Positions 1 through 64,000 of a DNA stretch of 64,000 nucleotides are shown here, piece by piece. The notes under the pieces were generated by a model that did not search any database, had not been told where the DNA came from, and was given only the letters and a program-made list of their open reading frames with translations. Location: the NCBI GenBank assembly GCA_964567825.1, contig CAZMNX010000002.1, positions 62,767 through 126,766 on the forward strand, read 5' to 3'. This DNA is from an uncultured Candidatus Saccharibacteria bacterium (GTDB lineage: Bacteria > Patescibacteriota > Minisyncoccia > Phycocordibacterales > GWA1-40-21). How positions within the stretch are numbered: the stretch's first letter is position 1; each line of letters opens with the position of its first letter. The translations under genes and the position numbers were made by a program.

Positions 1-170
1 TCTCCACTTTCTTCACAGGGATAGTAAAAACATGATTCTATTTGCGGATCGCAGGGAGCAAAACCATAAATTTGATAGTCTTTAGTCCAATATTTATACA
101 AAGTTAAACCAACGGACCCGATTAGGAGAAGGACAAATATAAATATGAGTATTTTTGATTTTCTGTCCAT
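1..170 (-). CDS. partial N-terminus of membrane-anchored hypothetical protein (gene continues past window edge)
   Basis: ATG at 170 on minus strand; translation MDRKSKILIFIFVLLLIGSVGLTLYKYW... with N-terminal TM segment; open to coordinate 1. Confidence 0.35.
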   Translation of the reverse strand, partial: MDRKSKILIFIFVLLLIGSVGLTLYKYWTKDYQIYGFAPCDPQIESCFYYPCEESG

Positions 171-187
171 ATGTAAAATCAATTATA

Positions 188-853
188 TCATAAAAATCCA
201 TAAATTACCTTAATTACCCAAATGACAGCCTGCATCAAAACACTCCAGACCAAACAGCCAAAAATAGTGCTGGCGACGAAAATAATGTAATCTCTCTTGT
301 CTAATTTATCAAATTTACCGTGTCTTAGAAAAATAGTGGTAATAAAAGAATCCTGCCATGTTGATAAAGTGACGAAAGCAAATATGTCATTCTTATTCAA
401 TAACCAAATCATTAATTGGAGAAATTTAGCGGGGATATACAAGCTAAATCTTTTTAAAAGATTCTGATGGTTACTGACTTCATGGACCCAAAGATGACCT
501 TTAGCTTTAATACTTTCAATTTCATTTACCCCAAACCAATCTACTTTTTTCTTTTGATACCAAAGAAGAATTATGAAATTATTAATCAAAGCCATGACTA
601 TCAATATCAATATTCCCGCAAAACCATAGAATGCCTGTAGTAAGGGCCAAAGTATAAAATCCACCGCAAAGTTGTAGGCCTCGTATATTCCCCATCCGGA
701 CATCACCTGAACCGCCCGTCTCCAATTTTTAGATACTAAAAAAACAATAATTCCTAGAATTATTATTCCCCCAATTATCCATAACATGTCGTTTGTCATC
801 AAAATAATAATAACACATATAACTGAATAATGCCGACTTTTTCTAATACCCAT
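188..853 (-). CDS. polytopic integral membrane protein, function unknown
   Basis: 221-aa ORF with several long hydrophobic segments; no recognisable catalytic motif. Confidence 0.5.
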   Translation of the reverse strand: MGIRKSRHYSVICVIIILMTNDMLWIIGGIIILGIIVFLVSKNWRRAVQVMSGWGIYEAYNFAVDFILWPLLQAFYGFAGILILIVMALINNFIILLWYQKKKVDWFGVNEIESIKAKGHLWVHEVSNHQNLLKRFSLYIPAKFLQLMIWLLNKNDIFAFVTLSTWQDSFITTIFLRHGKFDKLDKRDYIIFVASTIFGCLVWSVLMQAVIWVIKVIYGFL

Positions 854-957
854 CCTGATTGAACTTAGGGGTAATTTATCTTGACAGATTCATATTTAAA
901 TGTAGTATGAAATAAGGTTTTTGCACATTAACATGCTAGATAGAAAGGAGCGTATTT

Positions 958-1386
958 ATGAAATTGGAAACTAGTTTCTACATTATCAAGCCCCATGGTT
1001 TGATATTTCTTGCGGAAGTCAGAGCAATGATCCAGGATGGTGGCCTAATCATCTCAGAAAGCAAGAGACTGATTATGCCGTATTGGGCTCTAGAGACCAT
1101 TTACTCTGACCTTCCAGAGAGATACAGGAGCGCAGTTTTCAAGCCTTTTGCCGACACGTCTGTTGAAGTTGGACTTGTGGTTGGAGAAAATGCCGTTGAT
1201 ACACTTCTTCAAATCGCAGGCACAGAACTTGATCCTGTTGATTGTGCCCCCGAAAGTATACGCTTTAAATTCGGAGGGCGAGGATCATTTATGATCGATG
1301 GAGTTAGATATTACAAAAATATCATCCATCGATCCAGGGACAGGATGGAGGCGAAAAAAGACGTTGATGTCTTCCGTATGTTATAA
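958..1386 (+). CDS. nucleoside diphosphate kinase-like protein (divergent)
   Basis: FYIIKP N-terminal motif, VVGENAV block and conserved NIIHRS (catalytic His position) align with the NDK family pattern FSIIKP / LEGENAV / NGTHGSDS. Confidence 0.55.
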   Translation: MKLETSFYIIKPHGLIFLAEVRAMIQDGGLIISESKRLIMPYWALETIYSDLPERYRSAVFKPFADTSVEVGLVVGENAVDTLLQIAGTELDPVDCAPESIRFKFGGRGSFMIDGVRYYKNIIHRSRDRMEAKKDVDVFRML

Positions 1387-1459
1387 CACCCAAGCAACAA
1401 AATGTTTGGGTGTTATTCTATTTCCAGGAAATCTTAAACTTAAACATTATAGGAGTTAA

Positions 1460-2350
1460 TTAACTAACTTCTAGATAAGCTCTAATATTATCTATAACCT
1501 TTTTACTCAGCTTTTCTCTGGCTTCTACCGTTATTCCAGCTATAATTTCTGTATATATAAATCTTTCCAAATCACCAAGTTTTTCTTTTATCTCAGGTTG
1601 GTAATCTCTTATTAAAAAATTATTTTTATTTCCAAGCCATAGTCGGATAGCATCAATATCTTGATAAATATTTCCTAGGCAGGTATCAACGATAATCTTA
1701 CCATTACCTATTTTTTCTAGTTCGTCTTTTCCAATGATCTTAGTATTTTTAGGAACATGCATAGATATAATGTCACTCTCTTTAAGTAAATCATCAATGG
1801 ATGAATATTGAACTCCTTTTTTTTCCCACTCTGTCTTTCTGGATTTACTGTAATACAAGACTCTCATTTTAAAACCTAAAGCTATTCTAGCAACCTGTTG
1901 TCCAACTGCTCCTAAACCAACAATTCCTAATGTTTTTGAACTAAGCTCACAAGGCTCATTTCTCCATATATGTTTACCAAATCCCCTAAAAAGATTGAGC
2001 AGTTGAGCAAAAATATATTCAGCCGTACCGTCATCGCCATAGTCTATAACATTTTTAACAACTATATTGTGTCTCCTTACTGCTTCTAAATCAATATTCG
2101 ACAAATTTGTTCCACAAATTCCAATATACTTAAGATTCGGAGTATGTTTTAAAACTAAAGAGGTTATCGTTGAGTGCCAATTTCCCAAGATAGCATCAGC
2201 ATCCTTAATCCTTTGATAAATTTCTGTTTCATCTTCTGTATCAGAGTTAGGATAAATAACACGTTCATTTGAATAATGCTGGATTAATTCTTTAGCTTCC
2301 TCGGTGATCTTAATTGTGTTGATCACAGCTATTTTTTTAAATTTTTTCAT
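1460..2350 (-). CDS. D-isomer-specific 2-hydroxyacid dehydrogenase (NAD-binding)
   Basis: GIVGLGAVGQQVARIA Rossmann motif and catalytic-domain layout typical of the glycerate/phosphoglycerate dehydrogenase family. Confidence 0.8.
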   Translation of the reverse strand: MKKFKKIAVINTIKITEEAKELIQHYSNERVIYPNSDTEDETEIYQRIKDADAILGNWHSTITSLVLKHTPNLKYIGICGTNLSNIDLEAVRRHNIVVKNVIDYGDDGTAEYIFAQLLNLFRGFGKHIWRNEPCELSSKTLGIVGLGAVGQQVARIALGFKMRVLYYSKSRKTEWEKKGVQYSSIDDLLKESDIISMHVPKNTKIIGKDELEKIGNGKIIVDTCLGNIYQDIDAIRLWLGNKNNFLIRDYQPEIKEKLGDLERFIYTEIIAGITVEAREKLSKKVIDNIRAYLEVS

Positions 2351-2384
2351 ATTATATTTTTATGGTGTTTATTAACACAATACG

Positions 2385-3614
2385 TTATGCTGTTATAATT
2401 TCAAACCTCTCGTATACTTTTAACATTCTACTTAAGACTTCGTCCGCAGTTTGCCCAGTGATTTGAACCCACCCAGAACAACTTGTGTATTGTCTTTTTG
2501 ATTCAACAACATCTCCAATCTTATATGTGACATTACCATCGATTACTCCGGTAAGACTACTTAGATCTTGATAGGAAGAAATTTTAGTGATAACTCCATT
2601 GGTCAACGGTAAAAACATGTCGCCAACACATTGCCGACCATTAAGCGGAAGTGGTTGGATTTTTCTTCCAACCATAATGTCGACCAATAAAGAACAAACA
2701 TCTACTCCAAAAGCAAGACTTTGATTTGATAACATATGGTCCCCAGGAGTCCGCCATGCAAATTCACAAATTATAGGCTGTCCTTGAGAATCAACAAAAA
2801 ACTCAATTTCGATATATCCATTTTTTAGACCAAGAGTACTAATTATATTTTGAGTTATTTTTCTTCCATCAAACCTAATGTTCTTGGGATCTTCTGCAAC
2901 GGTGATCTGAGCAAACTTCTCTTTCTTTTCTGCAAAACTGAGATTGGTGTATGGGAGCCATGTAAGAAAAGTCCCCACAACTTTACTATCTTGTATTAAA
3001 GAATCAAAACTCCAAATCAAATATGGACAGTATGTTTCTGCAATAAATCGCCCTGTAGAATAATCAAGACTAAGAGCTTCTAACTGGCCCTTGCTTTCAA
3101 TCCTATAGACCTCCTTTGATGATAGTCCCTTACGCCACTTAACTATAAAAGGGAAACCGTCATGTTTTTCGGCAAATTTTAGCGCATCATCTATGGAATT
3201 TAGTTCTTGATAAGACACTGTTTGGTATCCAAGCTCCTGCAATTTATCTTTCATTACTGCTTTGTCCCTTACACATCGAGCTTGGTATTCGTTCAATGCA
3301 CCTGAGAGACCAAGCAACGAAGCAAATCTCTGAACCACCTCCTGATTATATTCGGAGTCATTATAGAAATAATCAACCGTAATTTTACTTTTGGTACAGA
3401 ATATTCTAAACCTTTCAACTTCATGTTCTATGGTCTCTGTTTTGTCAAAGATAAAACAGGGGATGTCAGATGTCGCATTGAGATGAGTTTGACTAAAGAA
3501 CATATTTTGCTTAAATCTTAATAAAACCAAGCTAATGGTTCTATTTGACGCTACACTCTTTGAAAGCGTGTTTTCATACTCCTCTACAAAAAGAAGTGTC
3601 GGTTTATTAATCAT
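2385..3614 (-). CDS. ATP-grasp domain enzyme (carboxylate-amine ligase-like)
   Basis: FPFIVKWRKGLSSKEVYRIES and IEIEFFVDSQGQPIICEFAWRTPG blocks match the ATP-grasp fold; 409 aa. Confidence 0.6.
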   Translation of the reverse strand: MINKPTLLFVEEYENTLSKSVASNRTISLVLLRFKQNMFFSQTHLNATSDIPCFIFDKTETIEHEVERFRIFCTKSKITVDYFYNDSEYNQEVVQRFASLLGLSGALNEYQARCVRDKAVMKDKLQELGYQTVSYQELNSIDDALKFAEKHDGFPFIVKWRKGLSSKEVYRIESKGQLEALSLDYSTGRFIAETYCPYLIWSFDSLIQDSKVVGTFLTWLPYTNLSFAEKKEKFAQITVAEDPKNIRFDGRKITQNIISTLGLKNGYIEIEFFVDSQGQPIICEFAWRTPGDHMLSNQSLAFGVDVCSLLVDIMVGRKIQPLPLNGRQCVGDMFLPLTNGVITKISSYQDLSSLTGVIDGNVTYKIGDVVESKRQYTSCSGWVQITGQTADEVLSRMLKVYERFEIITA

Positions 3615-4063
3615 GGCATATTAGAAAATATTTCTTTTATTTTTTCTGACGTTTCTGGCAACTGGTTATCAAAGAGTAAATAATTTTTTAAATCACCATA
3701 AGAAACCCACTTATAAGTTCGTACCTCACCAGGGTTTGGGATTATGGTCTTTTCATCACCAACAAACCTGAACCCAAAGAAATATCGTTCTGAGCCTTCA
3801 TATTCAATCCCGTCACGATTCATCTTTATTTCCTTGAATTTAAACCTGACAGGAATATCACTCTGGCCCATGATCTGAAGATTTTTTTCCTTAATTCCTA
3901 ATTCTTCATTTAACTCTCGGTACACAGCATCTTTTAATGATTCTTTCTGTTCAACTCCGCCCCCGGGTATTGCAAAATATTTGTCTTCAAAAGACTCTAG
4001 ATTAACCAAAAGAAACTCGTTCTTTTTATTTATGACAATGGCTGAAACTCCTTTTCTATACAT
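3611..4063 (-). CDS. NUDIX hydrolase
   Basis: Canonical Nudix box GGGVEQKESLKDAVYRELNEELGI (GX5EX7REUXEEXGU); 4-nt overlap with upstream gene (operon coupling). Confidence 0.8.
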   Translation of the reverse strand: MYRKGVSAIVINKKNEFLLVNLESFEDKYFAIPGGGVEQKESLKDAVYRELNEELGIKEKNLQIMGQSDIPVRFKFKEIKMNRDGIEYEGSERYFFGFRFVGDEKTIIPNPGEVRTYKWVSYGDLKNYLLFDNQLPETSEKIKEIFSNMP

Positions 4064-4080
4064 AATTTTTATAAATTTAT

Positions 4081-4965
4081 TTATACTATTAATGACTTAA
4101 GAAGAATAGAGGTCGCTTTCTTTTTCATATTTTCTGGTATGAACCTGAAAAATAAATCAGGGTCAATTAATTCTACCTCTAAAATTTCATAACTGGTGTT
4201 AAACCTTAAAAAATCAACTCTACATATATTAGGGAAGCCACCAAACTTCTTTAGGAGAAATACTTTTAATGTATCTACTTCTTTTTTTATAAACTTTGGT
4301 AAGTTGATAGACTTTATATAAACCGGATCTAATTTTTCACTAAAAATTCCCGGAAACCTCTTTACGCCATATAAGACTATACCGTCAATTATAACAACAG
4401 AAATTTCTCCAGTCAATATGTCTGGTCTATAGGGCTGTGCAATAAAATCGAGTTGTCTATTTTGTTGCAGTGAGGTGATAAGAGTTTTATTGTTTCCTGT
4501 CTCATCATATTTAAAAGTCAGATAACCGCTTTCTGAAATACGAGGCTTAATAACCAGCGTGTCTGTTTTCAATGTTTTTTTTGTTTGTAATACCATACCT
4601 CTAATCTCAGATACTTTTTTTGTACTTTTGAAATTAAAGAGCACTGTGGGGACTACGCTCATGTTTTTTAATTCATGTAAGTATTTATGCTTATCAATAT
4701 TCCAAAGGATAAAATCATAGTCGTTTATTAGTCTAATGTTCTTTTTCTTAAGCATCGATATTTTCTTCAAAAAATCTCGATAATGTAAATTATACCCCCA
4801 AATACTTTTTAAAAGTACCACATCAAAAGGTTTGGCTATTCTTACAGCATCTTTTAGAGTAACAATTTCGCATAAAAATCCCTTATTTCTATAGGCGTCA
4901 CGTATATAAGCATCTTCTAAGATTTTCCCTACATACTTTTCTGATGAGGCAATATATATTTTCAT
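4081..4965 (-). CDS. ATP-grasp family protein (RimK / glutathione-synthetase-like)
   Basis: LVIKPRISESGYL ATP-grasp loop, RVDFL and EVELID metal/ATP motifs; 294 aa. Confidence 0.55.
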   Translation of the reverse strand: MKIYIASSEKYVGKILEDAYIRDAYRNKGFLCEIVTLKDAVRIAKPFDVVLLKSIWGYNLHYRDFLKKISMLKKKNIRLINDYDFILWNIDKHKYLHELKNMSVVPTVLFNFKSTKKVSEIRGMVLQTKKTLKTDTLVIKPRISESGYLTFKYDETGNNKTLITSLQQNRQLDFIAQPYRPDILTGEISVVIIDGIVLYGVKRFPGIFSEKLDPVYIKSINLPKFIKKEVDTLKVFLLKKFGGFPNICRVDFLRFNTSYEILEVELIDPDLFFRFIPENMKKKATSILLKSLIV

Positions 4966-6587
4966 ACTAATAATTCTATGGATGATTTGAGGCGTAGAAA
5001 AGATTTCAGTAAATCTTCATACGCACCAAAAGCGATAGTCACTCTTGCGATTAGTTGATTCTGATTGGGCCAGCAAAACGCTCTACCAGTTAATAGTTTA
5101 ATATTGCCAGATGTATACAAAAATCTTAGCAAGGTTGTATCATCAGTTATCCTAAATTCTTTATATGATTTCCCGAGTAATTTACTTAAATCTAAAAGTA
5201 TAAAAAATCCTGACTCTGGATCAAGTACTATACTGACATCTTTAATACCACTCATAGTTTTTTTAATATCAAAAATAAGTTTGTTATTCTTAATGATCTT
5301 ATTAAGCAGTCTTCTTTCTTCTTTATTAAGATTATCAGCTCCTATAATAATAGCTTTTGCAAAGATGTACCTTTCATAATATTTCCTAGTAATAACGGTA
5401 AAGTACTTCTCTCTTTCCATAAGAGAAGTATGATCAGTTAAGAAAACTGCACTCATGGCAGCCGACTGTAATAATGACAATGAATCCAGGCTCTGAAATA
5501 TTTTATCTCTTATTAAGGAGATAATCGCCTCGTTAGCAATAACCATGCCCGACCTTAAGCTAGCTAACCCGTAAGATTTAGAAAGAGAATGTAGTGTTAT
5601 TGTATTATTAAAATGACCCTTTAAGCTACAGATTGGCAGTGCAGTTGAATTTCTATTAAATTCTAAACCAGAATAAGCCAAATCATCAATAATAAATACA
5701 CCAGCCTCATTGCAAATATTAGAAATTTCTAACAACAACGACCTGTCTTTTTTACTATACACAACACCTGTCGGGTTGTGCGGATTTAAATTAAGAAAAG
5801 CAGAAACTCTTGGTGGTATATCAGAACGTCTAAAAACATATTTCGCCCTATTTATATCGTAATCTCGCTTAAGTTCATCATTTGTTTTAATAATAAGTTG
5901 CTTAAGCTCTTTAGGATTAATTTTCCAATCATCAAGACTTCTAAGCGGTAAGAGTCTAACTTCTCCTCCAATCCTCTCTGGTATAAAGGCAAAAAGTCCA
6001 TAATTAGGAGCCGTCATAATGACCACATCACCATAATCCAGTATTGCTTCCATAACAAAGGTAAAAGCTTGTGTGCTTGAATGAGTAAAAATAATATTAT
6101 TCTCACAAATTTCTAAATCATGAGAGATTTTAAAGTATTTTATAATAGGCACTTTGTCCTCGCTATATCCAGCGGCTAATTGATAATCAGAAAGTATTCT
6201 ATTTTTCAAGGCCTGTTTTATACTCTTAGTACAACTACCAAAAGGATTAAAGCGTGCAGGACTTCCAACTCCCAATCTAACTTTATCCACAACAGGATCT
6301 TTAAAGCCTTTTATAAGGAGGTTTGTGGAAAGACTGTAATCATCATACACTCTAGCCGCTTCTTGTATCTCAGTAGATTTCCAAGAGTTCAAAAGTGTAT
6401 TACCTAAATGAGGTAGTCCACCGTAAAATAACCTGTTGACCTGGTTTGATGGGTACATTCGTACTACAGATCGTATGGACTTAGGAAGATTCTTGTTTCT
6501 TATGATTTTTTGTTTATTATTATTAACCATGATATGCACACCAGCATACCATAAACCATCAATATAGTCTATACCAGTTGAAATCAC
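4962..6587 (-). CDS. PLP-dependent aminotransferase, class I/II, with ~150-aa N-terminal extension
   Basis: LSKSYGLASLRSGMV PLP-lysine motif, NPHNPTG motif; 541 aa; overlaps neighbours by 1-4 nt. Confidence 0.75.
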   Translation of the reverse strand: MISTGIDYIDGLWYAGVHIMVNNNKQKIIRNKNLPKSIRSVVRMYPSNQVNRLFYGGLPHLGNTLLNSWKSTEIQEAARVYDDYSLSTNLLIKGFKDPVVDKVRLGVGSPARFNPFGSCTKSIKQALKNRILSDYQLAAGYSEDKVPIIKYFKISHDLEICENNIIFTHSSTQAFTFVMEAILDYGDVVIMTAPNYGLFAFIPERIGGEVRLLPLRSLDDWKINPKELKQLIIKTNDELKRDYDINRAKYVFRRSDIPPRVSAFLNLNPHNPTGVVYSKKDRSLLLEISNICNEAGVFIIDDLAYSGLEFNRNSTALPICSLKGHFNNTITLHSLSKSYGLASLRSGMVIANEAIISLIRDKIFQSLDSLSLLQSAAMSAVFLTDHTSLMEREKYFTVITRKYYERYIFAKAIIIGADNLNKEERRLLNKIIKNNKLIFDIKKTMSGIKDVSIVLDPESGFFILLDLSKLLGKSYKEFRITDDTTLLRFLYTSGNIKLLTGRAFCWPNQNQLIARVTIAFGAYEDLLKSFLRLKSSIELLV

Positions 6588-7627
6588 TACTCTACAATTA
6601 AATTTGGGGGAACATGTAGTTCTTCAAAAGTTAATTTATATTTGATAGTTTGTTTACCCATTAGAGATAATATAGTATTTGCAATATCTACTTTTGTCGG
6701 GTAGTAAGACTCAGTGAGTATTGTTGAGGTAGGTACTGGAACATCAGGACAAAAAAGTGAAACTGGAGCGTTCTTCAAATACATCAGGTGTTTTTCCGCA
6801 ACTTTTGCGATAACATCTGAGCCAACACTAAAAGCATGATTAGTGGTATCAATTGTGATAAGTCGACCAGTTTTTTTTACTGATTTAAAAATAGTTTCGT
6901 AATCTATCGGATTTATGGAAACAAGATCTATAAGTTCCACGTCAACATGACCACTAATCAACTCTAAAGCTTCATACGCCGCAATCAAACCATCCCCATA
7001 AGAAACAATTGTGAGATCCGCACCTTTTTTTACCACAACAGCTTTATCGAGTGGTTCATCATATAGTTCGGTTGGCACATCTTGTCTCAAGGAGAAAAGC
7101 CAGCGTGGTTCCAAAATGACCACAGGATTTTTATCACGGACTGCAGAGATAAGTAAACCCTTTGCCATACGTGGAGTAGAAGGAATCACAACTTTAAGAC
7201 CAAGTGCGTTTCCAAAAAGTGAATAGAGTGCTTGTGTATGTTGTGGGCCTTGGCCCCATTGTCGACCAATATTAATCCTAAATACAATAGGCACCGAATG
7301 TCCGCCGCCGAACATATAATTCCATTTTGCCGCTTGTGTAAATATCTGATCGGCTGCAAAGAGTGCGAACTCAACCCTACCATGATGCACAATGGGGTGA
7401 AGACCAGTTATCGCTGCACCGACAGCCATTCCCGTTACAGCATTTTCTGATTGTGGTGTTTCAATTATACGGGAAGGATATTTTTCCTTAAGTCCAGCTG
7501 TTGTTCCGTCTGCACCATTTTTATATGAAACTTCTAGACCCATAACAATAACATCCTGATCTACCTCCATCATTTGGTCTGTAGCTTCTTTAATTGCTTC
7601 AGTATATGTAATAATTCTATTAGACAT
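6587..7627 (-). CDS. 2-oxoacid (acetoin/pyruvate-type) dehydrogenase E1 component beta subunit
   Basis: Transketolase-like pyrimidine-binding and C-terminal domains (GLEVSYKNGADGTT, IPSTPRMAKGLL). The ORF-track start at 7714 overlaps E1 alpha by 95 nt. The start is likely the ATG at 7627, giving the coupling overlap ATGTCTAA with the E1 alpha stop. Confidence 0.85.
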   Translation of the reverse strand: MSNRIITYTEAIKEATDQMMEVDQDVIVMGLEVSYKNGADGTTAGLKEKYPSRIIETPQSENAVTGMAVGAAITGLHPIVHHGRVEFALFAADQIFTQAAKWNYMFGGGHSVPIVFRINIGRQWGQGPQHTQALYSLFGNALGLKVVIPSTPRMAKGLLISAVRDKNPVVILEPRWLFSLRQDVPTELYDEPLDKAVVVKKGADLTIVSYGDGLIAAYEALELISGHVDVELIDLVSINPIDYETIFKSVKKTGRLITIDTTNHAFSVGSDVIAKVAEKHLMYLKNAPVSLFCPDVPVPTSTILTESYYPTKVDIANTILSLMGKQTIKYKLTFEELHVPPNLIVE

Positions 7628-8612
7628 AAAGGTTGGTATATAAGCTTTTTTTATTTGGAAATGGTGACTTTTCAGCAAAAATAATAGCATCAATAACAGT
7701 TTTTTTAATATCATCTTCCATAGCAGTAATTTCCTCTTCGGAAACTCCTGAAGCCAGAGTTTCTCGTCTCATTCTGACTACTGAATCTTTCTCTTTTCGC
7801 TGTTCTACTGTATCTTCCTCACGAGTTTCCTCCTCAAAGGCTGGCCCACTGTGTGCCATGTGACGGTAGGTCATACATTCGATGAGGGCAGGTTTGCCCG
7901 CACGTACTTCGGTGATAAGATCTCTGGTTTTTATGACCACGTCGGAATAATCATTCCCATCAGCCTTTATATATCGTACTCCAAACCCAGCAACGATCCT
8001 TTCGGTATTGTGAGATACTGATCGCCGTTCCCAAAGACGGGTATTAATGGACCGAAGATTATTTTCAAGTACGATAAGTAACGGCAGCTTAAAAAGTGTT
8101 GCCAAATTTAAAGACTCGTAGATACCCCCCTCCTCAAATGCACCGTCGCCTAAGAAAACAACTGTTACCGAATCACTCTTGTGATAATTTTGTTCAAAGG
8201 CACTACCACAGGAAAGCGGTAAAGCACTTGAGAGAATTGGTGTTGAGCCAATAAAATTAACTGATTTATCAATCAAGTGCATTGATCCGCCCTTACCGTG
8301 TGACGAACCATATTCCTTTCCAAGCAACTCGCAGACCATTTTCTTGAGATCTCCTCCTTTAGCAAGATAGTGTCCGTGTGATCGATGATTTCCCATCACA
8401 CGGTCATCTTTGTGTAGCGCATCGCAGACACCTACAGCTACCGCTTCTTGACCAACATAAAAATGGACAAGACTCAATATCTTATTCTTAAGGTAATAAA
8501 AAGCTATTTGTTCCTCCGCTGTCCGAATAAGGAACATCTTTTTATAAGCGTCTAATAACATAGACTCAATTCTATTGAAAATGACACTTTTGTCAATCAA
8601 AATTGAACCCAA
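7620..8612 (-). CDS. 2-oxoacid dehydrogenase E1 component alpha subunit (TPP-dependent)
   Basis: TPP-binding GDGAFEEGG...LENN motif and YRHMAHSGPA E1-alpha signature. Confidence 0.85.
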   Translation of the reverse strand: MGSILIDKSVIFNRIESMLLDAYKKMFLIRTAEEQIAFYYLKNKILSLVHFYVGQEAVAVGVCDALHKDDRVMGNHRSHGHYLAKGGDLKKMVCELLGKEYGSSHGKGGSMHLIDKSVNFIGSTPILSSALPLSCGSAFEQNYHKSDSVTVVFLGDGAFEEGGIYESLNLATLFKLPLLIVLENNLRSINTRLWERRSVSHNTERIVAGFGVRYIKADGNDYSDVVIKTRDLITEVRAGKPALIECMTYRHMAHSGPAFEEETREEDTVEQRKEKDSVVRMRRETLASGVSEEEITAMEDDIKKTVIDAIIFAEKSPFPNKKSLYTNLYV

Positions 8613-8640
8613 CAGGCTGTATTTTTACTGGATTGTTTGA

Positions 8641-9156
8641 CTAACTTTTATCTTTAGCTAAATCCAAAACTTTACTTACAAACTCGCTTTTACCACTAAT
8701 ATAAACATCCTTTCCTGAAGGATCATTCTCTAGCAAATTTTCTTTTAATTTTTGATACTCGTCTCTAAAATCTGGGTGATTTCTCAAATAATCTCTAAAT
8801 ATAATCTGTCGTTCCCAAAAATTTCCTCTATCCTTATAAGCAATAGAAAGGTGAAATTTTGTAGGGTTACCTTTCCTGAATAAGTGCCTTTCTCCACTGG
8901 AATTTAATTTGTCATAAGAATATCCAAATTTCTCAAGTGGTTTAATAAAGGAATCTCCATCCTCTCTTTTTTCTATCAGAACAACAATGTCAATAATTGG
9001 TTTTGAAGATAATCCAGGAATAGAGGTGCTACCAATATGCTCAATGGCAATAGCCTTATTACCAAATATTTCTTGTAATTTACCTTTTTCTGTCTGAAAC
9101 TTATCTTGCCAGGATAGTTGATAAGAGACTAGGGTTGTATGTGATAAATCTGTCAT
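8641..9156 (-). CDS. GrpB-family (nucleotidyltransferase-fold) protein
   Basis: HIGSTSIPGLSSKPIIDIVVLIE matches the GrpB/UPF0157 signature. Confidence 0.7.
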   Translation of the reverse strand: MTDLSHTTLVSYQLSWQDKFQTEKGKLQEIFGNKAIAIEHIGSTSIPGLSSKPIIDIVVLIEKREDGDSFIKPLEKFGYSYDKLNSSGERHLFRKGNPTKFHLSIAYKDRGNFWERQIIFRDYLRNHPDFRDEYQKLKENLLENDPSGKDVYISGKSEFVSKVLDLAKDKS

Positions 9157-10136
9157 TAGTGTTTAATTATTGTAATATTTTTTCTCCCAGTATCTATACT
9201 AGCTTCTCCACCAATAGGAAAAGTAATTATTGGACTAGTGTGGCCAAAATCAACATTGGCAATTACAGGAATATTTTTTAATTCAGCTTTATTTTTAATA
9301 ATCTTAATTAATTTTTCACTAGCCATCTCAGTTGCTTTCTGAAATCTACCAATCACTACGCCTTTTACTCCTTTGAAATCCGGCAGATGAATAAGAGATT
9401 GCAAGTTTCGATCAAAGTCCACATATTTTGAAGTATCATCGTCCTCTAAGAATAAAATTGAACCCTTTAGATTTGGCATATATTCCGTTCCTTGAAGCAG
9501 ATTAAATGTACAAAGATTTGCTCCGAGAATAGTTCCGGTAGCTTTACCTTTATTTATTATAAGCCAACCATCATTTTTAATCGGGTTTCTTCTATCCTGA
9601 TCCATATACCAAGCATCATCTGTCCATTCTTTAGAGGGTGTAATTTCAAAGCAATCATTCTCCACTAAGCATTTCGTAAAATAATCCATTGTATACTCAA
9701 AATGCAATTTTTGACCGAAAGTTGACCAAGCTGGACCAGAATAGGTCACCAACCCAGTTTTAGCAAAAATAGCATTTTGCAAAGCGGTAGTATCAGAGTA
9801 ACCGATAAATATTTTCGGATTATCCTTTATAATGTTCCAATCAATATATTTTAAGAGCTGATTACAGTTAAAACCACCAATAACGGTAAAAACGGCTTTA
9901 ATATTTTTATCGAGAAAAGCCTTATGCAAATCTGCCACCCTAGACTTTATCGATGATGAACCGAAGTTATCAGTCTCTTCTACATTCTTACTAAAGGATA
10001 TTCTTAAACCTAAATCCATAAGCCGATCATTGGAGATCTTCCTGTTGGCTTGGGAAATAATAGAAATGGAGTGAGATGGCGCTATAATCCTTATTTCATC
10101 ACCTTTTTGTAATTTTTTGGGATATATCTTTTTCAT
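9156..10136 (-). CDS. LD-carboxypeptidase (peptidase family S66, LdcA/MccF-like)
   Basis: GDEIRIIAPS N-terminal motif and catalytic-Ser context GYSDTTALQNAI typical of S66. Confidence 0.75.
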   Translation of the reverse strand: MKKIYPKKLQKGDEIRIIAPSHSISIISQANRKISNDRLMDLGLRISFSKNVEETDNFGSSSIKSRVADLHKAFLDKNIKAVFTVIGGFNCNQLLKYIDWNIIKDNPKIFIGYSDTTALQNAIFAKTGLVTYSGPAWSTFGQKLHFEYTMDYFTKCLVENDCFEITPSKEWTDDAWYMDQDRRNPIKNDGWLIINKGKATGTILGANLCTFNLLQGTEYMPNLKGSILFLEDDDTSKYVDFDRNLQSLIHLPDFKGVKGVVIGRFQKATEMASEKLIKIIKNKAELKNIPVIANVDFGHTSPIITFPIGGEASIDTGRKNITIIKH

Positions 10137-10166
10137 AGGCCCATATTAGCACAAAACCAGCTTATG

Positions 10167-10448
10167 CTAAATAGGCTTAATTTCTATCCCATAAATCCCA
10201 AATTTAGGGATGTTTTCTTTATACTCTTCAAAAACGGTATTGTATCTTTCAATAGCACCACTGATATCCAAGCCGGAGGACAAAGCATTCCTAGTTCCTT
10301 CCGCCTCTAACATAGATCTGACATCTGGGTAGTGCCTAACGCCTAAAATTTCCACTTTCATCACCTCATTTGTCGTCATGTTGGTAAAAGTAAAAGTGTC
10401 TCCTGATTTTAGATCAACATAAGGAGTTTTATCATAACTGGTCGGCAC
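10167..10448 (-). CDS. small ASCH-like domain protein (tentative)
   Basis: 93 aa; beta-rich sequence with EILGVRHYPDVRSMLEAEG block reminiscent of the ASCH/PUA-like fold; weak. Confidence 0.35.
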   Translation of the reverse strand: MPTSYDKTPYVDLKSGDTFTFTNMTTNEVMKVEILGVRHYPDVRSMLEAEGTRNALSSGLDISGAIERYNTVFEEYKENIPKFGIYGIEIKPI

Positions 10449-10518
10449 TCGAGTTTCTATCTTTTTTTTCCAGCTTTTATGGCTTTAAATGGCCTATCTA
10501 ATAAATTTAAGTTGTAGT

Positions 10519-10998
10519 TCATTTTATTTTACTTAAGATTAATTTGACAGTTTCCTCTGGTGTTTGGTCAGTGTTATCAATTATCTCTCCAAAACTTGGC
10601 TTATGAATGCCAGTATCGTAATGGTGCTGGATTCTCTGTCTTTCCCAGTCGGTTAATTCTCTAGTACCTCTATTTGTCAGAGTTTTTTCTAGCTTTGGTG
10701 CCAAAGTAAAGACATGCGTCTCAATATCCAGATCCTTTAGACCAGCAACAAAATAATCGTAATTCTTTTGAGACAGTGGGTATGGGACAATAACATTCAG
10801 ACCCCTAGCTATAAAATTTCTAATAGTTGTGAGGGCGTTTTCGAGGTTTAAGGGGATAGCTTCATCTATAGGCATCCACTCTATCATTTCGTGAAAGGCG
10901 TCTATCTCCATCAGTGCCGTTTTAGGCAATTCTTTTGCTAAGAGTTTTGCCACCGTGCTTTTACCAGAATTTATTGAGCCGTTTAAAAATATAATCAT
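10519..10998 (-). CDS. P-loop kinase-like ATPase (AAA_33 / TmrB-like)
   Basis: Walker A GSINSGKST at N-terminus; 159 aa, size and layout typical of small nucleotide/antibiotic kinases. Confidence 0.55.
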   Translation of the reverse strand: MIIFLNGSINSGKSTVAKLLAKELPKTALMEIDAFHEMIEWMPIDEAIPLNLENALTTIRNFIARGLNVIVPYPLSQKNYDYFVAGLKDLDIETHVFTLAPKLEKTLTNRGTRELTDWERQRIQHHYDTGIHKPSFGEIIDNTDQTPEETVKLILSKIK

Positions 10999-11002
10999 AT
11001 TA

Positions 11003-11749
11003 TTATTTTAATTTTTTTAATAATCTCAAACTTTGCCTAATAAATTCAGTAAAATCTTTTTTATTAACTACTAAATCTTCATAAAGATTTTCCAATAATT
11101 TTGATAAAAATTCACCATTTATTTTCAGCTCCTTGTGTTTGGGATAATAACCGTAATATTTTGGAATATTGAGGGCGTTTATTATTCTATCATCGCAAAG
11201 AATAATCACAGCTAACATCTCACTCAAAATCCATTCTTTATGTGGGCTTTCATATTTTTCTCTGCTTATCTCCGGAAATTCTTCTTTAAGCTTTTTGAAA
11301 AATAAAAAATGTGATATTTCATGAGCAATAGTTTTATTTGGATTTTTATGATCCGGTGGTATGGAGAAGCTCCAGTTATCAAGAAAACGTGGGCAGATTG
11401 GATTGATTGAAATATAAGCGGTGATTTCTTTTTCTAGATAATTTGTTTGAATTATCTCAAATAATTTTTCTAAAGTTTCTTTTTCTACTTTTTGCCAATT
11501 ATTTTTTACTAGTAATAGTCCTTCATTAATTTTAGAACCAAGTTCCTGTCTTATATTAGTAATTTCTTTCTTGATAGATTGTTTTCTCTTGTCCTCATTC
11601 TCCATTTTCTTAATTTCTAAAAACTGGGGGTATTTTTTAGTTATCACATCACTCCAATCTTCAGCCAAAAAGCCTAGCAACATTTCGGTTTCTAGATCTA
11701 GTGGCATTTGTTTGAAGATTACTTTTGGAAGAGTATTTTCTATCGTCAT
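11003..11749 (-). CDS. putative HExxH zinc metallopeptidase-like protein
   Basis: Single HEISH motif in 248-aa soluble protein; otherwise no clear family. Confidence 0.4.
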   Translation of the reverse strand: MTIENTLPKVIFKQMPLDLETEMLLGFLAEDWSDVITKKYPQFLEIKKMENEDKRKQSIKKEITNIRQELGSKINEGLLLVKNNWQKVEKETLEKLFEIIQTNYLEKEITAYISINPICPRFLDNWSFSIPPDHKNPNKTIAHEISHFLFFKKLKEEFPEISREKYESPHKEWILSEMLAVIILCDDRIINALNIPKYYGYYPKHKELKINGEFLSKLLENLYEDLVVNKKDFTEFIRQSLRLLKKLK

Positions 11750-11750
11750 A

Positions 11751-12374
11751 TTATTCTAATTCTTTTAAAAGTTTCAAAGATCTCTCCAAAAGATAATCTC
11801 CACCCTCACCCCAATCAAAGTATCTTTTGTAATTCTTTGGATCTATTAATTCTATCTTATTAATATCGCCATCCGGATCAGAGATAAAATCACCATATGG
11901 TTCAACTAGACAAAAAGATCTGGTTTGAGTGACGATACCTTGTGGTTCAGAAATTTGAATGAAACCAATAGGAATCTGTTTAATAACTTTCATATTTGTT
12001 TCTTCTTTTACCTCTCTTATAACAGCTTCTTCAATCGTTTCTCCAGCTTCAACTGCTCCGCCTGGTGGAGTCCAATAATTCTTCTTATCAGACCAGACGA
12101 CAACCATTTTTCCTTTATAAAAACAAAAAGCGTGAACACCTTGAACCTTAATATCTTTTAATTCCGAAAAATCATTACTGCCAGAATAGGTATAATCCAA
12201 CATTTGACCACTACGGTTTTTCAACTGAGATTTAAATGGTAATAATTTTTTGACTAGTTCCTGCCAATTTTCCACTCTGATAACTTTAGGTAAAAATTGA
12301 TTGAATTCTCGAACCTCTTTTTCCTCGGGTTGAAAGAGGAATAATTTCGAAACAGTTCCAATCATATAACTCAA
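11751..12374 (-). CDS. NUDIX hydrolase (C-terminal part of a disrupted HAD-NUDIX gene)
   Basis: Nudix box GGAVEAGETIEEAVIREVKEETNM; reading frame is open for ~105 codons upstream of the annotated ATG. Confidence 0.8.
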   Translation of the reverse strand: MSYMIGTVSKLFLFQPEEKEVREFNQFLPKVIRVENWQELVKKLLPFKSQLKNRSGQMLDYTYSGSNDFSELKDIKVQGVHAFCFYKGKMVVVWSDKKNYWTPPGGAVEAGETIEEAVIREVKEETNMKVIKQIPIGFIQISEPQGIVTQTRSFCLVEPYGDFISDPDGDINKIELIDPKNYKRYFDWGEGGDYLLERSLKLLKELE

Positions 12375-12731
12375 AACCTCTAACCGATCATCAACAAAAT
12401 AGGTAATATTATTTTCTCTGCAGATTTTCTCTTTCTCGCTTCGTTCTTGGCAGAAGAAGACATTTTCTGTTTTTATACCTATTTTGATATAAAAATCATT
12501 ATCATCAAGCCAAGCTAAAATCTTTTCTCTGGCCCAAGCGGTACATTTAGATATTAAAAAAATATCACCATGAAATTTCTCATCATTAAGTTTCCTTAAA
12601 CAATCAAAAACATCATCTGTCGCTGGAATGGTGGAATACCTTTCCTCTAATAATGTCTTATCTTCTTTATCTACTAAACGATGATTAATAATTACATTTC
12701 AAATATCTACACCTAAGGCTTCCTTTTTCAT
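12375..12731 (-). pseudogene. N-terminal HAD-like (NT5C-type deoxyribonucleotidase-like) segment in frame with the NUDIX ORF, interrupted by in-frame TGA at 12699-12701
   Basis: ATG at 12731, then MKKEALGVDI-TGA-NVIINHRLVDK... The stop sits at the second Asp position of a DxDxV HAD motif I. An ITYFVDD HAD motif IV-like block lies further on. There are no further stops until the NUDIX domain. Confidence 0.45.
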
Positions 12732-12895
12732 AAAGTTAAAGATAGCACAAGAAAAGACTTTTATAAATCCTAAAACACAAAAGCACCCAATTGGGTGCTT
12801 TTGTGTTTTGAATACCGCTCTCAGCGGGTATGCTTTCTCCGGTTAGACCTTGGGCTTCGTTCGACGCGACTCGTGCGCTCGAACCTCGCTCAAGT

Positions 12896-12969
12896 TGGCT
12901 GGGAGACTTGGAATCGAACCAAAATTAACGGCTTCAAAGGCCGCTGTCCTACCGTTAGACGATCTCCCA
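12896..12969 (-). tRNA. tRNA-Gln (anticodon TTG)
   Basis: Minus-strand cloverleaf: acceptor TGGGAGA/TCTCCCA, anticodon stem GCGGC/GCCGT with loop CTTTGAA, T-loop TTCGATT, encoded CCA. Confidence 0.8.
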
Positions 12970-13042
12970 ATAAATAGCGAAAAGCTGATAGCTTTGCTAT
13001 ATAAGCACTAGAATACGTTAAAAATTAGACTTTTTCAAGTGT

Positions 13043-13070
13043 TTGACAACTCAAATCTGCTTGCTATAAT
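13043..13070 (+). promoter_or_regulatory. near-consensus sigma70-type promoter TTGACA-N16-TATAAT (extended -10 TGcTATAAT) reading toward the 3' end of the MazF-like gene
   Basis: TTTGACAactcaaatctgcttgcTATAAT on plus strand; no plus-strand CDS downstream, only two hairpins. Confidence 0.45.
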
Positions 13071-13083
13071 CACAGTGATTATG

Positions 13084-13130
13084 GGCTTCGGCCTCCGAGA
13101 AATCCCGCTTTGGCGGGATTTCGTTGTTTA
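13084..13130. terminator. tandem hairpins (GGCTTCGGCC; AAATCCCGC-tttg-GCGGGATTT) between convergent units; likely bidirectional terminator
   Basis: Perfect 9-bp stem at 13100-13121 followed by cgTTgTTTaTaaT on plus strand and lying just 3' of the minus-strand MazF-like stop. Confidence 0.55.
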
Positions 13131-13526
13131 TAATATACCTCTAACCATATAAGCGATTTTTTCTAGTAGTGCTTGATAATCCCCTTCTTTAATTGTACCA
13201 ATCTTTCGAAATAATCTTTTTGAACTAACCGACTTGATTTGCGATAAGCAAGAATTATAGGTTTTATCATCTTCGCCATTAACATTAAAGTAATACTTAT
13301 TGTCTCTATCTTGAGTAGTAGTTGGAACAACCAGGGCCATGTATTTATTAAATTTCCTAACAATTATGACTGGTCGCAAGAATAACTCGTGTTTTCCATC
13401 AATCTCGACACCAATATTCGTACCGATAATACACCACCAAACTTCCCTTTCATAAAAAAGAACAATATCGTCAATTTGTTGAGTTTCCTTTTTCTTGTTA
13501 TTCCAGAGATCAAAATCTTTTTCCAT
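13128..13526 (-). CDS. PemK/MazF-family endoribonuclease toxin homolog (no adjacent antitoxin ORF seen)
   Basis: EREVWWCIIGTNIGVEIDGKHELFLRPVIIVRKFN...ALVVPTTTQ matches the MazF/PemK pattern (G..G.E..G..RP.lV...N...V.P.T.Q); only 66 nt separate it from dnaX. Confidence 0.75.
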   Translation of the reverse strand: MEKDFDLWNNKKKETQQIDDIVLFYEREVWWCIIGTNIGVEIDGKHELFLRPVIIVRKFNKYMALVVPTTTQDRDNKYYFNVNGEDDKTYNSCLSQIKSVSSKRLFRKIGTIKEGDYQALLEKIAYMVRGIL

Positions 13527-13592
13527 AGCGGCGGTATTCTAGCACGCAGGTAAAAAACCAAGATTTAGGGCTGTGTATAAATGAACCGAGGT

Positions 13593-14621
13593 TTAGCCTA
13601 GAATTTTAGTCAGTGCCAATTCCAGCACCAACTCAGGAATATACGCCTTGCTGACCATATCATAATACGAAAGCAAAAGAAGAAGACTGTCGGAGTTAAT
13701 CTTACTCCCCTTTTTGTCTGCCAAGGTTTTAAGGAAAGTGAAATCCGTGTCCGTCATCTCCTCTTTAAACTTTTCCTCCGAAGATTTCAAGTGGCGCATT
13801 AAAAGCACGGCGCGGATTTTAGCGAGGATTAATTTGAAATATAGTAATGTATCAATATTCGATTCTGAGGCTTCGGAAATGGCCTTGAGACCAAGTTCTA
13901 AATTATTTTCATCAATCGATTTTATAAAGCTATTCACCAATTCCGCCTTCGGCGCGCCAGTAACCAAAATCACCTCCTCGGCGGAGATTTTTTTATCTTT
14001 AGACGATCCGATAATCTTCTGCAAAATGCTTTGCGCATCACGGAAGGAACCATCGGCCAGTAAAGCAATGAGTTCGGCCGAAGCCGGTTCCAAAACGAAA
14101 CCCTCTTTTTTAGCAATAGCTAAAGCTACTTCTTTTAACACTTTTTGATTTGGTTTCTTGAAGGAAAAAGTTTGGCAACGAGAAATCACCGTCTCAGGAA
14201 TTTTGCTTTCTTCAGTTGTGGCCATAATGAAGACGACATGAGCGGGTGGCTCTTCCAGGGTTTTAAGTAAAGCATTCCAAGCCGATTTTGATAGCATATG
14301 GGCCTCATCTAAAATATAAACTTTGTATTTGGATTCAAACGGCAAAGTGTTTACCGATTCATTGAGCGCACGAATATCATCCACCCCGGTATTCGAGGCG
14401 GCATCGATTTCATTTATATCACTGGCGCTTGTTCCTATTTCATTTGCAAAAATGCGGGCCACGGAGGTTTTACCAGTTCCACGAGAACCGGAAAAAATAT
14501 AAGCATGAGCGATATTGCCCTGCTCAATCGAAGATTTTAAAACTTTAACAATATGATCCTGCCCCAAAACATCGGAGAATTTCTTGGGGCGATATTTACG
14601 ATACAAGGCTTGGTCGGACAT
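13593..14621 (-). CDS. dnaX: DNA polymerase III subunit gamma/tau (short form)
   Basis: YRPKKFSDVLGQ, AYIFSGSRGTGKTSVARIFA Walker A, ILDEAHMLS box; 342 aa. Confidence 0.85.
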   Translation of the reverse strand: MSDQALYRKYRPKKFSDVLGQDHIVKVLKSSIEQGNIAHAYIFSGSRGTGKTSVARIFANEIGTSASDINEIDAASNTGVDDIRALNESVNTLPFESKYKVYILDEAHMLSKSAWNALLKTLEEPPAHVVFIMATTEESKIPETVISRCQTFSFKKPNQKVLKEVALAIAKKEGFVLEPASAELIALLADGSFRDAQSILQKIIGSSKDKKISAEEVILVTGAPKAELVNSFIKSIDENNLELGLKAISEASESNIDTLLYFKLILAKIRAVLLMRHLKSSEEKFKEEMTDTDFTFLKTLADKKGSKINSDSLLLLLSYYDMVSKAYIPELVLELALTKILG

Positions 14622-14648
14622 GAAAGTAGTATAACAAAATTTTCATAT

Positions 14649-14692
14649 AAAAAAAGGTCGGCCCAACCTAGAGCAAGCTCACGGTTGGGCCG
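14649..14692 (-). terminator. rho-independent terminator (CGGCCCAACC...GGTTGGGCCG + T8 on minus strand)
   Basis: 10-bp perfect stem followed by TTTTTTTT, 30 nt upstream of the dnaX start codon. Confidence 0.65.
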
Positions 14693-14880
14693 ATGTACGT
14701 AACGACATCGTCGTCAGTCCAGATGGGCCGGTTCACGGCGTAACCCAGATTGAGATTCATGAGACGGTGTTCCGCATTGTGGTCGGATAACCGAGTCCTC
14801 GTCGTCGCTAGTACCACGAAAATGATCAACTGTTATTAGTTTATACCTATTGTATATAAATTGCAAATAAAAAGTAGGCT
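14693..14880 (-). ncRNA. candidate structured small RNA (GC-rich, ~60% GC, ends at the terminator above); identity unresolved, SRP/4.5S RNA considered because of the position upstream of dnaX
   Basis: ~190-nt GC-rich intergenic tract between dus stop (14882) and the terminator. It contains multiple internal complementary segments (cgtcgtc / gacgacg) and no RBS-preceded ORF. I could not locate the SRP domain IV GGAA/AGCAG motif by eye. Confidence 0.25.
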
Positions 14881-14881
14881 C

Positions 14882-15868
14882 CTATTTCTCAAGAGTTTTT
14901 AAATAATCCAAAGTAATCGACTCAATTTCTGCATAATTGTTAGCCTCCATTAGTTTAACCCGCAGCTCTTTTGCCCCCTCCCATCCACTAACGTAAGCTT
15001 TAAAATGTTTTTTCATCACCGCAAAATTTTTACTGCCCGTTAAAGTTTTTTCAAAAAGTTTGGCATGCTCCAGCATGATCTTCAATTTCTCGGCCACTGT
15101 TATTTCTTTTTGATCGGGATTAAATAACCACGGCTTACCAAACGCTCCCCGACCGATCATAATACCGTCACAACCAGTTTCTTCACACTTCCTCCTGCCG
15201 TCGTCAGTATCTTCGACATCCCCATTTCCAATAACTAAAATTTTTCTAATTCTTTCATCCGGAGAATTTTTTATTAAATCTACAACTTTCTTCACGTCTA
15301 CCCAATGCGCCGGCACGTCCGACATTTCTTTTTTAGTTCGGGCATGAATAGTTAGTGCCGAAATATCTTCCTTAATCAACTCTCCAATCCAATCCTCGAT
15401 TTCGATTTTACTAAAACCAATTCGCGTTTTAACTGACACAGGAATATCCTTGCCAGTAGATTTTACTCCCGCTAAAGCTGAACGAATTATTGAGCGAGCT
15501 AATTTAGGAGTCTTAATTAAAGCGGCGCCCGCCCCTTGCTTTAAAACACTTTTATCAGGGCAACCCATATTAATATCAATGCCGTCAAAACCCAGCTTGG
15601 CAATAAAGGCACAAGCTTTTTCAATATTTTCCGGATTAGCACTAAAAATCTGCGCCACAATTGGTCGTTCTTTCTCGGAATATCTAAGCATAGGCATTAA
15701 TTTTTCCTTACCACGTGAGCATAAGCCATCAGCCGAAACAAATTCCGTCCATAACACATCAGGCTTGCCGTATTTAGCAAACATTGCCCGAAAAGGTGCA
15801 TCCGTCACATCGGCCATCGGCGCTAAGCAGAAAAATGGTTTGTTTTTTAACTTGTGCCAAAAATTCAT
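14882..15868 (-). CDS. dus: tRNA-dihydrouridine synthase
   Basis: CLAPMADVTDAPFR and FMN-binding TIM-barrel motifs (GIDINMGCP, HARTKK). Confidence 0.85.
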   Translation of the reverse strand: MNFWHKLKNKPFFCLAPMADVTDAPFRAMFAKYGKPDVLWTEFVSADGLCSRGKEKLMPMLRYSEKERPIVAQIFSANPENIEKACAFIAKLGFDGIDINMGCPDKSVLKQGAGAALIKTPKLARSIIRSALAGVKSTGKDIPVSVKTRIGFSKIEIEDWIGELIKEDISALTIHARTKKEMSDVPAHWVDVKKVVDLIKNSPDERIRKILVIGNGDVEDTDDGRRKCEETGCDGIMIGRGAFGKPWLFNPDQKEITVAEKLKIMLEHAKLFEKTLTGSKNFAVMKKHFKAYVSGWEGAKELRVKLMEANNYAEIESITLDYLKTLEK

Positions 15869-15896
15869 TTATTCAACATATCATTACTTTTGATAT

Positions 15897-15925
15897 TTGA
15901 CAAGTCTACTGTAATCTGCTATACT
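15897..15925 (+). promoter_or_regulatory. sigma70-type promoter TTGACA-N17-TATACT for GC-rich cassette 1
   Basis: tTTGACAagtctactgtaatctgcTATACT, about 45 nt upstream of the SD-preceded GTG start. Confidence 0.55.
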
Positions 15926-15973
15926 ATCATTCTCGGTAAGAATTTCGAATAAGTTCATTGAAGGAGGCACAAC

Positions 15974-16180
15974 GTGACGAAGCTACATATAAACCCGATT
16001 CGGTTCGGGCGAGACGAAGATGGTTTCTACTGGGTTGGCGGGGTGGTTCTGGGCGTCGTCGCTCTGGCCATGGCGCTTGTCCTTGTATTGGTACCGGCAA
16101 TTCGGACCGACACAGCAATCGGTATCAACCTGCTGACCGGTGCACTCAGCGTCGCGATGTTCAACCTGGTCGGCACCTGA
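15974..16180 (+). CDS. small (68 aa) membrane protein, GC-rich cassette 1
   Basis: GAAGGAGG SD 6 nt before GTG; product MTKLHINPIRFGRDEDGFYWVGGVVLGVVALAMALVLVLVPAI... with 1-2 TM helices; ~62% GC against ~38% flanks; own terminator. Confidence 0.5.
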   Translation: MTKLHINPIRFGRDEDGFYWVGGVVLGVVALAMALVLVLVPAIRTDTAIGINLLTGALSVAMFNLVGT

Positions 16181-16201
16181 TGAAGGTGTGCGGCGACACG
16201 A

Positions 16202-16239
16202 AGGCGGGCTTCCAAACGGAGGCTCGCCTGTTCTTTTGC
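16202..16239 (+). terminator. intrinsic terminator (AGGCGGGC...GCTCGCCT + GTTCTTTTG)
   Basis: 8-bp stem (one mismatch) then U-rich tract directly after the stop of the 68-aa ORF. Confidence 0.6.
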
Positions 16240-16243
16240 CAAA

Positions 16244-17071
16244 TTATTTACCCTTCTTCCCTATTACAATCTTATCGCCAAAACGTAAGTCAATATAATT
16301 AATTTTATCAGCACCAGCAACTAAATCTAATTCCCCGGCTTTAATCGCGGTGAATAAATTTTGAAATGCCAAATCAAAAGCAACTTTACTATTAAAAATA
16401 ATGACCGGCCCCGACTCGAGATAGAAACGATAATCAAAGTTATCGAAAGACACGGCCAGCACACGCAAATTATTTCGATCTAGTAGATCAACTAAACCGT
16501 AAATCTGTTCGTAAGTATTTGTTTCCAGAAAAAAACTACCGATCGAGCTGGTGGCGGCCAGTGGCCCATAACCTCGAACAAAAATATTATTTGAAAAAGT
16601 TGAAGCCTCGTTATAAATATAACCGGTTTTATCTACCAAAAAACAAGTTTGTTCTTTTTCCTTATAATCATTACCGCACCAAACTGAATGAGGTCTTCGT
16701 TCAGTAATCTTGACCGTGATCTCTTGCCACTTGGTCCAAGAAATTTTTACGGTATTTATTGTTTTCAAATTATTTAGCAAATCAGCCTTGATTTGAAACC
16801 GAGGGAAAATCAGAAAATTACGTCGAGAAAAAAGCCCTAAATAACGCCCGGAAAGGTCCGCATTAACGAGCTCTAAAACTTCGGCATTAGAAACCGCAGC
16901 ATTACCGGAAATTTTTATATCTTTAATAACAATCTCATCCTGACCAGAGACAATCGCTAAACTAATTAAAATAATCAGCAGTAAAAATAGAACAATAACA
17001 AAACGAACCCAAAAAAGACGTCTCTTTTTTGCTCTCACTGTCGAAGGACCTAAATTAGGATTTCTTTTCAT
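16244..17071 (-). CDS. ftsQ: cell division protein FtsQ/DivIB-like (N-terminal TM + POTRA)
   Basis: Basic N-terminus, single TM (FVIVLFLLLIILISLAIV), then IKDIKISGNAAVSNAEVLELV POTRA-like block. Confidence 0.65.
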   Translation of the reverse strand: MKRNPNLGPSTVRAKKRRLFWVRFVIVLFLLLIILISLAIVSGQDEIVIKDIKISGNAAVSNAEVLELVNADLSGRYLGLFSRRNFLIFPRFQIKADLLNNLKTINTVKISWTKWQEITVKITERRPHSVWCGNDYKEKEQTCFLVDKTGYIYNEASTFSNNIFVRGYGPLAATSSIGSFFLETNTYEQIYGLVDLLDRNNLRVLAVSFDNFDYRFYLESGPVIIFNSKVAFDLAFQNLFTAIKAGELDLVAGADKINYIDLRFGDKIVIGKKGK

Positions 17072-18338
17072 TCACGATAACACTTTTACCCATATACTTT
17101 TGCAACACTTCTGGCACTTTAATCGAACCGTCGGCTTGCTGATAATTTTCTACCACCTGAATTAAAATTCTAGGAGTGGCCAGAGCGGTATTATTTAAGG
17201 AATGAGCGAAACGAGTTTTACCATCGGAATCTTTATAACGAATATTCAAACGGCGATTTTGAAAATCATGGAAATAAGAACAAGAATGAGTCTCTCGATA
17301 CTTCATCGCCGCTGGTGACCAGGTTTCAATATCATACTTTTTAACCTGACCCAAACCCAGATCTCCGCCACAGTTGACCACCACATGATAAGGTAATTTC
17401 AAGGCTCGCAAAATCTCTTCCGCATTTTCGCGTAATTCTTCATGATGACGAACGGAGGTTTCGTGATTAGCCTCACATAAAATCACCTGCTCAAACTTCA
17501 TAAATTCATGCACTCGATACAAACCCTTCACATCTTTACTGTGGCTACCTGCTTCGCGCCTAAAAGCCGGTGAAAAGGCAATAACTTTTTTCGGTAAATC
17601 TTTAGAATCTAGAGTTTTATCGGCAAAATAACTCATGGCGCTAACTTCGGCCGTACCAGCCAAATATTCTCCATCTTGAGTTTTATATAGATCATCCTCA
17701 CCTTGAGGCAAATAACCAGTACCGAGCAGGGTTTCGCGGCGAACAAGCGAAGGCACAATCATTGGTTGATAATCTTTTTTCTGCTCCCTAAAATATTCCA
17801 TCACAAATTGCCATAAAGCATATTCCAATAAGGCGCCGTCGTTTTTTAAGATATAGCCACGAAAACCAGCAATGCGAGTACCGGCCTCAAAATCTACCAT
17901 GTCTAAATCTTCCATTAATTTAATATGGTCTTTAACGGGAAAATCAAATTTAGGAATTTCGCCCCAAACACTGTATTCAACATTAGCCGAATCATCAGGA
18001 CCTTCCGGTACCGACATATCTGGCACGTTTGGCACCTGTAGCATCAGAGTTTGCCACTTCTTCATCACCTCTTTTAATTCCTCATCGCCTTTTTGCATGG
18101 CCTCCTTCACCGATTTCATCTCTGAAATTAGTTGGGATTTTTTGGTTTGATCAGCCTCCTTAACCACGCTTTCACTAAAACGATTCTGCTCCGCTCGTTT
18201 ATTTTCAATCAAACTAAGTAATTCTTTTCTTTTATCATCCACCCGTAGTAGTTCTTCAATATCCACAACCAGATTCTTCTTTTTGGCTCCGGCCTGAACG
18301 ATGTCCTTATTCTCTCTAATGAATTTTATATCTAACAT
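17055..18338 (-). CDS. serS: seryl-tRNA synthetase
   Basis: MLDIKFIRENKD start, coiled-coil N-domain, class II motifs (FRREAGSHSKD, GLYRVHEF, NTALATPR). Confidence 0.9.
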   Translation of the reverse strand: MLDIKFIRENKDIVQAGAKKKNLVVDIEELLRVDDKRKELLSLIENKRAEQNRFSESVVKEADQTKKSQLISEMKSVKEAMQKGDEELKEVMKKWQTLMLQVPNVPDMSVPEGPDDSANVEYSVWGEIPKFDFPVKDHIKLMEDLDMVDFEAGTRIAGFRGYILKNDGALLEYALWQFVMEYFREQKKDYQPMIVPSLVRRETLLGTGYLPQGEDDLYKTQDGEYLAGTAEVSAMSYFADKTLDSKDLPKKVIAFSPAFRREAGSHSKDVKGLYRVHEFMKFEQVILCEANHETSVRHHEELRENAEEILRALKLPYHVVVNCGGDLGLGQVKKYDIETWSPAAMKYRETHSCSYFHDFQNRRLNIRYKDSDGKTRFAHSLNNTALATPRILIQVVENYQQADGSIKVPEVLQKYMGKSVIVNEKKS

Positions 18339-18426
18339 GTTAAAAAATTAAGTTAAAAAATGGGTCTGATTTATCCACATTTATATTGGTTTTAATGATA
18401 ACAATTAATGCTAGGATTCACAAGTT

Positions 18427-19320
18427 ATGAAAATCAATCATCCAATGGATCAGGATTTTCCTATTCGAGAATTGAAACCGACAGAATTTCCAAAACAGCT
18501 TTTGGAAATTCCTGAGCCACCAGCTAAACTTTTTATTCGGGGTGAACTACCCGGACCTGAAACTAAATTATTATGCGTGGTTGGTAGTCGTAAATACACT
18601 AATTACGGTAAAGACGTTTGTGAAAAATTAATCGCTGGCTTGCGAGGCTACGACGTCACAATCGTTTCAGGACTAGCAATCGGAATTGACGGCATCGCTC
18701 ATCAAGCGGCAATTAACACTGGACTTAAAACTATCGCCATGCCAGGTTCTGGTTTAGAGGTAAAAGCCATTCACCCATTAGCTCACGTTGGCTTGGCGCA
18801 GAGAATTTTAGAAAGTGGTGGTTGTCTTTTGTCTGAATTTGAACCAGATTTCATGGCCACACAATACAGCTTTCCAAAAAGAAATCGTATTACTGCTGGA
18901 TTGTCGCAAGCGGTTTTAATTATCGAAGCGGAAATAAAATCTGGAACTTTAATTACTTCGAGGCTGGCGACCGAATATAATAAAGATGTACTGACAGTGC
19001 CGGGGAATATTTTCTCTAAAACTTCCGAAGGTCCTCATGCCTTAATCAGACTGGGCGCAACGCCGATTACTAAATCAGAAGAACTGATCGAGGCCCTAGG
19101 CTTTAAAAATAAAAATGAGGAGCCAAGAAATTTAGAACTAGAGTATGCCGAGTGTTCAGACGAAGAGAAAAAAATCATCACTCTATTAAATGAGCCGAAA
19201 ACTCGCGATGAGATCCTGCGTTCATTAGATTTACCGGTTAGTGAGATCAACACTATTTTAACAATTATGGAATTAAAGAGTTTAATTAAAGAAGATTTGG
19301 GTGAAATTAAGCTAATTTAA
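18427..19320 (+). CDS. dprA: DNA processing protein DprA/Smf
   Basis: VVGSRKYTNYG...IVSGLAIGIDGIAHQAAI Rossmann-like DprA core. Confidence 0.85.
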   Translation: MKINHPMDQDFPIRELKPTEFPKQLLEIPEPPAKLFIRGELPGPETKLLCVVGSRKYTNYGKDVCEKLIAGLRGYDVTIVSGLAIGIDGIAHQAAINTGLKTIAMPGSGLEVKAIHPLAHVGLAQRILESGGCLLSEFEPDFMATQYSFPKRNRITAGLSQAVLIIEAEIKSGTLITSRLATEYNKDVLTVPGNIFSKTSEGPHALIRLGATPITKSEELIEALGFKNKNEEPRNLELEYAECSDEEKKIITLLNEPKTRDEILRSLDLPVSEINTILTIMELKSLIKEDLGEIKLI

Positions 19321-19333
19321 AAATGGGTCAGCT

Positions 19334-19362
19334 TTGACACACTCTTAATTTGGGTGTATAAT
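19334..19362 (+). promoter_or_regulatory. consensus sigma70 promoter TTGACA-N17-TATAAT for GC-rich cassette 2
   Basis: cTTTGACAcactcttaatttgggtgTATAATgtggc; shares TTTGGGTGTATAAT-GTGGC with the promoter at 53329-53357. Confidence 0.6.
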
Positions 19363-19402
19363 GTGGCTAGAAGGTTAGAAACTGTCGAGAGAAAGGTTTA
19401 CG

Positions 19403-19834
19403 ATGAAGCTCATTAATCGGCGGTGGATAATCGCCCTAATGCTCGTGTTTGTGCTTGGTGGGGCCGGCTGCGAAGGTGAAGATGAGGATAGCTACAGCAG
19501 CAATCCGAGCTACAACGACCCGCCCTATCAAAACACGACGCGACGGATCCAAGTCCATGTGTTCAACGGCTCGTACGGTTACGTCGATCAGTTCGGCTTT
19601 TGGACCGGCATGGTCCTCGTCGAAATCGAGAAGGCGCCGTACGCCAACCTTCGGCCAGGTGAAAGCACCTACGTTCCGAAGGACCTGTACAGTCACGACG
19701 ATAAACTGGTCCTGCACTTCACAGAGCAGGCATCGGGTATGGTTTGGGAAGTCGCCTTCGGTGATCGCTATCAGTACTACAGCGTCACCCTGCACGGTGA
19801 CGGTCGTCCACCAACTCTCGAACCGCCACCCTGA
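19403..19834 (+). CDS. secreted/lipoprotein-like protein (143 aa), GC-rich cassette 2
   Basis: SD GAGAGAAAGG; signal peptide MKLINRRWIIALMLVFVLGGAGC with Cys at the cleavage region; mature part rich in Tyr/Asp/Pro; ~60% GC. Confidence 0.55.
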   Translation: MKLINRRWIIALMLVFVLGGAGCEGEDEDSYSSNPSYNDPPYQNTTRRIQVHVFNGSYGYVDQFGFWTGMVLVEIEKAPYANLRPGESTYVPKDLYSHDDKLVLHFTEQASGMVWEVAFGDRYQYYSVTLHGDGRPPTLEPPP

Positions 19835-19853
19835 ACCGGTGGCCGAGAAAAAA

Positions 19854-19883
19854 AGGCAAGCGAGTGTGACGCTTGCCTTTTTT
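19854..19883 (+). terminator. intrinsic terminator (AGGCAAGCG-agtgtga-CGCTTGCCT + T6)
   Basis: Perfect 9-bp stem followed by TTTTTT immediately after the cassette-2 stop codon. Confidence 0.7.
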
Positions 19884-19967
19884 AGCACATTTTTTATCTT
19901 CGTTTTTATCCACATTTGCTAAAAAAGTGAAAAGCGTGTAATACTAAAAGCCAAGCAAATAAATTTT

Positions 19968-22187
19968 ATGAAATTATTAATTGTAGAATCCCCCGCTAAA
20001 GCCAAAACCATTTCCAAATATTTGGATGGCAAATATGAAGTAAAAGCCAGCGTTGGTCATATTCGTGATTTGCCAAAAAGTAATAAAAAGGCCATCGATA
20101 TCGAGGGTGGCTTTATTCCACATTATGAAATTAGTCCGGGTAAAGAAAAAATTGTTTCGGAAATAAAAGCCTTGGTAAAAAAGGCCGATGAAGTGCTTCT
20201 GGCGACCGACCCCGACCGTGAGGGTGAAGCAATTGCCTGGCATATAAAAGAGGCGGTGGGTTTGAAAAACGCTAAACGCGTAGTCTTTTATGAAATTACC
20301 AAAGATGCCGTTCAAGAAGCCATTAAGCAACCTCGTGATATTGATGAAAATTTGAGACGTGCCCAAGAAGCGCGCCGCGTTTTAGATCGCTTAGTCGGCT
20401 ACGATTTATCCGGCTTAATTTGGAAGAAAGTTCGTTACGGTTTATCCGCCGGCCGAGTACAATCCCCCGCCCTTCGTATAATAATGGAGCGTGAGCGAGA
20501 AATCCGGGCTTTTATTCCAGAAAACTTTTGGGTAATTAAGGCTAATACTGAAACAATTGCCAAATCGCCACTTGAATTATTTTGTACCGAAGAACCGCGT
20601 GATGAAAAGCTGGTAAATAAAATTTTAGAAATTGGTAAAAAGTCTGATTGGAAAATTACGGATATTTCTGAGACTGAAGCTAAAAGATCAGCCCGTGCCC
20701 CATTCATTACTTCAACTCTACAACAAACCGCTAGCTCCCGTTTAGGCTTCGCTCCATCACGCACCATGGGTGTTGCTCAGAAACTTTACGAGGCGGGCTA
20801 CATTACTTATATGCGTACCGATAGTACTAATTTAAGTAAAGTTGCATTGGCGCAAATTTACAGTACCATCGAGAAAAAATATGGTAAGGAATATTTGGAG
20901 CCACACGTTTTCACTTCGAAAAGTAAAAATGCTCAAGAAGCCCACGAGGCAGTTCGCCCCACTGATATTACCAAGGAATCACTTGGTTTAAATGATGAAC
21001 AAAAAGAATTGTATCAATTGATTTGGCAACGCACCATGGCCTCGCAAATGACCGATGCCAAAATGATGCGGACTAAAATTACTGCAAGTATTGTAGCCGA
21101 GAAGTCGGGGAATTCCTCGGAGCGATTAGGTACTCCGTTAAGCGGAGAGGATTTTCCCGACTTCTCGGCGAACGGTTCCCGTCTTCTTTTCCCCGGCTGG
21201 CTTAAGGCTGATCCTGAAGGTACCGGTGACGATGTTATCTTGCCAAAAGTCGCTGTCGGTGAAAAATTAAAACTTTTAGATTTAACCGCGGAAGGCAAAC
21301 AAACCGAGCCGCCTGGCCGCTATTCTGAAGCTGGATTGATTAAAGAATTAGAAAAAAGAGGCATTGGCCGCCCCTCCACTTACGCCTCTATTATCAAAAC
21401 CATTCAGGACCGTGGTTATGTCGAAAAAATAAACAAAGCCCTAACTCCAACTGATACCGGCGATGTGGTTTCTAGTTTTCTGGAAAAATATTTCATGGAT
21501 TATATTAATGATTCATTTACAGCTGATATTGAAGATAAATTGGATTTGATTGCTGAAGGTAAGGCGGAATATTTAAAAACCCTAACCGACTTTTATAAGC
21601 CCTTTCTTAAGGATGTTAAAGCGAAAGATAAAATGGATAAAGTCACAAATATGGGCGATGCCGATCCGATTCACAAATGCCCAATCTGTGGTGGATCAAT
21701 GATTATCAAACTGGCCAAAAGTGGTAAGTTTTTAAGTTGTGCTAAATATCCTGATTGTGTGGGGGCGAGAAAAATTGATGGTACCGAAATGGAAGGACCA
21801 AAAGAAACTGGTGAAAAATGCCCGGAATGTAAAAATGGTATGCTCGTCGAACGTGATGGTAAGTATGGCCGATTCATTTCCTGCTCAACTTATCCAAAAT
21901 GTAAATATATTAAAAAAGATGCGGAATTAGAAAAGAAAAATAGTACCGGTGTCGCTTGCCCAACTTGCGGCGATGGCTATATGGTGGAAAAACGCGGCCG
22001 CTTTGGTTTATTCTACAGCTGTTCCAATTATCCGAAATGCAAAAATGCAATCAAAGCTAAACCGACCGGCGCCCTCTGTTCCACTTGCGGAGCGCTCATG
22101 ATGGCGGGAACCAAAACTATTCCTGAGCGATGTAGTGTCAAAACTTGTCCCAATCATAATCCACATAAGGTGGGTAAGATTTCCTAA
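19968..22187 (+). CDS. topA: DNA topoisomerase I with C-terminal zinc-ribbon repeats
   Basis: MKLLIVESPAKAKTISKYL TOPRIM start, catalytic YITYMRTDS region, three C4 ribbons near the C-terminus. Confidence 0.9.
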   Translation: MKLLIVESPAKAKTISKYLDGKYEVKASVGHIRDLPKSNKKAIDIEGGFIPHYEISPGKEKIVSEIKALVKKADEVLLATDPDREGEAIAWHIKEAVGLKNAKRVVFYEITKDAVQEAIKQPRDIDENLRRAQEARRVLDRLVGYDLSGLIWKKVRYGLSAGRVQSPALRIIMEREREIRAFIPENFWVIKANTETIAKSPLELFCTEEPRDEKLVNKILEIGKKSDWKITDISETEAKRSARAPFITSTLQQTASSRLGFAPSRTMGVAQKLYEAGYITYMRTDSTNLSKVALAQIYSTIEKKYGKEYLEPHVFTSKSKNAQEAHEAVRPTDITKESLGLNDEQKELYQLIWQRTMASQMTDAKMMRTKITASIVAEKSGNSSERLGTPLSGEDFPDFSANGSRLLFPGWLKADPEGTGDDVILPKVAVGEKLKLLDLTAEGKQTEPPGRYSEAGLIKELEKRGIGRPSTYASIIKTIQDRGYVEKINKALTPTDTGDVVSSFLEKYFMDYINDSFTADIEDKLDLIAEGKAEYLKTLTDFYKPFLKDVKAKDKMDKVTNMGDADPIHKCPICGGSMIIKLAKSGKFLSCAKYPDCVGARKIDGTEMEGPKETGEKCPECKNGMLVERDGKYGRFISCSTYPKCKYIKKDAELEKKNSTGVACPTCGDGYMVEKRGRFGLFYSCSNYPKCKNAIKAKPTGALCSTCGALMMAGTKTIPERCSVKTCPNHNPHKVGKIS

Positions 22188-22286
22188 CTATTGACAGAAG
22201 GCCCAACCCTGTGTAGTGTTAAATTAGATTTAACCTGGTAGCAGATGAAAATCTGCGGGTTAGTGTTCAGTACGTGGAGGTGGTAA

Positions 22287-22787
22287 ATGGAAAGATCAGT
22301 TGGGTTGATTGTGATGATTCAGATCCCGGACGAATCGGCATCTGGATATCACCTCGCTGCGGTTCTTCAGCGGCGTGGGACCTACAGCACAGAAAGAATG
22401 GCTCCGGCCTACTTTCCAGGTTGCCTACAGGTGACCTGTCACGGAAAGCTGGAAGAAGGTGAGGATCCGATCCCTGGCTTGCTCCGTGAGCTTGAGGAAG
22501 AATTGGGTCCCACCTTCATTCCGGGCGCCCTGCGCGAGGTAACGTTCACAAGTACTGAGAAGAAAGAGGTGACAACCTTTGCAACGTTCGTGCCGGCCAG
22601 AATGATCAGGAACATTCGGCTGGGACCAGACTCCGGCGGATTGGAGGTGATCCTAAAGGCGGCGGTCGAGGATATTGTGGAAATAACCCCGGCGTTTAAG
22701 GTGAAGGGACCAGAATTTCGTCACACCCTCGCCATGTTCGAAGACGAAATCAGATCGCTGAAGACGGCCTTCGAAATCCTCGGCTGA
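22287..22787 (+). CDS. NUDIX hydrolase, GC-rich cassette 3
   Basis: SD GGAGGTGG; Nudix box GKLEEGEDPIPGLLRELEEELG; ~60% GC; own promoter-like TTGACA at 22198 and terminator. Confidence 0.6.
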   Translation: MERSVGLIVMIQIPDESASGYHLAAVLQRRGTYSTERMAPAYFPGCLQVTCHGKLEEGEDPIPGLLRELEEELGPTFIPGALREVTFTSTEKKEVTTFATFVPARMIRNIRLGPDSGGLEVILKAAVEDIVEITPAFKVKGPEFRHTLAMFEDEIRSLKTAFEILG

Positions 22788-22815
22788 AGGGCAGATCGAA
22801 CGAATCGATACGAGT

Positions 22816-22860
22816 GGCGTTGGTGAGGTCCCCGCGGACCTTGCCAACGCCGCTTTTTTA
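22816..22860 (+). terminator. intrinsic terminator (GGCGTTGG...CCAACGCC + GCTTTTTTA)
   Basis: 8-bp stem with 20-nt GC-rich loop followed by U-tract after the NUDIX stop. Confidence 0.65.
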
Positions 22861-22906
22861 TTTACCCTAATTTGCCCAAAAGGATTACTAGGTCTATACT
22901 GAATAT

Positions 22907-24397
22907 ATGACCGTCAAAGATATAACCCATCTAATGGATTCGCCGTCGGCGGAGAAAATCGCCTTAATTGAGAAGGCTTATACGACCGCGGAAAAAGCTC
23001 ACAGCGGCGTTAAGCGCAAAAGCGGTGAGCCGTATTTTATCCACGTTTTTGAAACCGCTAAAATTCTAGCGGAGTTAAAAATGTGCGCCGAAGTAATTTG
23101 CGCTGGCCTTTTGCACGACTCAATCGAAGACGGTGTTCTAACTGAAGAAGAAATTAAAAAAGAATTTGGTGATGAAATTTTATTTTTGGTGAATGGTGTT
23201 ACTAAATTAGGAAAACTAAAATACCGCGGCGCCGAGCGACACATGGAAAGCTTGAGAAAACTTTTCGTGGCTTCCGCTCAAGATGTACGAGTGATTATCA
23301 TAAAATTATGTGATCGCTTACACAATATGCGCACCTTACAATTTGTTCGCCCCGACAAACAATACCGAATTGCCCTGGAAACCTTGGAAATTTTCTCCCC
23401 ACTCGCCTATCGCCTTGGTATTCGAAAATTATCACGTGAACTTGAAGACCTATCTTTCCCATACGTTTACCCCAAAGAATATAAGGAAGTAAAAGAGTTG
23501 GTTAAGCTAAAAAGTGCCGAGACCCTACCCCGCCTTGAAAAATTCATGAAGGCCATCAAAAAGGCCTTGGCCGAAGAAAGTATGACGAATATAAATACCG
23601 ACTATCGCTTGAAAGGTCTTTATAGCCTTAGCCGTAAAATTATCCGCAAAGAGGGCGATATAGAAAAAGTTTACGATATTTTAGCCCTCCGTATTTTTAC
23701 CGACACAATTTCTGACTGTTACAAGGCTTTAGGAATAATCCATAGTAAATGGCGACCGCTACCAGGCCGCATCAAAGATTATATTGCAGTCCCTAAACTA
23801 AACGGTTATAAAAGTATTCATACCACCGTCTTTACCGGCGACGGAGCCATTGTCGAAGTGCAAATTCGAACTCACGAAATGCATAAAAATTCCGAATACG
23901 GTATTGCTTCCCACTTAGTCTATAAAAATATGAAAAATTCCGAAAACAAGGAAATGAATTGGTTTACTCAATTTTTACCACGAACTTTAAACCCCTTTGC
24001 TAAATCGGTTGAAGAAAAAGAAACCGCACCGGCCTGGATGAAAGAATTTGCGGAGGCCCATACCGTTTCTGAGGGTGAAGAAATGATGAAAGATTTGAAA
24101 GCTGATTTCTTTAACCAACGAATTTTCACCTTCACGCCGATGGGTGATGTGGTAGATTTGCCAATTGGTTCGACGGTTATTGATTTTGCTTATGCGATTC
24201 ACTCAGACATTGGTAACCATATCTCAAGTGCCATGGTGAATAATAAAATTGCCTCACTCGATATGGAATTAAAAAACGAGGATCAGGTGGAGATTATTAC
24301 CAAAAAATCGGCCAAACCAAATCGTAAGTGGCTCGATTATGCTAAAACCAGTATGGCGAAAAGGTTTATCAAAACCGCCTTAGGAGATAAGTTCTAG
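22907..24397 (+). CDS. rel: bifunctional (p)ppGpp synthetase/hydrolase Rel/SpoT homolog, short form ending after TGS domain
   Basis: HD hydrolase motif (FIHVFE...LLHDSIEDG), synthetase domain (RIFTDTISDCY, GYKSIHT), C-terminal TGS-like VVDLPIGSTVIDFAY; 496 aa. Confidence 0.85.
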   Translation: MTVKDITHLMDSPSAEKIALIEKAYTTAEKAHSGVKRKSGEPYFIHVFETAKILAELKMCAEVICAGLLHDSIEDGVLTEEEIKKEFGDEILFLVNGVTKLGKLKYRGAERHMESLRKLFVASAQDVRVIIIKLCDRLHNMRTLQFVRPDKQYRIALETLEIFSPLAYRLGIRKLSRELEDLSFPYVYPKEYKEVKELVKLKSAETLPRLEKFMKAIKKALAEESMTNINTDYRLKGLYSLSRKIIRKEGDIEKVYDILALRIFTDTISDCYKALGIIHSKWRPLPGRIKDYIAVPKLNGYKSIHTTVFTGDGAIVEVQIRTHEMHKNSEYGIASHLVYKNMKNSENKEMNWFTQFLPRTLNPFAKSVEEKETAPAWMKEFAEAHTVSEGEEMMKDLKADFFNQRIFTFTPMGDVVDLPIGSTVIDFAYAIHSDIGNHISSAMVNNKIASLDMELKNEDQVEIITKKSAKPNRKWLDYAKTSMAKRFIKTALGDKF

Positions 24398-24399
24398 GC

Positions 24400-25365
24400 C
24401 TAGACGACAAAATTATCGACGGAGTACAATTCATCATCATTCTCCTCTTGCTCTTTTTGTTCGGGCGAACGATCGTCAATCAAGGGTTCGGTGTTTGAAT
24501 TCAAAATAGCTTCAGAGGCAATCACCGGCACAGCTGTTTTATTATTTACGGCATCTAAAATCGCGCGCAAATCCTCATTGGAAAAGAAATCAATCATAAT
24601 CTTACCGCCTTTTTCTTTTCTTTCGATATGCACACGCGCCCCCAAGGTATTAGCCAATTTTTCTTCAAGCTCCATAAGTTCTGGATCGGGCATTCGTTCT
24701 GGCTTGCGCACGCGGTCAATCGCAATTTTCCTAGCCGTCATTTCCGCCTCGCGGACCGTCATTTTTCTAAACAACATTTCTTTAAACAAAACGGCCTGTT
24801 CTTCTTTGCGATCGGCGAGCATAAGCAGTGGGCGTGAGTGACCTTCGGAAATTTTACCATCAGTTAAAGCCTGCAAAATTTCTTCCGGCAAAAGCAAAAT
24901 ACGCAAAGTGTTGGAAACATACTCTCGGCTTTTACCAACCTTCTTGGCAATATCGGCATGCTTAAAATGAAACTCATCAGCCAAACGAGCAAAAGCCTTG
25001 GCTCGATCCACCACATTTAAATCTTCACGTTGTAAGTTTTCAATAATCGCTAGCTCTAATTTGAGTTGATCACTTTCCTCTTTATCACGAATCAAAACCG
25101 GCACCTGGGCCAAACCAGCAATTTTCGAGGCGCGCAAACGACGTTCGCCAGAAATCAATTCGTATTCAGTGGCTAAACCACCGTCTTCCTTTTGAATTTC
25201 TTTACGAGTAACCACGAGCGGCTGTAAAATACCATACTGACGAATCGAATCAGCTAAATCTCGAAGCTTAGCTTCTTCAAATTCTTTGCGGGGCTGAAAA
25301 GGGTTAGGAAAAACTTTCTCAATCTCCACCCAAAATATCGAATCATTAAAAAACTGGCTTGGCAT
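24400..25365 (-). CDS. parB: ParB/Spo0J chromosome partitioning protein
   Basis: ILQPLVV...ISGERRLRASKIAGL ParB box, HTH region; no parA gene adjacent. Confidence 0.85.
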   Translation of the reverse strand: MPSQFFNDSIFWVEIEKVFPNPFQPRKEFEEAKLRDLADSIRQYGILQPLVVTRKEIQKEDGGLATEYELISGERRLRASKIAGLAQVPVLIRDKEESDQLKLELAIIENLQREDLNVVDRAKAFARLADEFHFKHADIAKKVGKSREYVSNTLRILLLPEEILQALTDGKISEGHSRPLLMLADRKEEQAVLFKEMLFRKMTVREAEMTARKIAIDRVRKPERMPDPELMELEEKLANTLGARVHIERKEKGGKIMIDFFSNEDLRAILDAVNNKTAVPVIASEAILNSNTEPLIDDRSPEQKEQEENDDELYSVDNFVV

Positions 25366-25425
25366 TCGCCCATTTTAGCACACTTTATTTATTCTCCAAA
25401 ATGAGTTAGAATCATCTTAAATTTT

Positions 25426-26244
25426 ATGAAAGCATTAATAATAAGTGTCGGCGGACTAAGGGGGGCGTATGATGCCGGAGTCGCAACTGCCCTTCTGAGG
25501 AAACTAGGTCCTAAATATTTTGATTCTATTTATATGTCTTCAGTTGGTTCGTTTACGGGCACTTTTTTCGCTGCCAATCAAGCTGATGTGATTGAAGAAA
25601 CTTGGAGAAACCGTGTACACGGTAAACAGTTGATAAATTATTCTAATATTCTTAAAGGAAAAAATATTCTCAATACCGAATACCTTATCGATTTATTCAG
25701 TCAGGGAAAGTGCAAATTGAATTTGGAAAACTTATTCTCATCCGGTATAAAGTTAAATTATATCGTAGAAAACGTAAAAAATGAGTCGGTTGAATATTTA
25801 CAGCCAAAACAAGATAATATATTCACCATAATGCGAGCGGCCACTGCCGTTCCCTTGGCTCATAAACCAGTAAAACTTAACGGCGAAACTTATATCGATG
25901 GCGGCTCCCTTGATCCTCTGCCTATTAGAAAAGCGATTGATGATGGTTACAATGAAATTACAATTATTTATAATAAGTCAATAAAATTTTATAATCGTAA
26001 GCCTCAGAAATATGTCGCGGCCTTTTTCGGTTTATTTGCTACCCCACAAATGAAAAGAATGCTCCGCTTAAGCCGAAGGGAGTTAAAAATTGATGAATAC
26101 ATAATGAAAACTCACAACATAAAAGTAATTAGACCCGAGGTTGCCGTTCCCTTTTTGCTTTTTAATACCAACAAAAAGGTGATCAACCGACTTTTTGACC
26201 TAGGACTAGTTGATGGAAATAAAGCGGCAGAGTCCGGACTGTAA
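25426..26244 (+). CDS. patatin-like phospholipase
   Basis: GGLRGAYDAG oxyanion motif, Ser-region SSVGS and catalytic-Asp DGG motif (YIDGGSLDPLP). Confidence 0.7.
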   Translation: MKALIISVGGLRGAYDAGVATALLRKLGPKYFDSIYMSSVGSFTGTFFAANQADVIEETWRNRVHGKQLINYSNILKGKNILNTEYLIDLFSQGKCKLNLENLFSSGIKLNYIVENVKNESVEYLQPKQDNIFTIMRAATAVPLAHKPVKLNGETYIDGGSLDPLPIRKAIDDGYNEITIIYNKSIKFYNRKPQKYVAAFFGLFATPQMKRMLRLSRRELKIDEYIMKTHNIKVIRPEVAVPFLLFNTNKKVINRLFDLGLVDGNKAAESGL

Positions 26245-26283
26245 ACTTGTCTTTTAATCAAATTTGACTAGAATATGTAGATT

Positions 26284-26365
26284 GCCGGGATGGCGGAATT
26301 GGTAGACGCACACGACTCAAAATCGTGCGAAGAAATTCATGAGAGTTCGATTCTCTCTCCCGGCA
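26284..26365 (+). tRNA. tRNA-Leu (anticodon CAA), type II with long variable arm
   Basis: GCCGGGA acceptor, anticodon stem CACGA/TCGTG with loop CTCAAAA, variable arm, T-loop TTCGATT; CCA not encoded. Confidence 0.85.
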
Positions 26366-26369
26366 CATT

Positions 26370-27254
26370 ATGAATAATAATCCCCCTTCAAAACCGAAAA
26401 TATTGGTGGTTCTTGGACCAACAGCGACCGGCAAAAGTAACTTAGCGGTGAAGCTAGCGAAAAAATTAAATGGTGAAGTGATCAGCGCTGATTCGCGCCA
26501 GGTGTATAAAGGGATGGATATTGGCAGTGGCAAAATTACTAAAAAAGAAATGAAGGGTGTGCCGCATCATCTACTCGATGTCGCTAATCCTAAAAAAGTT
26601 TTTTCTGTCGCCGAGTTTCAAAAATTAGCGGAAAAGAAAATTGCAGAAATTTTATCACGCGGGAAGTTACCGATCGTCTGTGGCGGCACCGGCTTTTACA
26701 TTGATACGCTCGTTTCCGGGCTTCGATATCCCGAGGTAAAAGAAAATAAGAAATTACGCGCTAAACTTGAAAAAAAGAGCACGCCAGAAGTTTTTACTAT
26801 TCTAACGAAACTGGATTCGGCACGTGCTAAAACTATTGATAAACATAATAAAGTTCGGTTAATAAGGGCCATTGAAATCGCCCAGAGCCTCGGTAAGGTG
26901 CCTAAAATTGAGAGCAACCAACCATACGACGCCACCTATATCGGCCTAGATTGGCCAGATTTGACCCTTAAGGAGCGTATAGCGGCCCGCCTTAAAAGGC
27001 GTCTGAAACAAGGTATGGTGGCCGAGGTGGCTCGTTTACGCAAAAGCGGTGTCTCCTACCGCCGACTAGAATTATTTGGTTTGGAGTATAAAAACTGCGC
27101 TTTATTCTTACAAAAGAAAATTACCAAACAACAGCTGATTGAAAATATTTTGAAAGAAAGTTTCCAGTATGCCAAAAGACAAAGAACGTGGTTTAGGAGA
27201 AATAAAAAAATAAAGTGGTATAATGCTAGTGAAATTAATAATATTAAAATATAA
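26370..27254 (+). CDS. miaA: tRNA dimethylallyltransferase
   Basis: P-loop GPTATGKSNLAV and ISADSRQVYKGMDIGSGK motifs. Confidence 0.85.
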   Translation: MNNNPPSKPKILVVLGPTATGKSNLAVKLAKKLNGEVISADSRQVYKGMDIGSGKITKKEMKGVPHHLLDVANPKKVFSVAEFQKLAEKKIAEILSRGKLPIVCGGTGFYIDTLVSGLRYPEVKENKKLRAKLEKKSTPEVFTILTKLDSARAKTIDKHNKVRLIRAIEIAQSLGKVPKIESNQPYDATYIGLDWPDLTLKERIAARLKRRLKQGMVAEVARLRKSGVSYRRLELFGLEYKNCALFLQKKITKQQLIENILKESFQYAKRQRTWFRRNKKIKWYNASEINNIKI

Positions 27255-27256
27255 AT

Positions 27257-27496
27257 ATGCGAAATATAATTACTGAAACTTTAGGTTGGTATGGAGTAGT
27301 GGCGATCGTCGGCGCTTATGCTTTACTCAGTTTTAATGTTATTCACAGTGGATCACTTTGGTACCAAGGTCTAAACTTAACCGGCGCAATTGGAATTGTT
27401 GTTGACGCGCTAGATGATAAAAATACTCAGCCAGCGGTTTTGAATACCATTTGGGCAATAATTGCCTTGATTGCAATCGTAAAAATATTTTGGTAA
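27257..27496 (+). CDS. small 2-TM membrane protein (79 aa), function unknown
   Basis: ATG 3 nt after miaA stop; hydrophobic hairpin GVVAIVGAYALL / IWAIIALIAIVKIFW; weak SD. Confidence 0.4.
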   Translation: MRNIITETLGWYGVVAIVGAYALLSFNVIHSGSLWYQGLNLTGAIGIVVDALDDKNTQPAVLNTIWAIIALIAIVKIFW

Positions 27497-27497
27497 T

Positions 27498-27571
27498 TGG
27501 CGGGAGATAGAGGAATCGGACCCCTAATTTTCCTTTTGGAGAGGAATGTTATACCACTTAACTAATCTCCC
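27498..27571 (-). tRNA. tRNA-Trp (anticodon CCA)
   Basis: Minus-strand cloverleaf GGGAGAT.../ATCTCCC, anticodon stem TTCCT/AGGAA loop CTCCAAA, encoded CCA. Confidence 0.8.
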
Positions 27572-27631
27572 AGCTTCGAAATAGTAACAAAAAAACTAAC
27601 AAAAAACCAGCTACGGGCCGGTTTTTCTGTT

Positions 27632-27790
27632 TTATTTCTTCGCTTCTTTATGAGTAGTATTTTTCTTGCACCATTTGCAGAATTTTTTGAGCTCGATTTT
27701 ACGTTCCACTTTCTTGCGGTTCTTACGAGTCCAATAATTGGTTCTTTTACAGGTTTTACAAACTAATCTGAATAATTGGTCTTGTGACAT
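27632..27790 (-). CDS. rpmG: 50S ribosomal protein L33
   Basis: 52-aa product MSQDQLFRLVCKTCKRTNYWTRKNRKKVERKIELKKFCKWCKKNTTHKEAKK with C4 zinc ribbon and LELKKFC..C...HKE.K L33 signature; below the 60-aa cut-off of the ORF track. Confidence 0.8.
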   Translation of the reverse strand: MSQDQLFRLVCKTCKRTNYWTRKNRKKVERKIELKKFCKWCKKNTTHKEAKK

Positions 27791-27861
27791 ATGATTATTT
27801 ATTGAGTCCTTAATATAGCTTATTTTGAAAAAAAAGGCAAGAATCTCAGGTTAATAAGAAA

Positions 27862-27896
27862 GGGCCTGGGGGCGATCGAACGCACACCCAGGACCC
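27862..27896 (-). terminator. intrinsic terminator-like hairpin (GGGTCCTGGGTGTGC...GCCCCCAGGCCC + TTTCTTATT on minus strand)
   Basis: Lies 3' of the 61-aa minus-strand ORF; shares the GCACACCC(A)GGACCC arm with the hairpin at 28187-28217. Confidence 0.5.
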
Positions 27897-27914
27897 GAAT
27901 TGCTTGGCGAAAGC

Positions 27915-28100
27915 TTACTCGGCTTTCACCTGTTGTTCCACGGCCGGCGGCCAAATCGGCCCACCGCTGAATTTCACCATCCAGTTCACACCCGCATTAA
28001 GACCGATATTGAAAAGGTAGCCGATGACGAAAATCGTCAACGCCAGACCCAGACGCATTTTCCAACTCATGGTCTCCTCCAACATATTCCAGTAGTCCAT
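27915..28100 (-). CDS. small (61 aa) membrane protein, GC-rich cassette 4
   Basis: SD AGGAGGGAGG 6 nt before ATG; one TM (LGLALTIFVIGYLF); GC-rich. Confidence 0.4.
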   Translation of the reverse strand: MDYWNMLEETMSWKMRLGLALTIFVIGYLFNIGLNAGVNWMVKFSGGPIWPPAVEQQVKAE

Positions 28101-28180
28101 CTCAGCCTCCCTCCTAAAGGATCAGTTAATAATAGACTAGCACAAGTAATTAATAGTGTCAAATGAAAAGATCAGTAATT

Positions 28181-28217
28181 AAAAAAGGCCCGGGTGCCAA
28201 CGTGCACACCCGGACCC
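28181..28217 (-). terminator. intrinsic terminator (GGGTCCGGGTGTGCACG...CACCCGGGCC + T6 on minus strand)
   Basis: Hairpin followed by TTTTTT (plus-strand AAAAAA at 28181-28186) 60 nt 3' of the 333-aa ORF. Confidence 0.55.
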
Positions 28218-28277
28218 TCATCGAACGTCATCCCTCACGACGTCCGCCCCAAACGACTAGTAGAAACCTCCTCTCCA

Positions 28278-29279
28278 TCAACCCTTCACGCCGTAACCCA
28301 CCGACGGCTTCCCAAACTTGGGGAAGACCGGAATGAACTCCACCTCGCCCACACCGAGCGGGATGCTCACGGCACCATCTTGGTCCGTGCTCAACGTGAT
28401 CCAGTCATCGGTCTTGCCGACTCGATACTGAACTGCCACCGCTTTTTCGTTTTCGGTGGTGACCATCCGGATCTTGACCGTGAGCGCCTTGGTCAATTGC
28501 AGAATGACGAGCGGCACTTCCCCGTAGCCGTTCTGACTTTGGGGATTGACGAACACGTAGGTCGAGTTCGTCGGCGCCGTGATCATTCCGTTGACGCTGA
28601 AGTTCACGCCTGCGCTCACATTTTCGAGCGGAAGCTCCATCATCTGGTCGAGCGCGAAGATGAAGGTCCCCGACTGGCCCGTTGCCTGATCGTAGGTGTG
28701 CACCACCGTCTCGCCCGACTGACCAGTATACTGGGTTTCGAACCAGACGAGATCCTCGTCATAGCTCGTTTCCAGGTACGCGGGGGGTCCGACGATGTTG
28801 CCCTGCGCATCGCGACGGATGACGTTCGCGGAGGTGACGTTGTCGAAGGCGATTGGAATACGCCAGTACAGGTCGAGATGGGTGTTGAGCGCCCAGCTCG
28901 GTACCTGCCAACCAGTCGGGGTGTTTTCGAGACCCGTATAGTTGCCGCCCATGAAGAGCGGATACCCTTCCTCCGACAGGAGCGTGGTCATCACGCTCAC
29001 CTTGTCCACCGCGGGGTCAGCCACGATGAAGTTCACCGTGTTCGTCCGCAGCGACGCGGCCAAGCGATCGAAGTTGCCCTCCGCATCGTAGGCCATGTAG
29101 CTCGACATCATCACCCCACCGTCGGAGTTCACACTCGACATCGCACGCACGACCGATTGCCGGGCGTAGGCGATGAGGGCCGGCTTGCTTGTGCCGGGCC
29201 ACAGAAGATTCGTCGCGAGGCTCACCTTGGCCGCGAGGGCCAGGACCGTCATCACCATAACCACCTTGATCATCTTCAT
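28278..29279 (-). CDS. secreted protein of unknown function (333 aa), GC-rich cassette 4
   Basis: SD GAGGAAAA; signal peptide MKMIKVVMVMTVLALAAKVSLA. Terminator downstream. The overlapping 384-aa plus-strand ORF is rejected as an antisense shadow ORF. Confidence 0.55.
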   Translation of the reverse strand: MKMIKVVMVMTVLALAAKVSLATNLLWPGTSKPALIAYARQSVVRAMSSVNSDGGVMMSSYMAYDAEGNFDRLAASLRTNTVNFIVADPAVDKVSVMTTLLSEEGYPLFMGGNYTGLENTPTGWQVPSWALNTHLDLYWRIPIAFDNVTSANVIRRDAQGNIVGPPAYLETSYDEDLVWFETQYTGQSGETVVHTYDQATGQSGTFIFALDQMMELPLENVSAGVNFSVNGMITAPTNSTYVFVNPQSQNGYGEVPLVILQLTKALTVKIRMVTTENEKAVAVQYRVGKTDDWITLSTDQDGAVSIPLGVGEVEFIPVFPKFGKPSVGYGVKG

Positions 29280-29337
29280 CTGCTTTTTTCCTCTGCTCTT
29301 TCTTTCTGCATTTATGACTCTTACCGACTCGGACCGA

Positions 29338-29640
29338 TCACAGACTGAACTTCAAGTCCTCCATGTTCATCGTCACCATCGTTCCTTTGTTGCTGGTCGC
29401 CTTCTGGCTACCACCAACCTCCTCCTTCGCCCTCGGTGTCTCCACCGGCGGCGTGTTGGTCTCGGTCGTTTCGATCACTGCGGCCGGCACGGGCTTAACC
29501 CCCACCGATTCTGCCTTCACCGGCGGCGTTTCAGATCGCCGCAAGATGAATACGCAAAGAGCGACTGTCAACCCCAAGGTCAACAGCCACGCGAATGGAC
29601 CTGGTCCAGGCCGACGATCACGATCTTGAATGTTTGCCAT
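29338..29640 (-). CDS. membrane-anchored Pro/Thr-rich protein (100 aa), GC-rich cassette 4
   Basis: SD AGGAGAG 7 nt before ATG; cytoplasmic basic N-terminus, one TM (FAWLLTLGLTVALCVFIL), Pro-rich tail; first gene of a three-gene minus-strand unit. Confidence 0.4.
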   Translation of the reverse strand: MANIQDRDRRPGPGPFAWLLTLGLTVALCVFILRRSETPPVKAESVGVKPVPAAVIETTETNTPPVETPRAKEEVGGSQKATSNKGTMVTMNMEDLKFSL

Positions 29641-29789
29641 TCGAGCTCTCCTACTTTGCCACCATTGTGGACTTGTTTTTCTACTAGTTTCGTTTCAAAA
29701 TGCATTAAAAATAAGGCTTTTGGCCCTATTCTACCCGTCAACAAATATATCACACTTTGCTTAAAATAGCAAGTATCTTTGCCCTTTCA

Positions 29790-30926
29790 TTACCGATAGA
29801 TTCTCTTGATTAACGGGTTGATTCTAGTCACCACTTCATAGGCGCTGCCCTCTAATAAATTAGCAATATCGTCCACGGAAATGAATTCTTTACCCTCGCC
29901 ACCGATAATTGTGATTTCATCCCCCACTTTCACTCCTTTTATATTCGTCACATCTATCATCACAATATCCATACACACTCGGCCTAAAATTTTAGCTTTT
30001 TGACCATTCACAATCACTTGGCCAATACCCGACAAGGCCCGTGGTAAGCCATGCCAATAACCAACTGGCAAAACCGCCACCTTAGTATCACGCTTAAACA
30101 TTTCCGTAAAATCATAACCGATCTTTTTTCCTTTCTTAACTAATTTAACTTCACCCACCAAGGTCTTCCAGGTCAAAGCTAGTTTCAAATTAAATCTTCC
30201 GTTCACAAAAGCTTTGGTTTCCACCGATGGCCATAAACCATACAAGCCGATGCCCACGCGCACCATATCAAAATGAGCTTCGGGGAATAAAATAGTACCA
30301 GACGTAGCACAAGCATGCGCTAAAAATTTTAAACCGACTTTTGTAAAAGCTAATCGCCATTGATTGAAGACATTTATTTGTTCAATCGTATCTTTAGGAA
30401 AAGCCGGATTTTTCGCGGCGGCAAAGTGAGTATACAAACCAACGACTTTAATTTTTTTATTTTTCTTGATTTCCGCCAAAACTTTTTTCATCGACTCCAA
30501 TTGAAAACCATGACGATGCATGCCACTATCAACTTTAATATGAACTCGCAGTGGCGTCTTTAGATTTATTTTTTTTATTTCCTTAAAATACTCAAAATTT
30601 GAAAGAGTGATATCAATATTAGCCTCGGCCGCCTTAGCAATCATTTCTGGCAAAGAATAACCCAAGACTAGAATCGGCACTTTTACGCCTTCTTTTCTTA
30701 AAGTTAGTCCCTCCACCACTGAATCAACGGCCACATAATCTACGCCTAATTTTCCCAATTCATGAGCAAATTCTACCAAATTGTGTCCGTAGGCATTAGA
30801 TTTGACCACCCCCATCAGTTTAGTTTCGGGCGGAATTAGAGAACGAAAAGTGCGATAGTTATGAGCTATCGCCTTTCGGTCCACTTCAATCCAAGTTCTT
30901 AAGCCTTGTCGATCAGACTTTTTCAT
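29790..30926 (-). CDS. alr: alanine racemase
   Basis: PLP-lysine motif VVKSNAYGHN and two-domain layout. Confidence 0.85.
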   Translation of the reverse strand: MKKSDRQGLRTWIEVDRKAIAHNYRTFRSLIPPETKLMGVVKSNAYGHNLVEFAHELGKLGVDYVAVDSVVEGLTLRKEGVKVPILVLGYSLPEMIAKAAEANIDITLSNFEYFKEIKKINLKTPLRVHIKVDSGMHRHGFQLESMKKVLAEIKKNKKIKVVGLYTHFAAAKNPAFPKDTIEQINVFNQWRLAFTKVGLKFLAHACATSGTILFPEAHFDMVRVGIGLYGLWPSVETKAFVNGRFNLKLALTWKTLVGEVKLVKKGKKIGYDFTEMFKRDTKVAVLPVGYWHGLPRALSGIGQVIVNGQKAKILGRVCMDIVMIDVTNIKGVKVGDEITIIGGEGKEFISVDDIANLLEGSAYEVVTRINPLIKRIYR

Positions 30927-31274
30927 TTACAAATTCAAATCGGCCATCGCCTCATCAACTGTCTTGGTCGCCTTACCACCTTCGGTAATCTTATCGCTAA
31001 CCGCGCGCATTTCTGGTCGTAAACCACCCTCTGGTTCGCTAATCTTTAGGTTCACGCGAGAATTATTTTTCATACCGACAACTCGAAGCAAGGTTCGAAT
31101 CGCTTTTGCGGTATTACCCATTCGGCCGATCACTTTACCCATATCAGCAGCATTAACATCGAGAGTTAAGAGCACCCCCATTTCGTCGACAGTTCTAGTA
31201 ATTTTCACACTGGCTGGATTATCTACTAATGCTTTAACGACATAATCCAAAAACTGAGCATCCATTTCTTGCAT
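30927..31274 (-). CDS. KH-domain RNA-binding protein (KhpA/YlqC-like)
   Basis: VIGRMGNTAKAIRTLL (GxxG KH loop) in 115-aa protein immediately downstream of rpsP, as in many bacteria. Confidence 0.75.
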   Translation of the reverse strand: MQEMDAQFLDYVVKALVDNPASVKITRTVDEMGVLLTLDVNAADMGKVIGRMGNTAKAIRTLLRVVGMKNNSRVNLKISEPEGGLRPEMRAVSDKITEGGKATKTVDEAMADLNL

Positions 31275-31342
31275 ATATTTTCTATTTAATTAATAAAACT
31301 AATACCAGACAATTGTAATATAGTGCGCTTTTTTTGTAAAGT

Positions 31343-31364
31343 AAAAAACCGCCCTTTAGGCGGC
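31343..31364 (-). terminator. intrinsic terminator (GGCCGCC-taaag-GGCGG + T6 on minus strand) after rpsP
   Basis: Short GC stem followed by TTTTTT, 5 nt beyond the rpsP stop. Confidence 0.5.
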
Positions 31365-31736
31365 CTTTACTTCTTCTTTCTTTTCTTCGGCTTTTGGCGC
31401 TTCAGCCTTAGGGGCCTCGGCAGCCTTTTTTTCCTCTTCAGTTAGTTCTTTCTTGATTGGGCGTTTCTTTGGTAAAGCATTTACTTTTTTACCGGTAATA
31501 ATTTTCTTGGAAATTAAAAGGTTGCGCATAGTATCAGAAAGTTGAGCACCCTTTGAGATCCAATACTTCACGCGATCAGCGTCCACATTACTATTATTTT
31601 TGGCCTTGCGAGTATCGTGGTTTCCTAGGACCTCTAAAGTCTGGCCACTCTTTGGACCGCGCTTAGAATCCACTAAAACCACACGAAAAGTTGGTTCGTG
31701 CACTCGTCCTACGCGTTGTAATCGAATCATTAACAT
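31356..31736 (-). CDS. rpsP: 30S ribosomal protein S16 with Lys/Ala-rich C-terminal tail
   Basis: MIRLQRVGRVHEPTFRVVLVDSKRGPKSG matches the S16 N-terminal signature. Confidence 0.9.
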   Translation of the reverse strand: MLMIRLQRVGRVHEPTFRVVLVDSKRGPKSGQTLEVLGNHDTRKAKNNSNVDADRVKYWISKGAQLSDTMRNLLISKKIITGKKVNALPKKRPIKKELTEEEKKAAEAPKAEAPKAEEKKEEVKAA

Positions 31737-31773
31737 AGGTGGTATCTTAGCCTAGATTATAAAAATAGTCAAC

Positions 31774-32676
31774 TTAAATCCATTTGGATGAGTCCGGCAT
31801 CAAATCCCCATCTAACGAAAGAATATTCCTGGATTTAAGTTCCTCGACAAGAAGTAAAAAGTTATTATTGTACTTCGGCATATGGGCAACGCCTGAGCCA
31901 AGGGTGTCTGAATACAGCTCGAAATTAAATGAGGAGGACATGCTTCTAATAAAGGCCAGGAAAGAATCGGCCTTGGAAGACAAGATAAATTTAATTACCC
32001 TCATATTTGTTGCAAAGTGTCCGGTTAAAATTATCTCCTTAATACCGTCAAGATTCTTGACCCAGGCGTTATTCATGACACTCTCAATCTCCGGCCCGAC
32101 GTTTGATTTATCCGACTCTAGGGATCCAATATATAAACAATAAAGCTCCTTAACTCCTTGGGTCTTTAAAAAATCCTCAGCCTTCTTTTCAATTGAGCCG
32201 GTAATACGTAAATCATCTATAAATATTACTCTTTTGCCCTTCAAGAGATCTGGAATACTATACAAATGTATATCATCATTCTGTGAAAATCGACTAACTT
32301 TATCAAGTGTACCATAATCCCCCTCAACTAATGTATCATTAAATATTGGCAAAATAGGAATTGGCATTTTACCCAAAAGATCAAGATGATTATTAATTGT
32401 AGTTTGAAAATACTTTGCGATCACCGCTGCACCCTTCGGCACATGTTTATATGGAGCAGTTACAATAACAAAATCTGTTTGATTTTCTGACTCAAGGAAC
32501 AGACTACCGTAGGTTTTTATAAACAACCTAGCCAAATCAACCCCGTATTGAGCGCCGACAATCGTATCACCATACTTAAATCGACTGTATAGTTTTATAT
32601 CAAAAATAGAGCCGTTGATAGTCTGAATGTCGCTGGCAATTACCTTTATTGGATATAGTGATAAATTTTTTTTCAT
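31774..32676 (-). CDS. phosphoribosyltransferase (PRTase)-like domain protein, paralog 1
   Basis: PRPP-binding-like motif GKRVIFIDDLRITGS; paralogous to 33370-34281 (shared YSRFKYG, VIVTAPY/LVLTTSPY, GKxVIxxDDxRITG, PEIExxMN blocks). Confidence 0.55.
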   Translation of the reverse strand: MKKNLSLYPIKVIASDIQTINGSIFDIKLYSRFKYGDTIVGAQYGVDLARLFIKTYGSLFLESENQTDFVIVTAPYKHVPKGAAVIAKYFQTTINNHLDLLGKMPIPILPIFNDTLVEGDYGTLDKVSRFSQNDDIHLYSIPDLLKGKRVIFIDDLRITGSIEKKAEDFLKTQGVKELYCLYIGSLESDKSNVGPEIESVMNNAWVKNLDGIKEIILTGHFATNMRVIKFILSSKADSFLAFIRSMSSSFNFELYSDTLGSGVAHMPKYNNNFLLLVEELKSRNILSLDGDLMPDSSKWI

Positions 32677-33365
32677 TAGATTAATTTAATCAAATCAGAA
32701 ATTCTACTAATAGATTTTACGTCGTTACCTGAATTTGCACTGTCGATGTCAAACAATTGAGCCTGACATCCAGCTTCAATTGCCCCGCGATAATCCGTGA
32801 CAAAATTATTACCAACATGTAATATCTCCCCGGCTTTAATTCCGGCAATTTGTGCTAATGACTCAAACATTCTCGGGTCGGGTTTTCCCGCACCTACTTC
32901 ATCTGAAAATACAGTGTAATCAATAATGTCTAAAAGACCCAAACTCGAAAGCGCATTTCTCATTGTTTTTCCAATAATAAAGCCCGTATTACTCAGTAGA
33001 GCAATCTTGAACTTTTTTGCTTTAATTTCTTTTAAAGTCTCCGGCAAATCCTTCTCGATTAATAGTGGCAGATTCTCTAGAAAAACTGATTCGAAGATAC
33101 TCTTCACTTTATTAATAATCTCCAAATTAGCCTTTTTGCCTGTTAAGCGCTCAATCAAGGTAATTATTCGAACGTCACCAGATAAATCCTGGCCAGTTGT
33201 TTCGGTAATTGTTTCTAGTTCTCGGCCAATGTCCCTGGCGGCATTAGCAATTAACTTTTCATCTAGACTTAATAGTTCTGATAAAAGTTTTGATCTTTTT
33301 ATTTTATTCTCAGGATTACCAACTAAAATAGTGTCCCAGACGTCTAAACTTATAAGTTTAATCAT
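32676..33365 (-). CDS. HAD-superfamily hydrolase (phosphatase)
   Basis: Motif I LDVWDT (DxDx[TV]), motif IV GNNFVTDYRGAIEAGCQA (GDxxxD-like), Rossmannoid layout. Confidence 0.7.
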   Translation of the reverse strand: MIKLISLDVWDTILVGNPENKIKRSKLLSELLSLDEKLIANAARDIGRELETITETTGQDLSGDVRIITLIERLTGKKANLEIINKVKSIFESVFLENLPLLIEKDLPETLKEIKAKKFKIALLSNTGFIIGKTMRNALSSLGLLDIIDYTVFSDEVGAGKPDPRMFESLAQIAGIKAGEILHVGNNFVTDYRGAIEAGCQAQLFDIDSANSGNDVKSISRISDLIKLI

Positions 33366-33369
33366 AATT

Positions 33370-34281
33370 TTAAAAGAAAATAGAAACAGCCGCTTGCCGT
33401 AATAAGAAAGTAAATTGCGAAAATCTTGAAGCTAGGCTAATCTTATTTTCTCTCAACTTTATTTCGTCACGAACCAATGAAAAACCGGCTTGATATTTAT
33501 CCATAAAGCCATAGCCATCATTCACAGATGAAATATAAAGATCAGACAAAACATCGTCGGATATCTTTTTTAGGAAGCTTTTAAGTTCTAGCAAATTACC
33601 CCAAGAGAGAACGAAGCGGCAAACTCGAGCGTTTAAAATATATTCCTCAGGATTTCTCATCAAAGCTGAGAGTCGATCGAGGGAATTAATCTTGGTATGA
33701 TTCATTTTATTTTCAATCTCTGGATCTTTTTTACCAGTTTTAACATCAATTACATAAAGAAAAATTATTTCGGCAACGCCAGATTTTTCCAAATAACTAA
33801 TTGTCTTTTTTTCATGAGCACCAGTAATTCTCGAGTCTTCCACAAGAATAACAGTCTTGCCCTTAACCGAATCTTGATCAACAGAAAGAGAATCTTTCTT
33901 CATATTTATTTCTCGCTCTTTAGCACTCAGTTTTCCAAAGTCACAGGACGGAGCTGATGAACGATTAATTTTTACAAACGGTAAGGCGTTATGGCCACTC
34001 TCTAAAAGCAATTCGTTCAGGAAATAGTGAACATTAACCGCCAATGAGTGAGCTGAGGGTGGAGTATGCCAATATGGTGAAGTTGTTAAAACTAAATTAT
34101 CTTTATTTAAAGTAAGATTTTTAAAAGAGTAAACTTTTAAAAATTCCGCAGCCATCTTTTTTGCAAACTTAATAACCGTTGGCTTGTAACCATACTTAAA
34201 AGTGCTATATTCCTCGAGGTTTAAAAACTCTTTCTTTGTTGATTTATCGAGGGTATAAGCTGAAATTCGTTTGATATTCAT
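33370..34281 (-). CDS. phosphoribosyltransferase (PRTase)-like domain protein, paralog 2
   Basis: GKTVILVEDSRITGAHEKK PRTase motif; first gene downstream of the promoter at 34332-34359. Confidence 0.55.
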   Translation of the reverse strand: MNIKRISAYTLDKSTKKEFLNLEEYSTFKYGYKPTVIKFAKKMAAEFLKVYSFKNLTLNKDNLVLTTSPYWHTPPSAHSLAVNVHYFLNELLLESGHNALPFVKINRSSAPSCDFGKLSAKEREINMKKDSLSVDQDSVKGKTVILVEDSRITGAHEKKTISYLEKSGVAEIIFLYVIDVKTGKKDPEIENKMNHTKINSLDRLSALMRNPEEYILNARVCRFVLSWGNLLELKSFLKKISDDVLSDLYISSVNDGYGFMDKYQAGFSLVRDEIKLRENKISLASRFSQFTFLLRQAAVSIFF

Positions 34282-34331
34282 TATTATTCTGCTACTAGTA
34301 AATCCGTTAAAATCTGGACTTAATGCTGGGT

Positions 34332-34359
34332 ATTATAGCAAATCTATTGGATTTGTCAA
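34332..34359 (-). promoter_or_regulatory. sigma70-type promoter TTGACA-N16-TATAAT (extended -10 TGcTATAAT) driving the PRTase-HAD-PRTase operon; copy A of a duplicated 33-nt element
   Basis: Minus strand cTTGACAaatccaatagatttgcTATAATaccc. The plus-strand 33-mer GGGTATTATAGCAAATCTATTGGATTTGTCAAG (34328-34360) recurs with 2 mismatches at 39497-39529. Confidence 0.6.
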
Positions 34360-34390
34360 GCCTAAATTGACACAATATGGAAATTTAGGC
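34360..34390. promoter_or_regulatory. perfect 9-bp inverted repeat GCCTAAATT-N13-AATTTAGGC abutting the -35 of the promoter above (candidate regulator binding site)
   Basis: Inverted repeat lies immediately upstream (on minus strand) of the -35 hexamer; not followed by a U-tract so unlikely to be a terminator. Confidence 0.35.
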
Positions 34391-34497
34391 AAATAAAGAG
34401 ACCCCCGACCCTCACCGAAACTTGCGTTCAGATGAGAGAAGGGGGCCTCGGGGTTGAATGTACTCTTCCCAGCCTCAGGCTGGGGGTTGGGGCTCGG

Positions 34498-35298
34498 TTA
34501 GGCCACCGCCGGAGCGGGGGCCGCATTGAGCCACTTCACGAGCTCGTCGCCGATGAGCTCCGCATTGAGCTCGTCGTCGGGCTTGCTGGTGAAGGCCGGC
34601 AGGTCGCGAATGATGACCAGGCCGGTATTGTCGAACATGTCGGCGATCTTCTGCAGGAACTTGAACTGGCCGCCCTGGTTCGAGTACGCCAGGAAGAGGA
34701 AGTAGACCTCGTCCCCCCGGCCCTGACTCGCGCGGAGCACCTGCTCCACCCGACCCTCGTCGCTGCAGTCACCGTCGGTGACAAACAGAACCAAGGAGCG
34801 TTCCTTCTTGACCGCCGCCGGCGCCGACGCCGACTGCTGATTCCCGCCACCACCGAAGGTACGGGAGAAGAATCCGCTCTTCCTGGGCGCCGCCGGCTGA
34901 TTGCCGTTCGGCAGCCAGCCGAAGTGACGCAGGTTGGCTTCCAGCACATAGCTGTAGTCCGTCCCGCCGCGGTAGCCCGGCACCTTCTCGATGATTTCGC
35001 GCTTGATGTAGCCCTCAACGTTCGCCGGAGTCACCGTCCCGACATGGTGAACGCGCTGTTCACCGTTCGAGAAGGTGAAGACGTCGATCTCGCCGTTGGC
35101 GTCGAACGTGATCCCCCACGGGATCAGGCGCGTCATCAGATCGTTCGTCATCCCGTCACGATGCTCGTCATCGAACGAGCCGGACACGTCCATGTCCATC
35201 ACGACTTGGGCGCGCAGCCGGCTCAGATCCACACCGAGCTTCGTCAACGTCAAACGCAGACTTTCCGCGGACTTCTGAATGTTCAACTTGATGGCCAT
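34498..35298 (-). CDS. von Willebrand factor A domain protein (TerY-like)
   Basis: MIDAS DMDVSGS and downstream VLFVTDGD vWA motifs; SD AAGGAGTG; GC-rich; 2-nt gap to upstream gene (operon). Confidence 0.65.
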   Translation of the reverse strand: MAIKLNIQKSAESLRLTLTKLGVDLSRLRAQVVMDMDVSGSFDDEHRDGMTNDLMTRLIPWGITFDANGEIDVFTFSNGEQRVHHVGTVTPANVEGYIKREIIEKVPGYRGGTDYSYVLEANLRHFGWLPNGNQPAAPRKSGFFSRTFGGGGNQQSASAPAAVKKERSLVLFVTDGDCSDEGRVEQVLRASQGRGDEVYFLFLAYSNQGGQFKFLQKIADMFDNTGLVIIRDLPAFTSKPDDELNAELIGDELVKWLNAAPAPAVA

Positions 35299-35300
35299 GG

Positions 35301-36389
35301 TTAGGCACTCCTTAATTTTCCGATCACTGCACTGACTAGGTCACCCACCTCACTGACTTGGGTGACACTTGGTTTGTTTCCTCTCCGAGCCAAAAGCTGC
35401 AAAGCAGCCAGGCTGTTGAGCATGGTCGGCACCGTTACCAGTGCCAAGTCTTGCGCAACTTCAATGAGTTGAAGAGGTTGTTCGATTTGTAACTTACGGA
35501 CCGAACTACCGCCGACAATCTCAGCCGTCGTAGCTGTGAGACTCACCACCCGCCCCGAAAGGCGACCAGCAACGTCTCGCTTCCCAATTGATTCCAGGTG
35601 TTCAGCGATGTGCGCGCCAGCCAAAGCCAACGCATTAACCTCATCACCAACCTCTAGGGTGCGGGTCGAGATCAACTCGATTTGCCCCCTCAAGGCCAGC
35701 AACTTCGGAACATCATCACTGATGATCTTCGCAATCTGATCAATCTCCTCTAGTGCCCTTTCGAGCTCTTCGAGTGAATCGACCTCTGCTGAAGATTTCT
35801 TGATCGCTCGAGCGAGGAAACCCTCCCCACCTTTTTGAGCGAACACCTTGTCCAGCTTGATGGAACCTAGGATCTCGATCAGGCGTCCGACACGTCGGCT
35901 AACCTGATTAAGTGTCTCGGAACGCGACAAAGCGAGGACCTCCGACATCAGCCCGCTGTACTGCTTTTGCACTTCCGTGCCCCACATCACAGCGCTCTGC
36001 TCCGTAGCCCTTTCCGCAATGAAGCTTTCGACCAAGTGCACCACGCGCTCGATCGTTTCCACCTTCTGGGTTTTCCCCTGCAAATTGGCACTGGTGATCG
36101 GAATCCTCTTCCGAACTTCACCGATCCCAATCACAGAGGGTTTACCTACCGGCACGATTGCCGGCTTGACCACCGCCTGAACCGTATTCGACGGTATCGC
36201 GGTTGGTTTCAAGTTTTCCACCTTCCCCGGCGTTCCAGGAATGGCGGTCGGCTTGGTGGCCTGCCCTTGCGGACAAACTCCCATCACCGTAGGCTTGATG
36301 GACCCGCCGCCCGACGGAATAACCGTCGGACGACGAATCACTGTTGCTTCTCCCGGCACGAAGCCGGAAGTTTTCTCTCCTCCCGGCAC
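35301..36389 (-). CDS. coiled-coil protein, TelA-like / toxic-anion-resistance-associated (tentative)
   Basis: GTG start with strong SD AAGGAGG; Pro/Thr-rich N-terminus followed by long helical repeats; sits between TerD and the vWA gene. Confidence 0.4.
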   Translation of the reverse strand: MPGGEKTSGFVPGEATVIRRPTVIPSGGGSIKPTVMGVCPQGQATKPTAIPGTPGKVENLKPTAIPSNTVQAVVKPAIVPVGKPSVIGIGEVRKRIPITSANLQGKTQKVETIERVVHLVESFIAERATEQSAVMWGTEVQKQYSGLMSEVLALSRSETLNQVSRRVGRLIEILGSIKLDKVFAQKGGEGFLARAIKKSSAEVDSLEELERALEEIDQIAKIISDDVPKLLALRGQIELISTRTLEVGDEVNALALAGAHIAEHLESIGKRDVAGRLSGRVVSLTATTAEIVGGSSVRKLQIEQPLQLIEVAQDLALVTVPTMLNSLAALQLLARRGNKPSVTQVSEVGDLVSAVIGKLRSA

Positions 36390-36424
36390 TGATGCCTCCT
36401 TTTGTTGGCGTCGTTCTCAGACGC

Positions 36425-37042
36425 TTAAGAGAAGAAGCCGAGGATCGTGTTGAAATCCCCGACGAAACCGCTGCCGACGGCCGCGTAATCCCAGCCGCCC
36501 GTGGCGTTGCGGATCATGCTGCCCATCTGCACGCAGTTGAATGCTCCGAACTCATTCGTGAGCCCGAAGCTGCCGAGAACCTTCCCGGCTTCGTCCTTGA
36601 TCGTAATCGAGGCCTCCTTGACCTCGGTGAACGTGACATTGCGACCCGACTTGTCGTAGATCGTGACGAAGATCGGGATCTCGTTGACTTCCGGCGCAAC
36701 CCGCGACGTGTCAATCGTGATCACTTCATCGACGCCCTGGGACCGACCGTCGCGCTTGTCGCCGGAGTGAAGCAGAGCCCCACACGGCGTACCAAACGAA
36801 CCGTCGGCATTGCGCTTCAAAGCGCCGCCCACCGTGTTCAGGTTGAAAACGCTGAGCACCTTTTCGAGCGTATCGATCTTGGCGCCGCTGCCGTCATTGA
36901 CGCACAGCAACGCATTGGCATCGAGATCGTGGGGCGAATCCCAGGCCAACTCGGCCATGAACTTCCCACCCTTCGACAGGTTGAGGGACAACTTCATCCC
37001 CGCAACCCCATCCTTCTTCAACGGCAAGGACAACTTACTCAT
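36425..37042 (-). CDS. terD: TerD-family stress protein
   Basis: LSLNLSKGGKF...AWDSPHDLDANALL...GALLHSGDKRDG...DEVITID...PIFVTIYD...GGWDYAAVGSG match TerD/TerZ/TerE signatures. The start is likely the ATG at 37042 (SD GGAGAAG), not the ORF-track start at 37105. Confidence 0.8.
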   Translation of the reverse strand: MSKLSLPLKKDGVAGMKLSLNLSKGGKFMAELAWDSPHDLDANALLCVNDGSGAKIDTLEKVLSVFNLNTVGGALKRNADGSFGTPCGALLHSGDKRDGRSQGVDEVITIDTSRVAPEVNEIPIFVTIYDKSGRNVTFTEVKEASITIKDEAGKVLGSFGLTNEFGAFNCVQMGSMIRNATGGWDYAAVGSGFVGDFNTILGFFS

Positions 37043-37121
37043 GACTGCTTCTCCATTTCTGCCTCTCGGCATCGAACTTGCAGCCCTTAACGGGCCGCCG
37101 AACATTTACCACACACAATCA

Positions 37122-38363
37122 TCACAACTGCGCAACTTCCGGCTGACTGGCCGAAAGCTCTGCCAAAACCGCGCGCGCCTTTTGAAAGCGCCCTTTGGCC
37201 TCGGCAAACTTCTTCTGCGTCTCCGCCCTTGCGAGCGAAACCGCTTGATGGATTTCCTCCGTCTCGCGAATGATGCCTTCGATCTGCGCGACTTGCGCCA
37301 GGCGATTCTCGCCCGGTGCCACCGCAGCTGTGACCGACGCATCACGTACGATTTGGCCGCGCGCCCGAATCAAGGTCTGATCCAGACTAGCGGCACTCGA
37401 CGAAAGATTCTGCAGGCTCTTCACCCGCAGGGCGGAATTTACGCTGAGCAGGGTCATCTTGATACTGGCGAAGCGGCTCGAGGCCGTCGTCAAGGTCTCA
37501 CCCAGCGTCGAAACGCCGGCGACCTGAATATCGCGAATGACTTGCTGATCAGCCGGCAACCGCGTGTACACACCCTCCAAGGCCAGTGCCCGGCTCTGAA
37601 GGAACTGGAGTTTGATGTCCAGCTCTTCGATTTCCGAACGAGCCTCAAGGCTGGTGTTTCCACTCAGCGCCTGCTTCCGCTCAGCCACCTGCTGCGTCGC
37701 CTTGGCCACGAAGGCCTCGGCTACCGCCGCAATGAGAGCGAAGTTCTGCCAGTGCACCCGATAGGCCTGCTTCAGCTGTTCGACATTCTGAAGTTCCGCA
37801 ATCAAGCGGGTCACCTCATCCTGCAGTTCAGCCTGAAGCCTGGCCAATTCCTCCGAGAGATCCTTGGTCTTCCCGGAGAGACGGACACGCACTTTTTCGA
37901 GCGTTTCCTGAAGCAGGGTCGCGGGGCTTTTCCCATTAAGCCGGCCGATCAGGCGATTGCCCAAACTCGGCTTGGCCTTCTGGGCCTCCTCGATAATCCC
38001 CTCCAGGTCGGCATCCTTGACTTCCTTCTGCAGGCGGTCAAAGAGCGCAAAAACGGACGCTGCCGTGTTCTTGTCCAGTTTGGCCAAGAAGCCGTCGAGC
38101 GTGGTATTCAAACCAGCCTCGGCCTCCGAACCCAACAGGACAATCTCCTGCCCGTGCATGGTCAGAATGTTCAAACTGGCGAGCATTTGCCCTGCCGGCT
38201 TGAGCTGTTCCTCCGAGATGACAATGGTGCCACCCGAAAAAGGAACTGCTGACGACGCACGAACGAGAGATGTAGATCCAGCCTCGACCACTTCCACCGG
38301 CGCCGTCGTAACGGCACCGAGAACGGTCGGCTTAAAACCCACATTTACTGTCATATAATTCAC
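37122..38363 (-). CDS. TelA-like toxic anion resistance protein (coiled-coil)
   Basis: 413-aa all-helical protein with TelA-like size and heptad repeats, in a TerC-TelA-TerD arrangement resembling known Ter operons; start GTG 38363 or ATG 38354 after SD AGGAGTG. Confidence 0.5.
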   Translation of the reverse strand: MNYMTVNVGFKPTVLGAVTTAPVEVVEAGSTSLVRASSAVPFSGGTIVISEEQLKPAGQMLASLNILTMHGQEIVLLGSEAEAGLNTTLDGFLAKLDKNTAASVFALFDRLQKEVKDADLEGIIEEAQKAKPSLGNRLIGRLNGKSPATLLQETLEKVRVRLSGKTKDLSEELARLQAELQDEVTRLIAELQNVEQLKQAYRVHWQNFALIAAVAEAFVAKATQQVAERKQALSGNTSLEARSEIEELDIKLQFLQSRALALEGVYTRLPADQQVIRDIQVAGVSTLGETLTTASSRFASIKMTLLSVNSALRVKSLQNLSSSAASLDQTLIRARGQIVRDASVTAAVAPGENRLAQVAQIEGIIRETEEIHQAVSLARAETQKKFAEAKGRFQKARAVLAELSASQPEVAQL

Positions 38364-38558
38364 ACTCCTAACTTTTATCTCGCTATTTACTTGTCAAAGG
38401 ACCACAGATCTTGTCTTTTTCCTATGACTCCTCTGCCAAGTATCGTTCGCTTTCACAAGCAAAACCACAATACCTGGGTAGAGGAGGCAAGATTCACCGA
38501 CTTGCCTCAGGAAAATTTCGGGGAGCTTACGCTCCGTTGTTGATGTCAATCGGGTTAG

Positions 38559-39425
38559 TTAGAGTGCCGTCGTCGAGCGCAAATCGCGCAAGGCAACGAA
38601 CAGCTTACGCGCGCCACGAGCCGACATAGTCAGCGGCAGCAGCACGTAGTACAGGACGCGATCCAGGACCTCAAGAATTCGGACACCAACCTTGACGGCG
38701 GGCCCGAGAACTTTTTGGACGATGGTCAATTCACTGTACGCGATGCTTGTCGCGGTGATGATCAGAATGCCGATCATCTTTTGCCAGCTTTCGATCTGGC
38801 AGTGTACACCGCACATTTCGAAACCGAGCTCGGTCAGCAGGATCAGTCCCACGAAACCCACCAGCATGAACGCTGTGTATTTGAGCACGGGGAACCGCTC
38901 GATCAGGCGGATGCAAATTCCCGCCACGAACCGCAGCGCCAAGATGCCGATGAAGACACCGGTGCAGATAACCCACAGACGTTTGTCCAGGGCCACGGCT
39001 GCCACGACGTTATCAATCGACAGCGAGAGATCCATGATCTCGATCTGGATGATCGTGAGCAGGAACCCCTTAACCAGCTTCTTGCCGGTCACACCGTCGA
39101 TCTCTTCTTCGGTCTTCTTGGTCAGATGCTCCGCCGCGAGGTAGAGCAAATAGGCCGCGCCGACGAGCTTCAACCAGTAATTCTGGCTGATGTACGCTGC
39201 CAGTCCGAGACAGATGCCCCGGAAAAGGTACGCGCCGATGATCCCATACCGCAAGGCTTTCTTCTGCTGATGTTTCGGCAAAGCCGAAGCCATGGCCGCG
39301 ATGGCCATAGCGTTATCGACCGAGAGCAAGCCCTCGATGATAATCAGCGAAAAGATGATCGGCAGGGCCGAAACCAACTCAGCCTGACCCGGAATATGGG
39401 CCAAAATGGCATTGATCAGATTCAA
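38559..39425 (-). CDS. terC: TerC-family integral membrane protein
   Basis: TTG start preceded by SD AAGAGGA. Duplicated LSVDNAMAIAAMA and LSIDNVVAAVALD TerC motifs. Several TM segments (about 7). Confidence 0.85.
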   Translation of the reverse strand: MNLINAILAHIPGQAELVSALPIIFSLIIIEGLLSVDNAMAIAAMASALPKHQQKKALRYGIIGAYLFRGICLGLAAYISQNYWLKLVGAAYLLYLAAEHLTKKTEEEIDGVTGKKLVKGFLLTIIQIEIMDLSLSIDNVVAAVALDKRLWVICTGVFIGILALRFVAGICIRLIERFPVLKYTAFMLVGFVGLILLTELGFEMCGVHCQIESWQKMIGILIITATSIAYSELTIVQKVLGPAVKVGVRILEVLDRVLYYVLLPLTMSARGARKLFVALRDLRSTTAL

Positions 39426-39499
39426 GCTTTCCTCTTTCTACCGTTGTTTTGCAACGGATTTTAGACACACAACAATGTCAACTTCACTTTCTAACGGGT

Positions 39500-39527
39500 A
39501 TTATAGCAAATCTATTGCGTTTGTCAA
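39500..39527 (-). promoter_or_regulatory. sigma70-type promoter TTGACA-N16-TATAAT driving terC; copy B of the duplicated 33-nt element
   Basis: Minus strand cTTGACAaacgcaatagatttgcTATAATaccc; the ~75-nt 5'UTR contains hairpin CCGTTG-caaaa-CAACGG before the SD. Confidence 0.65.
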
Positions 39528-39560
39528 GTATAATAGTGACAAAGGAGAAATGTGGGTTAT

Positions 39561-39594
39561 AAAAAAAACGTCTCGCGGGTGGGCCCGCGAGACG
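39561..39594 (-). terminator. intrinsic terminator (CGTCTCGCGGG-ccca-CCCGCGAGACG + T8 on minus strand)
   Basis: Perfect 11-bp stem followed by TTTTTTTT, 28 nt after the DUF4342 stop and just upstream of the terC promoter. Confidence 0.75.
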
Positions 39595-39622
39595 ACAGAA
39601 GCCAGAAGAGCGACGCGGGTCG

Positions 39623-39877
39623 TTACTTCTTCTTCTCAACCGAGATGGTGCAGTCACCGGTGACTGCGACCAGAGCACCGACCGCCGACAGCACCGGCGC
39701 CAAGAGCACACCGGCCATGCCCGCGTAGAGCGGGAAGGTGGCGACCACCTTGCGCGCGCCGTTGCGAACCACCACCTTGCGGACGTTGCCCTCACGAATA
39801 AGATTCCGCAGCGCTTCGAGCGCTTCGGCACCCCGCTTCGTGATTTCCTCAACCACCGTTTTCTTCTTACTCGGCAT
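39623..39877 (-). CDS. DUF4342-like small protein (84 aa)
   Basis: EGNVRKVVVRNGARKVVATFPLYAGMAGVLLAPVLSAVGALVAV resembles the DUF4342 pattern (NVRRLIIR...LEIPLTAG..AGG.L.LFAPVLAALGA); SD GGAAAGGGAAAG. Confidence 0.55.
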   Translation of the reverse strand: MPSKKKTVVEEITKRGAEALEALRNLIREGNVRKVVVRNGARKVVATFPLYAGMAGVLLAPVLSAVGALVAVTGDCTISVEKKK

Positions 39878-39949
39878 CTTTCCCTTTCCAGACCGCTGTT
39901 TAGATCAAGCCCCATGCCTAATCGACAACAGTCTAAGACCAAACTGGTA

Positions 39950-39981
39950 TTATTATAAGCACAATTATTTTAAAAAGTCAA
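39950..39981 (-). promoter_or_regulatory. sigma70-type promoter (TTGACT-N18-TATAAT) for the DUF4342 gene at the right edge of the GC-rich Ter island
   Basis: Minus strand gTTGACTttttaaaataattgtgcTTATAATaatacc. Confidence 0.5.
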
Positions 39982-40023
39982 CAACATCTATACATCTCCC
40001 CTATTTTCTGCTAGAATCACTAA

Positions 40024-41994
40024 GTGAAAGAAAGATACAGAAAACAAGGCAGAAAGGTCCAAAATTCTCCTTCCAAAAAGCCGGAAAAAACTTTAACCGG
40101 AGTCATCAGCGTCAACAGTAAGGGTGTTGGCTATTTTAAGGTGGAAAATGAAAAGATTGATGTGGAAATTCAAACCGCAGATTTAAACAAAGCTTTAAAT
40201 GGCGACACCGTAGTGGTAGCCATTAACGGAAAAAGCCAGCGTGGCCGACCGGCCGGAAAAGTTCTAGAGATAAAAAATCGCGCCAAGAGAAACTTTGCTG
40301 GAGTTCTGCGTGAGGAAAAAGGTAAATTGATCTTGGTACCCGATGATAAGAAAATGTATGCCAATATTTCTATTACCAAAAAAATGGGAAAAGTTGGCGA
40401 CAAGGTTTTGGTTAAAATTACCAAATGGGAAAAAAGTGCCGCTGGCCCGGAAGGTGAAATTATTAAAATACTAGGTAAACATGGCGAGCATAATGCCGAA
40501 ATGCTTTCAATTGTTTTAGAACGCGGTTTTGAGACTGAATTTTCGGAAGCAGTAGAAAAAGAAGCCGAAAAGATCGAGCAAACTGAAAAACCGATTCCCG
40601 CTGCTGAGATTGCTAAAAGAAAAGATTTCCGCCAGACCACCACCTTTACTATTGATCCCAAAACCGCCAAAGACTTTGACGATGCTATTTCGTTTAAAAA
40701 ATTGCCAAACGGCAACTTTGAAATCGGCGTGCATATTGCCGATGTTTCCCACTATGTTCGGGAGGGTACCAATTTGGACAAAGAAGCGTTGAAAAGAGAA
40801 TTTTCAGTTTATATGGTGGATCGTACCGTGCCCATGTTACCAGAAACTTTATCCAACGATATTTGTAGTTTAAATCCAAACGAAGATCGACTCACCTTCT
40901 CCGCAGTTTTTGAATTAGACAAAAATGGTAAAATCTTTAACCGCTGGTTTGGTAAAACAGTGATCAATTCGAATAAAAGATTCACTTATGAAGAGGCTCA
41001 GGAGACTTTGAATAAAAAGACTGGCCAGTATTTTGAGGAATTAAATACTTTAAATGAAATTTCCAAAAAATTAAGAGCCGAAAAAACCAGACACGGCGCT
41101 ATTGATTTCGAACAAGATGAAGTGGTTTTTGATTTAGATGAGAACAATAAACCAGTTCGCATTTATAAAAAGCAAAGATTAGATACTCACAAATTAGTGG
41201 AGGAATATATGCTTTTAGCCAATAAAGAAGTGGCGGAGTTTATTTTCAAGGCCTATAAAAGAGTAAATTCCGACAGCCCTTTCGTTTATCGCATTCACGA
41301 TTTCCCAAATCAGGAAAAAATCGCTCAACTGGCTATTTTCGTGAAGGCTTTAGGTTACAATTTACCGATTGATAAGAAAAACGGCGTAACCGGCAAAGAC
41401 TTGCAGGATTTATTCAGACAGATTGAAGGTAAAGATAATGAGGGCATGATTAAAACCGCGGCGGTGCGTTCCATGGCCAAAGCTATTTATTCCACCAAAA
41501 ATATTGGCCACTTTGGCTTGGCTTTTGAATTTTATACTCACTTCACTTCCCCGATTCGCCGCTATCCCGACTTGCTAGTTCACCGCTTATTATTCAAACA
41601 TCTAAACGATCAGAAATTACCAAAAAGTGAGTGGATTAAATATGAAAAGATTTCCCTGCTTGCCACTGAGCAAGAAGTAAAAGCGGCTGAAGCGGAGCGT
41701 GATTCGAAAAAATATAAACAAATAGAATATATGAGCGAGCGGATTGGCCAAACCTTCGATGGCATCATTTCTGGTATTACCGAATGGGGCATTTATATTG
41801 AAGAAAAAGAAACTCGATCCGAGGGCATGATTAAAATTCGCGATTTAGGAAATGACTATTTCGTCTTGGATCAAAAAAACTATTGCTTAGTTGGTGAAAA
41901 AACCAAACAAAAATTCTCGCTGGGTGATAAAGTAAAATTCAAAATCACGGGTGCTGATTTGGAGAGAAAGACGCTGGATTTAGTGCTAGTGTAA
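40024..41994 (+). CDS. rnr: ribonuclease R (RNB-family 3'-5' exoribonuclease with S1 domain)
   Basis: N-terminal OB folds, RNB catalytic core (TFTIDPKTAKDFDDAISF, HFGLAFEFYTHFTSPIRRYPDLLVHR), C-terminal S1-like. Confidence 0.85.
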   Translation: MKERYRKQGRKVQNSPSKKPEKTLTGVISVNSKGVGYFKVENEKIDVEIQTADLNKALNGDTVVVAINGKSQRGRPAGKVLEIKNRAKRNFAGVLREEKGKLILVPDDKKMYANISITKKMGKVGDKVLVKITKWEKSAAGPEGEIIKILGKHGEHNAEMLSIVLERGFETEFSEAVEKEAEKIEQTEKPIPAAEIAKRKDFRQTTTFTIDPKTAKDFDDAISFKKLPNGNFEIGVHIADVSHYVREGTNLDKEALKREFSVYMVDRTVPMLPETLSNDICSLNPNEDRLTFSAVFELDKNGKIFNRWFGKTVINSNKRFTYEEAQETLNKKTGQYFEELNTLNEISKKLRAEKTRHGAIDFEQDEVVFDLDENNKPVRIYKKQRLDTHKLVEEYMLLANKEVAEFIFKAYKRVNSDSPFVYRIHDFPNQEKIAQLAIFVKALGYNLPIDKKNGVTGKDLQDLFRQIEGKDNEGMIKTAAVRSMAKAIYSTKNIGHFGLAFEFYTHFTSPIRRYPDLLVHRLLFKHLNDQKLPKSEWIKYEKISLLATEQEVKAAEAERDSKKYKQIEYMSERIGQTFDGIISGITEWGIYIEEKETRSEGMIKIRDLGNDYFVLDQKNYCLVGEKTKQKFSLGDKVKFKITGADLERKTLDLVLV

Positions 41995-42002
41995 ACAAAT
42001 AA

Positions 42003-42410
42003 CTAAACAATTATTTGAGTGCAGTGAGCACAACGTTTAGCACTAAGTGGAATTTCACTTTGGCATTCTGGACATTTCCTGGTTGTTGGATCAGCCGGCG
42101 GACCCTTCTTAGAACGATTCACTAGCAGGTTCATTGGTTTAATTACAAAGAAAAACACGGCCGTGGCAACCAGTAAGAAAGAAATTAGGGCATTAATAAA
42201 TTCACCGTATAGAAACTTACTGCCATTGATCGTAAAAGTTAGTCCAGAAAAATCTGGTACACTAGCGATCGCAGCAATCAAGGGGGTTAGAATATCTTTT
42301 ACTAAAGCACTCACCACCGTGCCGAACGCGGCACCGACGACGACACCGACGGCCAGATCCACTACATTCCCTCTTAATAAAAACTGCTTAAATTCTTTTA
42401 GTGTATTCAT
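42003..42410 (-). CDS. mscL: large-conductance mechanosensitive channel with C-terminal CxxC...CxxC zinc-ribbon extension
   Basis: MscL signature EFKQFLLRGNVVDLAVGVVVGAAF; extra C-terminal CPECQSEIPLSAKRCAHC. Confidence 0.85.
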   Translation of the reverse strand: MNTLKEFKQFLLRGNVVDLAVGVVVGAAFGTVVSALVKDILTPLIAAIASVPDFSGLTFTINGSKFLYGEFINALISFLLVATAVFFFVIKPMNLLVNRSKKGPPADPTTRKCPECQSEIPLSAKRCAHCTQIIV

Positions 42411-42422
42411 GGTTCAAGTAAT

Positions 42423-42974
42423 TTATTTCTTTAAATAATCAAGCATGGTATCGGCATCACTAACCTCAAATGGATCGGTTGGGCAATTATTTTTCTTACC
42501 AGCCTCCGCAAATATCTTTTGAATTTTACCGTCCACGACATACATACTATAACGCCAAGAACGATTACCAAACCCTAGATTATCTTTTTTTACCAACATC
42601 TTCATCTTTTTAGTAAACTCGAGAGCGCCGTCTGGCAAGAACTTCACATTTTTAATTTCCAAATCATTAAACCAATTAAGCATAACGAAAGCATCATTTA
42701 CTGACAAACAATAAACTTCATCAACACTTAACTTCTTAAAGTCGGAATATTTAGCTTCGTAACCTGGCAGATGGGTACCAGAACAAGTTGGGGTATAGGC
42801 ACCGGGTAGAGCAAAAACAATTACTTTTTTACCGGCAAAAATATCCTTGGTTGATAAATCTTGCCAATCAAAAATTGGACACACCGAACTACCAGTTTTT
42901 ATAAAATCCTTGTCTAGCAATAAGGTTTTAAAAGTAACCTTGGGGACGGTTTTAATTGTATTATTTTTTTTCAT
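42423..42974 (-). CDS. peroxiredoxin, Prx5-like subfamily
   Basis: Peroxidatic-Cys motif PGAYTPTCS and thioredoxin-fold layout. Confidence 0.75.
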   Translation of the reverse strand: MKKNNTIKTVPKVTFKTLLLDKDFIKTGSSVCPIFDWQDLSTKDIFAGKKVIVFALPGAYTPTCSGTHLPGYEAKYSDFKKLSVDEVYCLSVNDAFVMLNWFNDLEIKNVKFLPDGALEFTKKMKMLVKKDNLGFGNRSWRYSMYVVDGKIQKIFAEAGKKNNCPTDPFEVSDADTMLDYLKK

Positions 42975-42978
42975 AACT

Positions 42979-43245
42979 CTATTCTACCTCAAAAACTTTC
43001 TGTTTAGAAGTCTGACCAGAAATCAGGGTAATTGACGAAGGTGAAGTGTCAAAATAACTGGCTAAAGCTTTAATTATCGCCTCGTTTGCCTTGCCGGCCA
43101 CCGGAGCTTCCTTAACTGATACTTTATAAATCGGTGTATCAATTTTCTTAGCTTTTTCATTACTCAAGCCCAAAGTTGGTTGACTAATTCTCTCAACCTT
43201 TTCTATCCTAGCTTTCGTTTTAGCCTTAACAATTATTCTGACCAT
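42979..43245 (-). CDS. DUF167 (YggU/UPF0235) family protein
   Basis: VKAKTKARIEKV...VSVKEAPVAGKANEAIIKALASYF...ISGQTSKQKVFEV matches YggU pattern. Confidence 0.7.
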   Translation of the reverse strand: MVRIIVKAKTKARIEKVERISQPTLGLSNEKAKKIDTPIYKVSVKEAPVAGKANEAIIKALASYFDTSPSSITLISGQTSKQKVFEVE

Positions 43246-43250
43246 AAAAA

Positions 43251-43502
43251 TTAAAACTCCATTTTATCCCGTTCTTTTTTAACAATCTTATCAAGAACCT
43301 TATTCCAAATGCTTAAATGCCTAGTTAATGGACTAGCAAAAGTGCCAAGAGAAGCTAGAAGTAGAATAACAAAAGCCATCCAGCTAATGCTCACCGGATT
43401 TTTAATGGCGAATAAAATAGCATAAAAGAAAAAATACCAAACTAATAATTCCACTAGCCACCATAAATAATTTTTAGACATAGTTTTATATACTTTAATC
43501 AA
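43251..43502 (-). CDS. small 2-TM membrane protein (83 aa), function unknown
   Basis: Two hydrophobic helices then basic tail; no clear family. Confidence 0.4.
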   Translation of the reverse strand: MIKVYKTMSKNYLWWLVELLVWYFFFYAILFAIKNPVSISWMAFVILLLASLGTFASPLTRHLSIWNKVLDKIVKKERDKMEF

Positions 43503-43567
43503 CTAAAATAGTTCGACCTTTATATCTCAAGTTTATGCCCAAAACGAGCCAAATGCAACGGGACTAA

Positions 43568-44044
43568 TTAATTTAGGATCCAAATAGTATAATTCAAGTA
43601 CGAGGCGAAACTAACCCATAAAATATAGGGTAAAAGCAAATACATAGCAGGCTTAGAAATTCTAGCAAAGGCGATCATCGAAGCCAAAATGGCCAACCAA
43701 AGGAAAGCAATCTCGATTAGGGCTCCACCTGGATTTTGCCAACCAAAAAAGATAATTGACCAAAAAGTATTGAGAATTAATTGCAAAACAAAAATACTTA
43801 GGGCGATTTTTACATCACGACGTCCTAAACCCTTTCGCCAAACCAAAAAAGCGGCAATGCCCATAAGAATAAATAAAGTAGTCCAGACTGGACCAAAAAC
43901 CCAAGACGGTGGATTTAATGGTCCTGTTATCAAACCCGTGTACCAGCCAGGAATTGAAGGGGTGGTAAAAATCGCCCCGATGATTCCCGCCAGCTGCGAG
44001 ACGACTAGCGCAATTACTAATTTGAAAAAGTTATTTATTTTCAT
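43568..44044 (-). CDS. tspO: TspO/MBR (tryptophan-rich sensory protein) family
   Basis: IPGWYTGLITGPLNPPSWVFGPVWTTLFILMG and five TM helices. Confidence 0.85.
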   Translation of the reverse strand: MKINNFFKLVIALVVSQLAGIIGAIFTTPSIPGWYTGLITGPLNPPSWVFGPVWTTLFILMGIAAFLVWRKGLGRRDVKIALSIFVLQLILNTFWSIIFFGWQNPGGALIEIAFLWLAILASMIAFARISKPAMYLLLPYILWVSFASYLNYTIWILN

Positions 44045-44877
44045 TTTGTTTGTTTAAATCCCAAAAGATTATTATTAATAGCGGCTAAAACTTGATCATC
44101 ATGAGCATCGTCAATCATTTGTTCTGGTAAGTCTTTATCCAGTTTAATTTTTGCCAAAATGGCCAGAGTTCGTTCATAAACTTTGGCAACGTCTGGTCGG
44201 CCAATTGATTCGGCATACTGTTTAAATGCCTCAAGTTGAGCAATTATCTCTTCGACCACAATTGCTTGAACAACGTGCATCTCTAGGGCATCTTTATCCT
44301 CCTCCATCCATTTTTCAACCAAATCTATAATCGTTTTTCGATCAGCCCCGATCACCACCCTTGGAATATTTCTTTTTTCACCCTTAAAGCCTAAAGCTTC
44401 AGAAACAAAGTACTTTACGTTAGTTAATATTCCTCGATCTATTTCGTCTTTTATTCGGTCAAACTTCCTTTGTAATTCGTGACTCGAAGTAACATCAATT
44501 GCTAGAGCCAAGTGAGTAACACCTTCATCGACGTCAAGTTCTACAATTGAATCGACACCATTTCTATAATCATCGTATTTTGAAGCCTGTTGTGTCATGG
44601 CTGATTCACCGAGCCAGTTGCTTAATTCAATTTGCTCGTAAACAATCATTTCAAAAACCTTAGCCATTTTACGTAGCATCGCTTCAACCTGCGTGTCCCT
44701 TGCTTCAGATTCCTTAAACTTAAGCTCCATATCGGCAACATATTGCAAGTCGTGTTCAAGGTCCCTGTTATTTGTGAAGTCTTGCATCTTCACAGGATCT
44801 TCAAGTTCCTGAGCTTTCTTAAAGGCATCAGTTAATAAAATATCATCTTCCAAATGGCTCTCAAAAGGATTGCTCAT
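44041..44877 (-). CDS. hypothetical acidic soluble protein (278 aa), translationally coupled to tspO
   Basis: 4-nt overlap with tspO start; no recognisable motif. Confidence 0.45.
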   Translation of the reverse strand: MSNPFESHLEDDILLTDAFKKAQELEDPVKMQDFTNNRDLEHDLQYVADMELKFKESEARDTQVEAMLRKMAKVFEMIVYEQIELSNWLGESAMTQQASKYDDYRNGVDSIVELDVDEGVTHLALAIDVTSSHELQRKFDRIKDEIDRGILTNVKYFVSEALGFKGEKRNIPRVVIGADRKTIIDLVEKWMEEDKDALEMHVVQAIVVEEIIAQLEAFKQYAESIGRPDVAKVYERTLAILAKIKLDKDLPEQMIDDAHDDQVLAAINNNLLGFKQTK

Positions 44878-45001
44878 ATTGCTATAAATTCTAACATAAA
44901 TTTAAAAGAATGGTATTTGACCAAAATCAAATTTTTAGGTAAAGTATTACTAGATCAGTTCGGGTTGAAGAACTCTTAACCCCTTGAGAAGGAAACGTTA
45001 A

Positions 45002-45448
45002 ATGAACGTAACTTTGACAGCAGAGATTGTACACGGAGTAAATGCCCTGGCGCCTCTTGTCGCCGTGGTTCATGAGGTGAATGCACCGGACGGGCTCTTG
45101 CTCGATCACGGCTTCTACCTCGAATTCGGACATGCGGTCCCCCAGGGACTGCACTACGAATTGGAGCTGACCGACCCGACGATCTGGACACATGCCCATC
45201 GGGACATGATCCATCATCGCCAGTCGACACTCAACGAACGTCGCTTCGTGTGCTATCCATTGCCAATGCCAACTCGGGCCAAGGCACGAGACGTCTTCAC
45301 CATCTGGGCGCTGGGAACGGCGTTCACGATGATGCACGGGAAAGACTTCCAGCTAATTCACACCGGCGATAATCTCGCTTTCATGAGAATCATGAGCAAG
45401 ACCTATCACCTGAACGTCGCACACGTTCGTTTCTCCGATCTTCCTTAA
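45002..45448 (+). CDS. hypothetical His-rich protein (148 aa), GC-rich cassette 6
   Basis: Promoter-like TTGACC-N17-TAAAGT at 44917-44945; SD GAAGGAAA; ~60% GC; terminator downstream; plus strand preferred over the overlapping minus ORF because of SD/promoter/terminator geometry. Confidence 0.45.
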   Translation: MNVTLTAEIVHGVNALAPLVAVVHEVNAPDGLLLDHGFYLEFGHAVPQGLHYELELTDPTIWTHAHRDMIHHRQSTLNERRFVCYPLPMPTRAKARDVFTIWALGTAFTMMHGKDFQLIHTGDNLAFMRIMSKTYHLNVAHVRFSDLP

Positions 45449-45467
45449 CCCCGGTCCATTAGGACCC

Positions 45468-45515
45468 AGCCCCGCCGACCATCACGGTCGCGCGGGGCTG
45501 ATTAGTTTATTTCTT
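45468..45515. terminator. bidirectional terminator (AGCCCCGCC...GGCGCGGGGCT flanked by U-rich tracts) shared by convergent genes
   Basis: Nested GC stems followed by GATTAGTTTATTTCTT on plus strand; overlaps the stop of the 40-aa minus-strand gene. Confidence 0.6.
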
Positions 45516-45629
45516 AGCCTTCTTCGCCTTTTTAGCGGCTAAACGAGCGTGCTTGGTTGCCAAGCGCTTCGCTGTCTTGCGAGAACGAGAAGTTTTATTT
45601 TTAATATCTTGTGATGCTCTTTTGGCCAT
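45507..45629 (-). CDS. very basic 40-aa protein (ribosomal-protein-like composition), unassigned
   Basis: MAKRASQDIKNKTSRSRKTAKRLATKHARLAAKKAKKAKK; 18 nt after it lies the next minus gene; below ORF-track cut-off. Confidence 0.3.
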   Translation of the reverse strand: MAKRASQDIKNKTSRSRKTAKRLATKHARLAAKKAKKAKK

Positions 45630-45654
45630 GATATTTAATTTGCTTAATTAATAA

Positions 45655-46206
45655 TTATTTTTTTGAAGCTTTTTTAGCTTTAGCTGATTTTACCACTTTT
45701 TTTTCTTTTACAACAGGCGCTACTTTAACCTCAGCAATTGGAGCTGGAGCCACTTCCTTTTTGGGAGTTGGATCCTGACCTTGCGATTTCAAAATCTTAT
45801 CAAGCTTAATGTTAATCATCGCTAGTTGCGTCTTAATATCATTACTTGAAAAATCATCAGGTGAGGCTACTCGAACCGGAGTACGATAATCAGTTTTATC
45901 ATTAAAACCAGGACGAGGAGCACGTCTTGGCATTGGACCAGAATTAGCGCGATCAGGACCACCATGCTTTACAAAACAATCTTTACAATAGACTGGCTTA
46001 TCACCTGAGGGGCGAAAAGGCACCTTACAATTTTTACCACAGTCAGTACAAATCACATCGTGTAATTCAACTGGACCACGATCGCCACCTTTATCCCAAG
46101 GCTTTCGGCCACCAAAACCACCAGCATTTCGAGCGGCGAAACCACCACCGTGCCCACCGTGACCGCCACCAAATCCGCCACCACCGCCTCGATTAAATTT
46201 TCCCAT
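45655..46206 (-). CDS. Gly/Arg-rich protein with C4 zinc ribbon (CxxC-x(n)-FRP-x(n)-CxxC, YacG-like spacing) and Lys/Ala-rich tail
   Basis: N-terminal GGGGGFGGGHGGHGGGF RGG-like region, CTDCGKNCKVPFRPSGDKPVYCKDCF ribbon, basic C-terminus; likely nucleic-acid binding. Confidence 0.5.
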   Translation of the reverse strand: MGKFNRGGGGGFGGGHGGHGGGFAARNAGGFGGRKPWDKGGDRGPVELHDVICTDCGKNCKVPFRPSGDKPVYCKDCFVKHGGPDRANSGPMPRRAPRPGFNDKTDYRTPVRVASPDDFSSNDIKTQLAMINIKLDKILKSQGQDPTPKKEVAPAPIAEVKVAPVVKEKKVVKSAKAKKASKK

Positions 46207-46626
46207 TATTTTTTTTAATTAAGAATTATTAAATTAGTTCTCTATTCTGCACTATTTTCGTCAAAATAGCAAGACTCTTAGCTATTAGGTTAAGCCAAAT
46301 TATTTTCAGGCCTGAAATAGCCTTATATTACAACACCTATTGACTTATCCCCAGTCAATCCTTGACGGGTCTTGATACCTCTGTAGTATTAATAATATGA
46401 ATAGAAAATATTCACAGCTTAATAAGAACTGGAACACCGACTGCGTCGGCTTTATTGCCATGTCAGTCCATAATCCATTTTTGTTTAGCCGTGATATTTT
46501 TAGAAGCTCGCGCAGAGCATAAAAATCTCCCCCTCTGATTTTAGAAGGATCTCGGCTAAACGAAAGCCGAGATTCTTTCGTATAGCAGTTCTTTGACAAA
46601 CCAAAATCTCAAATGGAGTAAGACAG

Positions 46627-47825
46627 TGAAAGCGAAAAAAATCGTAGCGGCCTATTACCTCATCTCGGCCCTGACAAGTGGCAGTATGGGGTTCATCATG
46701 GGAGTTTACAGCAACTTCCTACGGTCCGGTGGTCTTGATGAATTCTGGGTCAACACGGTGAACGTCATTTATTTTATGACGATCACTCTCTGTGAAATTC
46801 CGACTGGCCTTTTTGCCGACATCTTCGGCCGAAAGAATTCAATCGTTATTTCCTGTCTCTTGGAGGCAGTGTCCTGTGGTGTCTACGGTCTGTCCAGAGG
46901 TTTCGGTGGTTTTGCGATCGCTGAAACAATTGGCGCCGTTGGCCGAACTTTCGCCAGCGGAGCATTCGATGCTTGGTTGGTGGACAGTCTAAAAGCTAAC
47001 GGCGAAGATCACAACATAAAAAAGATCTTCGCCAAACGCAGTTTAATTTCACGAATGGCGGTGATCGCAACGGCCCTAGCGGGAGGCTGGCTTGGCGACA
47101 AAGGACTTAATCTACCCTTCTTCATGAGCAGCTTACTGTTCTTGATTACGGGTTTGATTGTCCTACTTGTTATGAAGGAAAAAAACTTTGTGAGACAAAA
47201 GTTTTCTCTCAAAGCGGGTTTGGTAGAAATGAAACAGACCTGGCAGAAAAGCCTAACCTTCGCCAAGAAGGATTTGAACTTTCGCTTTGTTCTCATTATT
47301 AGCGGGGTGCAAACATTTGCGATGATGGCCCCGAATATGGAATGGCAAAAGCTCTTTTCCAACCTTGGCTTCAGTAACTCGCACAATGGCATCATTGCCG
47401 GAGTAATCAACATAACACTAATGGCTGGAGCGGTGCTGTCGAGCCGGATTGACTGGCTAATAAAGGAAGAAAAAAACCAGATGGTTTGGTCTCAGGTGTT
47501 AATCGGTCTGTGTGTGATCTTGACCGCCACCTGCCATCAAATTTATCCGGTAGTAACTTTCTTCTTACTCCATGAGCTCTGTCGCGGAATGGCTGATCCA
47601 ATCATGGACTCATACGTTCAAAAATGCATCGTCTCACCTAAGGAGAGAGCGACTCTTTCTTCCTTTGGTTCGATGATCAAGCATTTTGGCGGCGCTTTGG
47701 GATTATTGGTCTCCGGTTTGATCGCTAAACTGGCCGGCATAAACGCCGCCTGGATAGTGTCCGGATCGCTCATGATCATTGCTAGCCTTTGGGTAGCAAA
47801 AAATCACGCGCAAAAATCAAAGTAG
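46627..47825 (+). CDS. MFS transporter
   Basis: 12-TM layout with MFS motif GLFADIFGRKNS. The start is likely GTG 46627 (SD GGAGT 8 nt upstream) rather than the ORF-track TTG at 46593. Confidence 0.8.
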
Positions 47826-47861
47826 TAACCAGGGTCGTCCGCTCATACCGGACGACTCTTT

Positions 47862-50147
47862 TTATTTCGCCACCTGAACCGCCTCCTCAAATTGAATAGA
47901 AAGTAATTTAGAAACACCGTCCATCCCCATGGTGACACCATAAATTATTCCGGCCCGAGACATAGTTTCGCGATTGTGAGTAACTAAAATAAGTTGAGAA
48001 TATTTAGATAATTCAGAAATCATATCGCCATATTTCTTAGAATTGGCTTCGTCAAGCGCCGCATCAGTTTCATCCAAGATGATAAATGGTGGCGGATTTA
48101 CCTGAGACATTGCGAACAATAAAGCAATCGAGGTCAGCGCTCGTTCACCACCCGAGAGCATCATGAGACCTTTGATTTTTTTCTTGGGTAAGTTTACTTC
48201 AATATCAATTCCCTCTTCACTTTCTTCTTCGGGCTCTTCCATCACCATTTCACCTTCGTCTTCCGTATTAATTTCCGTATCACTGCGCTTACGCTTTTTT
48301 TCTCGAATCACGTTCAATTTTGCCACTCCGCCACCAAACATTTTACTAAAGAAATCCTGAAACTGAACATTAATTTTCTCGACTCCAGCCTTAAATTCAA
48401 AAATTAATTTATCATCTAATTCCTTTATCAGAGCCAACAATGATTGTGAAGATTTAATCAAGTCTTCTAATTCTCGCGCCAAAAATTCATCACGTTCACT
48501 TACTTCTTTGTATTCCTTAAGGACTTCGTCGCCCGAACCAACACCAGCATCTTCCAAACGAATTTTAATACGTTCAATATTACGTCGACGCTCTTCTTGC
48601 TTTAATCGATCTTCAGTTGCTATCTGTTCATTACTTAAGGAAACGTTACCTTCACCAAAAACGGCGAAATCCTGATAGCGCACTGCCTCCAAGCCGACTA
48701 AAACTCCCGCTTCCGTTAATTCCTGTTTGAAATTAGCCTCATCAATTCTTAATTTCTCTTCTCGGTTATTTAAGGTGGCTAGCTTGGTATTAATTTCATT
48801 CTGCTCGGCCACGATTCTAAACAAAGCTTTTTCCGCATCACGATTCGAATCTTTTTCTTTTTCGATTTCTCCTTGTAGTTGATTATACTGCGCCAGTAAT
48901 TTTCTTTCTTCATCAGTATGTCTCACCAACTGAGTATCCGTTTCTGTTTTCTTCTTTTTCAAACCAACGATTTCTTCTTCCAATTCACGAGTTGAATCTT
49001 GATTTTCTTCGGTCTTATTTTTCTCAATAAAGTTAGCTAGAATCTCCCTAATCTTATTGAAAATATTTTTTATCTTACTGATATCCGATTCGATATTGCC
49101 CTCTTCCAATTCCAACTTAATTGATTTAGCTAAATTCTCGACAGAAGACAATTCCACCATTTTTGATTGGCTGGTTTGAGCGGCCTCTTTTTGTTTTTTA
49201 AGTAAACGATCGAGCGAGATAATTTCTCCCTCAATTCGGCCAATATCACGCATTAAAGAGTCCTTCTGACTTCGTTCCTCACGTAATTTCTTTTCTACCT
49301 CAACAATCTCGTGGCTTTTAGCATCGCGACCGGGAACTTTTTCCAAAACTTCCTTGGCTCGCCTCAATTCATCTTCCAAGGCTTTCAATTGAGCTAATGG
49401 CTCACGTTTTTCATTTTGCAAAACCTCTTTCGTGTATTTTAAATATTCCGATTCTCTTTTAAAATATTCTTGATATAAAACTTTCAAATCATTACGCATC
49501 TCGATCGTCTTTTCGATCTTTTCTACCTGCTTCTTCAAAAATTTAATATGTGGGGCAATTTCACGCCTTAATGATTCGGTCTGCTTGATATTTTCATCAG
49601 TCTTTTCCAACTTGCGGCGGCTTTCCTCTTTCTTATACTGATAGATTTTCAAGCCCAAAGCTTCCTCAATAATTTCACGGCGTTCTTTAATATTCGAATT
49701 CAAAATCTTATCCGCCTCACCCTGAGAAATAATATGATGACCAGACGCGCCGATATGAGCTGAAGCTAGAAGTTCGATAATATCTTTTAAACGCACAGCT
49801 GAACCGTTTATGAAATACTCTGAAACGGAATCACGATGCACCACTCGCTCAATCGAGACTTCATCAAAGTCCAGATTAAGCATTCTTTTGCTATTATCAA
49901 AAACCACCTTAGCCGAAGCGCGATTAGACCGTGCCGCATCCTTACCGCCGTTAAAAATCAAATCTTCTACCCTTTTACCACGCAAAGACTTAATTGATTG
50001 TTCGCCTAACACAAAACGAAAGGCCTCGGCCACATTAGATTTTCCCGAACCATTCGGGCCAACAATGGCCGAAATCGGAGTATTAAAATTTAGGACGCTT
50101 TTCTTGGCGAACGATTTAAAACCGTATATTTCAATGCTCTTAAGCAT
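47862..50147 (-). CDS. smc: SMC-family chromosome segregation ATPase (short, 761 aa)
   Basis: N-terminal Walker A GPNGSGKSNVAEAFRFVLGEQS, long coiled coil, C-terminal LSGGERALTSIALLFAM signature and ILDETDAALDE Walker B; located downstream of rnc as in the conserved rnc-smc arrangement. Confidence 0.75.
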   Translation of the reverse strand: MLKSIEIYGFKSFAKKSVLNFNTPISAIVGPNGSGKSNVAEAFRFVLGEQSIKSLRGKRVEDLIFNGGKDAARSNRASAKVVFDNSKRMLNLDFDEVSIERVVHRDSVSEYFINGSAVRLKDIIELLASAHIGASGHHIISQGEADKILNSNIKERREIIEEALGLKIYQYKKEESRRKLEKTDENIKQTESLRREIAPHIKFLKKQVEKIEKTIEMRNDLKVLYQEYFKRESEYLKYTKEVLQNEKREPLAQLKALEDELRRAKEVLEKVPGRDAKSHEIVEVEKKLREERSQKDSLMRDIGRIEGEIISLDRLLKKQKEAAQTSQSKMVELSSVENLAKSIKLELEEGNIESDISKIKNIFNKIREILANFIEKNKTEENQDSTRELEEEIVGLKKKKTETDTQLVRHTDEERKLLAQYNQLQGEIEKEKDSNRDAEKALFRIVAEQNEINTKLATLNNREEKLRIDEANFKQELTEAGVLVGLEAVRYQDFAVFGEGNVSLSNEQIATEDRLKQEERRRNIERIKIRLEDAGVGSGDEVLKEYKEVSERDEFLARELEDLIKSSQSLLALIKELDDKLIFEFKAGVEKINVQFQDFFSKMFGGGVAKLNVIREKKRKRSDTEINTEDEGEMVMEEPEEESEEGIDIEVNLPKKKIKGLMMLSGGERALTSIALLFAMSQVNPPPFIILDETDAALDEANSKKYGDMISELSKYSQLILVTHNRETMSRAGIIYGVTMGMDGVSKLLSIQFEEAVQVAK

Positions 50148-50185
50148 TGCCCTATTTTAGCAGATTTTAGGCCCAATTTACAATC

Positions 50186-50533
50186 CTAGAAAGAATCTTG
50201 GGGGTCGTTATAAACCGCCCCCTTATTATGCTCATTCAAATCACTAATAAAGTTTTCAATATCTCGATCAGGGGTATCAAAGGGCATATCTTTTAATTTG
50301 CTGTCCTCCAAACCACTGCCAATAAAAAAGTGGCCCATAATAAAATCTCTAATATCGGCCTGCCATTTGTCCCTTAAAATTTTACCTATGTGGAAAACAT
50401 CCTCACTGTGCTTATCCAGCGATTCTAGATTATTACGATACATTCTAGCTTTTGCCTGAGCATGCAAAATTCTCTCTTGCTCATCTGGTGACTGATCACT
50501 AAAGACTAGTGGACTTTCACTACTTATAACCAT
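50186..50533 (-). CDS. hypothetical acidic protein (115 aa) inserted between rnc and smc
   Basis: 10-nt overlap with rnc stop; no motif. Confidence 0.4.
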   Translation of the reverse strand: MVISSESPLVFSDQSPDEQERILHAQAKARMYRNNLESLDKHSEDVFHIGKILRDKWQADIRDFIMGHFFIGSGLEDSKLKDMPFDTPDRDIENFISDLNEHNKGAVYNDPQDSF

Positions 50534-51231
50534 TTTTTTGTTTCCAGAGCTTTGCGGGCGGCCATTTGCTCGGCTTCTTGTTTGCTTTGGCCCTCACCCG
50601 AAGCAATTAATTCTTTGCCTAAATAAACGCCAACCGTGAATCTTTTATCATGATCCGGACCCTCTTCTTTAATTGTTTTATATTGTGGCGTGGTACTTTC
50701 CTTTTCTTGAGCTTTTTCCTGAAACTTACTCTTAGCATCAATCCAACTCTTCTCTTCGATAATCTTATCAATCAAATGGAAAATATTTTTAGAAATAAAA
50801 TATTTGGAAGCATCATAACCTTGATCTAAATAAATCGCGCCGATAATCGCCTCCATGGTATTGGCTAAAATATATTGGCGAGCCTTGCCGGTATCTTTTG
50901 TCTCACCTTTAGATAACAAAAGAAAATCATTCACTTGAATTTTCTGGGCTGCCTCCGACAGGGTGATGGCATTCACCAACGCCGCTCGATAAGCAGTTAG
51001 ATCACCCTCATTACTATCCGGATACTTTTCAAACAAATATTCCGTCACCATGAGTTCCAAAACAGCATCACCTAAAAATTCCAAGCGTTCGTTATGCGAG
51101 GACTCCATTCCCTTGTTTTCATTCAAAAATGAGCGATGAGTGAAAGCGCGTCTTAATAGCTCCTTATTCTTAAAGGTAATGCCGGAGATCTCCTCGAACT
51201 TAGCGAAATCAGGGGTGCTTTTCTTGATCAT
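50524..51231 (-). CDS. rnc: ribonuclease III
   Basis: RNase III signature ERLEFLGDAVLELMVTEYLF and C-terminal dsRBD. Confidence 0.9.
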   Translation of the reverse strand: MIKKSTPDFAKFEEISGITFKNKELLRRAFTHRSFLNENKGMESSHNERLEFLGDAVLELMVTEYLFEKYPDSNEGDLTAYRAALVNAITLSEAAQKIQVNDFLLLSKGETKDTGKARQYILANTMEAIIGAIYLDQGYDASKYFISKNIFHLIDKIIEEKSWIDAKSKFQEKAQEKESTTPQYKTIKEEGPDHDKRFTVGVYLGKELIASGEGQSKQEAEQMAARKALETKKWL

Positions 51232-51244
51232 AAATCTATATTAG

Positions 51245-52153
51245 CTAGTTTTGCAGAGAAATCAAGCTCACGGCCTTAGTAATAAACGGCAAAATATCGC
51301 CGTAAGTTTTAATATCTTGGAGATCAGTTAATTTAAACCAGCGAGCTTCGTCGAGACCGCCGTTATCTTTCTCTAGAGCTAATTCTTTATAATCAGCCTT
51401 AGCTAAAAAGTAAGCTACTTGTTTACGAATTTTACCTTTCTCGGGATGATTGGCGACATACTCATTGCGACCAATTTCATCCAGCACCTGAACGTCCAGG
51501 CCTATTTCTTCTTTTATTTCTCTCTTAGTACCCTCTTGCTCATTTTCCTCAGCTTCTAATCGCCCCTTGGATAAAGTCCAATAGCCAAAAACATCATGAA
51601 CTAGAGCCAGATAATAGTGGCCATCATTTTGAGCATAAACGACGGCTCCGCCCAATCTTTCAATTGGCATTTGCTCATAAGGAATATCGGCAATAGCTTT
51701 TTTCTTTTTCGGCGAAACAGCATCTTTATCTGGCTCACCTAATTCTTTATAAACCGAGCCCAAAACTCCGTTCACAAATTTACTGCTCTTTTCACCACCA
51801 TAGTTTTTGGATAATTCGATTGCTTCATTTATAGCCACCTTAGCTGGTACTTCTTTAGAATCAGCAAAAAGTAATTCGTATAAACCGATGCGCAAAATAT
51901 TTCGATCAATAATAGAAATTTTATCTAATGGCCAATCGGGTGCCGCCTTTTCAATCACTAAATCAATTTCTTTTCTTTTCTGTAAAACACCGTTTAAGAG
52001 AGAGTTAACAAAATTATTATCAATAACATCGTTGGCAAATTCCGCCGCATTACGCAAAAGGATCTCTTCAGATTCGTTTTCTGGAGTATTTCGAAAATCA
52101 AGCTCAAAGAGAGATTGAAGGACTATGGATCTTGCAATGTGCCTATTTGCCAT
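51245..52153 (-). CDS. nusB: NusB antitermination factor fused to a C-terminal NUDIX hydrolase domain
   Basis: N-terminal ~140 aa NusB (RSIVLQSLFELDF...VPAKVAINEAIELSK) then Nudix box GRLEAEENEQEGTKREIKEEIGL. Confidence 0.75.
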   Translation of the reverse strand: MANRHIARSIVLQSLFELDFRNTPENESEEILLRNAAEFANDVIDNNFVNSLLNGVLQKRKEIDLVIEKAAPDWPLDKISIIDRNILRIGLYELLFADSKEVPAKVAINEAIELSKNYGGEKSSKFVNGVLGSVYKELGEPDKDAVSPKKKKAIADIPYEQMPIERLGGAVVYAQNDGHYYLALVHDVFGYWTLSKGRLEAEENEQEGTKREIKEEIGLDVQVLDEIGRNEYVANHPEKGKIRKQVAYFLAKADYKELALEKDNGGLDEARWFKLTDLQDIKTYGDILPFITKAVSLISLQN

Positions 52154-52263
52154 TTAAATAACTGATCATTAACTTAACTGGTGAAAATTATATACTAAAC
52201 CAGACAAAAAAACAAACAATATTTAAAAATCCCCAACCATTTCTTTTGGAGGGGATTCTTAAT

Positions 52264-52491
52264 TTATTTAGTAGCTTCTTTCTTTGCTTTGAGTTTCTTC
52301 TCCGCCTTAGCAATTTTAGCACCAACATCAATGACCACTCGGCCATTGTATTTGCCGCAGTTCAAGCAAACCTTATGATTTAGTCTTTTAGTACCACAAT
52401 CTGGACAAACAGAAAGATCCGCCGCCTTTAAAGCATGATGGGATCGAACGCTCCCACGCTGGGAACGATTATGTCGCATGTGATTTACCAT
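52264..52491 (-). CDS. rpmF: 50S ribosomal protein L32 with C4 zinc ribbon
   Basis: MRHNRSQRGSVRSHHALKA L32 N-terminal signature, CPDCG...CLNCG ribbon; true start may be ATG at 52479. Confidence 0.75.
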   Translation of the reverse strand: MVNHMRHNRSQRGSVRSHHALKAADLSVCPDCGTKRLNHKVCLNCGKYNGRVVIDVGAKIAKAEKKLKAKKEATK

Positions 52492-52604
52492 GAGGGCTAT
52501 CTTAGCATATTAGAGATAAAAAGCAATATTCAAGCAGCTAAAGAGGCCGTCCACATTCCTGTGTCCGGCCTCTCGTCAAGAACTTCGTTCAATCCTCCTC
52601 GTGC

Positions 52605-53240
52605 TTAATCCATGAACTGAATCGGGCAATTTCCGCGACCCATCATGGCCTGCTGGCTGTGCGGATTCCGGAGAATCTCTCCGTACCGGCGCTGCACCGG
52701 CTCGAACTGTCTCGCCAGATGCTTCAGCACCCGGAAGAGAACGGCCCGATGAAAAGGCTGTCCGCGCTCGAGCATCCGCTGCCAGAGCTCGCCTGCCTCC
52801 ACAAACTCCGGAACACCCAAGAGCTCATCACCCTTTTCCCACTTCGGCTGCTTGCGCAGGCGCGAGAGACTCTCCGGGCTCAGCTTCATAACGAACACGC
52901 ACTTGTCGTGCCATTCCGCCTCCTTGTCGGCATCGCCAGGGACCCGACTCACCAGGGACGGCAGCGGTTCGCCAGCTGCATCGCGCGGACCGAGCGCTTG
53001 AATGTCGAAACCCTCCGGATTGTCCGGGGTCTCGCACAACTCACGCACGACACCGTTAGCCGCCGTCATCCAGCGGGTCTCGCCCGGTTCTCCGCCCTCC
53101 GTCGGGAATTTCCACGAACTGAATGGCTGACGGCCCGGACGATGCTTCGTATACACGAAAGCGATCATTTCGATCTCGCCGGGATTCTTACCCTTACGGA
53201 TGACCACCATGGTGGCCGCATGACTGATCTTCTCGCTCAT
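52605..53240 (-). CDS. NUDIX-like fold protein (degenerate Nudix box), GC-rich cassette 7
   Basis: WKFPTEGGEPGETRWMTAANGVVRELCE resembles W.FPGG.E.GE...AA.RE..EE with an insertion; SD GGAG 7 nt before ATG; ~62% GC; plus-strand overlapping ORF rejected. Confidence 0.4.
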   Translation of the reverse strand: MSEKISHAATMVVIRKGKNPGEIEMIAFVYTKHRPGRQPFSSWKFPTEGGEPGETRWMTAANGVVRELCETPDNPEGFDIQALGPRDAAGEPLPSLVSRVPGDADKEAEWHDKCVFVMKLSPESLSRLRKQPKWEKGDELLGVPEFVEAGELWQRMLERGQPFHRAVLFRVLKHLARQFEPVQRRYGEILRNPHSQQAMMGRGNCPIQFMD

Positions 53241-53328
53241 CGCGATCTCCGATCCTCGATTGCTCGAGTGTTTCGAACGTTGTTGTCATAGGTTTACCCA
53301 CACGGGAAACCTAACCTACCTGCCACAA

Positions 53329-53357
53329 TTATACACCCAAAGGGGTAAAATGTCAAG
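53329..53357 (-). promoter_or_regulatory. consensus sigma70 promoter TTGACA-N17-TATAAT for cassette 7, overlapping the rnhB stop codon
   Basis: Minus strand cTTGACAttttacccctttgggtgTATAATtgtggc; shares TTTGGGTGTATAAT..GTGGC with the cassette-2 promoter. Confidence 0.6.
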
Positions 53358-53976
53358 GATTTAAAAAGCGGCGACGGTGAATCGCCGAAATACCCTTACT
53401 TTTCAAAGCTTTATAATGTGCTTTAGTCCCATAACCTTTATGTTTTTCGAGGTCATAGCCGGGATACCTTTTGGCTAGCTTAATCATTAAAGTATCCCTC
53501 GTCACCTTCGCGACAATCGAAGCAAGTGCGATTGCCAGCTCCTTTTCATCACCTTTAATTATCGTCTTTTGATTTTTATACTCCGCTGGCGCTTTTAATC
53601 CCCCATCCAACAGCACCAAACATTCATTTGGTTTCTTTTCTAAATATTTTAAGGATTTACTTAATGCTCTTTTAATCGCAAAAGTTAAACCCTTTTGATC
53701 AATCACTTTATTACTTTCAAAACTGACTTTATATAAAATATTTCCCTTTTCTTTTTCAGAATTTATTTTCTCTAACCACTTCACTCGTTGCAAATGCGAC
53801 AATTTTTTCGAATCGCGAAGCTTCTTCGTCCTGAGTCTGACGAGAGGACTAAAATTACCAAAATTGTTTTTATTGAGCTTTGGTCCTAAACACAGGGCAC
53901 ACACCGCCACCGGCCCGGCCAAAGGTCCGCGCCCCACTTCGTCGATACCGATAGTATATTTAAATTTCTTAATCAT
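53353..53976 (-). CDS. rnhB: ribonuclease HII
   Basis: IGIDEVGRGPLAGPVAVCAL catalytic DE motif region. Confidence 0.85.
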   Translation of the reverse strand: MIKKFKYTIGIDEVGRGPLAGPVAVCALCLGPKLNKNNFGNFSPLVRLRTKKLRDSKKLSHLQRVKWLEKINSEKEKGNILYKVSFESNKVIDQKGLTFAIKRALSKSLKYLEKKPNECLVLLDGGLKAPAEYKNQKTIIKGDEKELAIALASIVAKVTRDTLMIKLAKRYPGYDLEKHKGYGTKAHYKALKSKGISAIHRRRFLNP

Positions 53977-55064
53977 TAAAACTGAATGGGGCCCTGCGGA
54001 GAAAGCAATTCAACAGATTTTATAGAATCATACTGAGTAAGCGTATCCTTCAAGACTGATAATAAATGTGAACTCTCACAACTACTCAGAGAACCGATTG
54101 GCTTACCCGCCTTAGTCAAATTACTTTCCAACATGACTTTGGCTACACCGTTTACGATAGTTACTGATTTATAAGAACCATAAGTGTATAATTCTTCAGC
54201 AAAAAGAATCCTTAAGGAGGTATCGGTCACCGTGGTAGTTTTAGGAATTTTGTAAAGTGCCTTGTGAGTGACACTACAGCTATTGGTTGCGACTTGGGCT
54301 TTGTCTTGAATATACAGAATTAAATCCATAAATTCTACAGGAGTAATAGTTGGCGCCAGCTTTAGAGAATCTAAAATCTGATTCATTATCATCTCTTCTT
54401 GTGAGGGTAAAATGACACCGGGAAGGCTCAAATACTTTTGTTTATCCATGATCGCGTCACTAAGCTCGGTAATAAGTGAACGAGTAATTACCAGCGTCTG
54501 ATTAATGGAGGTAGGAAAATAATATATAAGAGAACCACAACCCTCTACTCCAACCTGAATTTTGTAACCACTTAAAGAATTAGTTTTGAAAGGATTACTG
54601 TAAACATAGCTTTCTCCTGGGGAAGCACTACTTTGTAGTAAACTGCTTAGGTTTTGATTGAAAAGTTGAAAAGAAACATTAAAATCAGTCAACCTTTCAA
54701 GGACTGTTCCATCGCCCTTAAAGTCACATGGGTCCATATGTTTAAAAGGCACTGAGTGTTCAAGCACAACTTTTCCACTAACCTGTTGCATCGAAAGTAA
54801 GGTAGGATATTCAAATTGTAAACCCGCACTATTATATTTCAAATTAGCAGCCTTGGGGCAAACAAACTCACACTTCGGTCCGCTACGACCAACATAGGAA
54901 CCATCAGGACATTGTTTAGCGTCCATGGTACAGGCAATAGGTGTATCGAAAACAGCTGGAGCCTCAGCCTTTTTATCAACAAATATATAAACTCCGCCAC
55001 CAATTATTAAAATAGCAATAATAACTACTAATAAAGAAACGATAAAACCTTTGGTATTCTTCAT
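53976..55064 (-). CDS. secreted/membrane-anchored Cys-containing protein of unknown function (362 aa)
   Basis: N-terminal TM/signal anchor FIVSLLVVIIAILIIGGGVYIF, Cys-rich region CTMDAKQCPDG...CEFVCP. Confidence 0.45.
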   Translation of the reverse strand: MKNTKGFIVSLLVVIIAILIIGGGVYIFVDKKAEAPAVFDTPIACTMDAKQCPDGSYVGRSGPKCEFVCPKAANLKYNSAGLQFEYPTLLSMQQVSGKVVLEHSVPFKHMDPCDFKGDGTVLERLTDFNVSFQLFNQNLSSLLQSSASPGESYVYSNPFKTNSLSGYKIQVGVEGCGSLIYYFPTSINQTLVITRSLITELSDAIMDKQKYLSLPGVILPSQEEMIMNQILDSLKLAPTITPVEFMDLILYIQDKAQVATNSCSVTHKALYKIPKTTTVTDTSLRILFAEELYTYGSYKSVTIVNGVAKVMLESNLTKAGKPIGSLSSCESSHLLSVLKDTLTQYDSIKSVELLSPQGPIQF

Positions 55065-55081
55065 GGCTCAATTATACGCCC

Positions 55082-55753
55082 CTATTGGTTTTTTCTCCAC
55101 TCCTCGATCTTTTTATGATTACCCGACAAAAGCACGGGTGGCACTTTATATTTCTTGCCTTTATAAATTAAGACCTCTGGGCGGGTGTACATTTCCGAAC
55201 TGGCAACTCGTTCTTCCTCGCGTGAAGCAAAATTACCGAGCACCCCTTCAATCTGCCGCGCTACGCAGTCGGCGATAATCATGGCTGGTAATTCCCCGCC
55301 GGTCAGCACAAAAGGTCCCACCGAAATTTGTTCGGCTTTGAAAATTTTAATTACACGAGAATCAACTCCTTCATATCGTCCGCAAATTATAATAATATCA
55401 TTATACTTTTTTGAAATATTTTTAGCATAAACTGTATCAAACTGTTTACCCGACGGAGACAGAAAAATAACTTTTGCTTTATTTTTAATTTTAACCTTCC
55501 TTAAAGCCGCTTCAATTGCTTTAATCATCGGCTCCGCTTGCATGACCATGCCCGGACCACCACCGTACGGTTTATCGTCCACCCGCAAATATGGTTTGGC
55601 ATTTTTCTTTTGACCAGCGGTTGGCTTTACATAGTCTCGAGGGTTATAAAAATTAAATTTAATCTTCCCCTCCTTCTGCGCCCGCGCCAAAATCGACTCA
55701 TTTAGATATGAGTCAAACATCTCGGGAAATAAAGTGATGATGTGAAAATTCAT
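55082..55753 (-). CDS. trmD: tRNA (guanine37-N1)-methyltransferase
   Basis: MNFHIITLFPEMFDSYLNESILARAQ SPOUT/TrmD signature. Confidence 0.9.
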   Translation of the reverse strand: MNFHIITLFPEMFDSYLNESILARAQKEGKIKFNFYNPRDYVKPTAGQKKNAKPYLRVDDKPYGGGPGMVMQAEPMIKAIEAALRKVKIKNKAKVIFLSPSGKQFDTVYAKNISKKYNDIIIICGRYEGVDSRVIKIFKAEQISVGPFVLTGGELPAMIIADCVARQIEGVLGNFASREEERVASSEMYTRPEVLIYKGKKYKVPPVLLSGNHKKIEEWRKNQ

Positions 55754-55789
55754 AATCTCAATCTATCAATTCAGACCAGCAAAGTAAAG

Positions 55790-56239
55790 CTATTTATTCT
55801 CCCAAGCGGAAACAACTGCCAAGGATTCGGCTTCCAATTCCGGAATCTGAACGATTTCAATCGGCCGAAGAAGACTCTGATTAATATCCGAAGTGTTATA
55901 GTGTCCGCCATAATATTCTGGTGATACTTTTTCTTTAGCACAAGCAAAAACTATTCTAGAAATTCCTGCCCACATCGCCGCGCCAAAACACATGAGGCAC
56001 GGTTGCATCGAAGCATACAAAGTAGCACCAGTTAAATTTCCTGAATTAATATTTTTAAAAGCATCACGGATAGAAACCATTTCACCGTGGCAGGTTGAAT
56101 CTTTGAGCAAGTTACCGACAGAAATTCCCGCACCGATAATTTTCCCGTTTTGCACCACAATCGCTCCCGCCGGAAAGCCACCAGCCGCCACCGATTCCCT
56201 GGCTTTCTCTATTGCTTTGAGTAGAAATTCTCGGTCCAT
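55790..56239 (-). CDS. CMP/dCMP-type zinc deaminase (tRNA adenosine deaminase TadA-like)
   Basis: HGEMVSIRDA (HxE) and PCLMCFGA (PCxxC) zinc-binding motifs. Confidence 0.75.
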   Translation of the reverse strand: MDREFLLKAIEKARESVAAGGFPAGAIVVQNGKIIGAGISVGNLLKDSTCHGEMVSIRDAFKNINSGNLTGATLYASMQPCLMCFGAAMWAGISRIVFACAKEKVSPEYYGGHYNTSDINQSLLRPIEIVQIPELEAESLAVVSAWENK

Positions 56240-56312
56240 GATATATCAAATCTATCAAACTGAGCTTGGTTAGTAAAGTGACTTTACCCCTCCACCCTAG
56301 ACACTATATATT

Positions 56313-57032
56313 TTATCTAATTATCACCGACTTAAAAAAGTTTTCTTGAAAATTGGTTTGTTTTCTTATTTCTTCATCGGAAATATTATCTATTTCTTTT
56401 GGAATAATCACCAATTTATCATCGTCGTCATTGGTTCTATGAATTACGGCCACACATTTGCCTTTATAATTTTCAATAGGTTCATCAATTTCTAAAACAT
56501 AAGCGTCTAACTCTTCCCCATCCGGCGATAAGGTATTCGGAACAAAGCCATAGTTAGAATCATAAATAAAATTATGTTTAGGATGTTTTGAACCCTTCGG
56601 ACGGTCAATTTTAATTTCAACAATTTTTCCCAAGTAAGATTCGGCTTTATTTATGACTCCGGCAATCTCAAATATTAATTTACTTACCTCGTCATCTTTC
56701 TTCCAAACAACAATACTCTTTCTAAATATTTCAGCCTGAAATAAATCTGGCTTACCACCAGCAATTTCTCTTAACTTCTCAATAGATCTAATTACAATAT
56801 TATATTCCTTCCCATTATATTGATAAACATATTCTCCTTTTGTATACTTTTTTTCCACATCGATCGGTAATATAAAAAGAAGATCAATATCGGAATCTGA
56901 CCGATTAGTGCCCTTGGCAACCGAACCATACAAAATAATTGCTTTTAGGTAACCTTCAATGTCTTGGTACCACAGCTCGCTTATGATTCTTTTTTTTAGA
57001 AAATCCTTTATTAATTCTTGATACTTTTCCAC
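56313..57032 (-). CDS. Pol-beta-superfamily nucleotidyltransferase fused to an inorganic-pyrophosphatase-like C-terminal domain
   Basis: N-terminal LYGSVAKGTNRSDSDIDLLFILP (GS...DxD NTase motif). The C-terminus NYGFVPNTLSPDGEELDAYVLEI...KLVIIP parallels the family I PPase motif YPxNYGYIxxTLxxDGDPxDVLV, with partial substitution of the Asp cluster. Confidence 0.6.
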   Translation of the reverse strand: MEKYQELIKDFLKKRIISELWYQDIEGYLKAIILYGSVAKGTNRSDSDIDLLFILPIDVEKKYTKGEYVYQYNGKEYNIVIRSIEKLREIAGGKPDLFQAEIFRKSIVVWKKDDEVSKLIFEIAGVINKAESYLGKIVEIKIDRPKGSKHPKHNFIYDSNYGFVPNTLSPDGEELDAYVLEIDEPIENYKGKCVAVIHRTNDDDDKLVIIPKEIDNISDEEIRKQTNFQENFFKSVIIR

Positions 57033-57082
57033 CTAAAAAGTATAGCACAAACTAACTGAGTTAATGAAAAGCAGAGTGATTT

Positions 57083-57721
57083 CTACTTTAGTACTTCAAT
57101 AATAGGATGTCCCAAATGAATACCTCCAGTTAACTCATCTTTAAGAATCTCAAGATTTCCTTTTAGATCTTTACGTTCTGATCTGTTGAGAAATAATTTG
57201 TTACCTCTTTTCTCAAACACAATTTGAGGGGCACCATCGTTTTCTCTTACAAGATTAAGTTCGAAAGGACTAACTTCCAGTCCGTATTCAGTTACTGTCA
57301 CTACCTCACCTGGACGATACTCACCATCATTTTCTTTCAACAACTCTACAAGCCTATCTACTTCTCCTTGAGAAACAAAAAACAATTCTCTCATAATCGG
57401 TTGAAATTTAAAATGGTTACCCTCCCCGCTCATGAATTCATGTTGATCGGGTATCATCTTTGCTCTTAAGGTTTGTCCGGTTACTAGTTGAAAGTAAGTT
57501 GAACCATTAGCGGTCTTAAATACTCGGTTAAATCTTTCCTTTTCTAATGAAAGTTGAGTAACAAATTCTTCGCGTATTTTTGAAATCGCTTTTACGACCT
57601 CGCCATTATCTAGAACAGTATATTCATTTTCACGTAAATTATCCAGCCTCAAAGAAAGTTCCTCCAAACTCACGGGCGCCAGCTCAACTGTTTCTTGCCG
57701 ATTACTACTTGAGTTATCCAT
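57083..57721 (-). CDS. hypothetical protein (212 aa)
   Basis: ORF-track start at 57772 would overlap tRNA-Tyr; internal ATG at 57721 (MDNSSSNRQ...) avoids this; no motif. Confidence 0.4.
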   Translation of the reverse strand: MDNSSSNRQETVELAPVSLEELSLRLDNLRENEYTVLDNGEVVKAISKIREEFVTQLSLEKERFNRVFKTANGSTYFQLVTGQTLRAKMIPDQHEFMSGEGNHFKFQPIMRELFFVSQGEVDRLVELLKENDGEYRPGEVVTVTEYGLEVSPFELNLVRENDGAPQIVFEKRGNKLFLNRSERKDLKGNLEILKDELTGGIHLGHPIIEVLK

Positions 57722-57745
57722 AATATAAAAAATTTTCTTATTAAG

Positions 57746-57831
57746 TGGTGCGCCGAGTTGGACTCGAACCAACGATGCCCATTGGGCCGCAGATTTACAG
57801 TCTGCTGGAATAGCCGCTATCCGATCGGCGC
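57746..57831 (-). tRNA. tRNA-Tyr (anticodon GTA), type II with long variable arm, CCA encoded
   Basis: GCGCCGA acceptor, anticodon stem GCAGA/TCTGC loop CTGTAAA, variable arm GCCCAATGGGC, T-loop TTCGAGT. Confidence 0.8.
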
Positions 57832-57871
57832 ATATTGCGACCTACACACTCTATCAGATTTTAGAGACGAA

Positions 57872-60577
57872 TCAAGCGCTCCCTTTCCCCGCCTTGGTTA
57901 GGGCGGGGTGGTGAGTCTGCGAACCGGGGCGGTTGTTCTTCCCTTTCACCTCAAAAGTAAACTCCTTATTTTTTTGATCAACATTGATAGTGCCGCCGGC
58001 CGAAACGCCGCGAGAGATCATCAGTGATGCCACGGGATTGAGAATTTTATTTTGAATCAAGCGCTTTAAAGGACGAGCGCCGTATTGTGGATTGTAGCCT
58101 TCTTTAGCTAGGTACGAAACCACTTCTTTACTAATCACCAATTTAATTTCTTTTTCTTCTAGGCGTTTACGGACAATATCAAGCTGAATATTCACGATTT
58201 CCGCCACCGCTTTTTCACTCAAAATATCAAAGATAATAACATCGTCCAAACGATTCAAGAATTCCGGACGGAAATGCTCTTTGAGGGCGCGAGTCACTTT
58301 ATCCTTCACATCTTCATATTCAGCTTTTTTGGTTTTATCCATACTGAAACCAATTTCTTCCATTTTATCGATAAACTGTGCTCCGATATTTGAGGTCAAA
58401 ATAATTACTGTATTTTTAAAGTTAACCACGCGGCCTTTAGCATCCGTTAAATGACCACTGTCCAAAACTTGAAGCAAAATATTAAAGACTTCTGGATGAG
58501 CTTTTTCGATTTCATCAAAAAGAATAACTGAGTATGGGCGATGTCGCACCATCTCGGTCAAATTTCCCCCTTCTTCATAACCAACATAGCCAGGTGGTGA
58601 GCCAATCAGTTTAGAAACAGCGTGGCGTTCCATAAATTCCGACATATCCACGCGAATAAGCGCTTTATCATCATCAAACATAAATTCGGCTAAAGCTTTG
58701 GTTAATTCTGTTTTACCGACGCCAGTTGGACCCAAGAAAATAAATGAGCCAATCGGTCTATTTGGATCGGCGATGCCAGCGCGAGAACGCTTAATAGTGT
58801 CTGAAATTTTCTGCACGGCTTCGTCTTGACCAATAATTCTTTTCTTCAGCTCCTCTTCCATTCGATTAAGTTTTTCGGCTTCGGCTTCGAGCATTCTTTT
58901 TACCGGTACACCAGTCCAACGCGAAACAATATCGGCAATATCTTCTTCGCCAATCTCCTCCTTGAGCATACGGCGTGAACTTTGCAATTGCTTTAGGCGC
59001 TTAATCTTGGTAGCCAAATCTTTTTCCATTTGAGGAATTTTACCGTAACGAATTTCCGCGGCCTTCGCTAAATCTACCTTCACTTCAGCCGCCTCGGCTT
59101 CGATCTTGGCCTGCTCCAAGCCTTTTTTCAGAGCTTTAATTTCCACAATTGTCTCCTTCTCGTTTTTCCATTTTAATTCGATTTCGGAAGTTTTTTCTTT
59201 GAAATCCGCAATCTCTTTCTCAATTATTTTCACGCGCGCTTTAGCTTTTTTGCCGCCAGCGGCTGCTTCTTTTTTCAAAGCCTCACGTTCGATTTCCAAA
59301 CGTAAAACTTTACGATGGGTTTCTTCCAAAATCGGTGGCATATTTTCCAAAGAAATTTTCAAAGCCGATGAAGCCTCGTCGATCAAATCGACGGCTTTGT
59401 CTGGCAAAAAACGATCCGTAATATAGCGTGAACTTAAATTTACCGCCGAGATAATCGCATCATCAGTAATGCGCACACCGTGATAGAGTTCATATTTATC
59501 TTTCAAACCACGTAAAATTGCAATGGCATCTTCGATCGAAGGCTCACTTACGTAAACAGACTGAAAACGACGAGTTAAGGCTGGATCTTTTTCTATCTTC
59601 TGAAATTCCTTGGTGGTCGTAGCACCAATGGTTCTAAATTCCCCACGGGACAAAGCCGGCTTGAGCATATTCGAAGCATCAAGCGACCCTTCGGCCGAAC
59701 CCGCCCCGACAATGGTGTGGATTTCATCAATAAAAACAATAATTTTACCTTCCGATTTTTCTATTTCTTTTATAATATTTTTTAAACGCTCCTCAAATTC
59801 ACCGCGATATTTTGTTCCGGCAATCAGAAGCCCCATATCCAGTGAAACTAATTCTTTATCTTTAAGTGATTCGGGCACATCACCCTGAGACATTCTTAGG
59901 GCCAAGCCTTCGACAATAGCAGTTTTACCCACCCCGGCTTCACCAATCAAAATCGGATTATTTTTTGTGCGGCGCGATAAAATTTGAATGATGCGAGAAA
60001 TTTCATTATCCCGACCAATAACCGGGTCAAGTTTATTCTCCTTGGCCATCTTTGTTAGGTTCCTGGTATATTTAGAAATCGCCCGTAACTTTTTAACGGC
60101 TGGGACCTCACCATTATTGTTAGTTTTAAATTCAGCTAAAACTTTAATAATCTTCACTCGATCAATCTTGAATTTAGCGAGAATTTCTCGAGCCGGGCTT
60201 GGTACATCTAAAACACCGATAAATAAGTGCTCGGTGGAAATAAAATCGTCTTTCAATTCAGCTGCCACCTTGCCGGAAGCCTCAATTACCTGAGCCAGCT
60301 CGGGTGTTAAATAAATCTGCATCGCCGGCGAAGAAATATTAGCCTGGGTAGTCGTACCGTCAATAATATCTAGAAGTGAATCGGTTAGCAGTATGACGTC
60401 AATTTCTAGGCGATCAAGAATAGACGAAACCATGCTTTCCTCTTGCATAATTAAGGCGATCAAAAGATGCACCGGATTCACATGATTTTGGCCGCGCTCA
60501 ATGGCTAATTCATGTGCTCGGCGAATGACTTCCTTGGCCTTAGTTGTAAAATTATTGAACGGAGGCATAACTGACAA
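57872..60577 (-). CDS. clpB: ATP-dependent chaperone ClpB
   Basis: Clp N-domain, two AAA+ modules ([15 protein letters not shown]; [15 protein letters not shown]) separated by a long coiled-coil M-domain. Confidence 0.9.
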
Positions 60578-61436
60578 TTTCTTGTTTTAAAATATTCGAT
60601 GGTAAAAAGTTGAATTGGGTTGAAAGATTTGAGCTAACACGAATACCAACGACTTCACCATAAAGATTCAACAATGGACCGCCTGGTAAACTATCAGTTA
60701 AATTAATGTTTGTCGAGATACCAACGATTTCTCTTTTGACCGGAACCGTGGTGGTAGCGGTTGTGCTAGTAGCAACGGTTTCATTTTTTCCTTCAGTATC
60801 TACAACACTGGAAACGATGCCGGTCGAAACAGCGTTACGGGTATCACCACCCCAAGCAATAACCGTCTGACCAAGTTTCAAACTATTTGAATCAGAAAAA
60901 CTAACTGGCACAAACACCATTGGGCTTTTTTCATCCTGAATTACCTTTAGGAAATAAAACTTTAGGCCTTCTTTTTTAACCAAAACTGTTACTTTATTGA
61001 ATTTAACACCGTCGAGTGAAATAACATATTTGCCTTGTGGATCAAGGAAAATATCACCCGTGGCAATCAAGCCATCCTTAGAGACTAAAGTACCCAAACC
61101 AACAAAGGTTCTCGGTGCCACGTCCCCGCCGTCTGTAACATCGGAATAAATTCGAACGATACTATTTTTATTTTTATCAACCGATTCAACAATCTTATCG
61201 TCCTCCTTGACCACCACGGTCTCACGAGTGACCACCGCAGCCGAATTACTAGCCGCTGGAGCCGTAACCACTTTTTCAATAGTTCTTTCTACCACGCGGT
61301 TAATTGTTTGGGTGACGCCAGCTGGCGCTTGATCCATGAGGGCCACAGTCACAATGCCGGTGGCAATAGACGTGACAAAGCTCACCAATAAGGTGACTAG
61401 GACGATCTGTTGTTTAGTGAGTTTTTCCATATCCAT
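60552..61436 (-). CDS. membrane-anchored trypsin-like serine protease (HtrA/S1C-like, no PDZ)
   Basis: N-terminal TM; TDSLPGGPLLNLYGEVVGI parallels the GNSGGPL active-site Ser region. Confidence 0.55.
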   Translation of the reverse strand: MDMEKLTKQQIVLVTLLVSFVTSIATGIVTVALMDQAPAGVTQTINRVVERTIEKVVTAPAASNSAAVVTRETVVVKEDDKIVESVDKNKNSIVRIYSDVTDGGDVAPRTFVGLGTLVSKDGLIATGDIFLDPQGKYVISLDGVKFNKVTVLVKKEGLKFYFLKVIQDEKSPMVFVPVSFSDSNSLKLGQTVIAWGGDTRNAVSTGIVSSVVDTEGKNETVATSTTATTTVPVKREIVGISTNINLTDSLPGGPLLNLYGEVVGIRVSSNLSTQFNFLPSNILKQEIVSYASVQ

Positions 61437-61459
61437 AGTAAACTTATTATAGAACTTTT

Positions 61460-62650
61460 TTAGGAAAATGCAAATTTTTGTTTTTGAACTTCTTTTTTAA
61501 GAATTGTGACAACATAATTGATATCTTTTCTAGAAATATTTTCAGCCAAAGAAAATCGTAAGCTAGTTTTAGCTCGCCAGTTTTCCCCACCCAAGGCTCG
61601 CACCACAAAGGATTCTTCAGCATCACGTTCGCAAGAACTTTTGGTTGAGCAAACGATTCCCGCTTCATCTAAGCATAAAACCAAAAACTCGGAATTAATA
61701 TTTGAAACAGAAATGTTTAAATTATTCGGCAACCTTTTTTCTAAATCGCCATTTAAAATTACGCCGGGGATTTTTGCTTGAACATTTTGCCAAAAATAAT
61801 CTCTAACAACTTTCACTTTTTTATTATTCTTAATCCAATCTTTTCTGGCTAATTCAAAAGTTTTGGCCAAACCAACAATCAATGGTACGTTTTCTGTTCC
61901 CGATCTTAAACCTTTTTCTTGGCCTCCTCCAAAAAGCACTGGCGAAATTTCCAGATTAGCTTTTTTAAATAACACTCCCACCCCTTTTGGCCCATTCATC
62001 TTTTGGCCATCGAGGGTCATCAAATCTACTCCCAACTGATTCACGTTTAAATCGAGCCACAGCCCGGCCTGACTAGCATCAGTGTGAAAAAGTGGAGAGG
62101 ATTTTCCTAATAGGCTTTTCCTAGCGTGCCTGATTTCCTTAGCAATTTCTCGAATTGGTTGAACGGTACCAATTTCATTATTAGCATAACCAACTGAAAC
62201 CAAAATTGTATTCGGTTTAATTAATTTTCTTAAATCCTTCACTTCAACGATCCCACTTTCTTTAACTTTTAAATAATCAACTTTAGCTCCCCTTCGCTCT
62301 AATTCTTTAAAACATTCCGTAACCGAGCTGTGCTCAATATTAGTAGTAATAAAATGAAAATCAGATAATTTAATTTTATGCTGTTTTAGCAAGTAATTAA
62401 CAACTCCAATAATCGCCAGATTATTTGATTCTGTACCCCCAGAAGTAAAAATAACCTCGTTTGGACGCCTTAGTAGACTGTCAGCAATTGTTTTCCTGGC
62501 TTTTTCTACGGCTTGCCTAGCGATTACCCCTCCTTTTGTGATGGCGCTAGGATTACCAAAGTTTTCAGTCCAATAGGGTTTCATAGCCAAAATAACCTCC
62601 GGGCGAACTGGAGTGGTCGAAGCATTATCTAAATAAATCATTTTAGCCAT
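61460..62650 (-). CDS. cysteine desulfurase (class V aminotransferase, NifS/IscS-like)
   Basis: IYLDNASTTPVRPEV start region, PLP-Lys HK motif, catalytic SCERD loop. The ORF-track start 62761 would overlap the divergent DUF4446 gene, so the ATG at 62650 is preferred. Confidence 0.8.
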   Translation of the reverse strand: MAKMIYLDNASTTPVRPEVILAMKPYWTENFGNPSAITKGGVIARQAVEKARKTIADSLLRRPNEVIFTSGGTESNNLAIIGVVNYLLKQHKIKLSDFHFITTNIEHSSVTECFKELERRGAKVDYLKVKESGIVEVKDLRKLIKPNTILVSVGYANNEIGTVQPIREIAKEIRHARKSLLGKSSPLFHTDASQAGLWLDLNVNQLGVDLMTLDGQKMNGPKGVGVLFKKANLEISPVLFGGGQEKGLRSGTENVPLIVGLAKTFELARKDWIKNNKKVKVVRDYFWQNVQAKIPGVILNGDLEKRLPNNLNISVSNINSEFLVLCLDEAGIVCSTKSSCERDAEESFVVRALGGENWRAKTSLRFSLAENISRKDINYVVTILKKEVQKQKFAFS

Positions 62651-62717
62651 AAACGCATCATATATAAAACCTTGTCCCTTTGCAAATCGGCGCAAATACT
62701 GTATAATCCCTAACTGT

Positions 62718-63188
62718 ATGACGTTTGAAATATACATCTTAGGCGCCTTGGCGCTGGTCATAGTTATTCTCTTTATTTGGATAATATGGCTTCAAAATAA
62801 ATTGGGGAAACTACTAATTGGCAAAACAAAAAATCTTGACGATTCTTTTGCTCTATTAGAAAAAGAAATAACTGATTTTAAAAAGTTTCGAACCATCGCC
62901 GAAGCCACTTTCAAGAGCAACGATGCTCGCTTAAAGAAAACTGTGTCTGGGGTAGAAACAATTCGTTTTAATCCGTTTAAGGGTGACGGCTCAGGCGGCA
63001 ATCAAAGCTTTGCCACCGCCTTCTTAAATGAGGAAAAAAATGGCGTCGTTATTTCCAGCATGTATTCACGCGATCACGTTAGTGTTTTTTCCAAGCCAAT
63101 CAAAAATATGAATTCTGAACAGGGTGAATTAACCGCCGAAGAAAAAGAAGCTTTATATAAAGCGAGCGAAGCAACCAAAACAAAATAA
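62718..63188 (+). CDS. DUF4446-like membrane-anchored protein
   Basis: N-terminal TM then RFNPFKGDGSGGNQSFATAFLNEEKNGVVISSMYSRD resembling DUF4446 (FNPF...GGDQSF...NGVVISS). Confidence 0.5.
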   Translation: MTFEIYILGALALVIVILFIWIIWLQNKLGKLLIGKTKNLDDSFALLEKEITDFKKFRTIAEATFKSNDARLKKTVSGVETIRFNPFKGDGSGGNQSFATAFLNEEKNGVVISSMYSRDHVSVFSKPIKNMNSEQGELTAEEKEALYKASEATKTK

Positions 63189-63228
63189 AATGAACGTTTT
63201 TCGTTTAAATTTAATTTCCACAAATCAA

Positions 63229-64000
63229 TATGGACAAAGCGAATGCACAAAAGCAAATCGAACGTCCGCCCGTGATCTGCATCATGGGGCATATTGACCA
63301 TGGTAAAAGCACACTCCTAGATTACATTCGTAAAACTAATATTGTCGATAAAGAAGCTGGCGGTATTACTCAAAAAATATCAGCCTATGAGGTCGTACAC
63401 AAAGGTAAAAAAATTACCTTCCTGGACACCCCCGGCCATGAAAGCTTCTCGAAAATACGCGAGCGTGGCGCTAGTGCCGCCGATATTGCTGTTCTGGTGG
63501 TGTCAGCCGAAGACGGCGTTAAAAAGCAAACACTTGAAGCAATGAAATGCATCAAGGACAGCGAGACACCTTTTATTGTAGCGATTAATAAAATTGATAA
63601 ACCCGGAGCCGATATCGAACGAACCAAAGTTAATTTAGCCGAAAACGAAATCTATTTGGAAGGTTACGGCGGCGAAACCCCCTTCGTGCCGATTTCCGCT
63701 AAGACCGGCCAAGGAGTTGATGACTTACTAGACTTAATGCTTTTAGTAGCTGAAATTGAAGAATTAAAAGGTGATACTGGTAAAAACGCCGAAGGTGTAA
63801 TCATTGAGGCCAACCTGGATAAGAAAAAAGGTATTTCCGCCACCATGATTATTAAAGACGGCTCTCTGAAAAATGGGATGTTTATTACGGCAGGAAAGGC
63901 TTTGGCTCCAATTAGAATTGCCGAGGACTTTTTGGGTAAAAAAATCACTGAGGCCACCTTTTCTTCTCCGATCCGAATCATTGGCTTTGATGAATTACCG
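63229..64000 (+). CDS. infB: translation initiation factor IF-2 (short N-terminus), 5' part; continues beyond window
   Basis: G-domain motifs IMGHIDHGKSTLLD, DTPGHESF, NKIDK directly after start; open to window end. Confidence 0.85.

Follow-up and report, generated by a model that had tools for sequence, protein, structure and literature searches.

A conserved aminotransferase, ATP-grasp and NUDIX cassette in a Patescibacteria operon that probably makes an amino-acid-derived small molecule

Do the seven minus-strand genes at positions 1460-8612 of the 64-kb stretch of DNA analyzed here (the window) form a pathway of their own and, if so, what might it make? The original prediction took them as one functional unit of specialized rather than central metabolism. 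The ORF coordinates of the window bear out the seven co-directional genes with their gaps and overlaps, and profile searches of the seven proteins (Pfam and NCBIfam) uphold every domain call. The specialized character of the locus also stands, in that none of the seven proteins has an equivalog-level NCBIfam match and gene order is kept across two phyla; the seven-gene unit and the RimK-like label of one ligase do not, and a predicted 2-oxoacid reduction step is doubtful. We put at about one in two the probability that the block represents a single operon in the tiny genome of a Paceibacteria-like member of the Patescibacteria, built around an uncharacterized four-gene biosynthetic cassette for an amide-linked amino-acid derivative. 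To judge from its sequence, the operon probably makes an amino-acid-derived small molecule, and the best reading of this metabolite is that it is amide-linked and possibly nucleotide- or phosphate-handled.

At its upstream end the block encodes an E1 alpha-like TPP enzyme subunit (7620..8561, minus strand). The longest ORF extends to TTG 8612, but the start is most likely ATG 8561 (313 aa) because the orthologs in the related loci L001 and L090 are also 313 aa. Its stop overlaps by 8 nt the start of the E1 beta-like subunit (6587..7627), as read directly in the sequence (ATGTCTAA). A 375-aa E1 beta ORF reaching into E1 alpha was over-extended, and the start was corrected to ATG 7627, which gives 346 aa; orthologs have 345-346 aa. 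Next comes a long class-I aminotransferase (AT; 4962..6530), the original prediction for which was right about its unusual length and probably wrong about the figure of 541 aa: the ORF runs to GTG 6587, yet ATG 6530 (522 aa) is the most likely start because homologs have 520-523 aa. The AT gene overlaps by 4 nt that of a DcsG-like ATP-grasp protein (4081..4965; 294 aa). After a 17-nt gap follows a NUDIX hydrolase (3611..4063; 150 aa), which overlaps by 4 nt an L-amino-acid-ligase-type (LAL) ATP-grasp protein (2385..3614; 409 aa). A further 34 nt separate the latter from a 2-hydroxyacid-dehydrogenase-fold (HADH-like) protein (1460..2350; 296 aa). Beyond it lies a convergent, plus-strand NDK-like gene (958..1386; 142 aa). 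The 14-bp terminator-like hairpin between these convergent genes (1383..1416) is suggestive only of a bidirectional terminator at the 3' end of the operon, and terminator-like sites in total are not above the shuffled expectation. Just 5' of ATG 8561, the site TTGACA-16-TAGAAT (8569..8596, minus strand) is the best minus-strand promoter match (11/12); the number of such sites equals chance expectation, and its reading as a promoter is weak. Since 188-18338 lies almost wholly on the minus strand, with short gaps, the co-directionality of the operon means little. What goes beyond chance is gene order kept across divergent genomes, not the shared strand.

The unit so conserved is smaller than the block and comprises four genes, those for the AT, the DcsG-like protein, the NUDIX hydrolase and the LAL, often accompanied by the convergent NDK-like gene. 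Among 83 non-redundant related loci, this core recurs in many Patescibacteria relatives and in reduced-genome gut Bacillota, with its order conserved in dozens of divergent loci from the two phyla. In 67 of 68 non-redundant loci the AT gene immediately precedes the DcsG-like gene, and 24 of 30 Patescibacteria-type loci show the 4-nt overlap between them. Of 29 loci of this type, 28 have the NUDIX gene, part of the core in Patescibacteria, directly after the DcsG-like one; the LAL gene lies downstream in 15 of 15 such loci and in 23 of 27 others. In 9 of 15 Patescibacteria-type loci, and in either of two arrangements, the NDK-like gene adjoins the cassette; it is missing from one AT subclade. 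The NUDIX hydrolase is an integral partner because it is fused to the AT in P0106/L007; other fusions join the AT to a GNAT (in loci without the DcsG-like gene), a methyltransferase to the NUDIX domain and a cytidylate-kinase-like domain to the LAL. Around the core in both phyla recur P-loop NMP-kinase-like proteins, APH-like kinases, PNP_UDP_1 nucleoside phosphorylases and methyltransferases. These neighbors in relatives are indicative of a phosphate or nucleotide handle, an aspect absent from the first reading. A point against a biosynthetic cassette is that synteny among related genomes could have kept the NUDIX and NDK-like genes close by as housekeeping genes. The AT is 60-90% identical within Paceibacteria, which resembles core physiology more than a variable natural-product cluster, and the Patescibacteria cassette contains no exporter or conserved regulator; both observations count on the same side. 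No literature on this cassette was found.

The AT (Aminotran_1_2, 100.2 bits in Pfam) belongs to a family of about 520 aa, where a typical class-I aminotransferase has about 390. The PLP lysine, the PLP-phosphate arginine, an asparagine, an aspartate, a tyrosine and the carboxylate-binding arginine are invariant in 62 sequences. Its AF2 model (pLDDT 93.3) finds its best fold matches in aspartate/prephenate aminotransferases (~18% identity), and this predicted fold, with all canonical PLP- and carboxylate-binding residues kept, argues for a biosynthetic cassette. The 294-aa ATP-grasp protein, originally called RimK-like, is closest in fold to DcsG: the best Foldseek match of its AF2 model (pLDDT 95.3) is DcsG (6jil; TM 0.79-0.82, E 1e-18), followed by GshB (E 4e-14). 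DcsG is also its best NCBIfam match, at 59.3 bits against a cut-off of 360, whereas GSH-S_ATP reaches 22.9, under the gathering score of 23; the ATP-grasp lysine and Mg ligands are retained. The second ATP-grasp protein scores 36.5 bits against LAL_C2 (gathering score 29.4), its best model is PRK02186, and its best PDB sequence matches are the L-amino acid ligase 4wd3 (E 3.5e-7) and BacD. By domain scores and Foldseek, the two ATP-grasp proteins are not RimK/GshB housekeeping enzymes. The NUDIX protein (76.9 bits in Pfam) has a complete Nudix box, GX5EX7REUXEEXGU, and the NDK-like protein (NDK, 40.6 bits) the catalytic His motif NIIHRS, both read in translation.

The E1 pair and the HADH-like gene form an accessory module outside the core that roughly half of the Patescibacteria-type loci carry. 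HADH-like and E1 genes are found only together, in two arrangements: E1 lies on the upstream side in the window, L001 and L090, and in L121 it follows the HADH-like gene. The latter locus is a mosaic, its LAL, HADH-like and E1 proteins being 81-86% identical to those of the window and its AT, DcsG-like and NUDIX proteins only 44-61%. E1 alpha scores 197.5 bits against Pfam E1_dh and 279.6 against TIGR03182 (cut-off 393.85); E1 beta (Transket_pyr plus Transketolase_C) scores 261.1 against PRK09212 (cut-off 321). Among models and structures, PDH E1 alpha and beta score best, and the translations retain the TPP motif (GDG...NN in E1 alpha) and two catalytic His motifs. As predicted, the pair stands without E2 or E3, neither of which was found among the scanned window ORFs (including every ORF of at least 400 aa) or in eight related loci. 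Its nearest relatives (62-69% identity) occur in Patescibacteria surface-glycan clusters without E2/E3, adjoining a Zn-ADH, along with glycosyltransferases, SIS, PfkB and cytidylyltransferase-like genes. By its sub-equivalog scores, the absence of E2/E3 nearby and these relatives, the pair is not an ordinary PDH E1, nor does it behave like that of BCKDH. E2 and E3 genes may still lie elsewhere in the genome, beyond the 64 kb of the window, a point against the biosynthetic reading. In the HADH-like protein (2-Hacid_dh plus 2-Hacid_dh_C), alignment with 5aov, 2dbq and 6p2i shows the catalytic Arg, Glu and His replaced by Leu, Gln and Ile; the triad is also absent in all 6 orthologs and a wider triad-less family, and the Rossmann motif GLGAxG is kept. 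The reduction of a 2-oxoacid by this putative D-2-hydroxyacid dehydrogenase is therefore doubtful. The protein might even be non-catalytic, a possibility that weighs against the biosynthetic reading.

Family membership and linkage suggest the following pathway. The long AT would convert an oxo precursor to an alpha-amino acid or amine; the translationally coupled DcsG-like enzyme would activate a carboxylate as an acyl-phosphate and form an amide or ring with the AT product; and the LAL would add a further amino acid. The NUDIX hydrolase would remove or process a diphosphate or nucleotide handle of the substrate or an intermediate, a role that the NDK-like enzyme, small-molecule kinases and methyltransferases may share in relatives. 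In some lineages, including that of the window, the optional module of E2/E3-independent E1 and triad-less NAD(P)-binding protein would probably supply or tailor the precursor: pyruvate would be decarboxylated or donate a two-carbon unit, and a redox reaction would then act on a substrate other than a 2-oxoacid. The final amide-linked amino-acid derivative would be made in the cytoplasm.

The glycan setting of the E1 relatives allows a different reading, which we consider unlikely: a cell-envelope pathway in which an amino-acid or amide decoration is made for, or attached to, a nucleotide-activated sugar or peptidoglycan precursor. In that case the ATP-grasps would be amidoligases, with NDP-sugars handled by the NUDIX and NDK-like proteins and a C2 branch added by E1 alpha/beta, on the pattern of branched-sugar pathways. 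Such a role would suit the S66 LD-carboxypeptidase no more than a few kb away in the window, L001, L089, L120 and L164, the AT and DcsG-like genes beside MurT/GatD, Ddl and FtsW in L005 and L006, and the GH20 hexosaminidase inserted in L100; Campylobacter capsule biosynthesis likewise uses a PLP aminotransferase together with an ATP-grasp amidoligase. However, glycosyltransferases, flippases and Mur ligases are absent inside the conserved cassette in ~80 loci, all seven proteins look cytoplasmic, and the AT, with its conserved alpha-carboxylate arginine, belongs to the amino-acid (Asp/prephenate) type and not to DegT, the usual type of sugar aminotransferases. The recurrent NUDIX, NDK-like, kinase, phosphorylase and methyltransferase genes, together with the AT-GNAT fusions, could alternatively speak for a peptidyl- or aminoacyl-nucleoside or -nucleotide antimetabolite aimed at hosts or competitors, on the logic of puromycin, microcin C or argolaphos, with neighboring hydrolases and kinases as self-protection. 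This is decidedly improbable: the invariant core has no nucleoside-specific enzyme, keto-nucleotides are handled by another class of aminotransferase, an exporter is not conserved, and the cassette is widespread and highly conserved instead of patchy like a toxin cluster. PADLOC gives only a weak NUDIX match. In favor of an antimetabolite, the window's upstream run includes an S66 peptidase, a chloramphenicol-phosphotransferase-like kinase, GrpB and another NUDIX protein. The S66 family includes the microcin C immunity protein MccF. Puromycin-type pathways also combine a dehydrogenase, an aminotransferase, a Nudix protein and an amide ligase (PMC11641026).

That the genes are coincidental housekeeping neighbors (PDH E1, a general aminotransferase, RimK/GshB-type ligases, a MutT-type NUDIX and a glyoxylate/phosphoglycerate dehydrogenase) on one strand of a compact genome is hardly credible. 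The strand bias of the region, and the TPP motifs and PDH-type best scores of the E1 pair, would be expected under it, but the synteny and the fusions joining the parts largely refute it. The outcome that the original prediction named as favoring coincidence, an E1 pair of the ordinary PDH/BCKDH kind beside RimK/GshB housekeeping ligases, is not the one observed. The scores far under equivalog cut-offs, the E1 pair unaccompanied by E2/E3 in every related locus examined and the loss of the dehydrogenase triad also stand against it.

Among the closest counterparts of the cassette are L-amino-acid-ligase small-peptide pathways (bacilysin BacD, rhizocticin RizA), which share an LAL_C2 ATP-grasp, a class-I aminotransferase and a second ATP-grasp; by analogy, the AT could make an unusual amino acid and the second ATP-grasp could form a second amide bond. 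Phosphonoalamide-type clusters also have an aminotransferase and two ATP-grasp ligases. The window differs in the very low identity of its LAL to characterized LALs, the lack of a PEP mutase, prephenate-pathway or other warhead gene, the integral NUDIX hydrolase and the hosts, which are not Bacillus or Streptomyces. The D-cycloserine synthetase DcsG is the closest solved fold to the 294-aa ATP-grasp and similar in size, but identity is only 17-18%, the remaining D-cycloserine pathway genes (DcsA-E) are all missing here, and the partner is always a class-I aminotransferase. Unlike the E1 components of pyruvate, acetoin and branched-chain 2-oxoacid dehydrogenases, the E1 pair is linked here to the AT/ATP-grasp cassette and in relatives to glycan genes. 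By description, AviB1/AviB2 (avilamycin) and Pau11/Pau12 (paulomycin) offer a parallel, as PDH-like E1 alpha/beta without E2/E3 in a specialized cluster with an oxidoreductase (PMC4425429), even though the operon has no sugar-pathway genes. The argolaphos (alp) cluster is defined by a PEP mutase and phosphonate enzymes that are absent here, and its TPP enzyme is a phosphonopyruvate decarboxylase instead of E1 alpha/beta; yet by described domains it resembles the locus in its NUDIX protein, PRK02186-type ATP-grasp (the best model of the window LAL), NDK-like protein, GNATs, dehydrogenase AlpK (cd05299), class-I aminotransferase and use of a TPP enzyme (PMC8976061).

Comparison of related loci upholds a specialised role for the seven minus-strand genes at 1460-8612, as the original prediction had it, but recasts the proposed seven-gene unit as a four-gene core with an optional module. 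The core consists of a long class-I aminotransferase (AT), a small DcsG-like ATP-grasp, a NUDIX protein and an L-amino-acid-ligase-type ATP-grasp (LAL); the module consists of E1 alpha, E1 beta and a protein with the 2-hydroxyacid-dehydrogenase fold (HADH-like). The gene map itself proved sound, the ORF listing and the Pfam and NCBIfam searches bearing out all seven genes and their domain calls, along with the claimed intergenic distances (34- and 17-nt gaps, with overlaps of 4 nt at two junctions). E1 alpha (E1_dh, 197.5 bits) lies in an ORF at 7620-8612 and probably starts at the ATG at 8561, giving 313 aa, the same length as in the related loci L001 and L090. A promoter-like TTGACA-16-TAGAAT is found immediately 5' of 8561, the number of promoter sites being no higher than shuffled expectation. 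The ORF of E1 beta (Transket_pyr and Transketolase_C) spans 6587-7714, a boundary that is corrected to a start at 7627 (346 aa); the ATGTCTAA overlap, in which the E1 beta start sits on the E1 alpha stop, is seen directly in the sequence. The AT follows in an ORF at 4962-6587 (Aminotran_1_2, 100.2 bits), with a probable start at the ATG at 6530 that yields 522 aa, its homologs having 520-523 aa. Then come the small ATP-grasp (4081-4965), the NUDIX protein (3611-4063; NUDIX, 76.9 bits), the LAL (2385-3614) and the HADH-like protein (1460-2350; 2-Hacid_dh, 73.9 bits, and 2-Hacid_dh_C, 87.4 bits). Between the operon end and a convergent NDK-like gene (958-1386, plus strand) there is a 14-bp hairpin, with terminator-site counts again no higher than in shuffled sequence. 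The window is bacterial, with a GC content of 35-40% over most of its length, and the source names of the homologs are Paceibacterota, Parcubacteria or Patescibacteria.

The core was delineated from the neighborhoods of the AT, ATP-grasp and E1 genes, which were inspected in 175 loci; the window proteins were mapped by phmmer onto 97 of these, and the linkage counts are based on the 83 non-redundant loci with the small ATP-grasp. The AT lies directly 5' of the small ATP-grasp in 67 of the 68 loci with a visible upstream flank, and in 24 of 30 Patescibacteria-type loci the pair shares a 4-nt overlap. The sole exception is locus L120, where the small ATP-grasp is truncated: the gene, at 8007-8525, is reduced to residues 123-291 with no AT 5' to it, the NUDIX, LAL, HADH-like and NDK-like genes follow as normal, and the truncation reflects either decay of the gene or faulty assembly. 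A NUDIX gene comes after the small ATP-grasp in 28 of 29 Patescibacteria-type loci. A LAL-type ligase is encoded no more than 3.5 kb downstream in all 15 Patescibacteria-type loci and in 23 of the 27 other loci, which stem mostly from human-gut metagenomes. The NDK-like gene, its catalytic His motif intact, adjoins the cassette in 9 of 15 Patescibacteria-type loci, mostly convergent and downstream, and in L002 divergent and upstream. Several core domains are also fused, as in NUDIX-AT (protein P0106 of locus L007), methyltransferase-NUDIX and cytidylate-kinase-like-LAL proteins, and AT-GNAT fusions occur in loci without the small ATP-grasp. Past its NUDIX-AT fusion, DcsG-like and LAL genes, L007 encodes at 8115-12591 an APS-kinase-methyltransferase fusion, a sulfatase/phosphodiesterase-like protein and a B12-binding radical SAM enzyme, which suggest an extended tailoring pathway. 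Hundreds of AT relatives were found; many Paceibacteria share the AT at 60-90% identity, and one related protein (P0122) is 100% identical to the DcsG-like protein of the window. An AT-alignment motif scan of genome contigs, which used generic class-I motifs, recovered the AT-anchored loci L009-L015 as true AT relatives among the matches listed; these matches include no Patescibacteria, and the organism names, where given, are those of Bacilli, Clostridia or "Tenericutes" metagenome-assembled genomes. Literature searches for the gene combination returned no description of the cassette.

Invariant across 62 AT sequences are the Lys that binds PLP, the Arg residues for the PLP phosphate and for the alpha-carboxylate, and the Asn, Asp and Tyr of the active site. 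The structural model of the AT (pLDDT 93.3) has its nearest matches, about 18% identical, among aminotransferases for aspartate/prephenate and kynurenine, and the claimed extra N-terminal region is real, amounting to about 100 additional residues. Judged by these residues and the model, the AT is predicted to be a genuine amino-acid/oxo-acid aminotransferase. No named specificity (AspAT, DapL, HisC, GntC or others) could be assigned: the top NCBIfam model, GntC, scored 106.8 against a cut-off of 415, and the rest were far below theirs. The 294-aa ATP-grasp had been called RimK-like, for which "DcsG-like" is the more accurate label. No RimK match was obtained, GSH-S_ATP scored 22.9, just below its gathering score of 23, and an assignment to GshB is rejected, its models giving 22.5 and 19 bits where 272 and 299 are required. 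The model of this protein (pLDDT 95.3) has DcsG (6jil) as its top fold match (TM 0.79-0.82, E 1e-18), followed by GshB (4e-14). DcsG is thus its nearest solved fold and also its top NCBIfam match, which at 59.3 bits misses the equivalog cut-off of 360; the identity of 17-18% does not allow a transfer of function. No arginase-like, CysK-like or DapF-like partner stands beside the cassette in the loci examined, the neighbors being AT, NUDIX and LAL, and a D-cycloserine pathway is rejected as there are no other dcs genes. The LAL combines an ATP-grasp core with the C-terminal domain specific to L-amino acid ligases (LAL_C2, 36.5 bits, above the gathering score of 29.4; ATP-grasp_4 weak at 19.3), and its nearest solved relatives by sequence are the L-amino acid ligase 4wd3 and BacD. 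The NUDIX protein carries the full Nudix box GX5EX7REUXEEXGU, seen as GGGVEQKESLKDAVYRELNEELGI in the translation.

Of the accessory proteins, the E1 subunits have PDH-type models and structures as their top-scoring matches and fall short of the equivalog cut-offs (279.6 versus 393.85 for E1 alpha with TIGR03182; 261.1 versus 321 for E1 beta with PRK09212). Neither E2 nor E3 was found among the scanned ORFs of the 64-kb window, which included all ORFs of at least 400 aa, or in the related loci L001, L090, L121 and L171-L175. E1 alpha in cassette-linked loci is at least 79% identical to that of the window; a large family from Patescibacteria comes next, at 62-69%, and in the two contexts that are readable it belongs to surface-glycan clusters. 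There it comes directly after a Zn-ADH gene, with PfkB, SIS, cytidylyltransferase-like, SDR and glycosyltransferase genes adjacent and no E2 or E3. The Zn-ADH, E1 alpha, E1 beta unit recurs in L171-L175 (E1 alpha at about 10001-10951 in L171) with PfkB adjacent or near, in glycan-synthesis clusters that hold many Methyltransf_21 and glycosyltransferase genes; this unit likely represents an apparently uncharacterised branched-sugar or C2-transfer pathway. An E1 alpha/beta pair without E2 or E3 in a specialised-metabolism cluster, as found here, has a precedent in the stand-alone AviB1/AviB2-type E1 (PMC4425429). The original prediction had named an ordinary PDH/BCKDH identity of the E1 pair as a finding that would count against it. 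With scores below cut-off, no E2 or E3 in the window or the loci examined, and relatives in glycan clusters, that identity is rejected and the question is therefore answered in favor of a specialised role, which points to an E1 alpha/beta pair working without E2 and E3 in a non-textbook capacity in Patescibacteria.

The HADH-like protein was predicted to be a D-2-hydroxyacid dehydrogenase, which holds for its fold, with catalytic and NAD-binding domains and the GxGxxG motif (a conserved GLGAVG), and fails for its catalytic Arg-Glu-His triad. In HMMER alignments to 5aov and 2dbq, Leu replaces the catalytic Arg of glyoxylate reductase, Gln replaces Glu, and Ile stands at the position of His; the third reference, 6p2i, keeps the Arg and itself lacks the His. 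The same loss is seen in six orthologs, where Leu is invariant, Glu is replaced by Gln or His, His is replaced by Ile or Asn, and GLGAxG is kept. The predicted 2-oxoacid reduction is therefore doubtful, and a redox reaction on a substrate other than a 2-oxoacid, or a non-catalytic role, would fit these residues better. A search of 1.84 billion representatives returned 111 relatives at E <=1e-30; among the relatives P0361-P0510, the full-length top-scoring ones that were aligned (mostly about 295 aa) lack the triad, and canonical R/E/H members appear only further down the list. The loss is thus not specific to the operon, and triad-less proteins of this fold form a sizeable family with a non-textbook role. 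Van-type depsipeptide resistance is rejected, since the vanH models score 40-66 bits against cut-offs of 540-750 and the protein lacks the catalytic residues.

The HADH-like gene follows the LAL in 7 of 15 Patescibacteria-type loci, and E1 alpha/beta is seen only in loci that also carry it. In the window, L001 and L090 the E1 genes precede the AT; in L121 they come after the HADH-like gene. The loci with the accessory module are split over two separate subclades of the AT tree. L121 (1-7282) is a mosaic relative to the window, with 81-86% identity in LAL, HADH-like and E1 alpha/beta versus 44-61% in AT, DcsG-like and NUDIX. These identities indicate that the LAL-HADH-E1 segment moved jointly between lineages by recombination or transfer.

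The core repeatedly has other genes as neighbors: APH-family kinases (L115, L128, L135), P-loop NMP-kinase-like proteins (L004, L089 and the LAL fusion), SAM methyltransferases (L090, L093, L124, L156), PNP_UDP_1 nucleoside phosphorylases, extra NUDIX genes, a dNK-like kinase and, in the gut loci, a polar-amino-acid ABC importer and a LysR regulator. These neighbors suggest that the scaffold bears a phosphate or nucleotide group as its handle and is supplied by imported amino acids. A histidine kinase gene lies a few kb from the cassette in 15 loci of both phyla (including L001, L004, L005/6, L089, L097, L109, L110, L113, L124/5, L160 and L165), a proximity that may be due to chance because the family is large. 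The argolaphos cluster, with NUDIX, PRK02186-type ATP-grasp, NDK-like, GNAT, dehydrogenase, class-I AT and TPP decarboxylase genes (PMC8976061), is a partial parallel; its defining PEP mutase is found in neither the window nor the related loci, and a phosphonate pathway is rejected. An anti-phage defence system is likewise rejected, PADLOC giving only a weak NUDIX match.

In the pathway that we propose, the AT would yield an amino acid or amine, and the DcsG-like enzyme coupled to it would form an amide or ring via an acyl-phosphate. That a GNAT takes the place of the DcsG-like enzyme in some lineages argues that the amine made by the AT would be the group acylated. The LAL would then attach another amino acid, NUDIX would handle a diphosphate or nucleotide moiety together with the kinases and NDK, and E1 alpha/beta and the HADH-fold protein could optionally serve in precursor supply or tailoring. 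A bolder reading, to which we give a probability of about one in four, is that Patescibacteria and reduced-genome gut Bacillota share an undescribed pathway, with the dedicated AT/DcsG-like pair, the LAL-type ligase and NUDIX as its enzymes. Its product would be a new class of metabolite, in which an amino-acid or short-peptide conjugate sits on a nucleotide or diphosphate handle or is freed from one, and the E2-free E1 pair and the triad-less HADH-fold protein would perform chemistry new to their families.

The proposed pathway competes with two alternatives, namely a pathway of cell-envelope decoration and one for a peptidyl-nucleoside-type antimetabolite. A further alternative, coincidental juxtaposition of the genes, is largely excluded: co-directionality alone is unremarkable, because 188-18338 is almost wholly minus-strand, but the synteny and the fusions stand against coincidence. 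Should the conjugate pathway be real, its compound could serve episymbiotic bacteria as a host-interaction signal, as an antimetabolite or as an envelope building block that has gone unrecognised. Patescibacteria are generally seen as organisms of minimal metabolism that take building blocks from their hosts; a strongly conserved, ATP-consuming biosynthetic cassette is therefore notable in them, and this cassette, which Paceibacteria share with reduced-genome gut Bacillota, points to a metabolite that is indispensable or used in interactions. Its four-gene core is compact enough to be expressed directly in a heterologous host, which makes the nature of the product testable.

Upstream of the operon, a minus-strand run at 8641-13526 encodes GrpB, an S66 LD-carboxypeptidase, a 93-aa unknown, a chloramphenicol-phosphotransferase-like P-loop kinase, a 248-aa unknown, a second NUDIX protein, a tRNA and a MazF toxin, and looks like a set of detoxification or nucleotide-handling genes; the S66 gene recurs a few kb from the cassette in L001, L089, L120 and L164. 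Farther away, a Ter-type stress cluster at 31774-39425 on the minus strand comprises two ComF-like PRTases (31774-32676 and 33370-34281), a HAD hydrolase (32676-33365), a vWA-TerF-like protein (34498-35298), a weakly matching TelA (35301-36389), TerD (36425-37105) and TerC (38559-39425), with an unknown 413-aa ORF listed between the last two. GC is 53-59% over 34000-40000 and 35-40% in most of the window, a difference suggesting an island gained by horizontal transfer or a chimeric assembly. A second high-GC patch at 28000-30000 (0.53) holds two overlapping ORFs without a Pfam match, at 28194-29348 (plus strand) and 28278-29279 (minus strand); these GC spikes notwithstanding, the window contains no rRNA. 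The third NUDIX domain found in the 64 kb is fused to the C terminus of a NusB protein (51245-52153).

Follow-up and report, generated by a model that had tools for sequence, protein, structure and literature searches.

GC-rich gene units between core genes of an AT-rich Paceibacteria chromosome: recent arrivals or a maintained compositional state?

Why should the AT-rich chromosome of an ultra-small bacterium carry, in the gaps between its core genes, small blocks of DNA that look as if they belonged to another genome? The window analysed here, a stretch of 64 kb with 41.1% GC overall, comes from a Paceibacteria (CPR/Patescibacteria) chromosome in which the original prediction had recognised seven abrupt GC jumps, and all seven were recovered at matching positions. 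Per-gene composition separates the 14 genes of these segments, hereafter cassettes C1 to C7 (GC 0.51-0.62, GC3 0.61-0.85), from the backbone, where 58 of 59 genes have a GC of 0.29-0.44 and a GC3 of 0.22-0.43. GC3 is thus bimodal, with zero overlap between the cassettes and the main backbone group, and GC1 and GC2 are elevated in the cassettes too. The foreign-type signature that had been proposed is distinguishable from the host once computed: three cassette sets correlate in codon usage at r=0.82-0.85 with one another and at r=-0.36 to -0.41 with the host, NCG codons being favoured. Cassette codon usage correlates at r=0.75-0.87 with GC-rich non-CPR contigs versus r=0.13-0.61 with GC-rich Paceibacteria. 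Dinucleotide odds also differ from those of the backbone (e.g. TA 0.45 vs 0.78), and spacers within cassettes are 45-54% GC vs 37% for host intergenic DNA. The backbone exception is an MFS transporter gene (46593-47825; GC 0.47, GC3 0.55), whose plus-strand unit (46593..47859, terminator at 47831-47859) is an intermediate and possible eighth case.

The seven segments make up nine autonomous transcription units. Four cassettes are single-gene units on the plus strand. C1 (15897..16232) consists of a TTGACA-17-TATACT promoter with TG (15897-25), the Shine-Dalgarno sequence GAAGGAGG, a two-helix membrane peptide of 68 aa (15974-16180; GC3 0.67) and a terminator hairpin (16202-16229). C2 (19334..19885) has a 12/12 promoter (19334-62), a gene for a lipoprotein-like protein of 143 aa (19403-19834; GC3 0.67) and a terminator (~19847-19885). 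C3 (22193..22855) carries TTGACA with a weak -10, the Shine-Dalgarno sequence GGAGG, a NUDIX protein of 166 aa (22287-22787; GC3 0.61) and a terminator with a 20-bp stem (22812-22855). C6 (44917..45500) has a TTGACC-17-TAAAGT promoter, a 5'UTR hairpin observed by eye, a 148-aa protein of an unnamed family of ~145 aa (45002-45448; GC3 0.65) and a terminator hairpin (~45469-45500).

The remaining cassettes lie on the minus strand. C4 (27850..29772) is read from a TTGCTA-17-TATATT promoter with TG (29744-72) through C4c, a membrane-anchored Pro/Thr-rich protein of 100 aa (29338-29640), and C4b, a secreted all-beta protein of 333 aa (28278-29279; GC3 0.81; terminator 28184-28219), followed by C4a, a membrane peptide of 61 aa (27915-28100) that has a TTGACA promoter and a terminator to itself. 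The products of C1, C2 and C4 are envelope or surface proteins. C5 begins with a unit (39569..39981) encoding an 84-aa DUF4342 protein (39623-39877; GC3 0.78; Pfam) between a TTGACT-18-TATAAT promoter (39952-81) and a terminator (39569-39594). Its second unit, the Ter operon (34366..39533; GC3 0.61-0.85), starts at a promoter-operator (39496-39533) and encodes, in order, TerC (38559-39425), protein X of 413 aa (37122-38363), TerD (36425-37042; the mechanical ORF extends to 37105), the TelA-like protein Y of 362 aa (35301-36389) and a vWA-TerF-like protein (34498-35298). C7 (52560..53356) comprises a 12/12 promoter (53328-56), a 5'UTR of ~85 nt with a conserved hairpin, a NUDIX-fold protein of 211 aa (52605-53240; GC3 0.73) and a terminator (~52560-52592).

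The cassettes do sit between core genes as separate transcription units, as had been predicted. Among the flanking genes, Dus, DprA, Rel, RNase R, L32, RNase HII, Ala racemase, PRTase_3 and HAD were confirmed either from Pfam matches or from genes called on related contigs, and TopA is backed by 64-84% matches in 80 genomes; the gene previously called ftsQ is conserved in relatives, but Pfam gives no match for it. Hairpin terminators follow C1, C2, C3, C4b, DUF4342, C6 and C7. The claim of near-consensus sigma-70 promoters stands for most cassettes, not for each. The promoters of C1, C2, TerC, DUF4342 and C7 match TTGACA-N16-18-TATAAT at 11-12 of 12 positions, and account for five of the eight intergenic matches of at least 11/12 in the 64 kb, but those of C4 and C6 reach only 9/12 and C3 has a poor -10. 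Promoter modules are duplicated in this genome: TTTGGGTGTATAAT is common to the C2 and C7 promoters, and a 38-nt direct repeat of 89% identity (34328-34365 and 39496-39533) brackets the TerC-to-vWA operon, although flanking direct repeats had been said to be absent. Its copy at 34328-34365 (TTGACA-16-TATAAT, palindrome CAAATC-N5-GATTTG) is the promoter-operator of an adjoining minus-strand PRTase_3, HAD, PRTase_3 operon (31774..34365), the AT-rich partner of the Ter operon (GC3 0.30-0.37). The repeat is a duplicated promoter-operator and not an attachment site.

The predicted cargo was largely borne out, with TerD (PF02342, 75.6 bits vs a cut-off of 25.3; 52 homologues), TerC (PF03741, 163 bits), the vWA-TerF-like protein (PF10138, 72 bits), DUF4342 and the C3 NUDIX protein (PF00293, 26.4 bits vs 21.1) all above Pfam thresholds. 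Protein Y scores 20.7 bits as TelA-like, below the cut-off of 30, and protein X has no match in Pfam, NCBIfam or PADLOC. From these matches C5 is a putative Ter stress module composed of DUF4342, TerC, X, TerD, TelA-like Y and vWA-TerF. C7 falls below the PF00293 threshold (16.4 bits vs 21.1), but its AF2 model (pLDDT 92.7) resembles RppH, Ap4A hydrolases and DR1025, and on this model C7 is predicted to be a NUDIX-fold, hydrolase-like protein. Read from the alignment, its family keeps E48, E51 and a REL-x-E-like stretch, with spacing off the canonical GX5EX7REUXEEXGU.

Whether such genes arrived recently can be judged from their relatives, and the positional comparison covers five of the seven cassettes, C2, C3, C4, C5 and C7. 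C7 has homologues of 46-62% identity in five other genomes, in the rnhB/rpmF gap (in L103 trmD stands in the place of rnhB). All five are GC-elevated, with GC3 of 0.50 (L097-99), 0.54 (L100/101), 0.74 (L102), 0.51 (L103) and 0.55 (L104) next to flanking genes at 0.27-0.46. GC3 varies by clade within the family; GC4 is 0.79 in the window and in L102 alike. The promoter TTGACA-N17-(TTTrGGtG)TAtAAT is kept in all five genomes and the 5'UTR hairpin in the three that were aligned, with four compensatory pairs, and therefore the promoter, orthologous across genomes together with the 5'UTR, was not recently captured. In the window and three of the five, 5'UTR GC follows ORF GC3. The similarity pattern of C7 among genomes roughly parallels that of the flanking genes.

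C4b-type genes adjoin rpmG in four relatives (L002, L003, L007, L008; GC3 0.61-0.68), and in three of them the C4c position is likewise taken by a small membrane-protein gene of elevated GC; no close homologue of C4b was found among 5.8 billion proteins. Both C4b and C7 diverge more, not less, than their flanking genes. The gaps beside rpmG and before rpmF hold the same family in every relative examined, whereas those of dprA/topA and topA/rel vary, being empty or occupied by genes that are homologous or unrelated. Homologues of C3 occupy the topA/rel gap in three genomes (L055, L035, L029), a count that leaves weaker matches at three further loci unplaced, and the one in L029 is AT-rich (GC3 0.37). 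A C2 homologue lies in the dprA/topA slot of one genome (L005), AT-rich as well (GC3 0.24) and with a perfect promoter of its own. In both families, members found at one slot can therefore be either AT-rich or GC-rich, and GC-richness is not obligatory to them or to strong promoters, since these L005 and L029 homologues are AT-rich. The closest relatives of C6 have an AT-type amino-acid composition, as does most of its family.

On five further AT-rich contigs (L082, L083, L086, L088, L096) the Ter module again stands out as an island of high GC, and its more distant homologues lie on contigs of uniformly 60-69% GC. In L086, the six flanking genes that have in-frame TGA codons contain 3-12 apiece and the four Ter genes none; the module was thus transferred into that lineage, because TGA is a sense codon there and is yet absent from its Ter genes. 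The linkage with the PRTase_3 and HAD genes, which directly adjoin the Ter operon and have the promoter-operator in common with it, recurs in L083 (DNA) and on a contig of P0015 (gene calls alone). The AT-rich PRTase genes (37-54% against L083) and the Ter genes (32-60%) are equally diverged.

The recent acquisition that had been implied is not supported: related genomes of low GC carry homologous cassettes at matching loci, the situation that the original prediction had itself named as an argument against it. As relatives carry the same genes in the same slots, the five cassettes are not recent foreign insertions. On the evidence of gene comparison, C2, C3, C4, C5 and C7 are long-standing occupants of slots between core genes. 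Their homologues in relatives are usually GC-elevated too, the window copies being the most GC-rich, or tied, within each family examined. Between these genomes the fourfold sites of core genes come close to saturation (identity 0.27-0.45 vs 0.25-0.31 expected), by an estimate drawn from few such sites, located at conserved residues, and from a simple argument about relaxation. A single ancient transfer with neutral decay afterwards therefore cannot account for the composition, and the GC-rich state must be either maintained or renewed time and again.

Four other explanations were weighed. A chimeric joining of low-GC and high-GC organisms during assembly or binning is suggested by the abruptness of the switches in a metagenome-derived sequence, but the independently assembled Logan contig L081 is 100% identical to 27542-37224 (9.7 kb) over three junctions, a JGI contig holds part of the Ter module, the switches match the edges of gene units bearing promoters and terminators, and the pattern is repeated in MAGs of other studies; such an artefact has a negligible probability and is effectively refuted. 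It is only slightly less improbable that the cassettes are classical mobile elements, that is, integrase-type islands, integron cassettes or remnants of prophages or plasmids. The units are indeed small and self-contained, the 38-nt repeat surrounds the Ter operon, and only 343 bp separate a tRNA-Trp gene from the end of C4. However, Pfam scans covering ~60 of the window's 73 ORFs revealed neither integrase nor transposase, rpmG stands between the tRNA gene and C4, none of the four tRNA genes in the window adjoins a cassette edge, and the repeat also drives the PRTase operon. The 3' hairpins of the cassettes are ordinary terminators of differing sequence, and no attC-like or other repeat common to cassette ends was found. 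No relatives of the TerD or C7 type were found on viral contigs in IMG/VR, and what Ter DNA had in common with plasmids and phages was limited to fragments of 137-288 nt (65-75% identity). The predicted absence of an integrase and of a tRNA attachment site is supported, as is a lack of phage and plasmid relatives.

Recent, independent and still un-ameliorated insertions by natural transformation from one GC-rich type of donor, for example the host cell of this episymbiont, would account for the uniform codon usage of the cassettes, its anticorrelation with that of the host and its nearest match in GC-rich non-CPR contigs, for the distinct dinucleotide signature and for the top or tied GC of the window copies; the window also contains dprA, and a Ter module was clearly transferred into the TGA-as-sense lineage. 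We nevertheless regard this as unlikely, given the same-slot homologues in deeply diverged relatives with orthologous promoter and 5'UTR, a C7 similarity pattern that roughly tracks its flanks, the greater divergence of C7 and C4b than of their flanks, the AT-type relatives of C6, and C4b, which stands without a close homologue. Rather doubtful, if somewhat less so, is GC enrichment in place of native CPR genes of no foreign origin, by a force limited to the unit and of lineage-dependent strength, such as selection favouring stable, GC-rich mRNA, or GC-biased gene conversion where recombination has hot spots. The joint shift of orthologous 5'UTR and ORF GC, the clade-dependent GC3 of the C7 family, the AT-rich and GC-rich members at one slot in the C2 and C3 families, the largely AT-type C6 family and the elevated GC of cassette spacers all favour it. 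Against it stand the positive evidence of Ter transfer and the uniformly GC-rich contigs of distant Ter homologues. Moreover, high transcription does not suffice by itself, since ribosomal-protein genes are AT-rich, as is the L005 lipoprotein gene with its perfect promoter, and we know of no bacterial mechanism for a single-gene GC3 shift of 0.3-0.5.

We lean, with roughly even confidence, towards a maintained, unit-wide compositional state as more likely than seven recent insertions. The genes would have reached CPR lineages horizontally, from bacteria of higher GC, the Ter module certainly so, and have been placed behind strong sigma-70 promoters that were either resident or copied. Since then the GC-rich state, instead of decaying, may have been actively upheld, candidate forces being selection that acts across the transcript as a whole, GC-biased conversion in recombination-prone slots and recurrent allele replacement. 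The foreign-like codon usage and dinucleotide odds fit truly foreign, perhaps renewed, DNA and speak against a maintained state, as do the AT-rich homologues of C2 in L005 and of C3 in L029. Of the original interpretation, the foreign signature, the separate units and the lack of mobility genes are retained, and the implied recent acquisition is given up.

Among known systems, integron gene cassettes are likewise small, mostly one-gene units of mixed function and foreign composition; the units described here differ in having no IntI, attI, attC or array, and each has its own promoter and terminator, scattered over 38 kb. Ter (tellurite-resistance-type) stress-response clusters with a PRTase/HAD biosynthetic module were reportedly described by Anantharaman, Iyer and Aravind in 2012. 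C5 resembles them in placing TerD, TerC, vWA-TerF-like and putatively TelA-like genes beside PRTase_3 and HAD, a gene set also found in another contig, and differs in lacking TerA, TerB, TerZ, TerE and ATP-grasp genes, in being half GC-rich and half AT-rich with a duplicated promoter-operator common to both halves, and in a module order unlike that of L083. As an analogy only, eukaryotic isochores and CpG islands are also sharp higher-GC domains that last through evolution, and the NCG preference is a further parallel; here the domains are bacterial and span 0.3-5.5 kb, and the likeness is one of composition, implying no common mechanism. A further comparison is with genomic islets at hot spots of horizontal gene transfer, a concept for gaps between core genes said to go back to Oliveira and colleagues in 2017. 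As in such islets, accessory genes of deviant composition occupy core-gene gaps, mobility genes are absent, and the content of the dprA/topA and topA/rel gaps differs among relatives. Genomic islands and transferred genes reportedly make up as much as 13% of Patescibacteria genomes (PMC12455944). Unlike hot-spot islets, the cassettes stand above their AT-rich genome in GC, the units are single-gene or one operon, and the C4 and C7 slots have one family throughout the relatives examined and stay GC-elevated despite turnover at neutral sites. If the maintained-state reading is true, GC-rich DNA would have been kept over long evolutionary time in small units of an AT-rich CPR genome.

A sliding GC profile of the window showed abrupt rises at all seven places where they had been claimed, to 0.50-0.64 on a background of 0.28-0.45. 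Per-gene counts gave a GC content at third codon positions (GC3) of 0.61-0.85 for the 14 genes of these segments, hereafter cassettes C1 to C7, with GC1 and GC2 raised too, and of 0.22-0.43 for 58 of the 59 backbone genes. Codon usage of the cassettes was likewise distinct when computed (r=0.82-0.85 among cassettes, about -0.4 versus the host), the favoured codons being CCG, ACG, TCG, GCG, CTG/CTC and ATC. Dinucleotide odds in cassettes versus backbone were 0.45 versus 0.78 for TA and 0.89 versus 1.19 for CC/GG, and the median GARP/FYMINK ratio was 1.25 for cassette proteins versus 0.62 for host proteins. GC3 outliers made up 14 of the 73 window ORFs versus 29 of 1312 crude ORFs across 80 topA loci. 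A gene coding for an MFS transporter (46593-47825, plus strand) has intermediate values (GC 0.47, GC3 0.55) and a strong terminator; its unit, 46593-47859, may belong to the same class as an eighth case that has partly equilibrated.

TopA (19968-22187) is 64-84% identical to TopA from 80 Patescibacteria/Paceibacteria MAGs, which assigns the window to a CPR bacterium. Positions 1460-8612 hold an AT-rich cluster of accessory metabolism that is unusual for a reduced CPR genome, with genes for a 2-hydroxyacid dehydrogenase, two ATP-grasp/L-amino-acid-ligase-like proteins, a NUDIX protein, an aminotransferase and the alpha and beta subunits of an E1 dehydrogenase. A Logan contig of 9683 bp from an independent assembly of SRR12261225 is 100% identical to positions 27542-37224, covering most of C4, the backbone from alr to the PRTase operon and the vWA-to-TerD part of the Ter genes, and DUF4342-TerC-X-TerD (X being a 413-amino acid protein) is present on a JGI contig. 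Given these independent contigs and the same pattern in other MAGs, a chimeric assembly is rejected as an explanation.

Every cassette is self-contained, with a promoter, a Shine-Dalgarno sequence, one or more ORFs and a terminator hairpin. The flanking genes named in the original prediction were recovered as Dus, DprA, TopA, Rel, L33, Alr, PRTase_3/HAD, RNase R, L32 and RNase HII, the supposed ftsQ having no Pfam match. The near-consensus promoters attributed to most cassettes were found before C1, C2, TerC, DUF4342 and C7, those of C3, C4 and C6 being weaker matches. These five are among only eight intergenic TTGACA-N16-18-TATAAT sites matching at least 11 of 12 positions in the whole 64 kb, a sixth preceding the PRTase operon; on our estimate of ~30 host units, the enrichment before cassettes has a hypergeometric p of ~1e-3. 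Two promoter modules occur in duplicate inside the genome: a 38-nt promoter shared by the Ter and PRTase operons, and that of C2 and C7, which have the exact 14-mer TTTGGGTGTATAAT in common. A strong promoter is not what causes GC richness: in the same dprA/topA gap of a related contig (L005), the C2 homologue has a perfect promoter yet a GC3 of 0.24, and ribosomal-protein genes are AT-rich. Neither an integrase nor a transposase turned up among the ~60 of 73 window ORFs scanned, and in and around the cassettes there was no shared insertion motif, uptake-sequence-like word, attC-like repeat, enriched 6-8-mer or shared terminal repeat.

A perfect 12/12 sigma-70 match with TG also lies at 13043-13070 (plus strand), between tRNA-Gln and a PemK/MazF-like toxin gene (13128-13526, minus strand). 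Its orientation is antisense to this gene and no plus-strand ORF of at least 80 amino acids follows; a possible role is to transcribe an antisense or antitoxin RNA, or else a small gene missed by annotation. The toxin gene suggested avoidance of MazF-type cleavage sites as a further reading of the cassettes, which was rejected, as cassette mRNAs are not depleted in ACA (10.3 versus 10.1 per kb).

Five NUDIX-type genes are present in the window (3611-4063, 11751-12374, 22287-22787, 51245-52153 and 52605-53240); three are AT-rich, one of these being fused to NusB, and two are GC-rich. C3 codes for a NUDIX protein according to Pfam; it also gave the only NCBIfam matches among the cassettes, weak ones to NUDIX, and the only PADLOC match, again weak, on which known defence systems were rejected. 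Its homologues in the topA-rel gap of related genomes have GC3 values of 0.58 (L055), 0.55 (L035) and 0.37 (L029), and AT-rich paralogues stand in tandem with them; tandem NUDIX paralogues of unequal GC occur between topA and rel. The model of the C7 product is confident (pLDDT 92.7) and shows a NUDIX fold nearest to RppH and Ap4A hydrolases. C7 homologues lie before rpmF and after rnhB, or after trmD in L103, with a GC3 of 0.50 (L097-99), 0.54 (L100/101), 0.74 (L102), 0.51 (L103) and 0.55 (L104) between flanks of 0.27-0.46. The C7 promoter is orthologous in all five other genomes and the 5'UTR in the three that were aligned. This leader (53241-53325, minus strand; ~9925-10000 in L097, ~5730-5841 in L100 and ~2675-2760 in L102) contains a hairpin of 7 pairs, 4 of them with compensatory changes among 4 sequences, which begins ~13 nt past the predicted transcription start; a conserved stretch resembling ACAACAACGTTCGAA comes after it. 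The hairpin has no match in Rfam; it could be an mRNA stabiliser or a regulatory leader. In these four sequences the GC content of the 5'UTR moves with the GC3 of the ORF.

Among the other cassettes, C2 codes for a lipoprotein-like protein and C1, C4a and C4c for small membrane proteins. C4b encodes a secreted, probably all-beta protein; its single-sequence AF2 model was unusable (pLDDT 38) and a word-based search returned only C4b itself. Genes of the C4b type were located beside rpmG in L002, L003, L007 and L008, with a GC3 of 0.61-0.68, and in L002, L007 and L008 they follow a GC-elevated gene for a small membrane protein, as in the window. Their products are only 25-47% identical, versus ~80% for TopA. 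C6 belongs to a real but unnamed family of ~145 amino acids with 179 cluster representatives, its closest relatives being AT-type.

C5 has most of the features tested for a Ter cluster: DUF4342, TerC, TerD and the vWA-TerF-like protein passed Pfam thresholds, the 362-amino acid protein Y is weakly TelA-like and protein X has no family. The same linkage to PRTase_3-HAD-PRTase_3 is found in L083 and in the contig of P0015. We take this neighbouring set to be a functional part of Ter systems (Anantharaman et al. 2012). One copy of the 38-nt promoter (TTGACA-16-TATAAT with TG), at 34328-34365 on the minus strand, precedes the AT-rich PRTase operon, and the other, at 39496-39533 on the same strand, precedes the GC-rich TerC operon; the two agree at 34 of 38 positions. 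The palindrome in its spacer, CAAATC-N5-GATTTG, is probably a shared repressor operator. Contrary to the reported absence of flanking direct repeats, the two copies enclose the TerC-to-vWA operon as a direct repeat, which is a regulatory duplication and not an attachment site. A different upstream motif, GTCTAACTAATATT, is common to both modules in L083, where their order is opposite to that in the window. TerC leaders of ~300 nt in L082 (1-380) and L083 (6517-6875) share conserved blocks, e.g. TTTGTTAGA...CATTTGATT...TAACAAATC...AGTCTCGGAAGA, and may be riboswitch-like; the window leader is only 75 nt and has none of these blocks.

Where TerD identity is 50-61%, the Ter homologues stand out as GC islands on AT-rich contigs (L082, L083, L086, L088 and L096), and more distant ones reside on contigs of uniformly 60-69% GC. 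The GC3 ranking inside the module is the same everywhere, with vWA, TerD and TerC above X and Y lowest. Divergence between the window and L083 is alike for the AT-rich PRTase genes (37-54% identity) and the GC-rich Ter genes (32-60%). L086 (Ga0066602_10001360; regions 1-8700 and 8718-12407 compared) reads TGA as sense: six flanking genes, including an aspartyl-tRNA-synthetase-like gene, carry 3-12 in-frame TGA codons each and the four Ter genes carry none. This marks horizontal transfer of the module into that lineage and is a clear sign that it was recently imported from a donor with the standard code.

The original prediction of dispersed, foreign-looking genes thus stands as an observation and only partly as an interpretation, since relatives hold homologous cassettes in the same slots. 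Fourfold sites at conserved core-gene residues are 27-45% identical between the window and its relatives, with 25-31% expected at saturation; from a simple relaxation argument, we infer that each lineage retains at most ~10-40% of the ancestral neutral state. GC at fourfold sites is 0.79 for C7 in both the window and L102, and 0.64 and 0.72 for the C4b-type genes of L007 and L008, values too high for decay from one ancestral import, and the GC-rich state must therefore be maintained by a force on the units or renewed by replacement. We tentatively rank maintenance first, on the orthologous C7 promoter and UTR, the UTR-ORF correlation in GC, a C7 similarity that roughly tracks that of flanking genes, the greater, not lesser, divergence of C7 and C4b relative to their flanks, and the AT-type relatives of C6. 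Recurrent replacement, ranked below, draws on the proven mobility of the Ter module, on window copies being the most GC-rich, or tied, in each family examined, and on a uniform foreign-looking codon and dinucleotide signature closer to GC-rich non-CPR contigs (r=0.75-0.87) than to GC-rich Paceibacteria (r=0.13-0.61).

Two routes of import were rejected. Flank-mediated import from GC-rich relatives is at odds with the poor codon fit to GC-rich Paceibacteria loci and with the lack of a consistent GC3 rise at flanking core-gene ends. Against a phage or plasmid as vector, IMG/VR contigs contain no relatives of the TerD or C7 type, and plasmid and phage records give only short gene fragments of 65-75% identity. 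Under maintenance, the force would be confined to the transcribed unit. One candidate is selection on the mRNAs of envelope, nucleotide-hydrolase and stress genes to be GC-rich, structured, long-lived or independent of nucleotide pools; GC-biased conversion at recombination-prone slots is another. Our tentative and still doubtful proposal is that Paceibacteria, perhaps CPR generally, carry heritable transcription units held at a high-GC equilibrium in AT-rich chromosomes, far outlasting neutral sites.

Because foreign DNA is assumed to ameliorate to host composition, compositional outliers are routinely taken for recent horizontal transfers. Here the same families at the same slots remain GC-rich across several genomes although neutral sites there have almost fully turned over, and this persistence is the interesting residue of the observation. 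Maintenance, if true, would mean that in ultra-small symbiotic bacteria entire transcription units are subject to a force, selective or conversion-based, that has gone unrecognised, and would call for caution with GC-based island callers in CPR genomes; with a high-GC equilibrium, amelioration would not be inevitable and composition-based detection would mistake such genes for recent arrivals. Recurrent replacement would instead pinpoint hot spots and reveal a pool of GC-rich genes, possibly that of the hosts, from which these episymbionts are supplied. Either way, a few envelope, NUDIX and Ter genes with strong promoters become candidates for lifestyle roles in these uncultured organisms.

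Genomic islands and horizontal transfer are reported to account for as much as 13% of Patescibacteria genomes (PMC12455944); a literature search gave general reports of this kind, and none of genes that stay GC-rich at conserved slots. The cassettes lack the tested features of integrase islands, prophages and integrons, and the pattern as a whole is best classed as an unusual kind of compositional islet in core-gene gaps. On the tentative proposal of a high-GC equilibrium, the units would correspond to isochores, in bacteria and at the size of genes.

Follow-up and report, generated by a model that had tools for sequence, protein, structure and literature searches.

The window, as we call the whole 64,000-nucleotide stretch of DNA analysed here, carries a GC-rich cluster of ter-type genes beside a low-GC operon in which two PRTase genes flank a gene for a HAD phosphatase; the bacterium itself is low in GC and probably Saccharibacteria-like. 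The locus raises the question of whether these two units form one system or are neighbors by chance. An earlier note on this DNA had read them as a Ter system coupled to a module making a nucleoside-like metabolite. We found this reading supported by the protein families, by recurrent linkage in other genomes, and by PRTases that are not salvage enzymes. The locus is quite likely a Ter-type system for responding to envelope stress, xenobiotics or phages, built from two transcription units that have one promoter sequence in common.

Genes of the two units

An ORF check of the window placed all nine ORFs on the minus strand, where the earlier note had put them, and seven of the nine proteins have Pfam matches over cutoff, bearing out the proposed ter and PRTase-HAD-PRTase gene set. 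Read along that strand, the order is DUF4342, TerC, a TelA-like protein of 413 aa, TerD, a 362-aa protein, a vWA protein, a terminator, and then PRTase_3-HAD-PRTase_3. Housekeeping genes flank the locus, which is chromosomal; there are no phage genes near it and no regulator gene close to the ter/PRTase genes.

The first gene (39623-39877, minus strand; GC3 0.78) encodes an 84-aa DUF4342 protein, based on its match to PF14242 (2.8e-18). While this identity held, its membership in the cluster did not. A DUF4342 homologue was absent from every other locus searched with it, and the gene has its own promoter-like site (TTGACT-18-TATAAT, an 11/12 match; 39952-39981, minus strand) and its own intrinsic terminator (39569-39594, minus strand; an 11-bp stem with 9 GC pairs, then T8), which is strong and stands between DUF4342 and terC. 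The DUF4342 protein is thus a neighbor and not a demonstrated component of the system.

The terC gene (38559-39425, minus strand; TTG start, GC3 0.76) encodes a 288-aa TerC protein of the YkoY/MeeY subtype, and terD (36425-37042, minus strand; GC3 0.81) encodes TerD. Both identities were confirmed by curated thresholds. TerC passes those of PF03741 (6e-48, 163 bits) and of TIGR03716, the YkoY model (202 bits versus an NCBIfam cutoff of 138.5), and TerD passes that of PF02342 (4.5e-21; 75.6 bits versus a cutoff of 25.3). TerD is most likely 205 aa long, as called in independent assemblies, and not 206 aa.

Between terC and terD lies the gene for a 413-aa, all-helical coiled-coil protein (37122-38363, minus strand; an alternative ATG start at 38354 would give 410 aa), which anchors a conserved four-gene core. 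The protein has no Pfam match. Its description as a divergent TelA-like protein is based on its 167 homologues, a few of which have PF05816, and on an AF2 model (pLDDT 69) whose best named matches were phage TelA/tellurite-resistance proteins (E 1e-5 to 5e-3, TM 0.3-0.46), including models of Caulobacter phage proteins. The 362-aa helical protein (35301-36389, minus strand), also a core member, appears to be a second, weakly TelA-like paralogue. It scores 20.7 bits against TelA (PF05816), under the gathering cutoff of 30, and its family aligns with the 413-aa family at an hhalign probability of 81% (E 1.2e-5). Weak TelA matches were found for 2 of 21 members of the 413-aa family and 9 of 22 members of the 362-aa family (best 2.2e-6). 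The name TelA-like, given earlier to both proteins, is based on sub-threshold and structural evidence; neither protein reaches the PF05816 gathering threshold.

The last gene of the ter block (34498-35298, minus strand; GC3 0.85) encodes a 266-aa protein with the MIDAS-like motif DMDVSGS in its translation. It had been called vWA/TerY-like; the vWA assignment stands, but the domain is of the TerF-C-terminal type (PF10138, 8.3e-20) and not TerY. A TerY-P triad was ruled out by the lack of a PADLOC match and of a kinase or PP2C gene. The PADLOC defence models gave no match apart from a weak ShosT PRTase similarity (4.7e-5).

The second unit, also on the minus strand, consists of PRTase_3 paralogue 1 (PRT1; 33370-34281, 303 aa, GC3 0.30, PRPP loop VILVEDSRITGAHE), a HAD phosphatase of REG-2-like subfamily IA (32676-33365, 229 aa), and PRTase_3 paralogue 2 (PRT2; 31774-32676, 300 aa, PRPP loop VIFIDDLRITGSIE). 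PRT1 and PRT2 match PF15610 (1.6e-34 and 7.7e-43; 119.9 and 147.2 bits versus a cutoff of 28.7), and the HAD protein matches PF00702 (2.7e-16) and, under its cutoff, TIGR02252 (2.4e-20). The two PRTases are 30% identical to each other, and in both the PRPP loop and the family-invariant residues D155, G160 and E163 are intact. The prediction of two paralogous PRTase-like proteins flanking a HAD phosphatase was therefore correct.

Promoters, base composition and linkage

The terC and PRTase-operon promoters had been described as nearly identical, and they are. They lie in two copies of a 38-nt repeat on the minus strand, one upstream of terC (TTGACAAACGCAATAGATTTGCTATAAT; 39496-39533, core 39500-39527) and one upstream of the PRTase operon (TTGACAAATCCAATAGATTTGCTATAAT; 34328-34365, core 34332-34359), which agree at 34 of 38 nt and, in the promoter cores, at 26 of 28 positions. 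Each copy holds a perfect TTGACA-16-TGcTATAAT, in which 16 nt part the two hexamers and the -10 is extended by TG, and these are the only 12/12 sigma-70 consensus sites within 31.3-40.2 kb. A 32-nt core of the repeat matched twice in the window versus 0 times in 100 shuffles. The spacer of the PRTase-operon promoter contains an inverted repeat, CAAATC-N5-GATTTG. Between the vWA gene and this second promoter stands a long hairpin followed by UUUAUUU (34389-34449, minus strand, with the hairpin itself at 34398-34449; MFE -49.5 kcal/mol, z = -3.0), probably the intrinsic terminator of the terC-vWA operon. The terC leader contains no yybP-ykoY riboswitch: Rfam gave no match to it, either at the gathering score or with E relaxed to 5, and its fold was not better than that of shuffled sequence.

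Locus L069 has a comparable near-identical promoter pair, and the two promoters of L090 have a 14-nt upstream element in common. Within one genome, the paired promoters resemble each other more closely than they resemble those of other genomes. The promoter identity could stem from gene conversion and not from selection for co-regulation.

Base composition separates the two units, in agreement with the earlier description of a GC-rich cassette beside a low-GC operon. GC3 is 0.61-0.85 in the ter genes, 0.30-0.37 in the PRTase/HAD genes, and 0.38-0.41 in neighboring housekeeping genes, with abrupt GC steps near 34.42 kb and 39.9 kb. Loci L064, L069 and L090 have a GC split of the same kind. The split persists across related genomes despite saturated synonymous sites.

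This contrast would also fit a recent foreign island, an explanation we consider unlikely, in which the ter block came from a GC-rich donor and inserted fortuitously next to a PRTase/HAD operon that was already resident and has no relation to it. Adjacency and promoter repeat would then be by-products of insertion, for example of a circular cassette recombining at the promoter. Consistent with such an origin, the 38-nt direct repeats, which are themselves the promoters, border exactly the terC-vWA block, and several other small GC-rich cassettes are found elsewhere in the window. The four-gene core also occurs on conjugative plasmids of Sphingobium, Novosphingobium and Agrobacterium and on viral contigs of jumbo-phage size. 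Viral contigs of 80-345 kb encode relatives at 34-37% identity, but the viral collection yielded no relatives of PRT1 type. However, the closest relatives of the ter block are only 51-59% identical at the protein level, so no recent donor is visible, and neither ORFs nor Pfam profiles revealed an integrase or transposase within or adjoining the block. In addition, the Ter proteins favor AT-codon amino acids in low-GC hosts compared to their orthologues in GC-rich hosts, which implies long residence.

The linkage to the PRTases argues further against a chance landing. The core of TelA-like protein, TerD, second TelA-like protein and vWA protein keeps its order in about 80 genomes, and PRTase_3/HAD genes adjoin TerC and this core in five candidate-phyla-radiation (CPR) loci (the window, L064, L069, L090 and L049). 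With respect to the ter genes, the PRTase genes lie downstream on the same strand in the window, upstream on the same strand in L064, L069 and L090, and divergently in L049. That the linkage survives rearrangement argues for function. In each of the other three low-GC loci the PRTase operon lies upstream of terC, so the order in the window is a circular permutation of the commoner, PRTase-first order. The adjacency is thus no one-off, as PRTase, TerC and core recur together, GC split included, in L064, L069 and L090, and the YkoY-type TerC is common specifically to those CPR loci that have PRTases (57-63% identity). Independent Ter-HAD-PRTase_3 neighborhoods are present in Pedobacter polaris (L008), a member of the Bacteroidota, and in L094. 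The neighborhood survey suggested in the earlier note was therefore positive (four other CPR loci, Pedobacter and L094), and the system is not confined to this genome but turns up again in MAGs of Saccharibacteria, Uhrbacteria and Nomurabacteria. In the majority of genomes that carry the four-gene core, no PRTase lies within 10 kb, so the core can evidently function on its own, with no biosynthetic unit.

PRTase identity and integrity of the locus

Alternatively, the PRTase-HAD-PRTase operon might serve ordinary nucleotide salvage, co-transcribed with rpsP and functionally unconnected to the ter genes. CPR bacteria rely on salvage, the composition of the PRTase/HAD genes matches the host, and the gap between PRT2 and rpsP is just 37 nt, with no terminator found there in a scan of the region. 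The fold would also suit this role, as the AF2 model of PRT2 (pLDDT 87) has a type-I nucleobase-PRTase core. However, the model adds a family-specific C-terminal helical domain of ~100 aa and is at most 18% identical to any solved PRTase. Identity as Apt, Hpt, Upp or PyrE was rejected, since the NCBIfam models gave 15.8 versus 224 bits for APRT, 12.5 versus 150 for HGPRT, and, at best, 18.5 versus 115 for OPRT-like. Whether the PRTases would resolve as salvage enzymes had been posed as a test; they failed every curated salvage model, and their strong matches were to PF15610 instead. This family is rare (602 clusters among 1.84 billion representatives), and its genes adjoin Ter genes wherever context was examined. 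We therefore regard a salvage operon as very improbable.

Gene fusions join the same activities in other genomes. P0122 is a single chain of 841 aa that strings together PRTase_3, HAD and PRTase_3 in the order seen in the window; P0125 and P0126 are HAD-PRTase_3 fusions, and L090 has a HAD-PRT2 fusion. PRT1 is 51-52% identical to its relatives in L064, L069 and the L007 (P0122) fusion protein.

Mistaken joining, during assembly or binning, of DNA from a GC-rich organism to a low-GC contig would account for the abrupt GC steps but can be dismissed, because each junction turned up again in independent assemblies, with three samples in all (vWA to PRTase in SRR12261225, SRR12261223 and JGI 3300059473; TerC-DUF4342-RNase R in a separate SRR12261225 contig), AT-rich host-type promoters sit within the GC-rich stretch, and the same mosaic occurs in four unrelated assemblies from related organisms.

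Proposed function and comparison with known systems

In a two-unit Ter response system, the reading we prefer, unit 1 (terC, the 413-aa TelA-like gene, terD, the 362-aa TelA-like gene and the TerF-type vWA gene) would act as a membrane and sub-membrane effector and sensor. Its parts would be TerC as a divalent-metal (Mn-type) transporter, a Ca2+/ligand-binding TerD, and helical and vWA proteins as scaffold. Unit 2 (PRTase_3, HAD phosphatase, PRTase_3) would be a small biosynthetic module. Based on the literature, a PRTase would join a base-like acceptor to PRPP, and the HAD phosphatase would remove the 5'-phosphate to leave a nucleoside-like product, which is proposed to serve the Ter proteins as signal or ligand. 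From the same literature we infer that the near-identical promoters could let both units respond together. Because ATP-grasp, TIM-lyase and TerB are missing here, the product may differ from that of larger enterobacterial ter loci.

Individual parts of the locus resemble several known systems. [quoted passage not shown] Like Bacillus subtilis MeeY (YkoY) and MeeF (YceF), the TerC of the window belongs with the YkoY subfamily model that it passes; unlike theirs, its gene lacks a yybP-ykoY riboswitch and is embedded in a TerD/TelA/vWA operon. Jumbo phages carry abbreviated Ter operons of TerD, TerC, TerF and TelA (PMC7824862). The window has the same component set, but on a chromosome, among housekeeping genes. 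In proteobacterial chromosomes and conjugative plasmids, e.g., Sphingobium yanoikuyae pSYA3-1, the four core genes have the same order, and the 413-aa protein is 45-49% identical. Those cores lack TerC and have no PRTase/HAD nearby, and their composition, unlike that of the ter block here, matches the GC-rich host. They are annotated as hypothetical, TerD family, hypothetical and VWA, leaving two genes as hypothetical only.

The Pedobacter polaris locus (L008) has the order TerC-HAD-PRTase_3-TerD-TerD-TelA-DUF8226. As in the window, TerC, one HAD and PRTase_3 directly adjoin TerD and TelA, all in one orientation (33% identity for PRT2, 48% for TerC). The locus differs from the window in having only one PRTase, a pair of TerD genes, a canonical Pfam TelA and no vWA, and in being uniformly low-GC and forming one operon.

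In overall design, the locus of the window parallels the Ter system as outlined in PMC7824862, citing Anantharaman et al. 2012, in which PRTase and HAD synthesize the signal, TerD and TerB are the sensors, and TerC and TelA/TerF-vWA complete the set. The PRTase/HAD module for a nucleoside-like metabolite goes back to Anantharaman, Iyer and Aravind 2012, as relayed in PMC7824862 and PMC8115787. In line with that outline, the window has TerC, TerD, TelA-type proteins and a TerF-type vWA beside PF15610 PRTases and a HAD, and the predicted roles are divided in the same way, into synthesis of the signal, a sensor, a membrane component and a scaffold beneath the membrane. Unlike that system, it lacks TerB, the TerZ/A/E paralogue series, ATP-grasp and TIM-barrel lyase; none of the nine proteins matched ATP-grasp, TIM-barrel lyase or TerB, and the flanks are housekeeping genes. 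As these three are optional, their absence makes the locus a minimal version. Further departures from the outlined system are a HAD gene bracketed by two distinct PRTase_3 paralogues, the two very divergent TelA-like proteins, the division of the genes between two units that are both served by one duplicated promoter, and the GC mosaic in a low-GC, CPR-like genome. With these features, the window adds one more case to a kind of Ter and PRTase/HAD system that has been described before.

Genes of the locus and their families

We identified the genes of the locus by Pfam and NCBIfam profile searches of the translated proteins. Nine minus-strand genes lie within 31.7-39.9 kb of the window. The TerC and TerD assignments of the earlier note held: TerC (38559-39425) matches PF03741 (6e-48) and clears the curated threshold of TIGR03716, the YkoY subfamily model, and TerD, most likely 36425-37042 (205 aa, the length found in independent assemblies), matches PF02342 (4.5e-21). 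The vWA protein (34498-35298), previously read as TerY-like, is instead of the TerF-C-terminal type (PF10138, 8.3e-20). The DUF4342 gene (39623-39877; PF14242, 2.8e-18), previously counted as a member of the cluster, is a neighbour only, as no homologue was found in any other locus searched with DUF4342. Two PRTase_3 genes, PRT1 (33370-34281; PF15610, 1.6e-34) and PRT2 (31774-32676; PF15610, 7.7e-43), flank a HAD phosphatase gene (32676-33365). We rejected a catalogued defence system as the identity of the locus. Long plus-strand ORFs antisense to the ter genes (34432-35304, 36344-37090, and 36810-38252) were rejected as coding, being shadows of conserved GC-rich sense genes; their matches in other loci are antisense shadows as well.

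The proposed TelA-likeness of the two remaining proteins stood at the level of homologues, profiles, and the model of the 413-aa protein, but not at the Pfam TelA threshold, which neither protein passes. The 413-aa protein (37122-38363) has no Pfam match, and the 362-aa protein (35301-36389) has a sub-threshold TelA match only. We detected 167 homologues of the 413-aa protein, 45-59% identical and mostly from Burkholderiales and other Pseudomonadota, a few of which are annotated as TelA. Its AlphaFold model (pLDDT 69) forms long helical hairpins, and the best named structural matches are phage proteins (E 1e-5 to 5e-3) called "tellurite resistance protein," "toxic anion resistance protein (TelA)," or "TelA-like protein." For the 362-aa family, the likeness rests on weak TelA matches in 9 of 22 members and on a profile alignment to the 413-aa family (probability 81%). 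Both proteins are best described as divergent TelA-like proteins.

The PRTase-like proteins did not resolve as ordinary Hpt, Apt, or Upp salvage enzymes. The PRT2 model (pLDDT 87) has a type I PRTase core like those of HGXPRT, APRT, ComF, and PyrR, at 11-18% identity, and carries a C-terminal helical domain of ~100 aa that those proteins lack. A salvage role is very unlikely, since both proteins match PF15610 and none of the NCBIfam equivalogs for Apt, Hpt, PyrE, ComF, and PRPP synthase came near its cutoff. The family profile gave a weak match to solved structures over the PRPP loop (E about 0.01). PRT1 and PRT2 are 30% identical, and each keeps every family-invariant residue. A word-indexed search with PRT2 alone returned only PRT2, and PDB sequence relatives of the three uncharacterised families were uninformative.

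PRTase_3 is a rare family, with 602 clusters at E <= 0.001 among 1.84 billion representatives. In the top match, P0122, one polypeptide of 841 aa runs through PRTase_3, HAD, and PRTase_3 in the order of the window genes; PRT1 is 51% identical to the N-terminal domain of this protein, and PRT2 aligns with the C-terminal one. Two further database proteins, P0125 and P0126, are HAD-PRTase_3 fusions. Fusion in the same order indicates that the trio is an old functional unit. The HAD is fused differently from genome to genome: as a truncated tail on PRT1 in L069 (4548-5753), to PRT2 in L090 (4775-6514) and L049 (about 7100-8690, minus strand), and within the full PRT1-HAD-PRT2 chain in L007 (66-2591, encoding P0122).

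Neighbourhoods of the ter and PRTase genes

From the ter side, we scanned one genome per species with the 413-aa family, which gave 80 loci. Nearly all of these share a run of four genes, ordered TelA-like, TerD, TelA-like-2 (the 362-aa family), and vWA. The carriers are mostly Alpha-, Beta-, and Gammaproteobacteria or Chloroflexi, and jumbo-phage-size viral contigs encode more distant relatives. Conjugative plasmids of Sphingobium, Novosphingobium, and Agrobacterium also carry this four-gene core, two members of which are labelled hypothetical there. The Sphingobium yanoikuyae plasmid pSYA3-1 (NZ_CP060124.1, 23997-27594; MOBQ/MPF_T) carries the core under the RefSeq labels hypothetical, TerD family, hypothetical, and VWA, which leaves both TelA-like members of the module without a functional name in public records. 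Two "hypothetical" proteins of a widespread module, borne by plasmids and chromosomes, can be read as TelA-like, albeit below threshold. Among species-representative genomes, the closest relative of the window 413-aa protein (55%) is in a Saccharibacteria MAG (L009); the other carriers in the candidate phyla radiation (CPR) are Saccharibacteria L064 and L069, Uhrbacteria L049, and Nomurabacteria L077. Together with these nearest relatives of the locus, one flanking gene that is 52% identical to an L064 gene suggests a Saccharibacteria-like host.

PRTase contexts were reached from the ter side, through alignment of PRT1 orthologues, and through contigs encoding PRTase_3 relatives. The survey was positive, and the PRTase-linked ter system is not confined to the window genome. 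L064 has the order PRT1-HAD-PRT2-TerC-TelA-TerD-X-vWA, where X is TelA-like-2. The same order is found in L069, with its truncated HAD fused to PRT1, and in the CPR locus L090, with HAD fused to PRT2, while in L049 a HAD-PRTase fusion is transcribed divergently from TerC. The window, with TerC-TelA-TerD-X-vWA followed by PRT1-HAD-PRT2, has its two units in the reverse order and so circularly permutes the more common arrangement, in which the PRTase unit comes first. Beyond the CPR, Pedobacter polaris has TerC-HAD-PRTase_3-TerD-TerD-TelA, and a further genome (L094) has TerC-HAD-PRTase_3 ... TelA ... TerD. The linkage has outlasted rearrangement and spans phyla, which speaks for a functional tie. 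The observation behind the earlier note is confirmed, and its interpretation of a ter and PRTase/HAD linkage is supported by recurrence in three CPR rearrangements and beyond, together with the natural PRTase-HAD-PRTase fusion; corrections apply to DUF4342, the vWA type, gene order, recurrence, and TelA.

Promoters, transcription units, and base composition

A 38-nt direct repeat, with exactly two copies in the window (34328-34365 and 39496-39533), is identical at 34 of 38 positions, a match for which the chance expectation is none. Each copy comprises TTGACA, a 16-nt spacer, and TGcTATAAT, and the two are the sole perfect sigma-70 consensus sites across the 9-kb region. One copy precedes terC by 102 nt, and the other precedes the PRT1 gene by 78 nt. 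The likeness is restricted to the promoter (26 of 28 core positions identical), as the flanking upstream sequence and the leaders are unlike. The near-identity of the terC and PRTase promoters, noticed earlier from the sequence alone, stands. The DUF4342 gene has its own promoter, matching at 11 of 12 positions, and a strong terminator (39569-39594), and the terC-to-vWA operon ends in a long hairpin and U-tract (34389-34449, -49.5 kcal/mol, z = -3). These promoters and terminators define three units, DUF4342, terC-to-vWA, and PRTase-HAD-PRTase, and the latter two, separated by a terminator, use one common promoter sequence.

Promoter pairs appear closer within one genome than across genomes. 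The L069 pair reads TTGACAAATTGATATATATAAGCTATAAT versus TTGACAAATTGCATATAATAAGCTATACT, and GTCTAACTAATATT is common to both L090 upstream regions; the L064 pair has little in common beyond TTGACAAAT. This within-genome likeness points to gene conversion, or to promoters that co-evolve with a regulator specific to each lineage. The surroundings of the locus contain no regulator gene. An inverted repeat in the promoter spacer, CAAATC-N5-GATTTG, might possibly serve as an operator; it is perfect in the PRTase copy only and absent from the L064 promoters. A yybP-ykoY Mn riboswitch often precedes YkoY-type TerC genes. Here a Mn riboswitch upstream of terC was rejected, as neither the terC nor the PRTase leader matched any Rfam family, yybP-ykoY included. 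The 195 nt separating terC from the 413-aa gene contain a hairpin (38484-38508, minus strand) whose 8-bp stem is perfect (GAGGCAAG / CTTGCCTC) and closes a 9-nt loop; it has no U-tract and may be an intra-operon processing or stabilising element. At the other end of the locus, only 37 nt without a terminator-like hairpin (31736-31774) separate the PRT2 stop codon from the start of rpsP (S16), with the KH-domain and alanine racemase genes next in line, so that transcription from the PRTase promoter may continue into housekeeping genes.

The locus was described earlier as compositionally chimeric, and third-position GC (GC3) agrees: 0.61-0.85 in the ter genes and DUF4342 versus 0.30-0.37 in the PRTase/HAD genes, with 0.38-0.41 in the flanking rpsP, KH, alr, and RNase R genes and sharp steps at the block borders. 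Chimeric assembly is excluded, since the vWA-PRTase junction was assembled independently in SRR12261225, SRR12261223, and JGI 3300059473, and a separate contig contains the TerC-DUF4342-RNase R junction. The split recurs in L064 and L069 (GC3 of 0.21-0.33 in PRTase genes versus 0.48-0.79 in the adjoining TerC-to-vWA block) and in L090 (windowed GC of 0.31-0.33 versus 0.43-0.56), and the ter genes rank identically by GC3 in the window, L064, and L069. The four-gene module matches its flanks in GC-rich hosts and exceeds them by 6-16 GC points in every low-GC host examined. Low-GC MAGs labelled Gammaproteobacteria (L025, L061, L065, and L076; flank GC 0.38-0.44) have cores 6-15 GC points above their flanks and no PRTase near the core; the excess in low-GC hosts is therefore not restricted to the CPR. 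Apart from the ter block, at least six small GC-rich cassettes are scattered over the window (19403-19922, 22287-22787, 28278-29640, 44927-45448, 46593-47825, and 52605-53240; GC3 0.55-0.81 against a background of about 0.3-0.4), and their products include a NUDIX protein, an MFS transporter, a protein with weak NUDIX likeness, and several proteins without a Pfam match, among them the 333-aa and 100-aa proteins at 28.3-29.6 kb. About 14% of the window is foreign-looking in composition.

Ter proteins of low-GC hosts show a modest shift towards AT-codon amino acids, which speaks for long residence and against recent arrival. In a rough NJ tree, the CPR sequences fall near the base of the main clade, nested in no proteobacterial group. 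At fourfold degenerate sites of conserved residues, identity between these lineages is 0.23-0.49, a near-random level that indicates saturation. Either GC-rich sources have repeatedly supplied replacements for the ter block at one fixed site, or the block is kept GC-rich. A bolder reading, which we consider rather unlikely, is that in low-GC Saccharibacteria-type genomes the ter block stays GC-rich for longer than synonymous sites take to saturate, beside an obligate PRTase-HAD-PRTase partner of fully host-like composition a few dozen bases away, and that the promoters of the two units evolve in concert within each genome. If true, this would mean that selection or biased gene conversion actively keeps one operon at a foreign composition, or that homologous exchange with GC-rich donors, which might be the hosts of the epibiont, repeatedly swaps the block at a fixed docking site that the shared promoter defines.

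Proposed function and relation to known Ter systems

The linkage is the one in the Ter scheme of Anantharaman et al. (2012), as outlined in PMC7824862. There, a nucleoside or nucleotide derivative is produced by PRTases and HAD enzymes and sensed by TerD and TerB, with TerC as the membrane component and with sub-membrane structures built from TelA and the TerF vWA; content of the 2012 study is also relayed by PMC8115787 and PMC4633105. In Bacillus subtilis, TerC proteins of the YkoY subtype supply Mn to exported enzymes (PMC10550928). Applied to the window, a PRTase would condense a base-like acceptor with PRPP, and the HAD enzyme would then remove the phosphate to leave a nucleoside-like compound. 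Either this compound or the metal status that TerD would sense might modulate a TerC-centred membrane complex for which the TelA-like and vWA proteins would be the scaffold. Because the promoter sequence is common to both, the two units would be co-regulated. PRT1 and PRT2 may each use a different acceptor, or they may pair as a heterodimer, and the triple fusion suggests that the PRTase-HAD-PRTase proteins act together in fixed proportions.

Through a linkage that survives three CPR rearrangements and is backed by the natural PRTase-HAD-PRTase fusion protein, the locus gives clean comparative support to the long-standing, untested proposal that Ter works with a nucleoside-like molecule made by PRTase and HAD enzymes. 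The locus is useful as a minimal test case, comparatively well supported, for that unproven hypothesis and as an example of a compositional mosaic that persists inside one functional locus. The GC split and the within-genome promoter likeness pose a modest but genuine question: how do reduced genomes domesticate the operons that they acquire by transfer? Since this kind of system was described in 2012, the window locus adds a member and not a new system. It has only eight genes, without ATP-grasp or lyase steps, which makes it a small, tractable target for product identification by heterologous expression.
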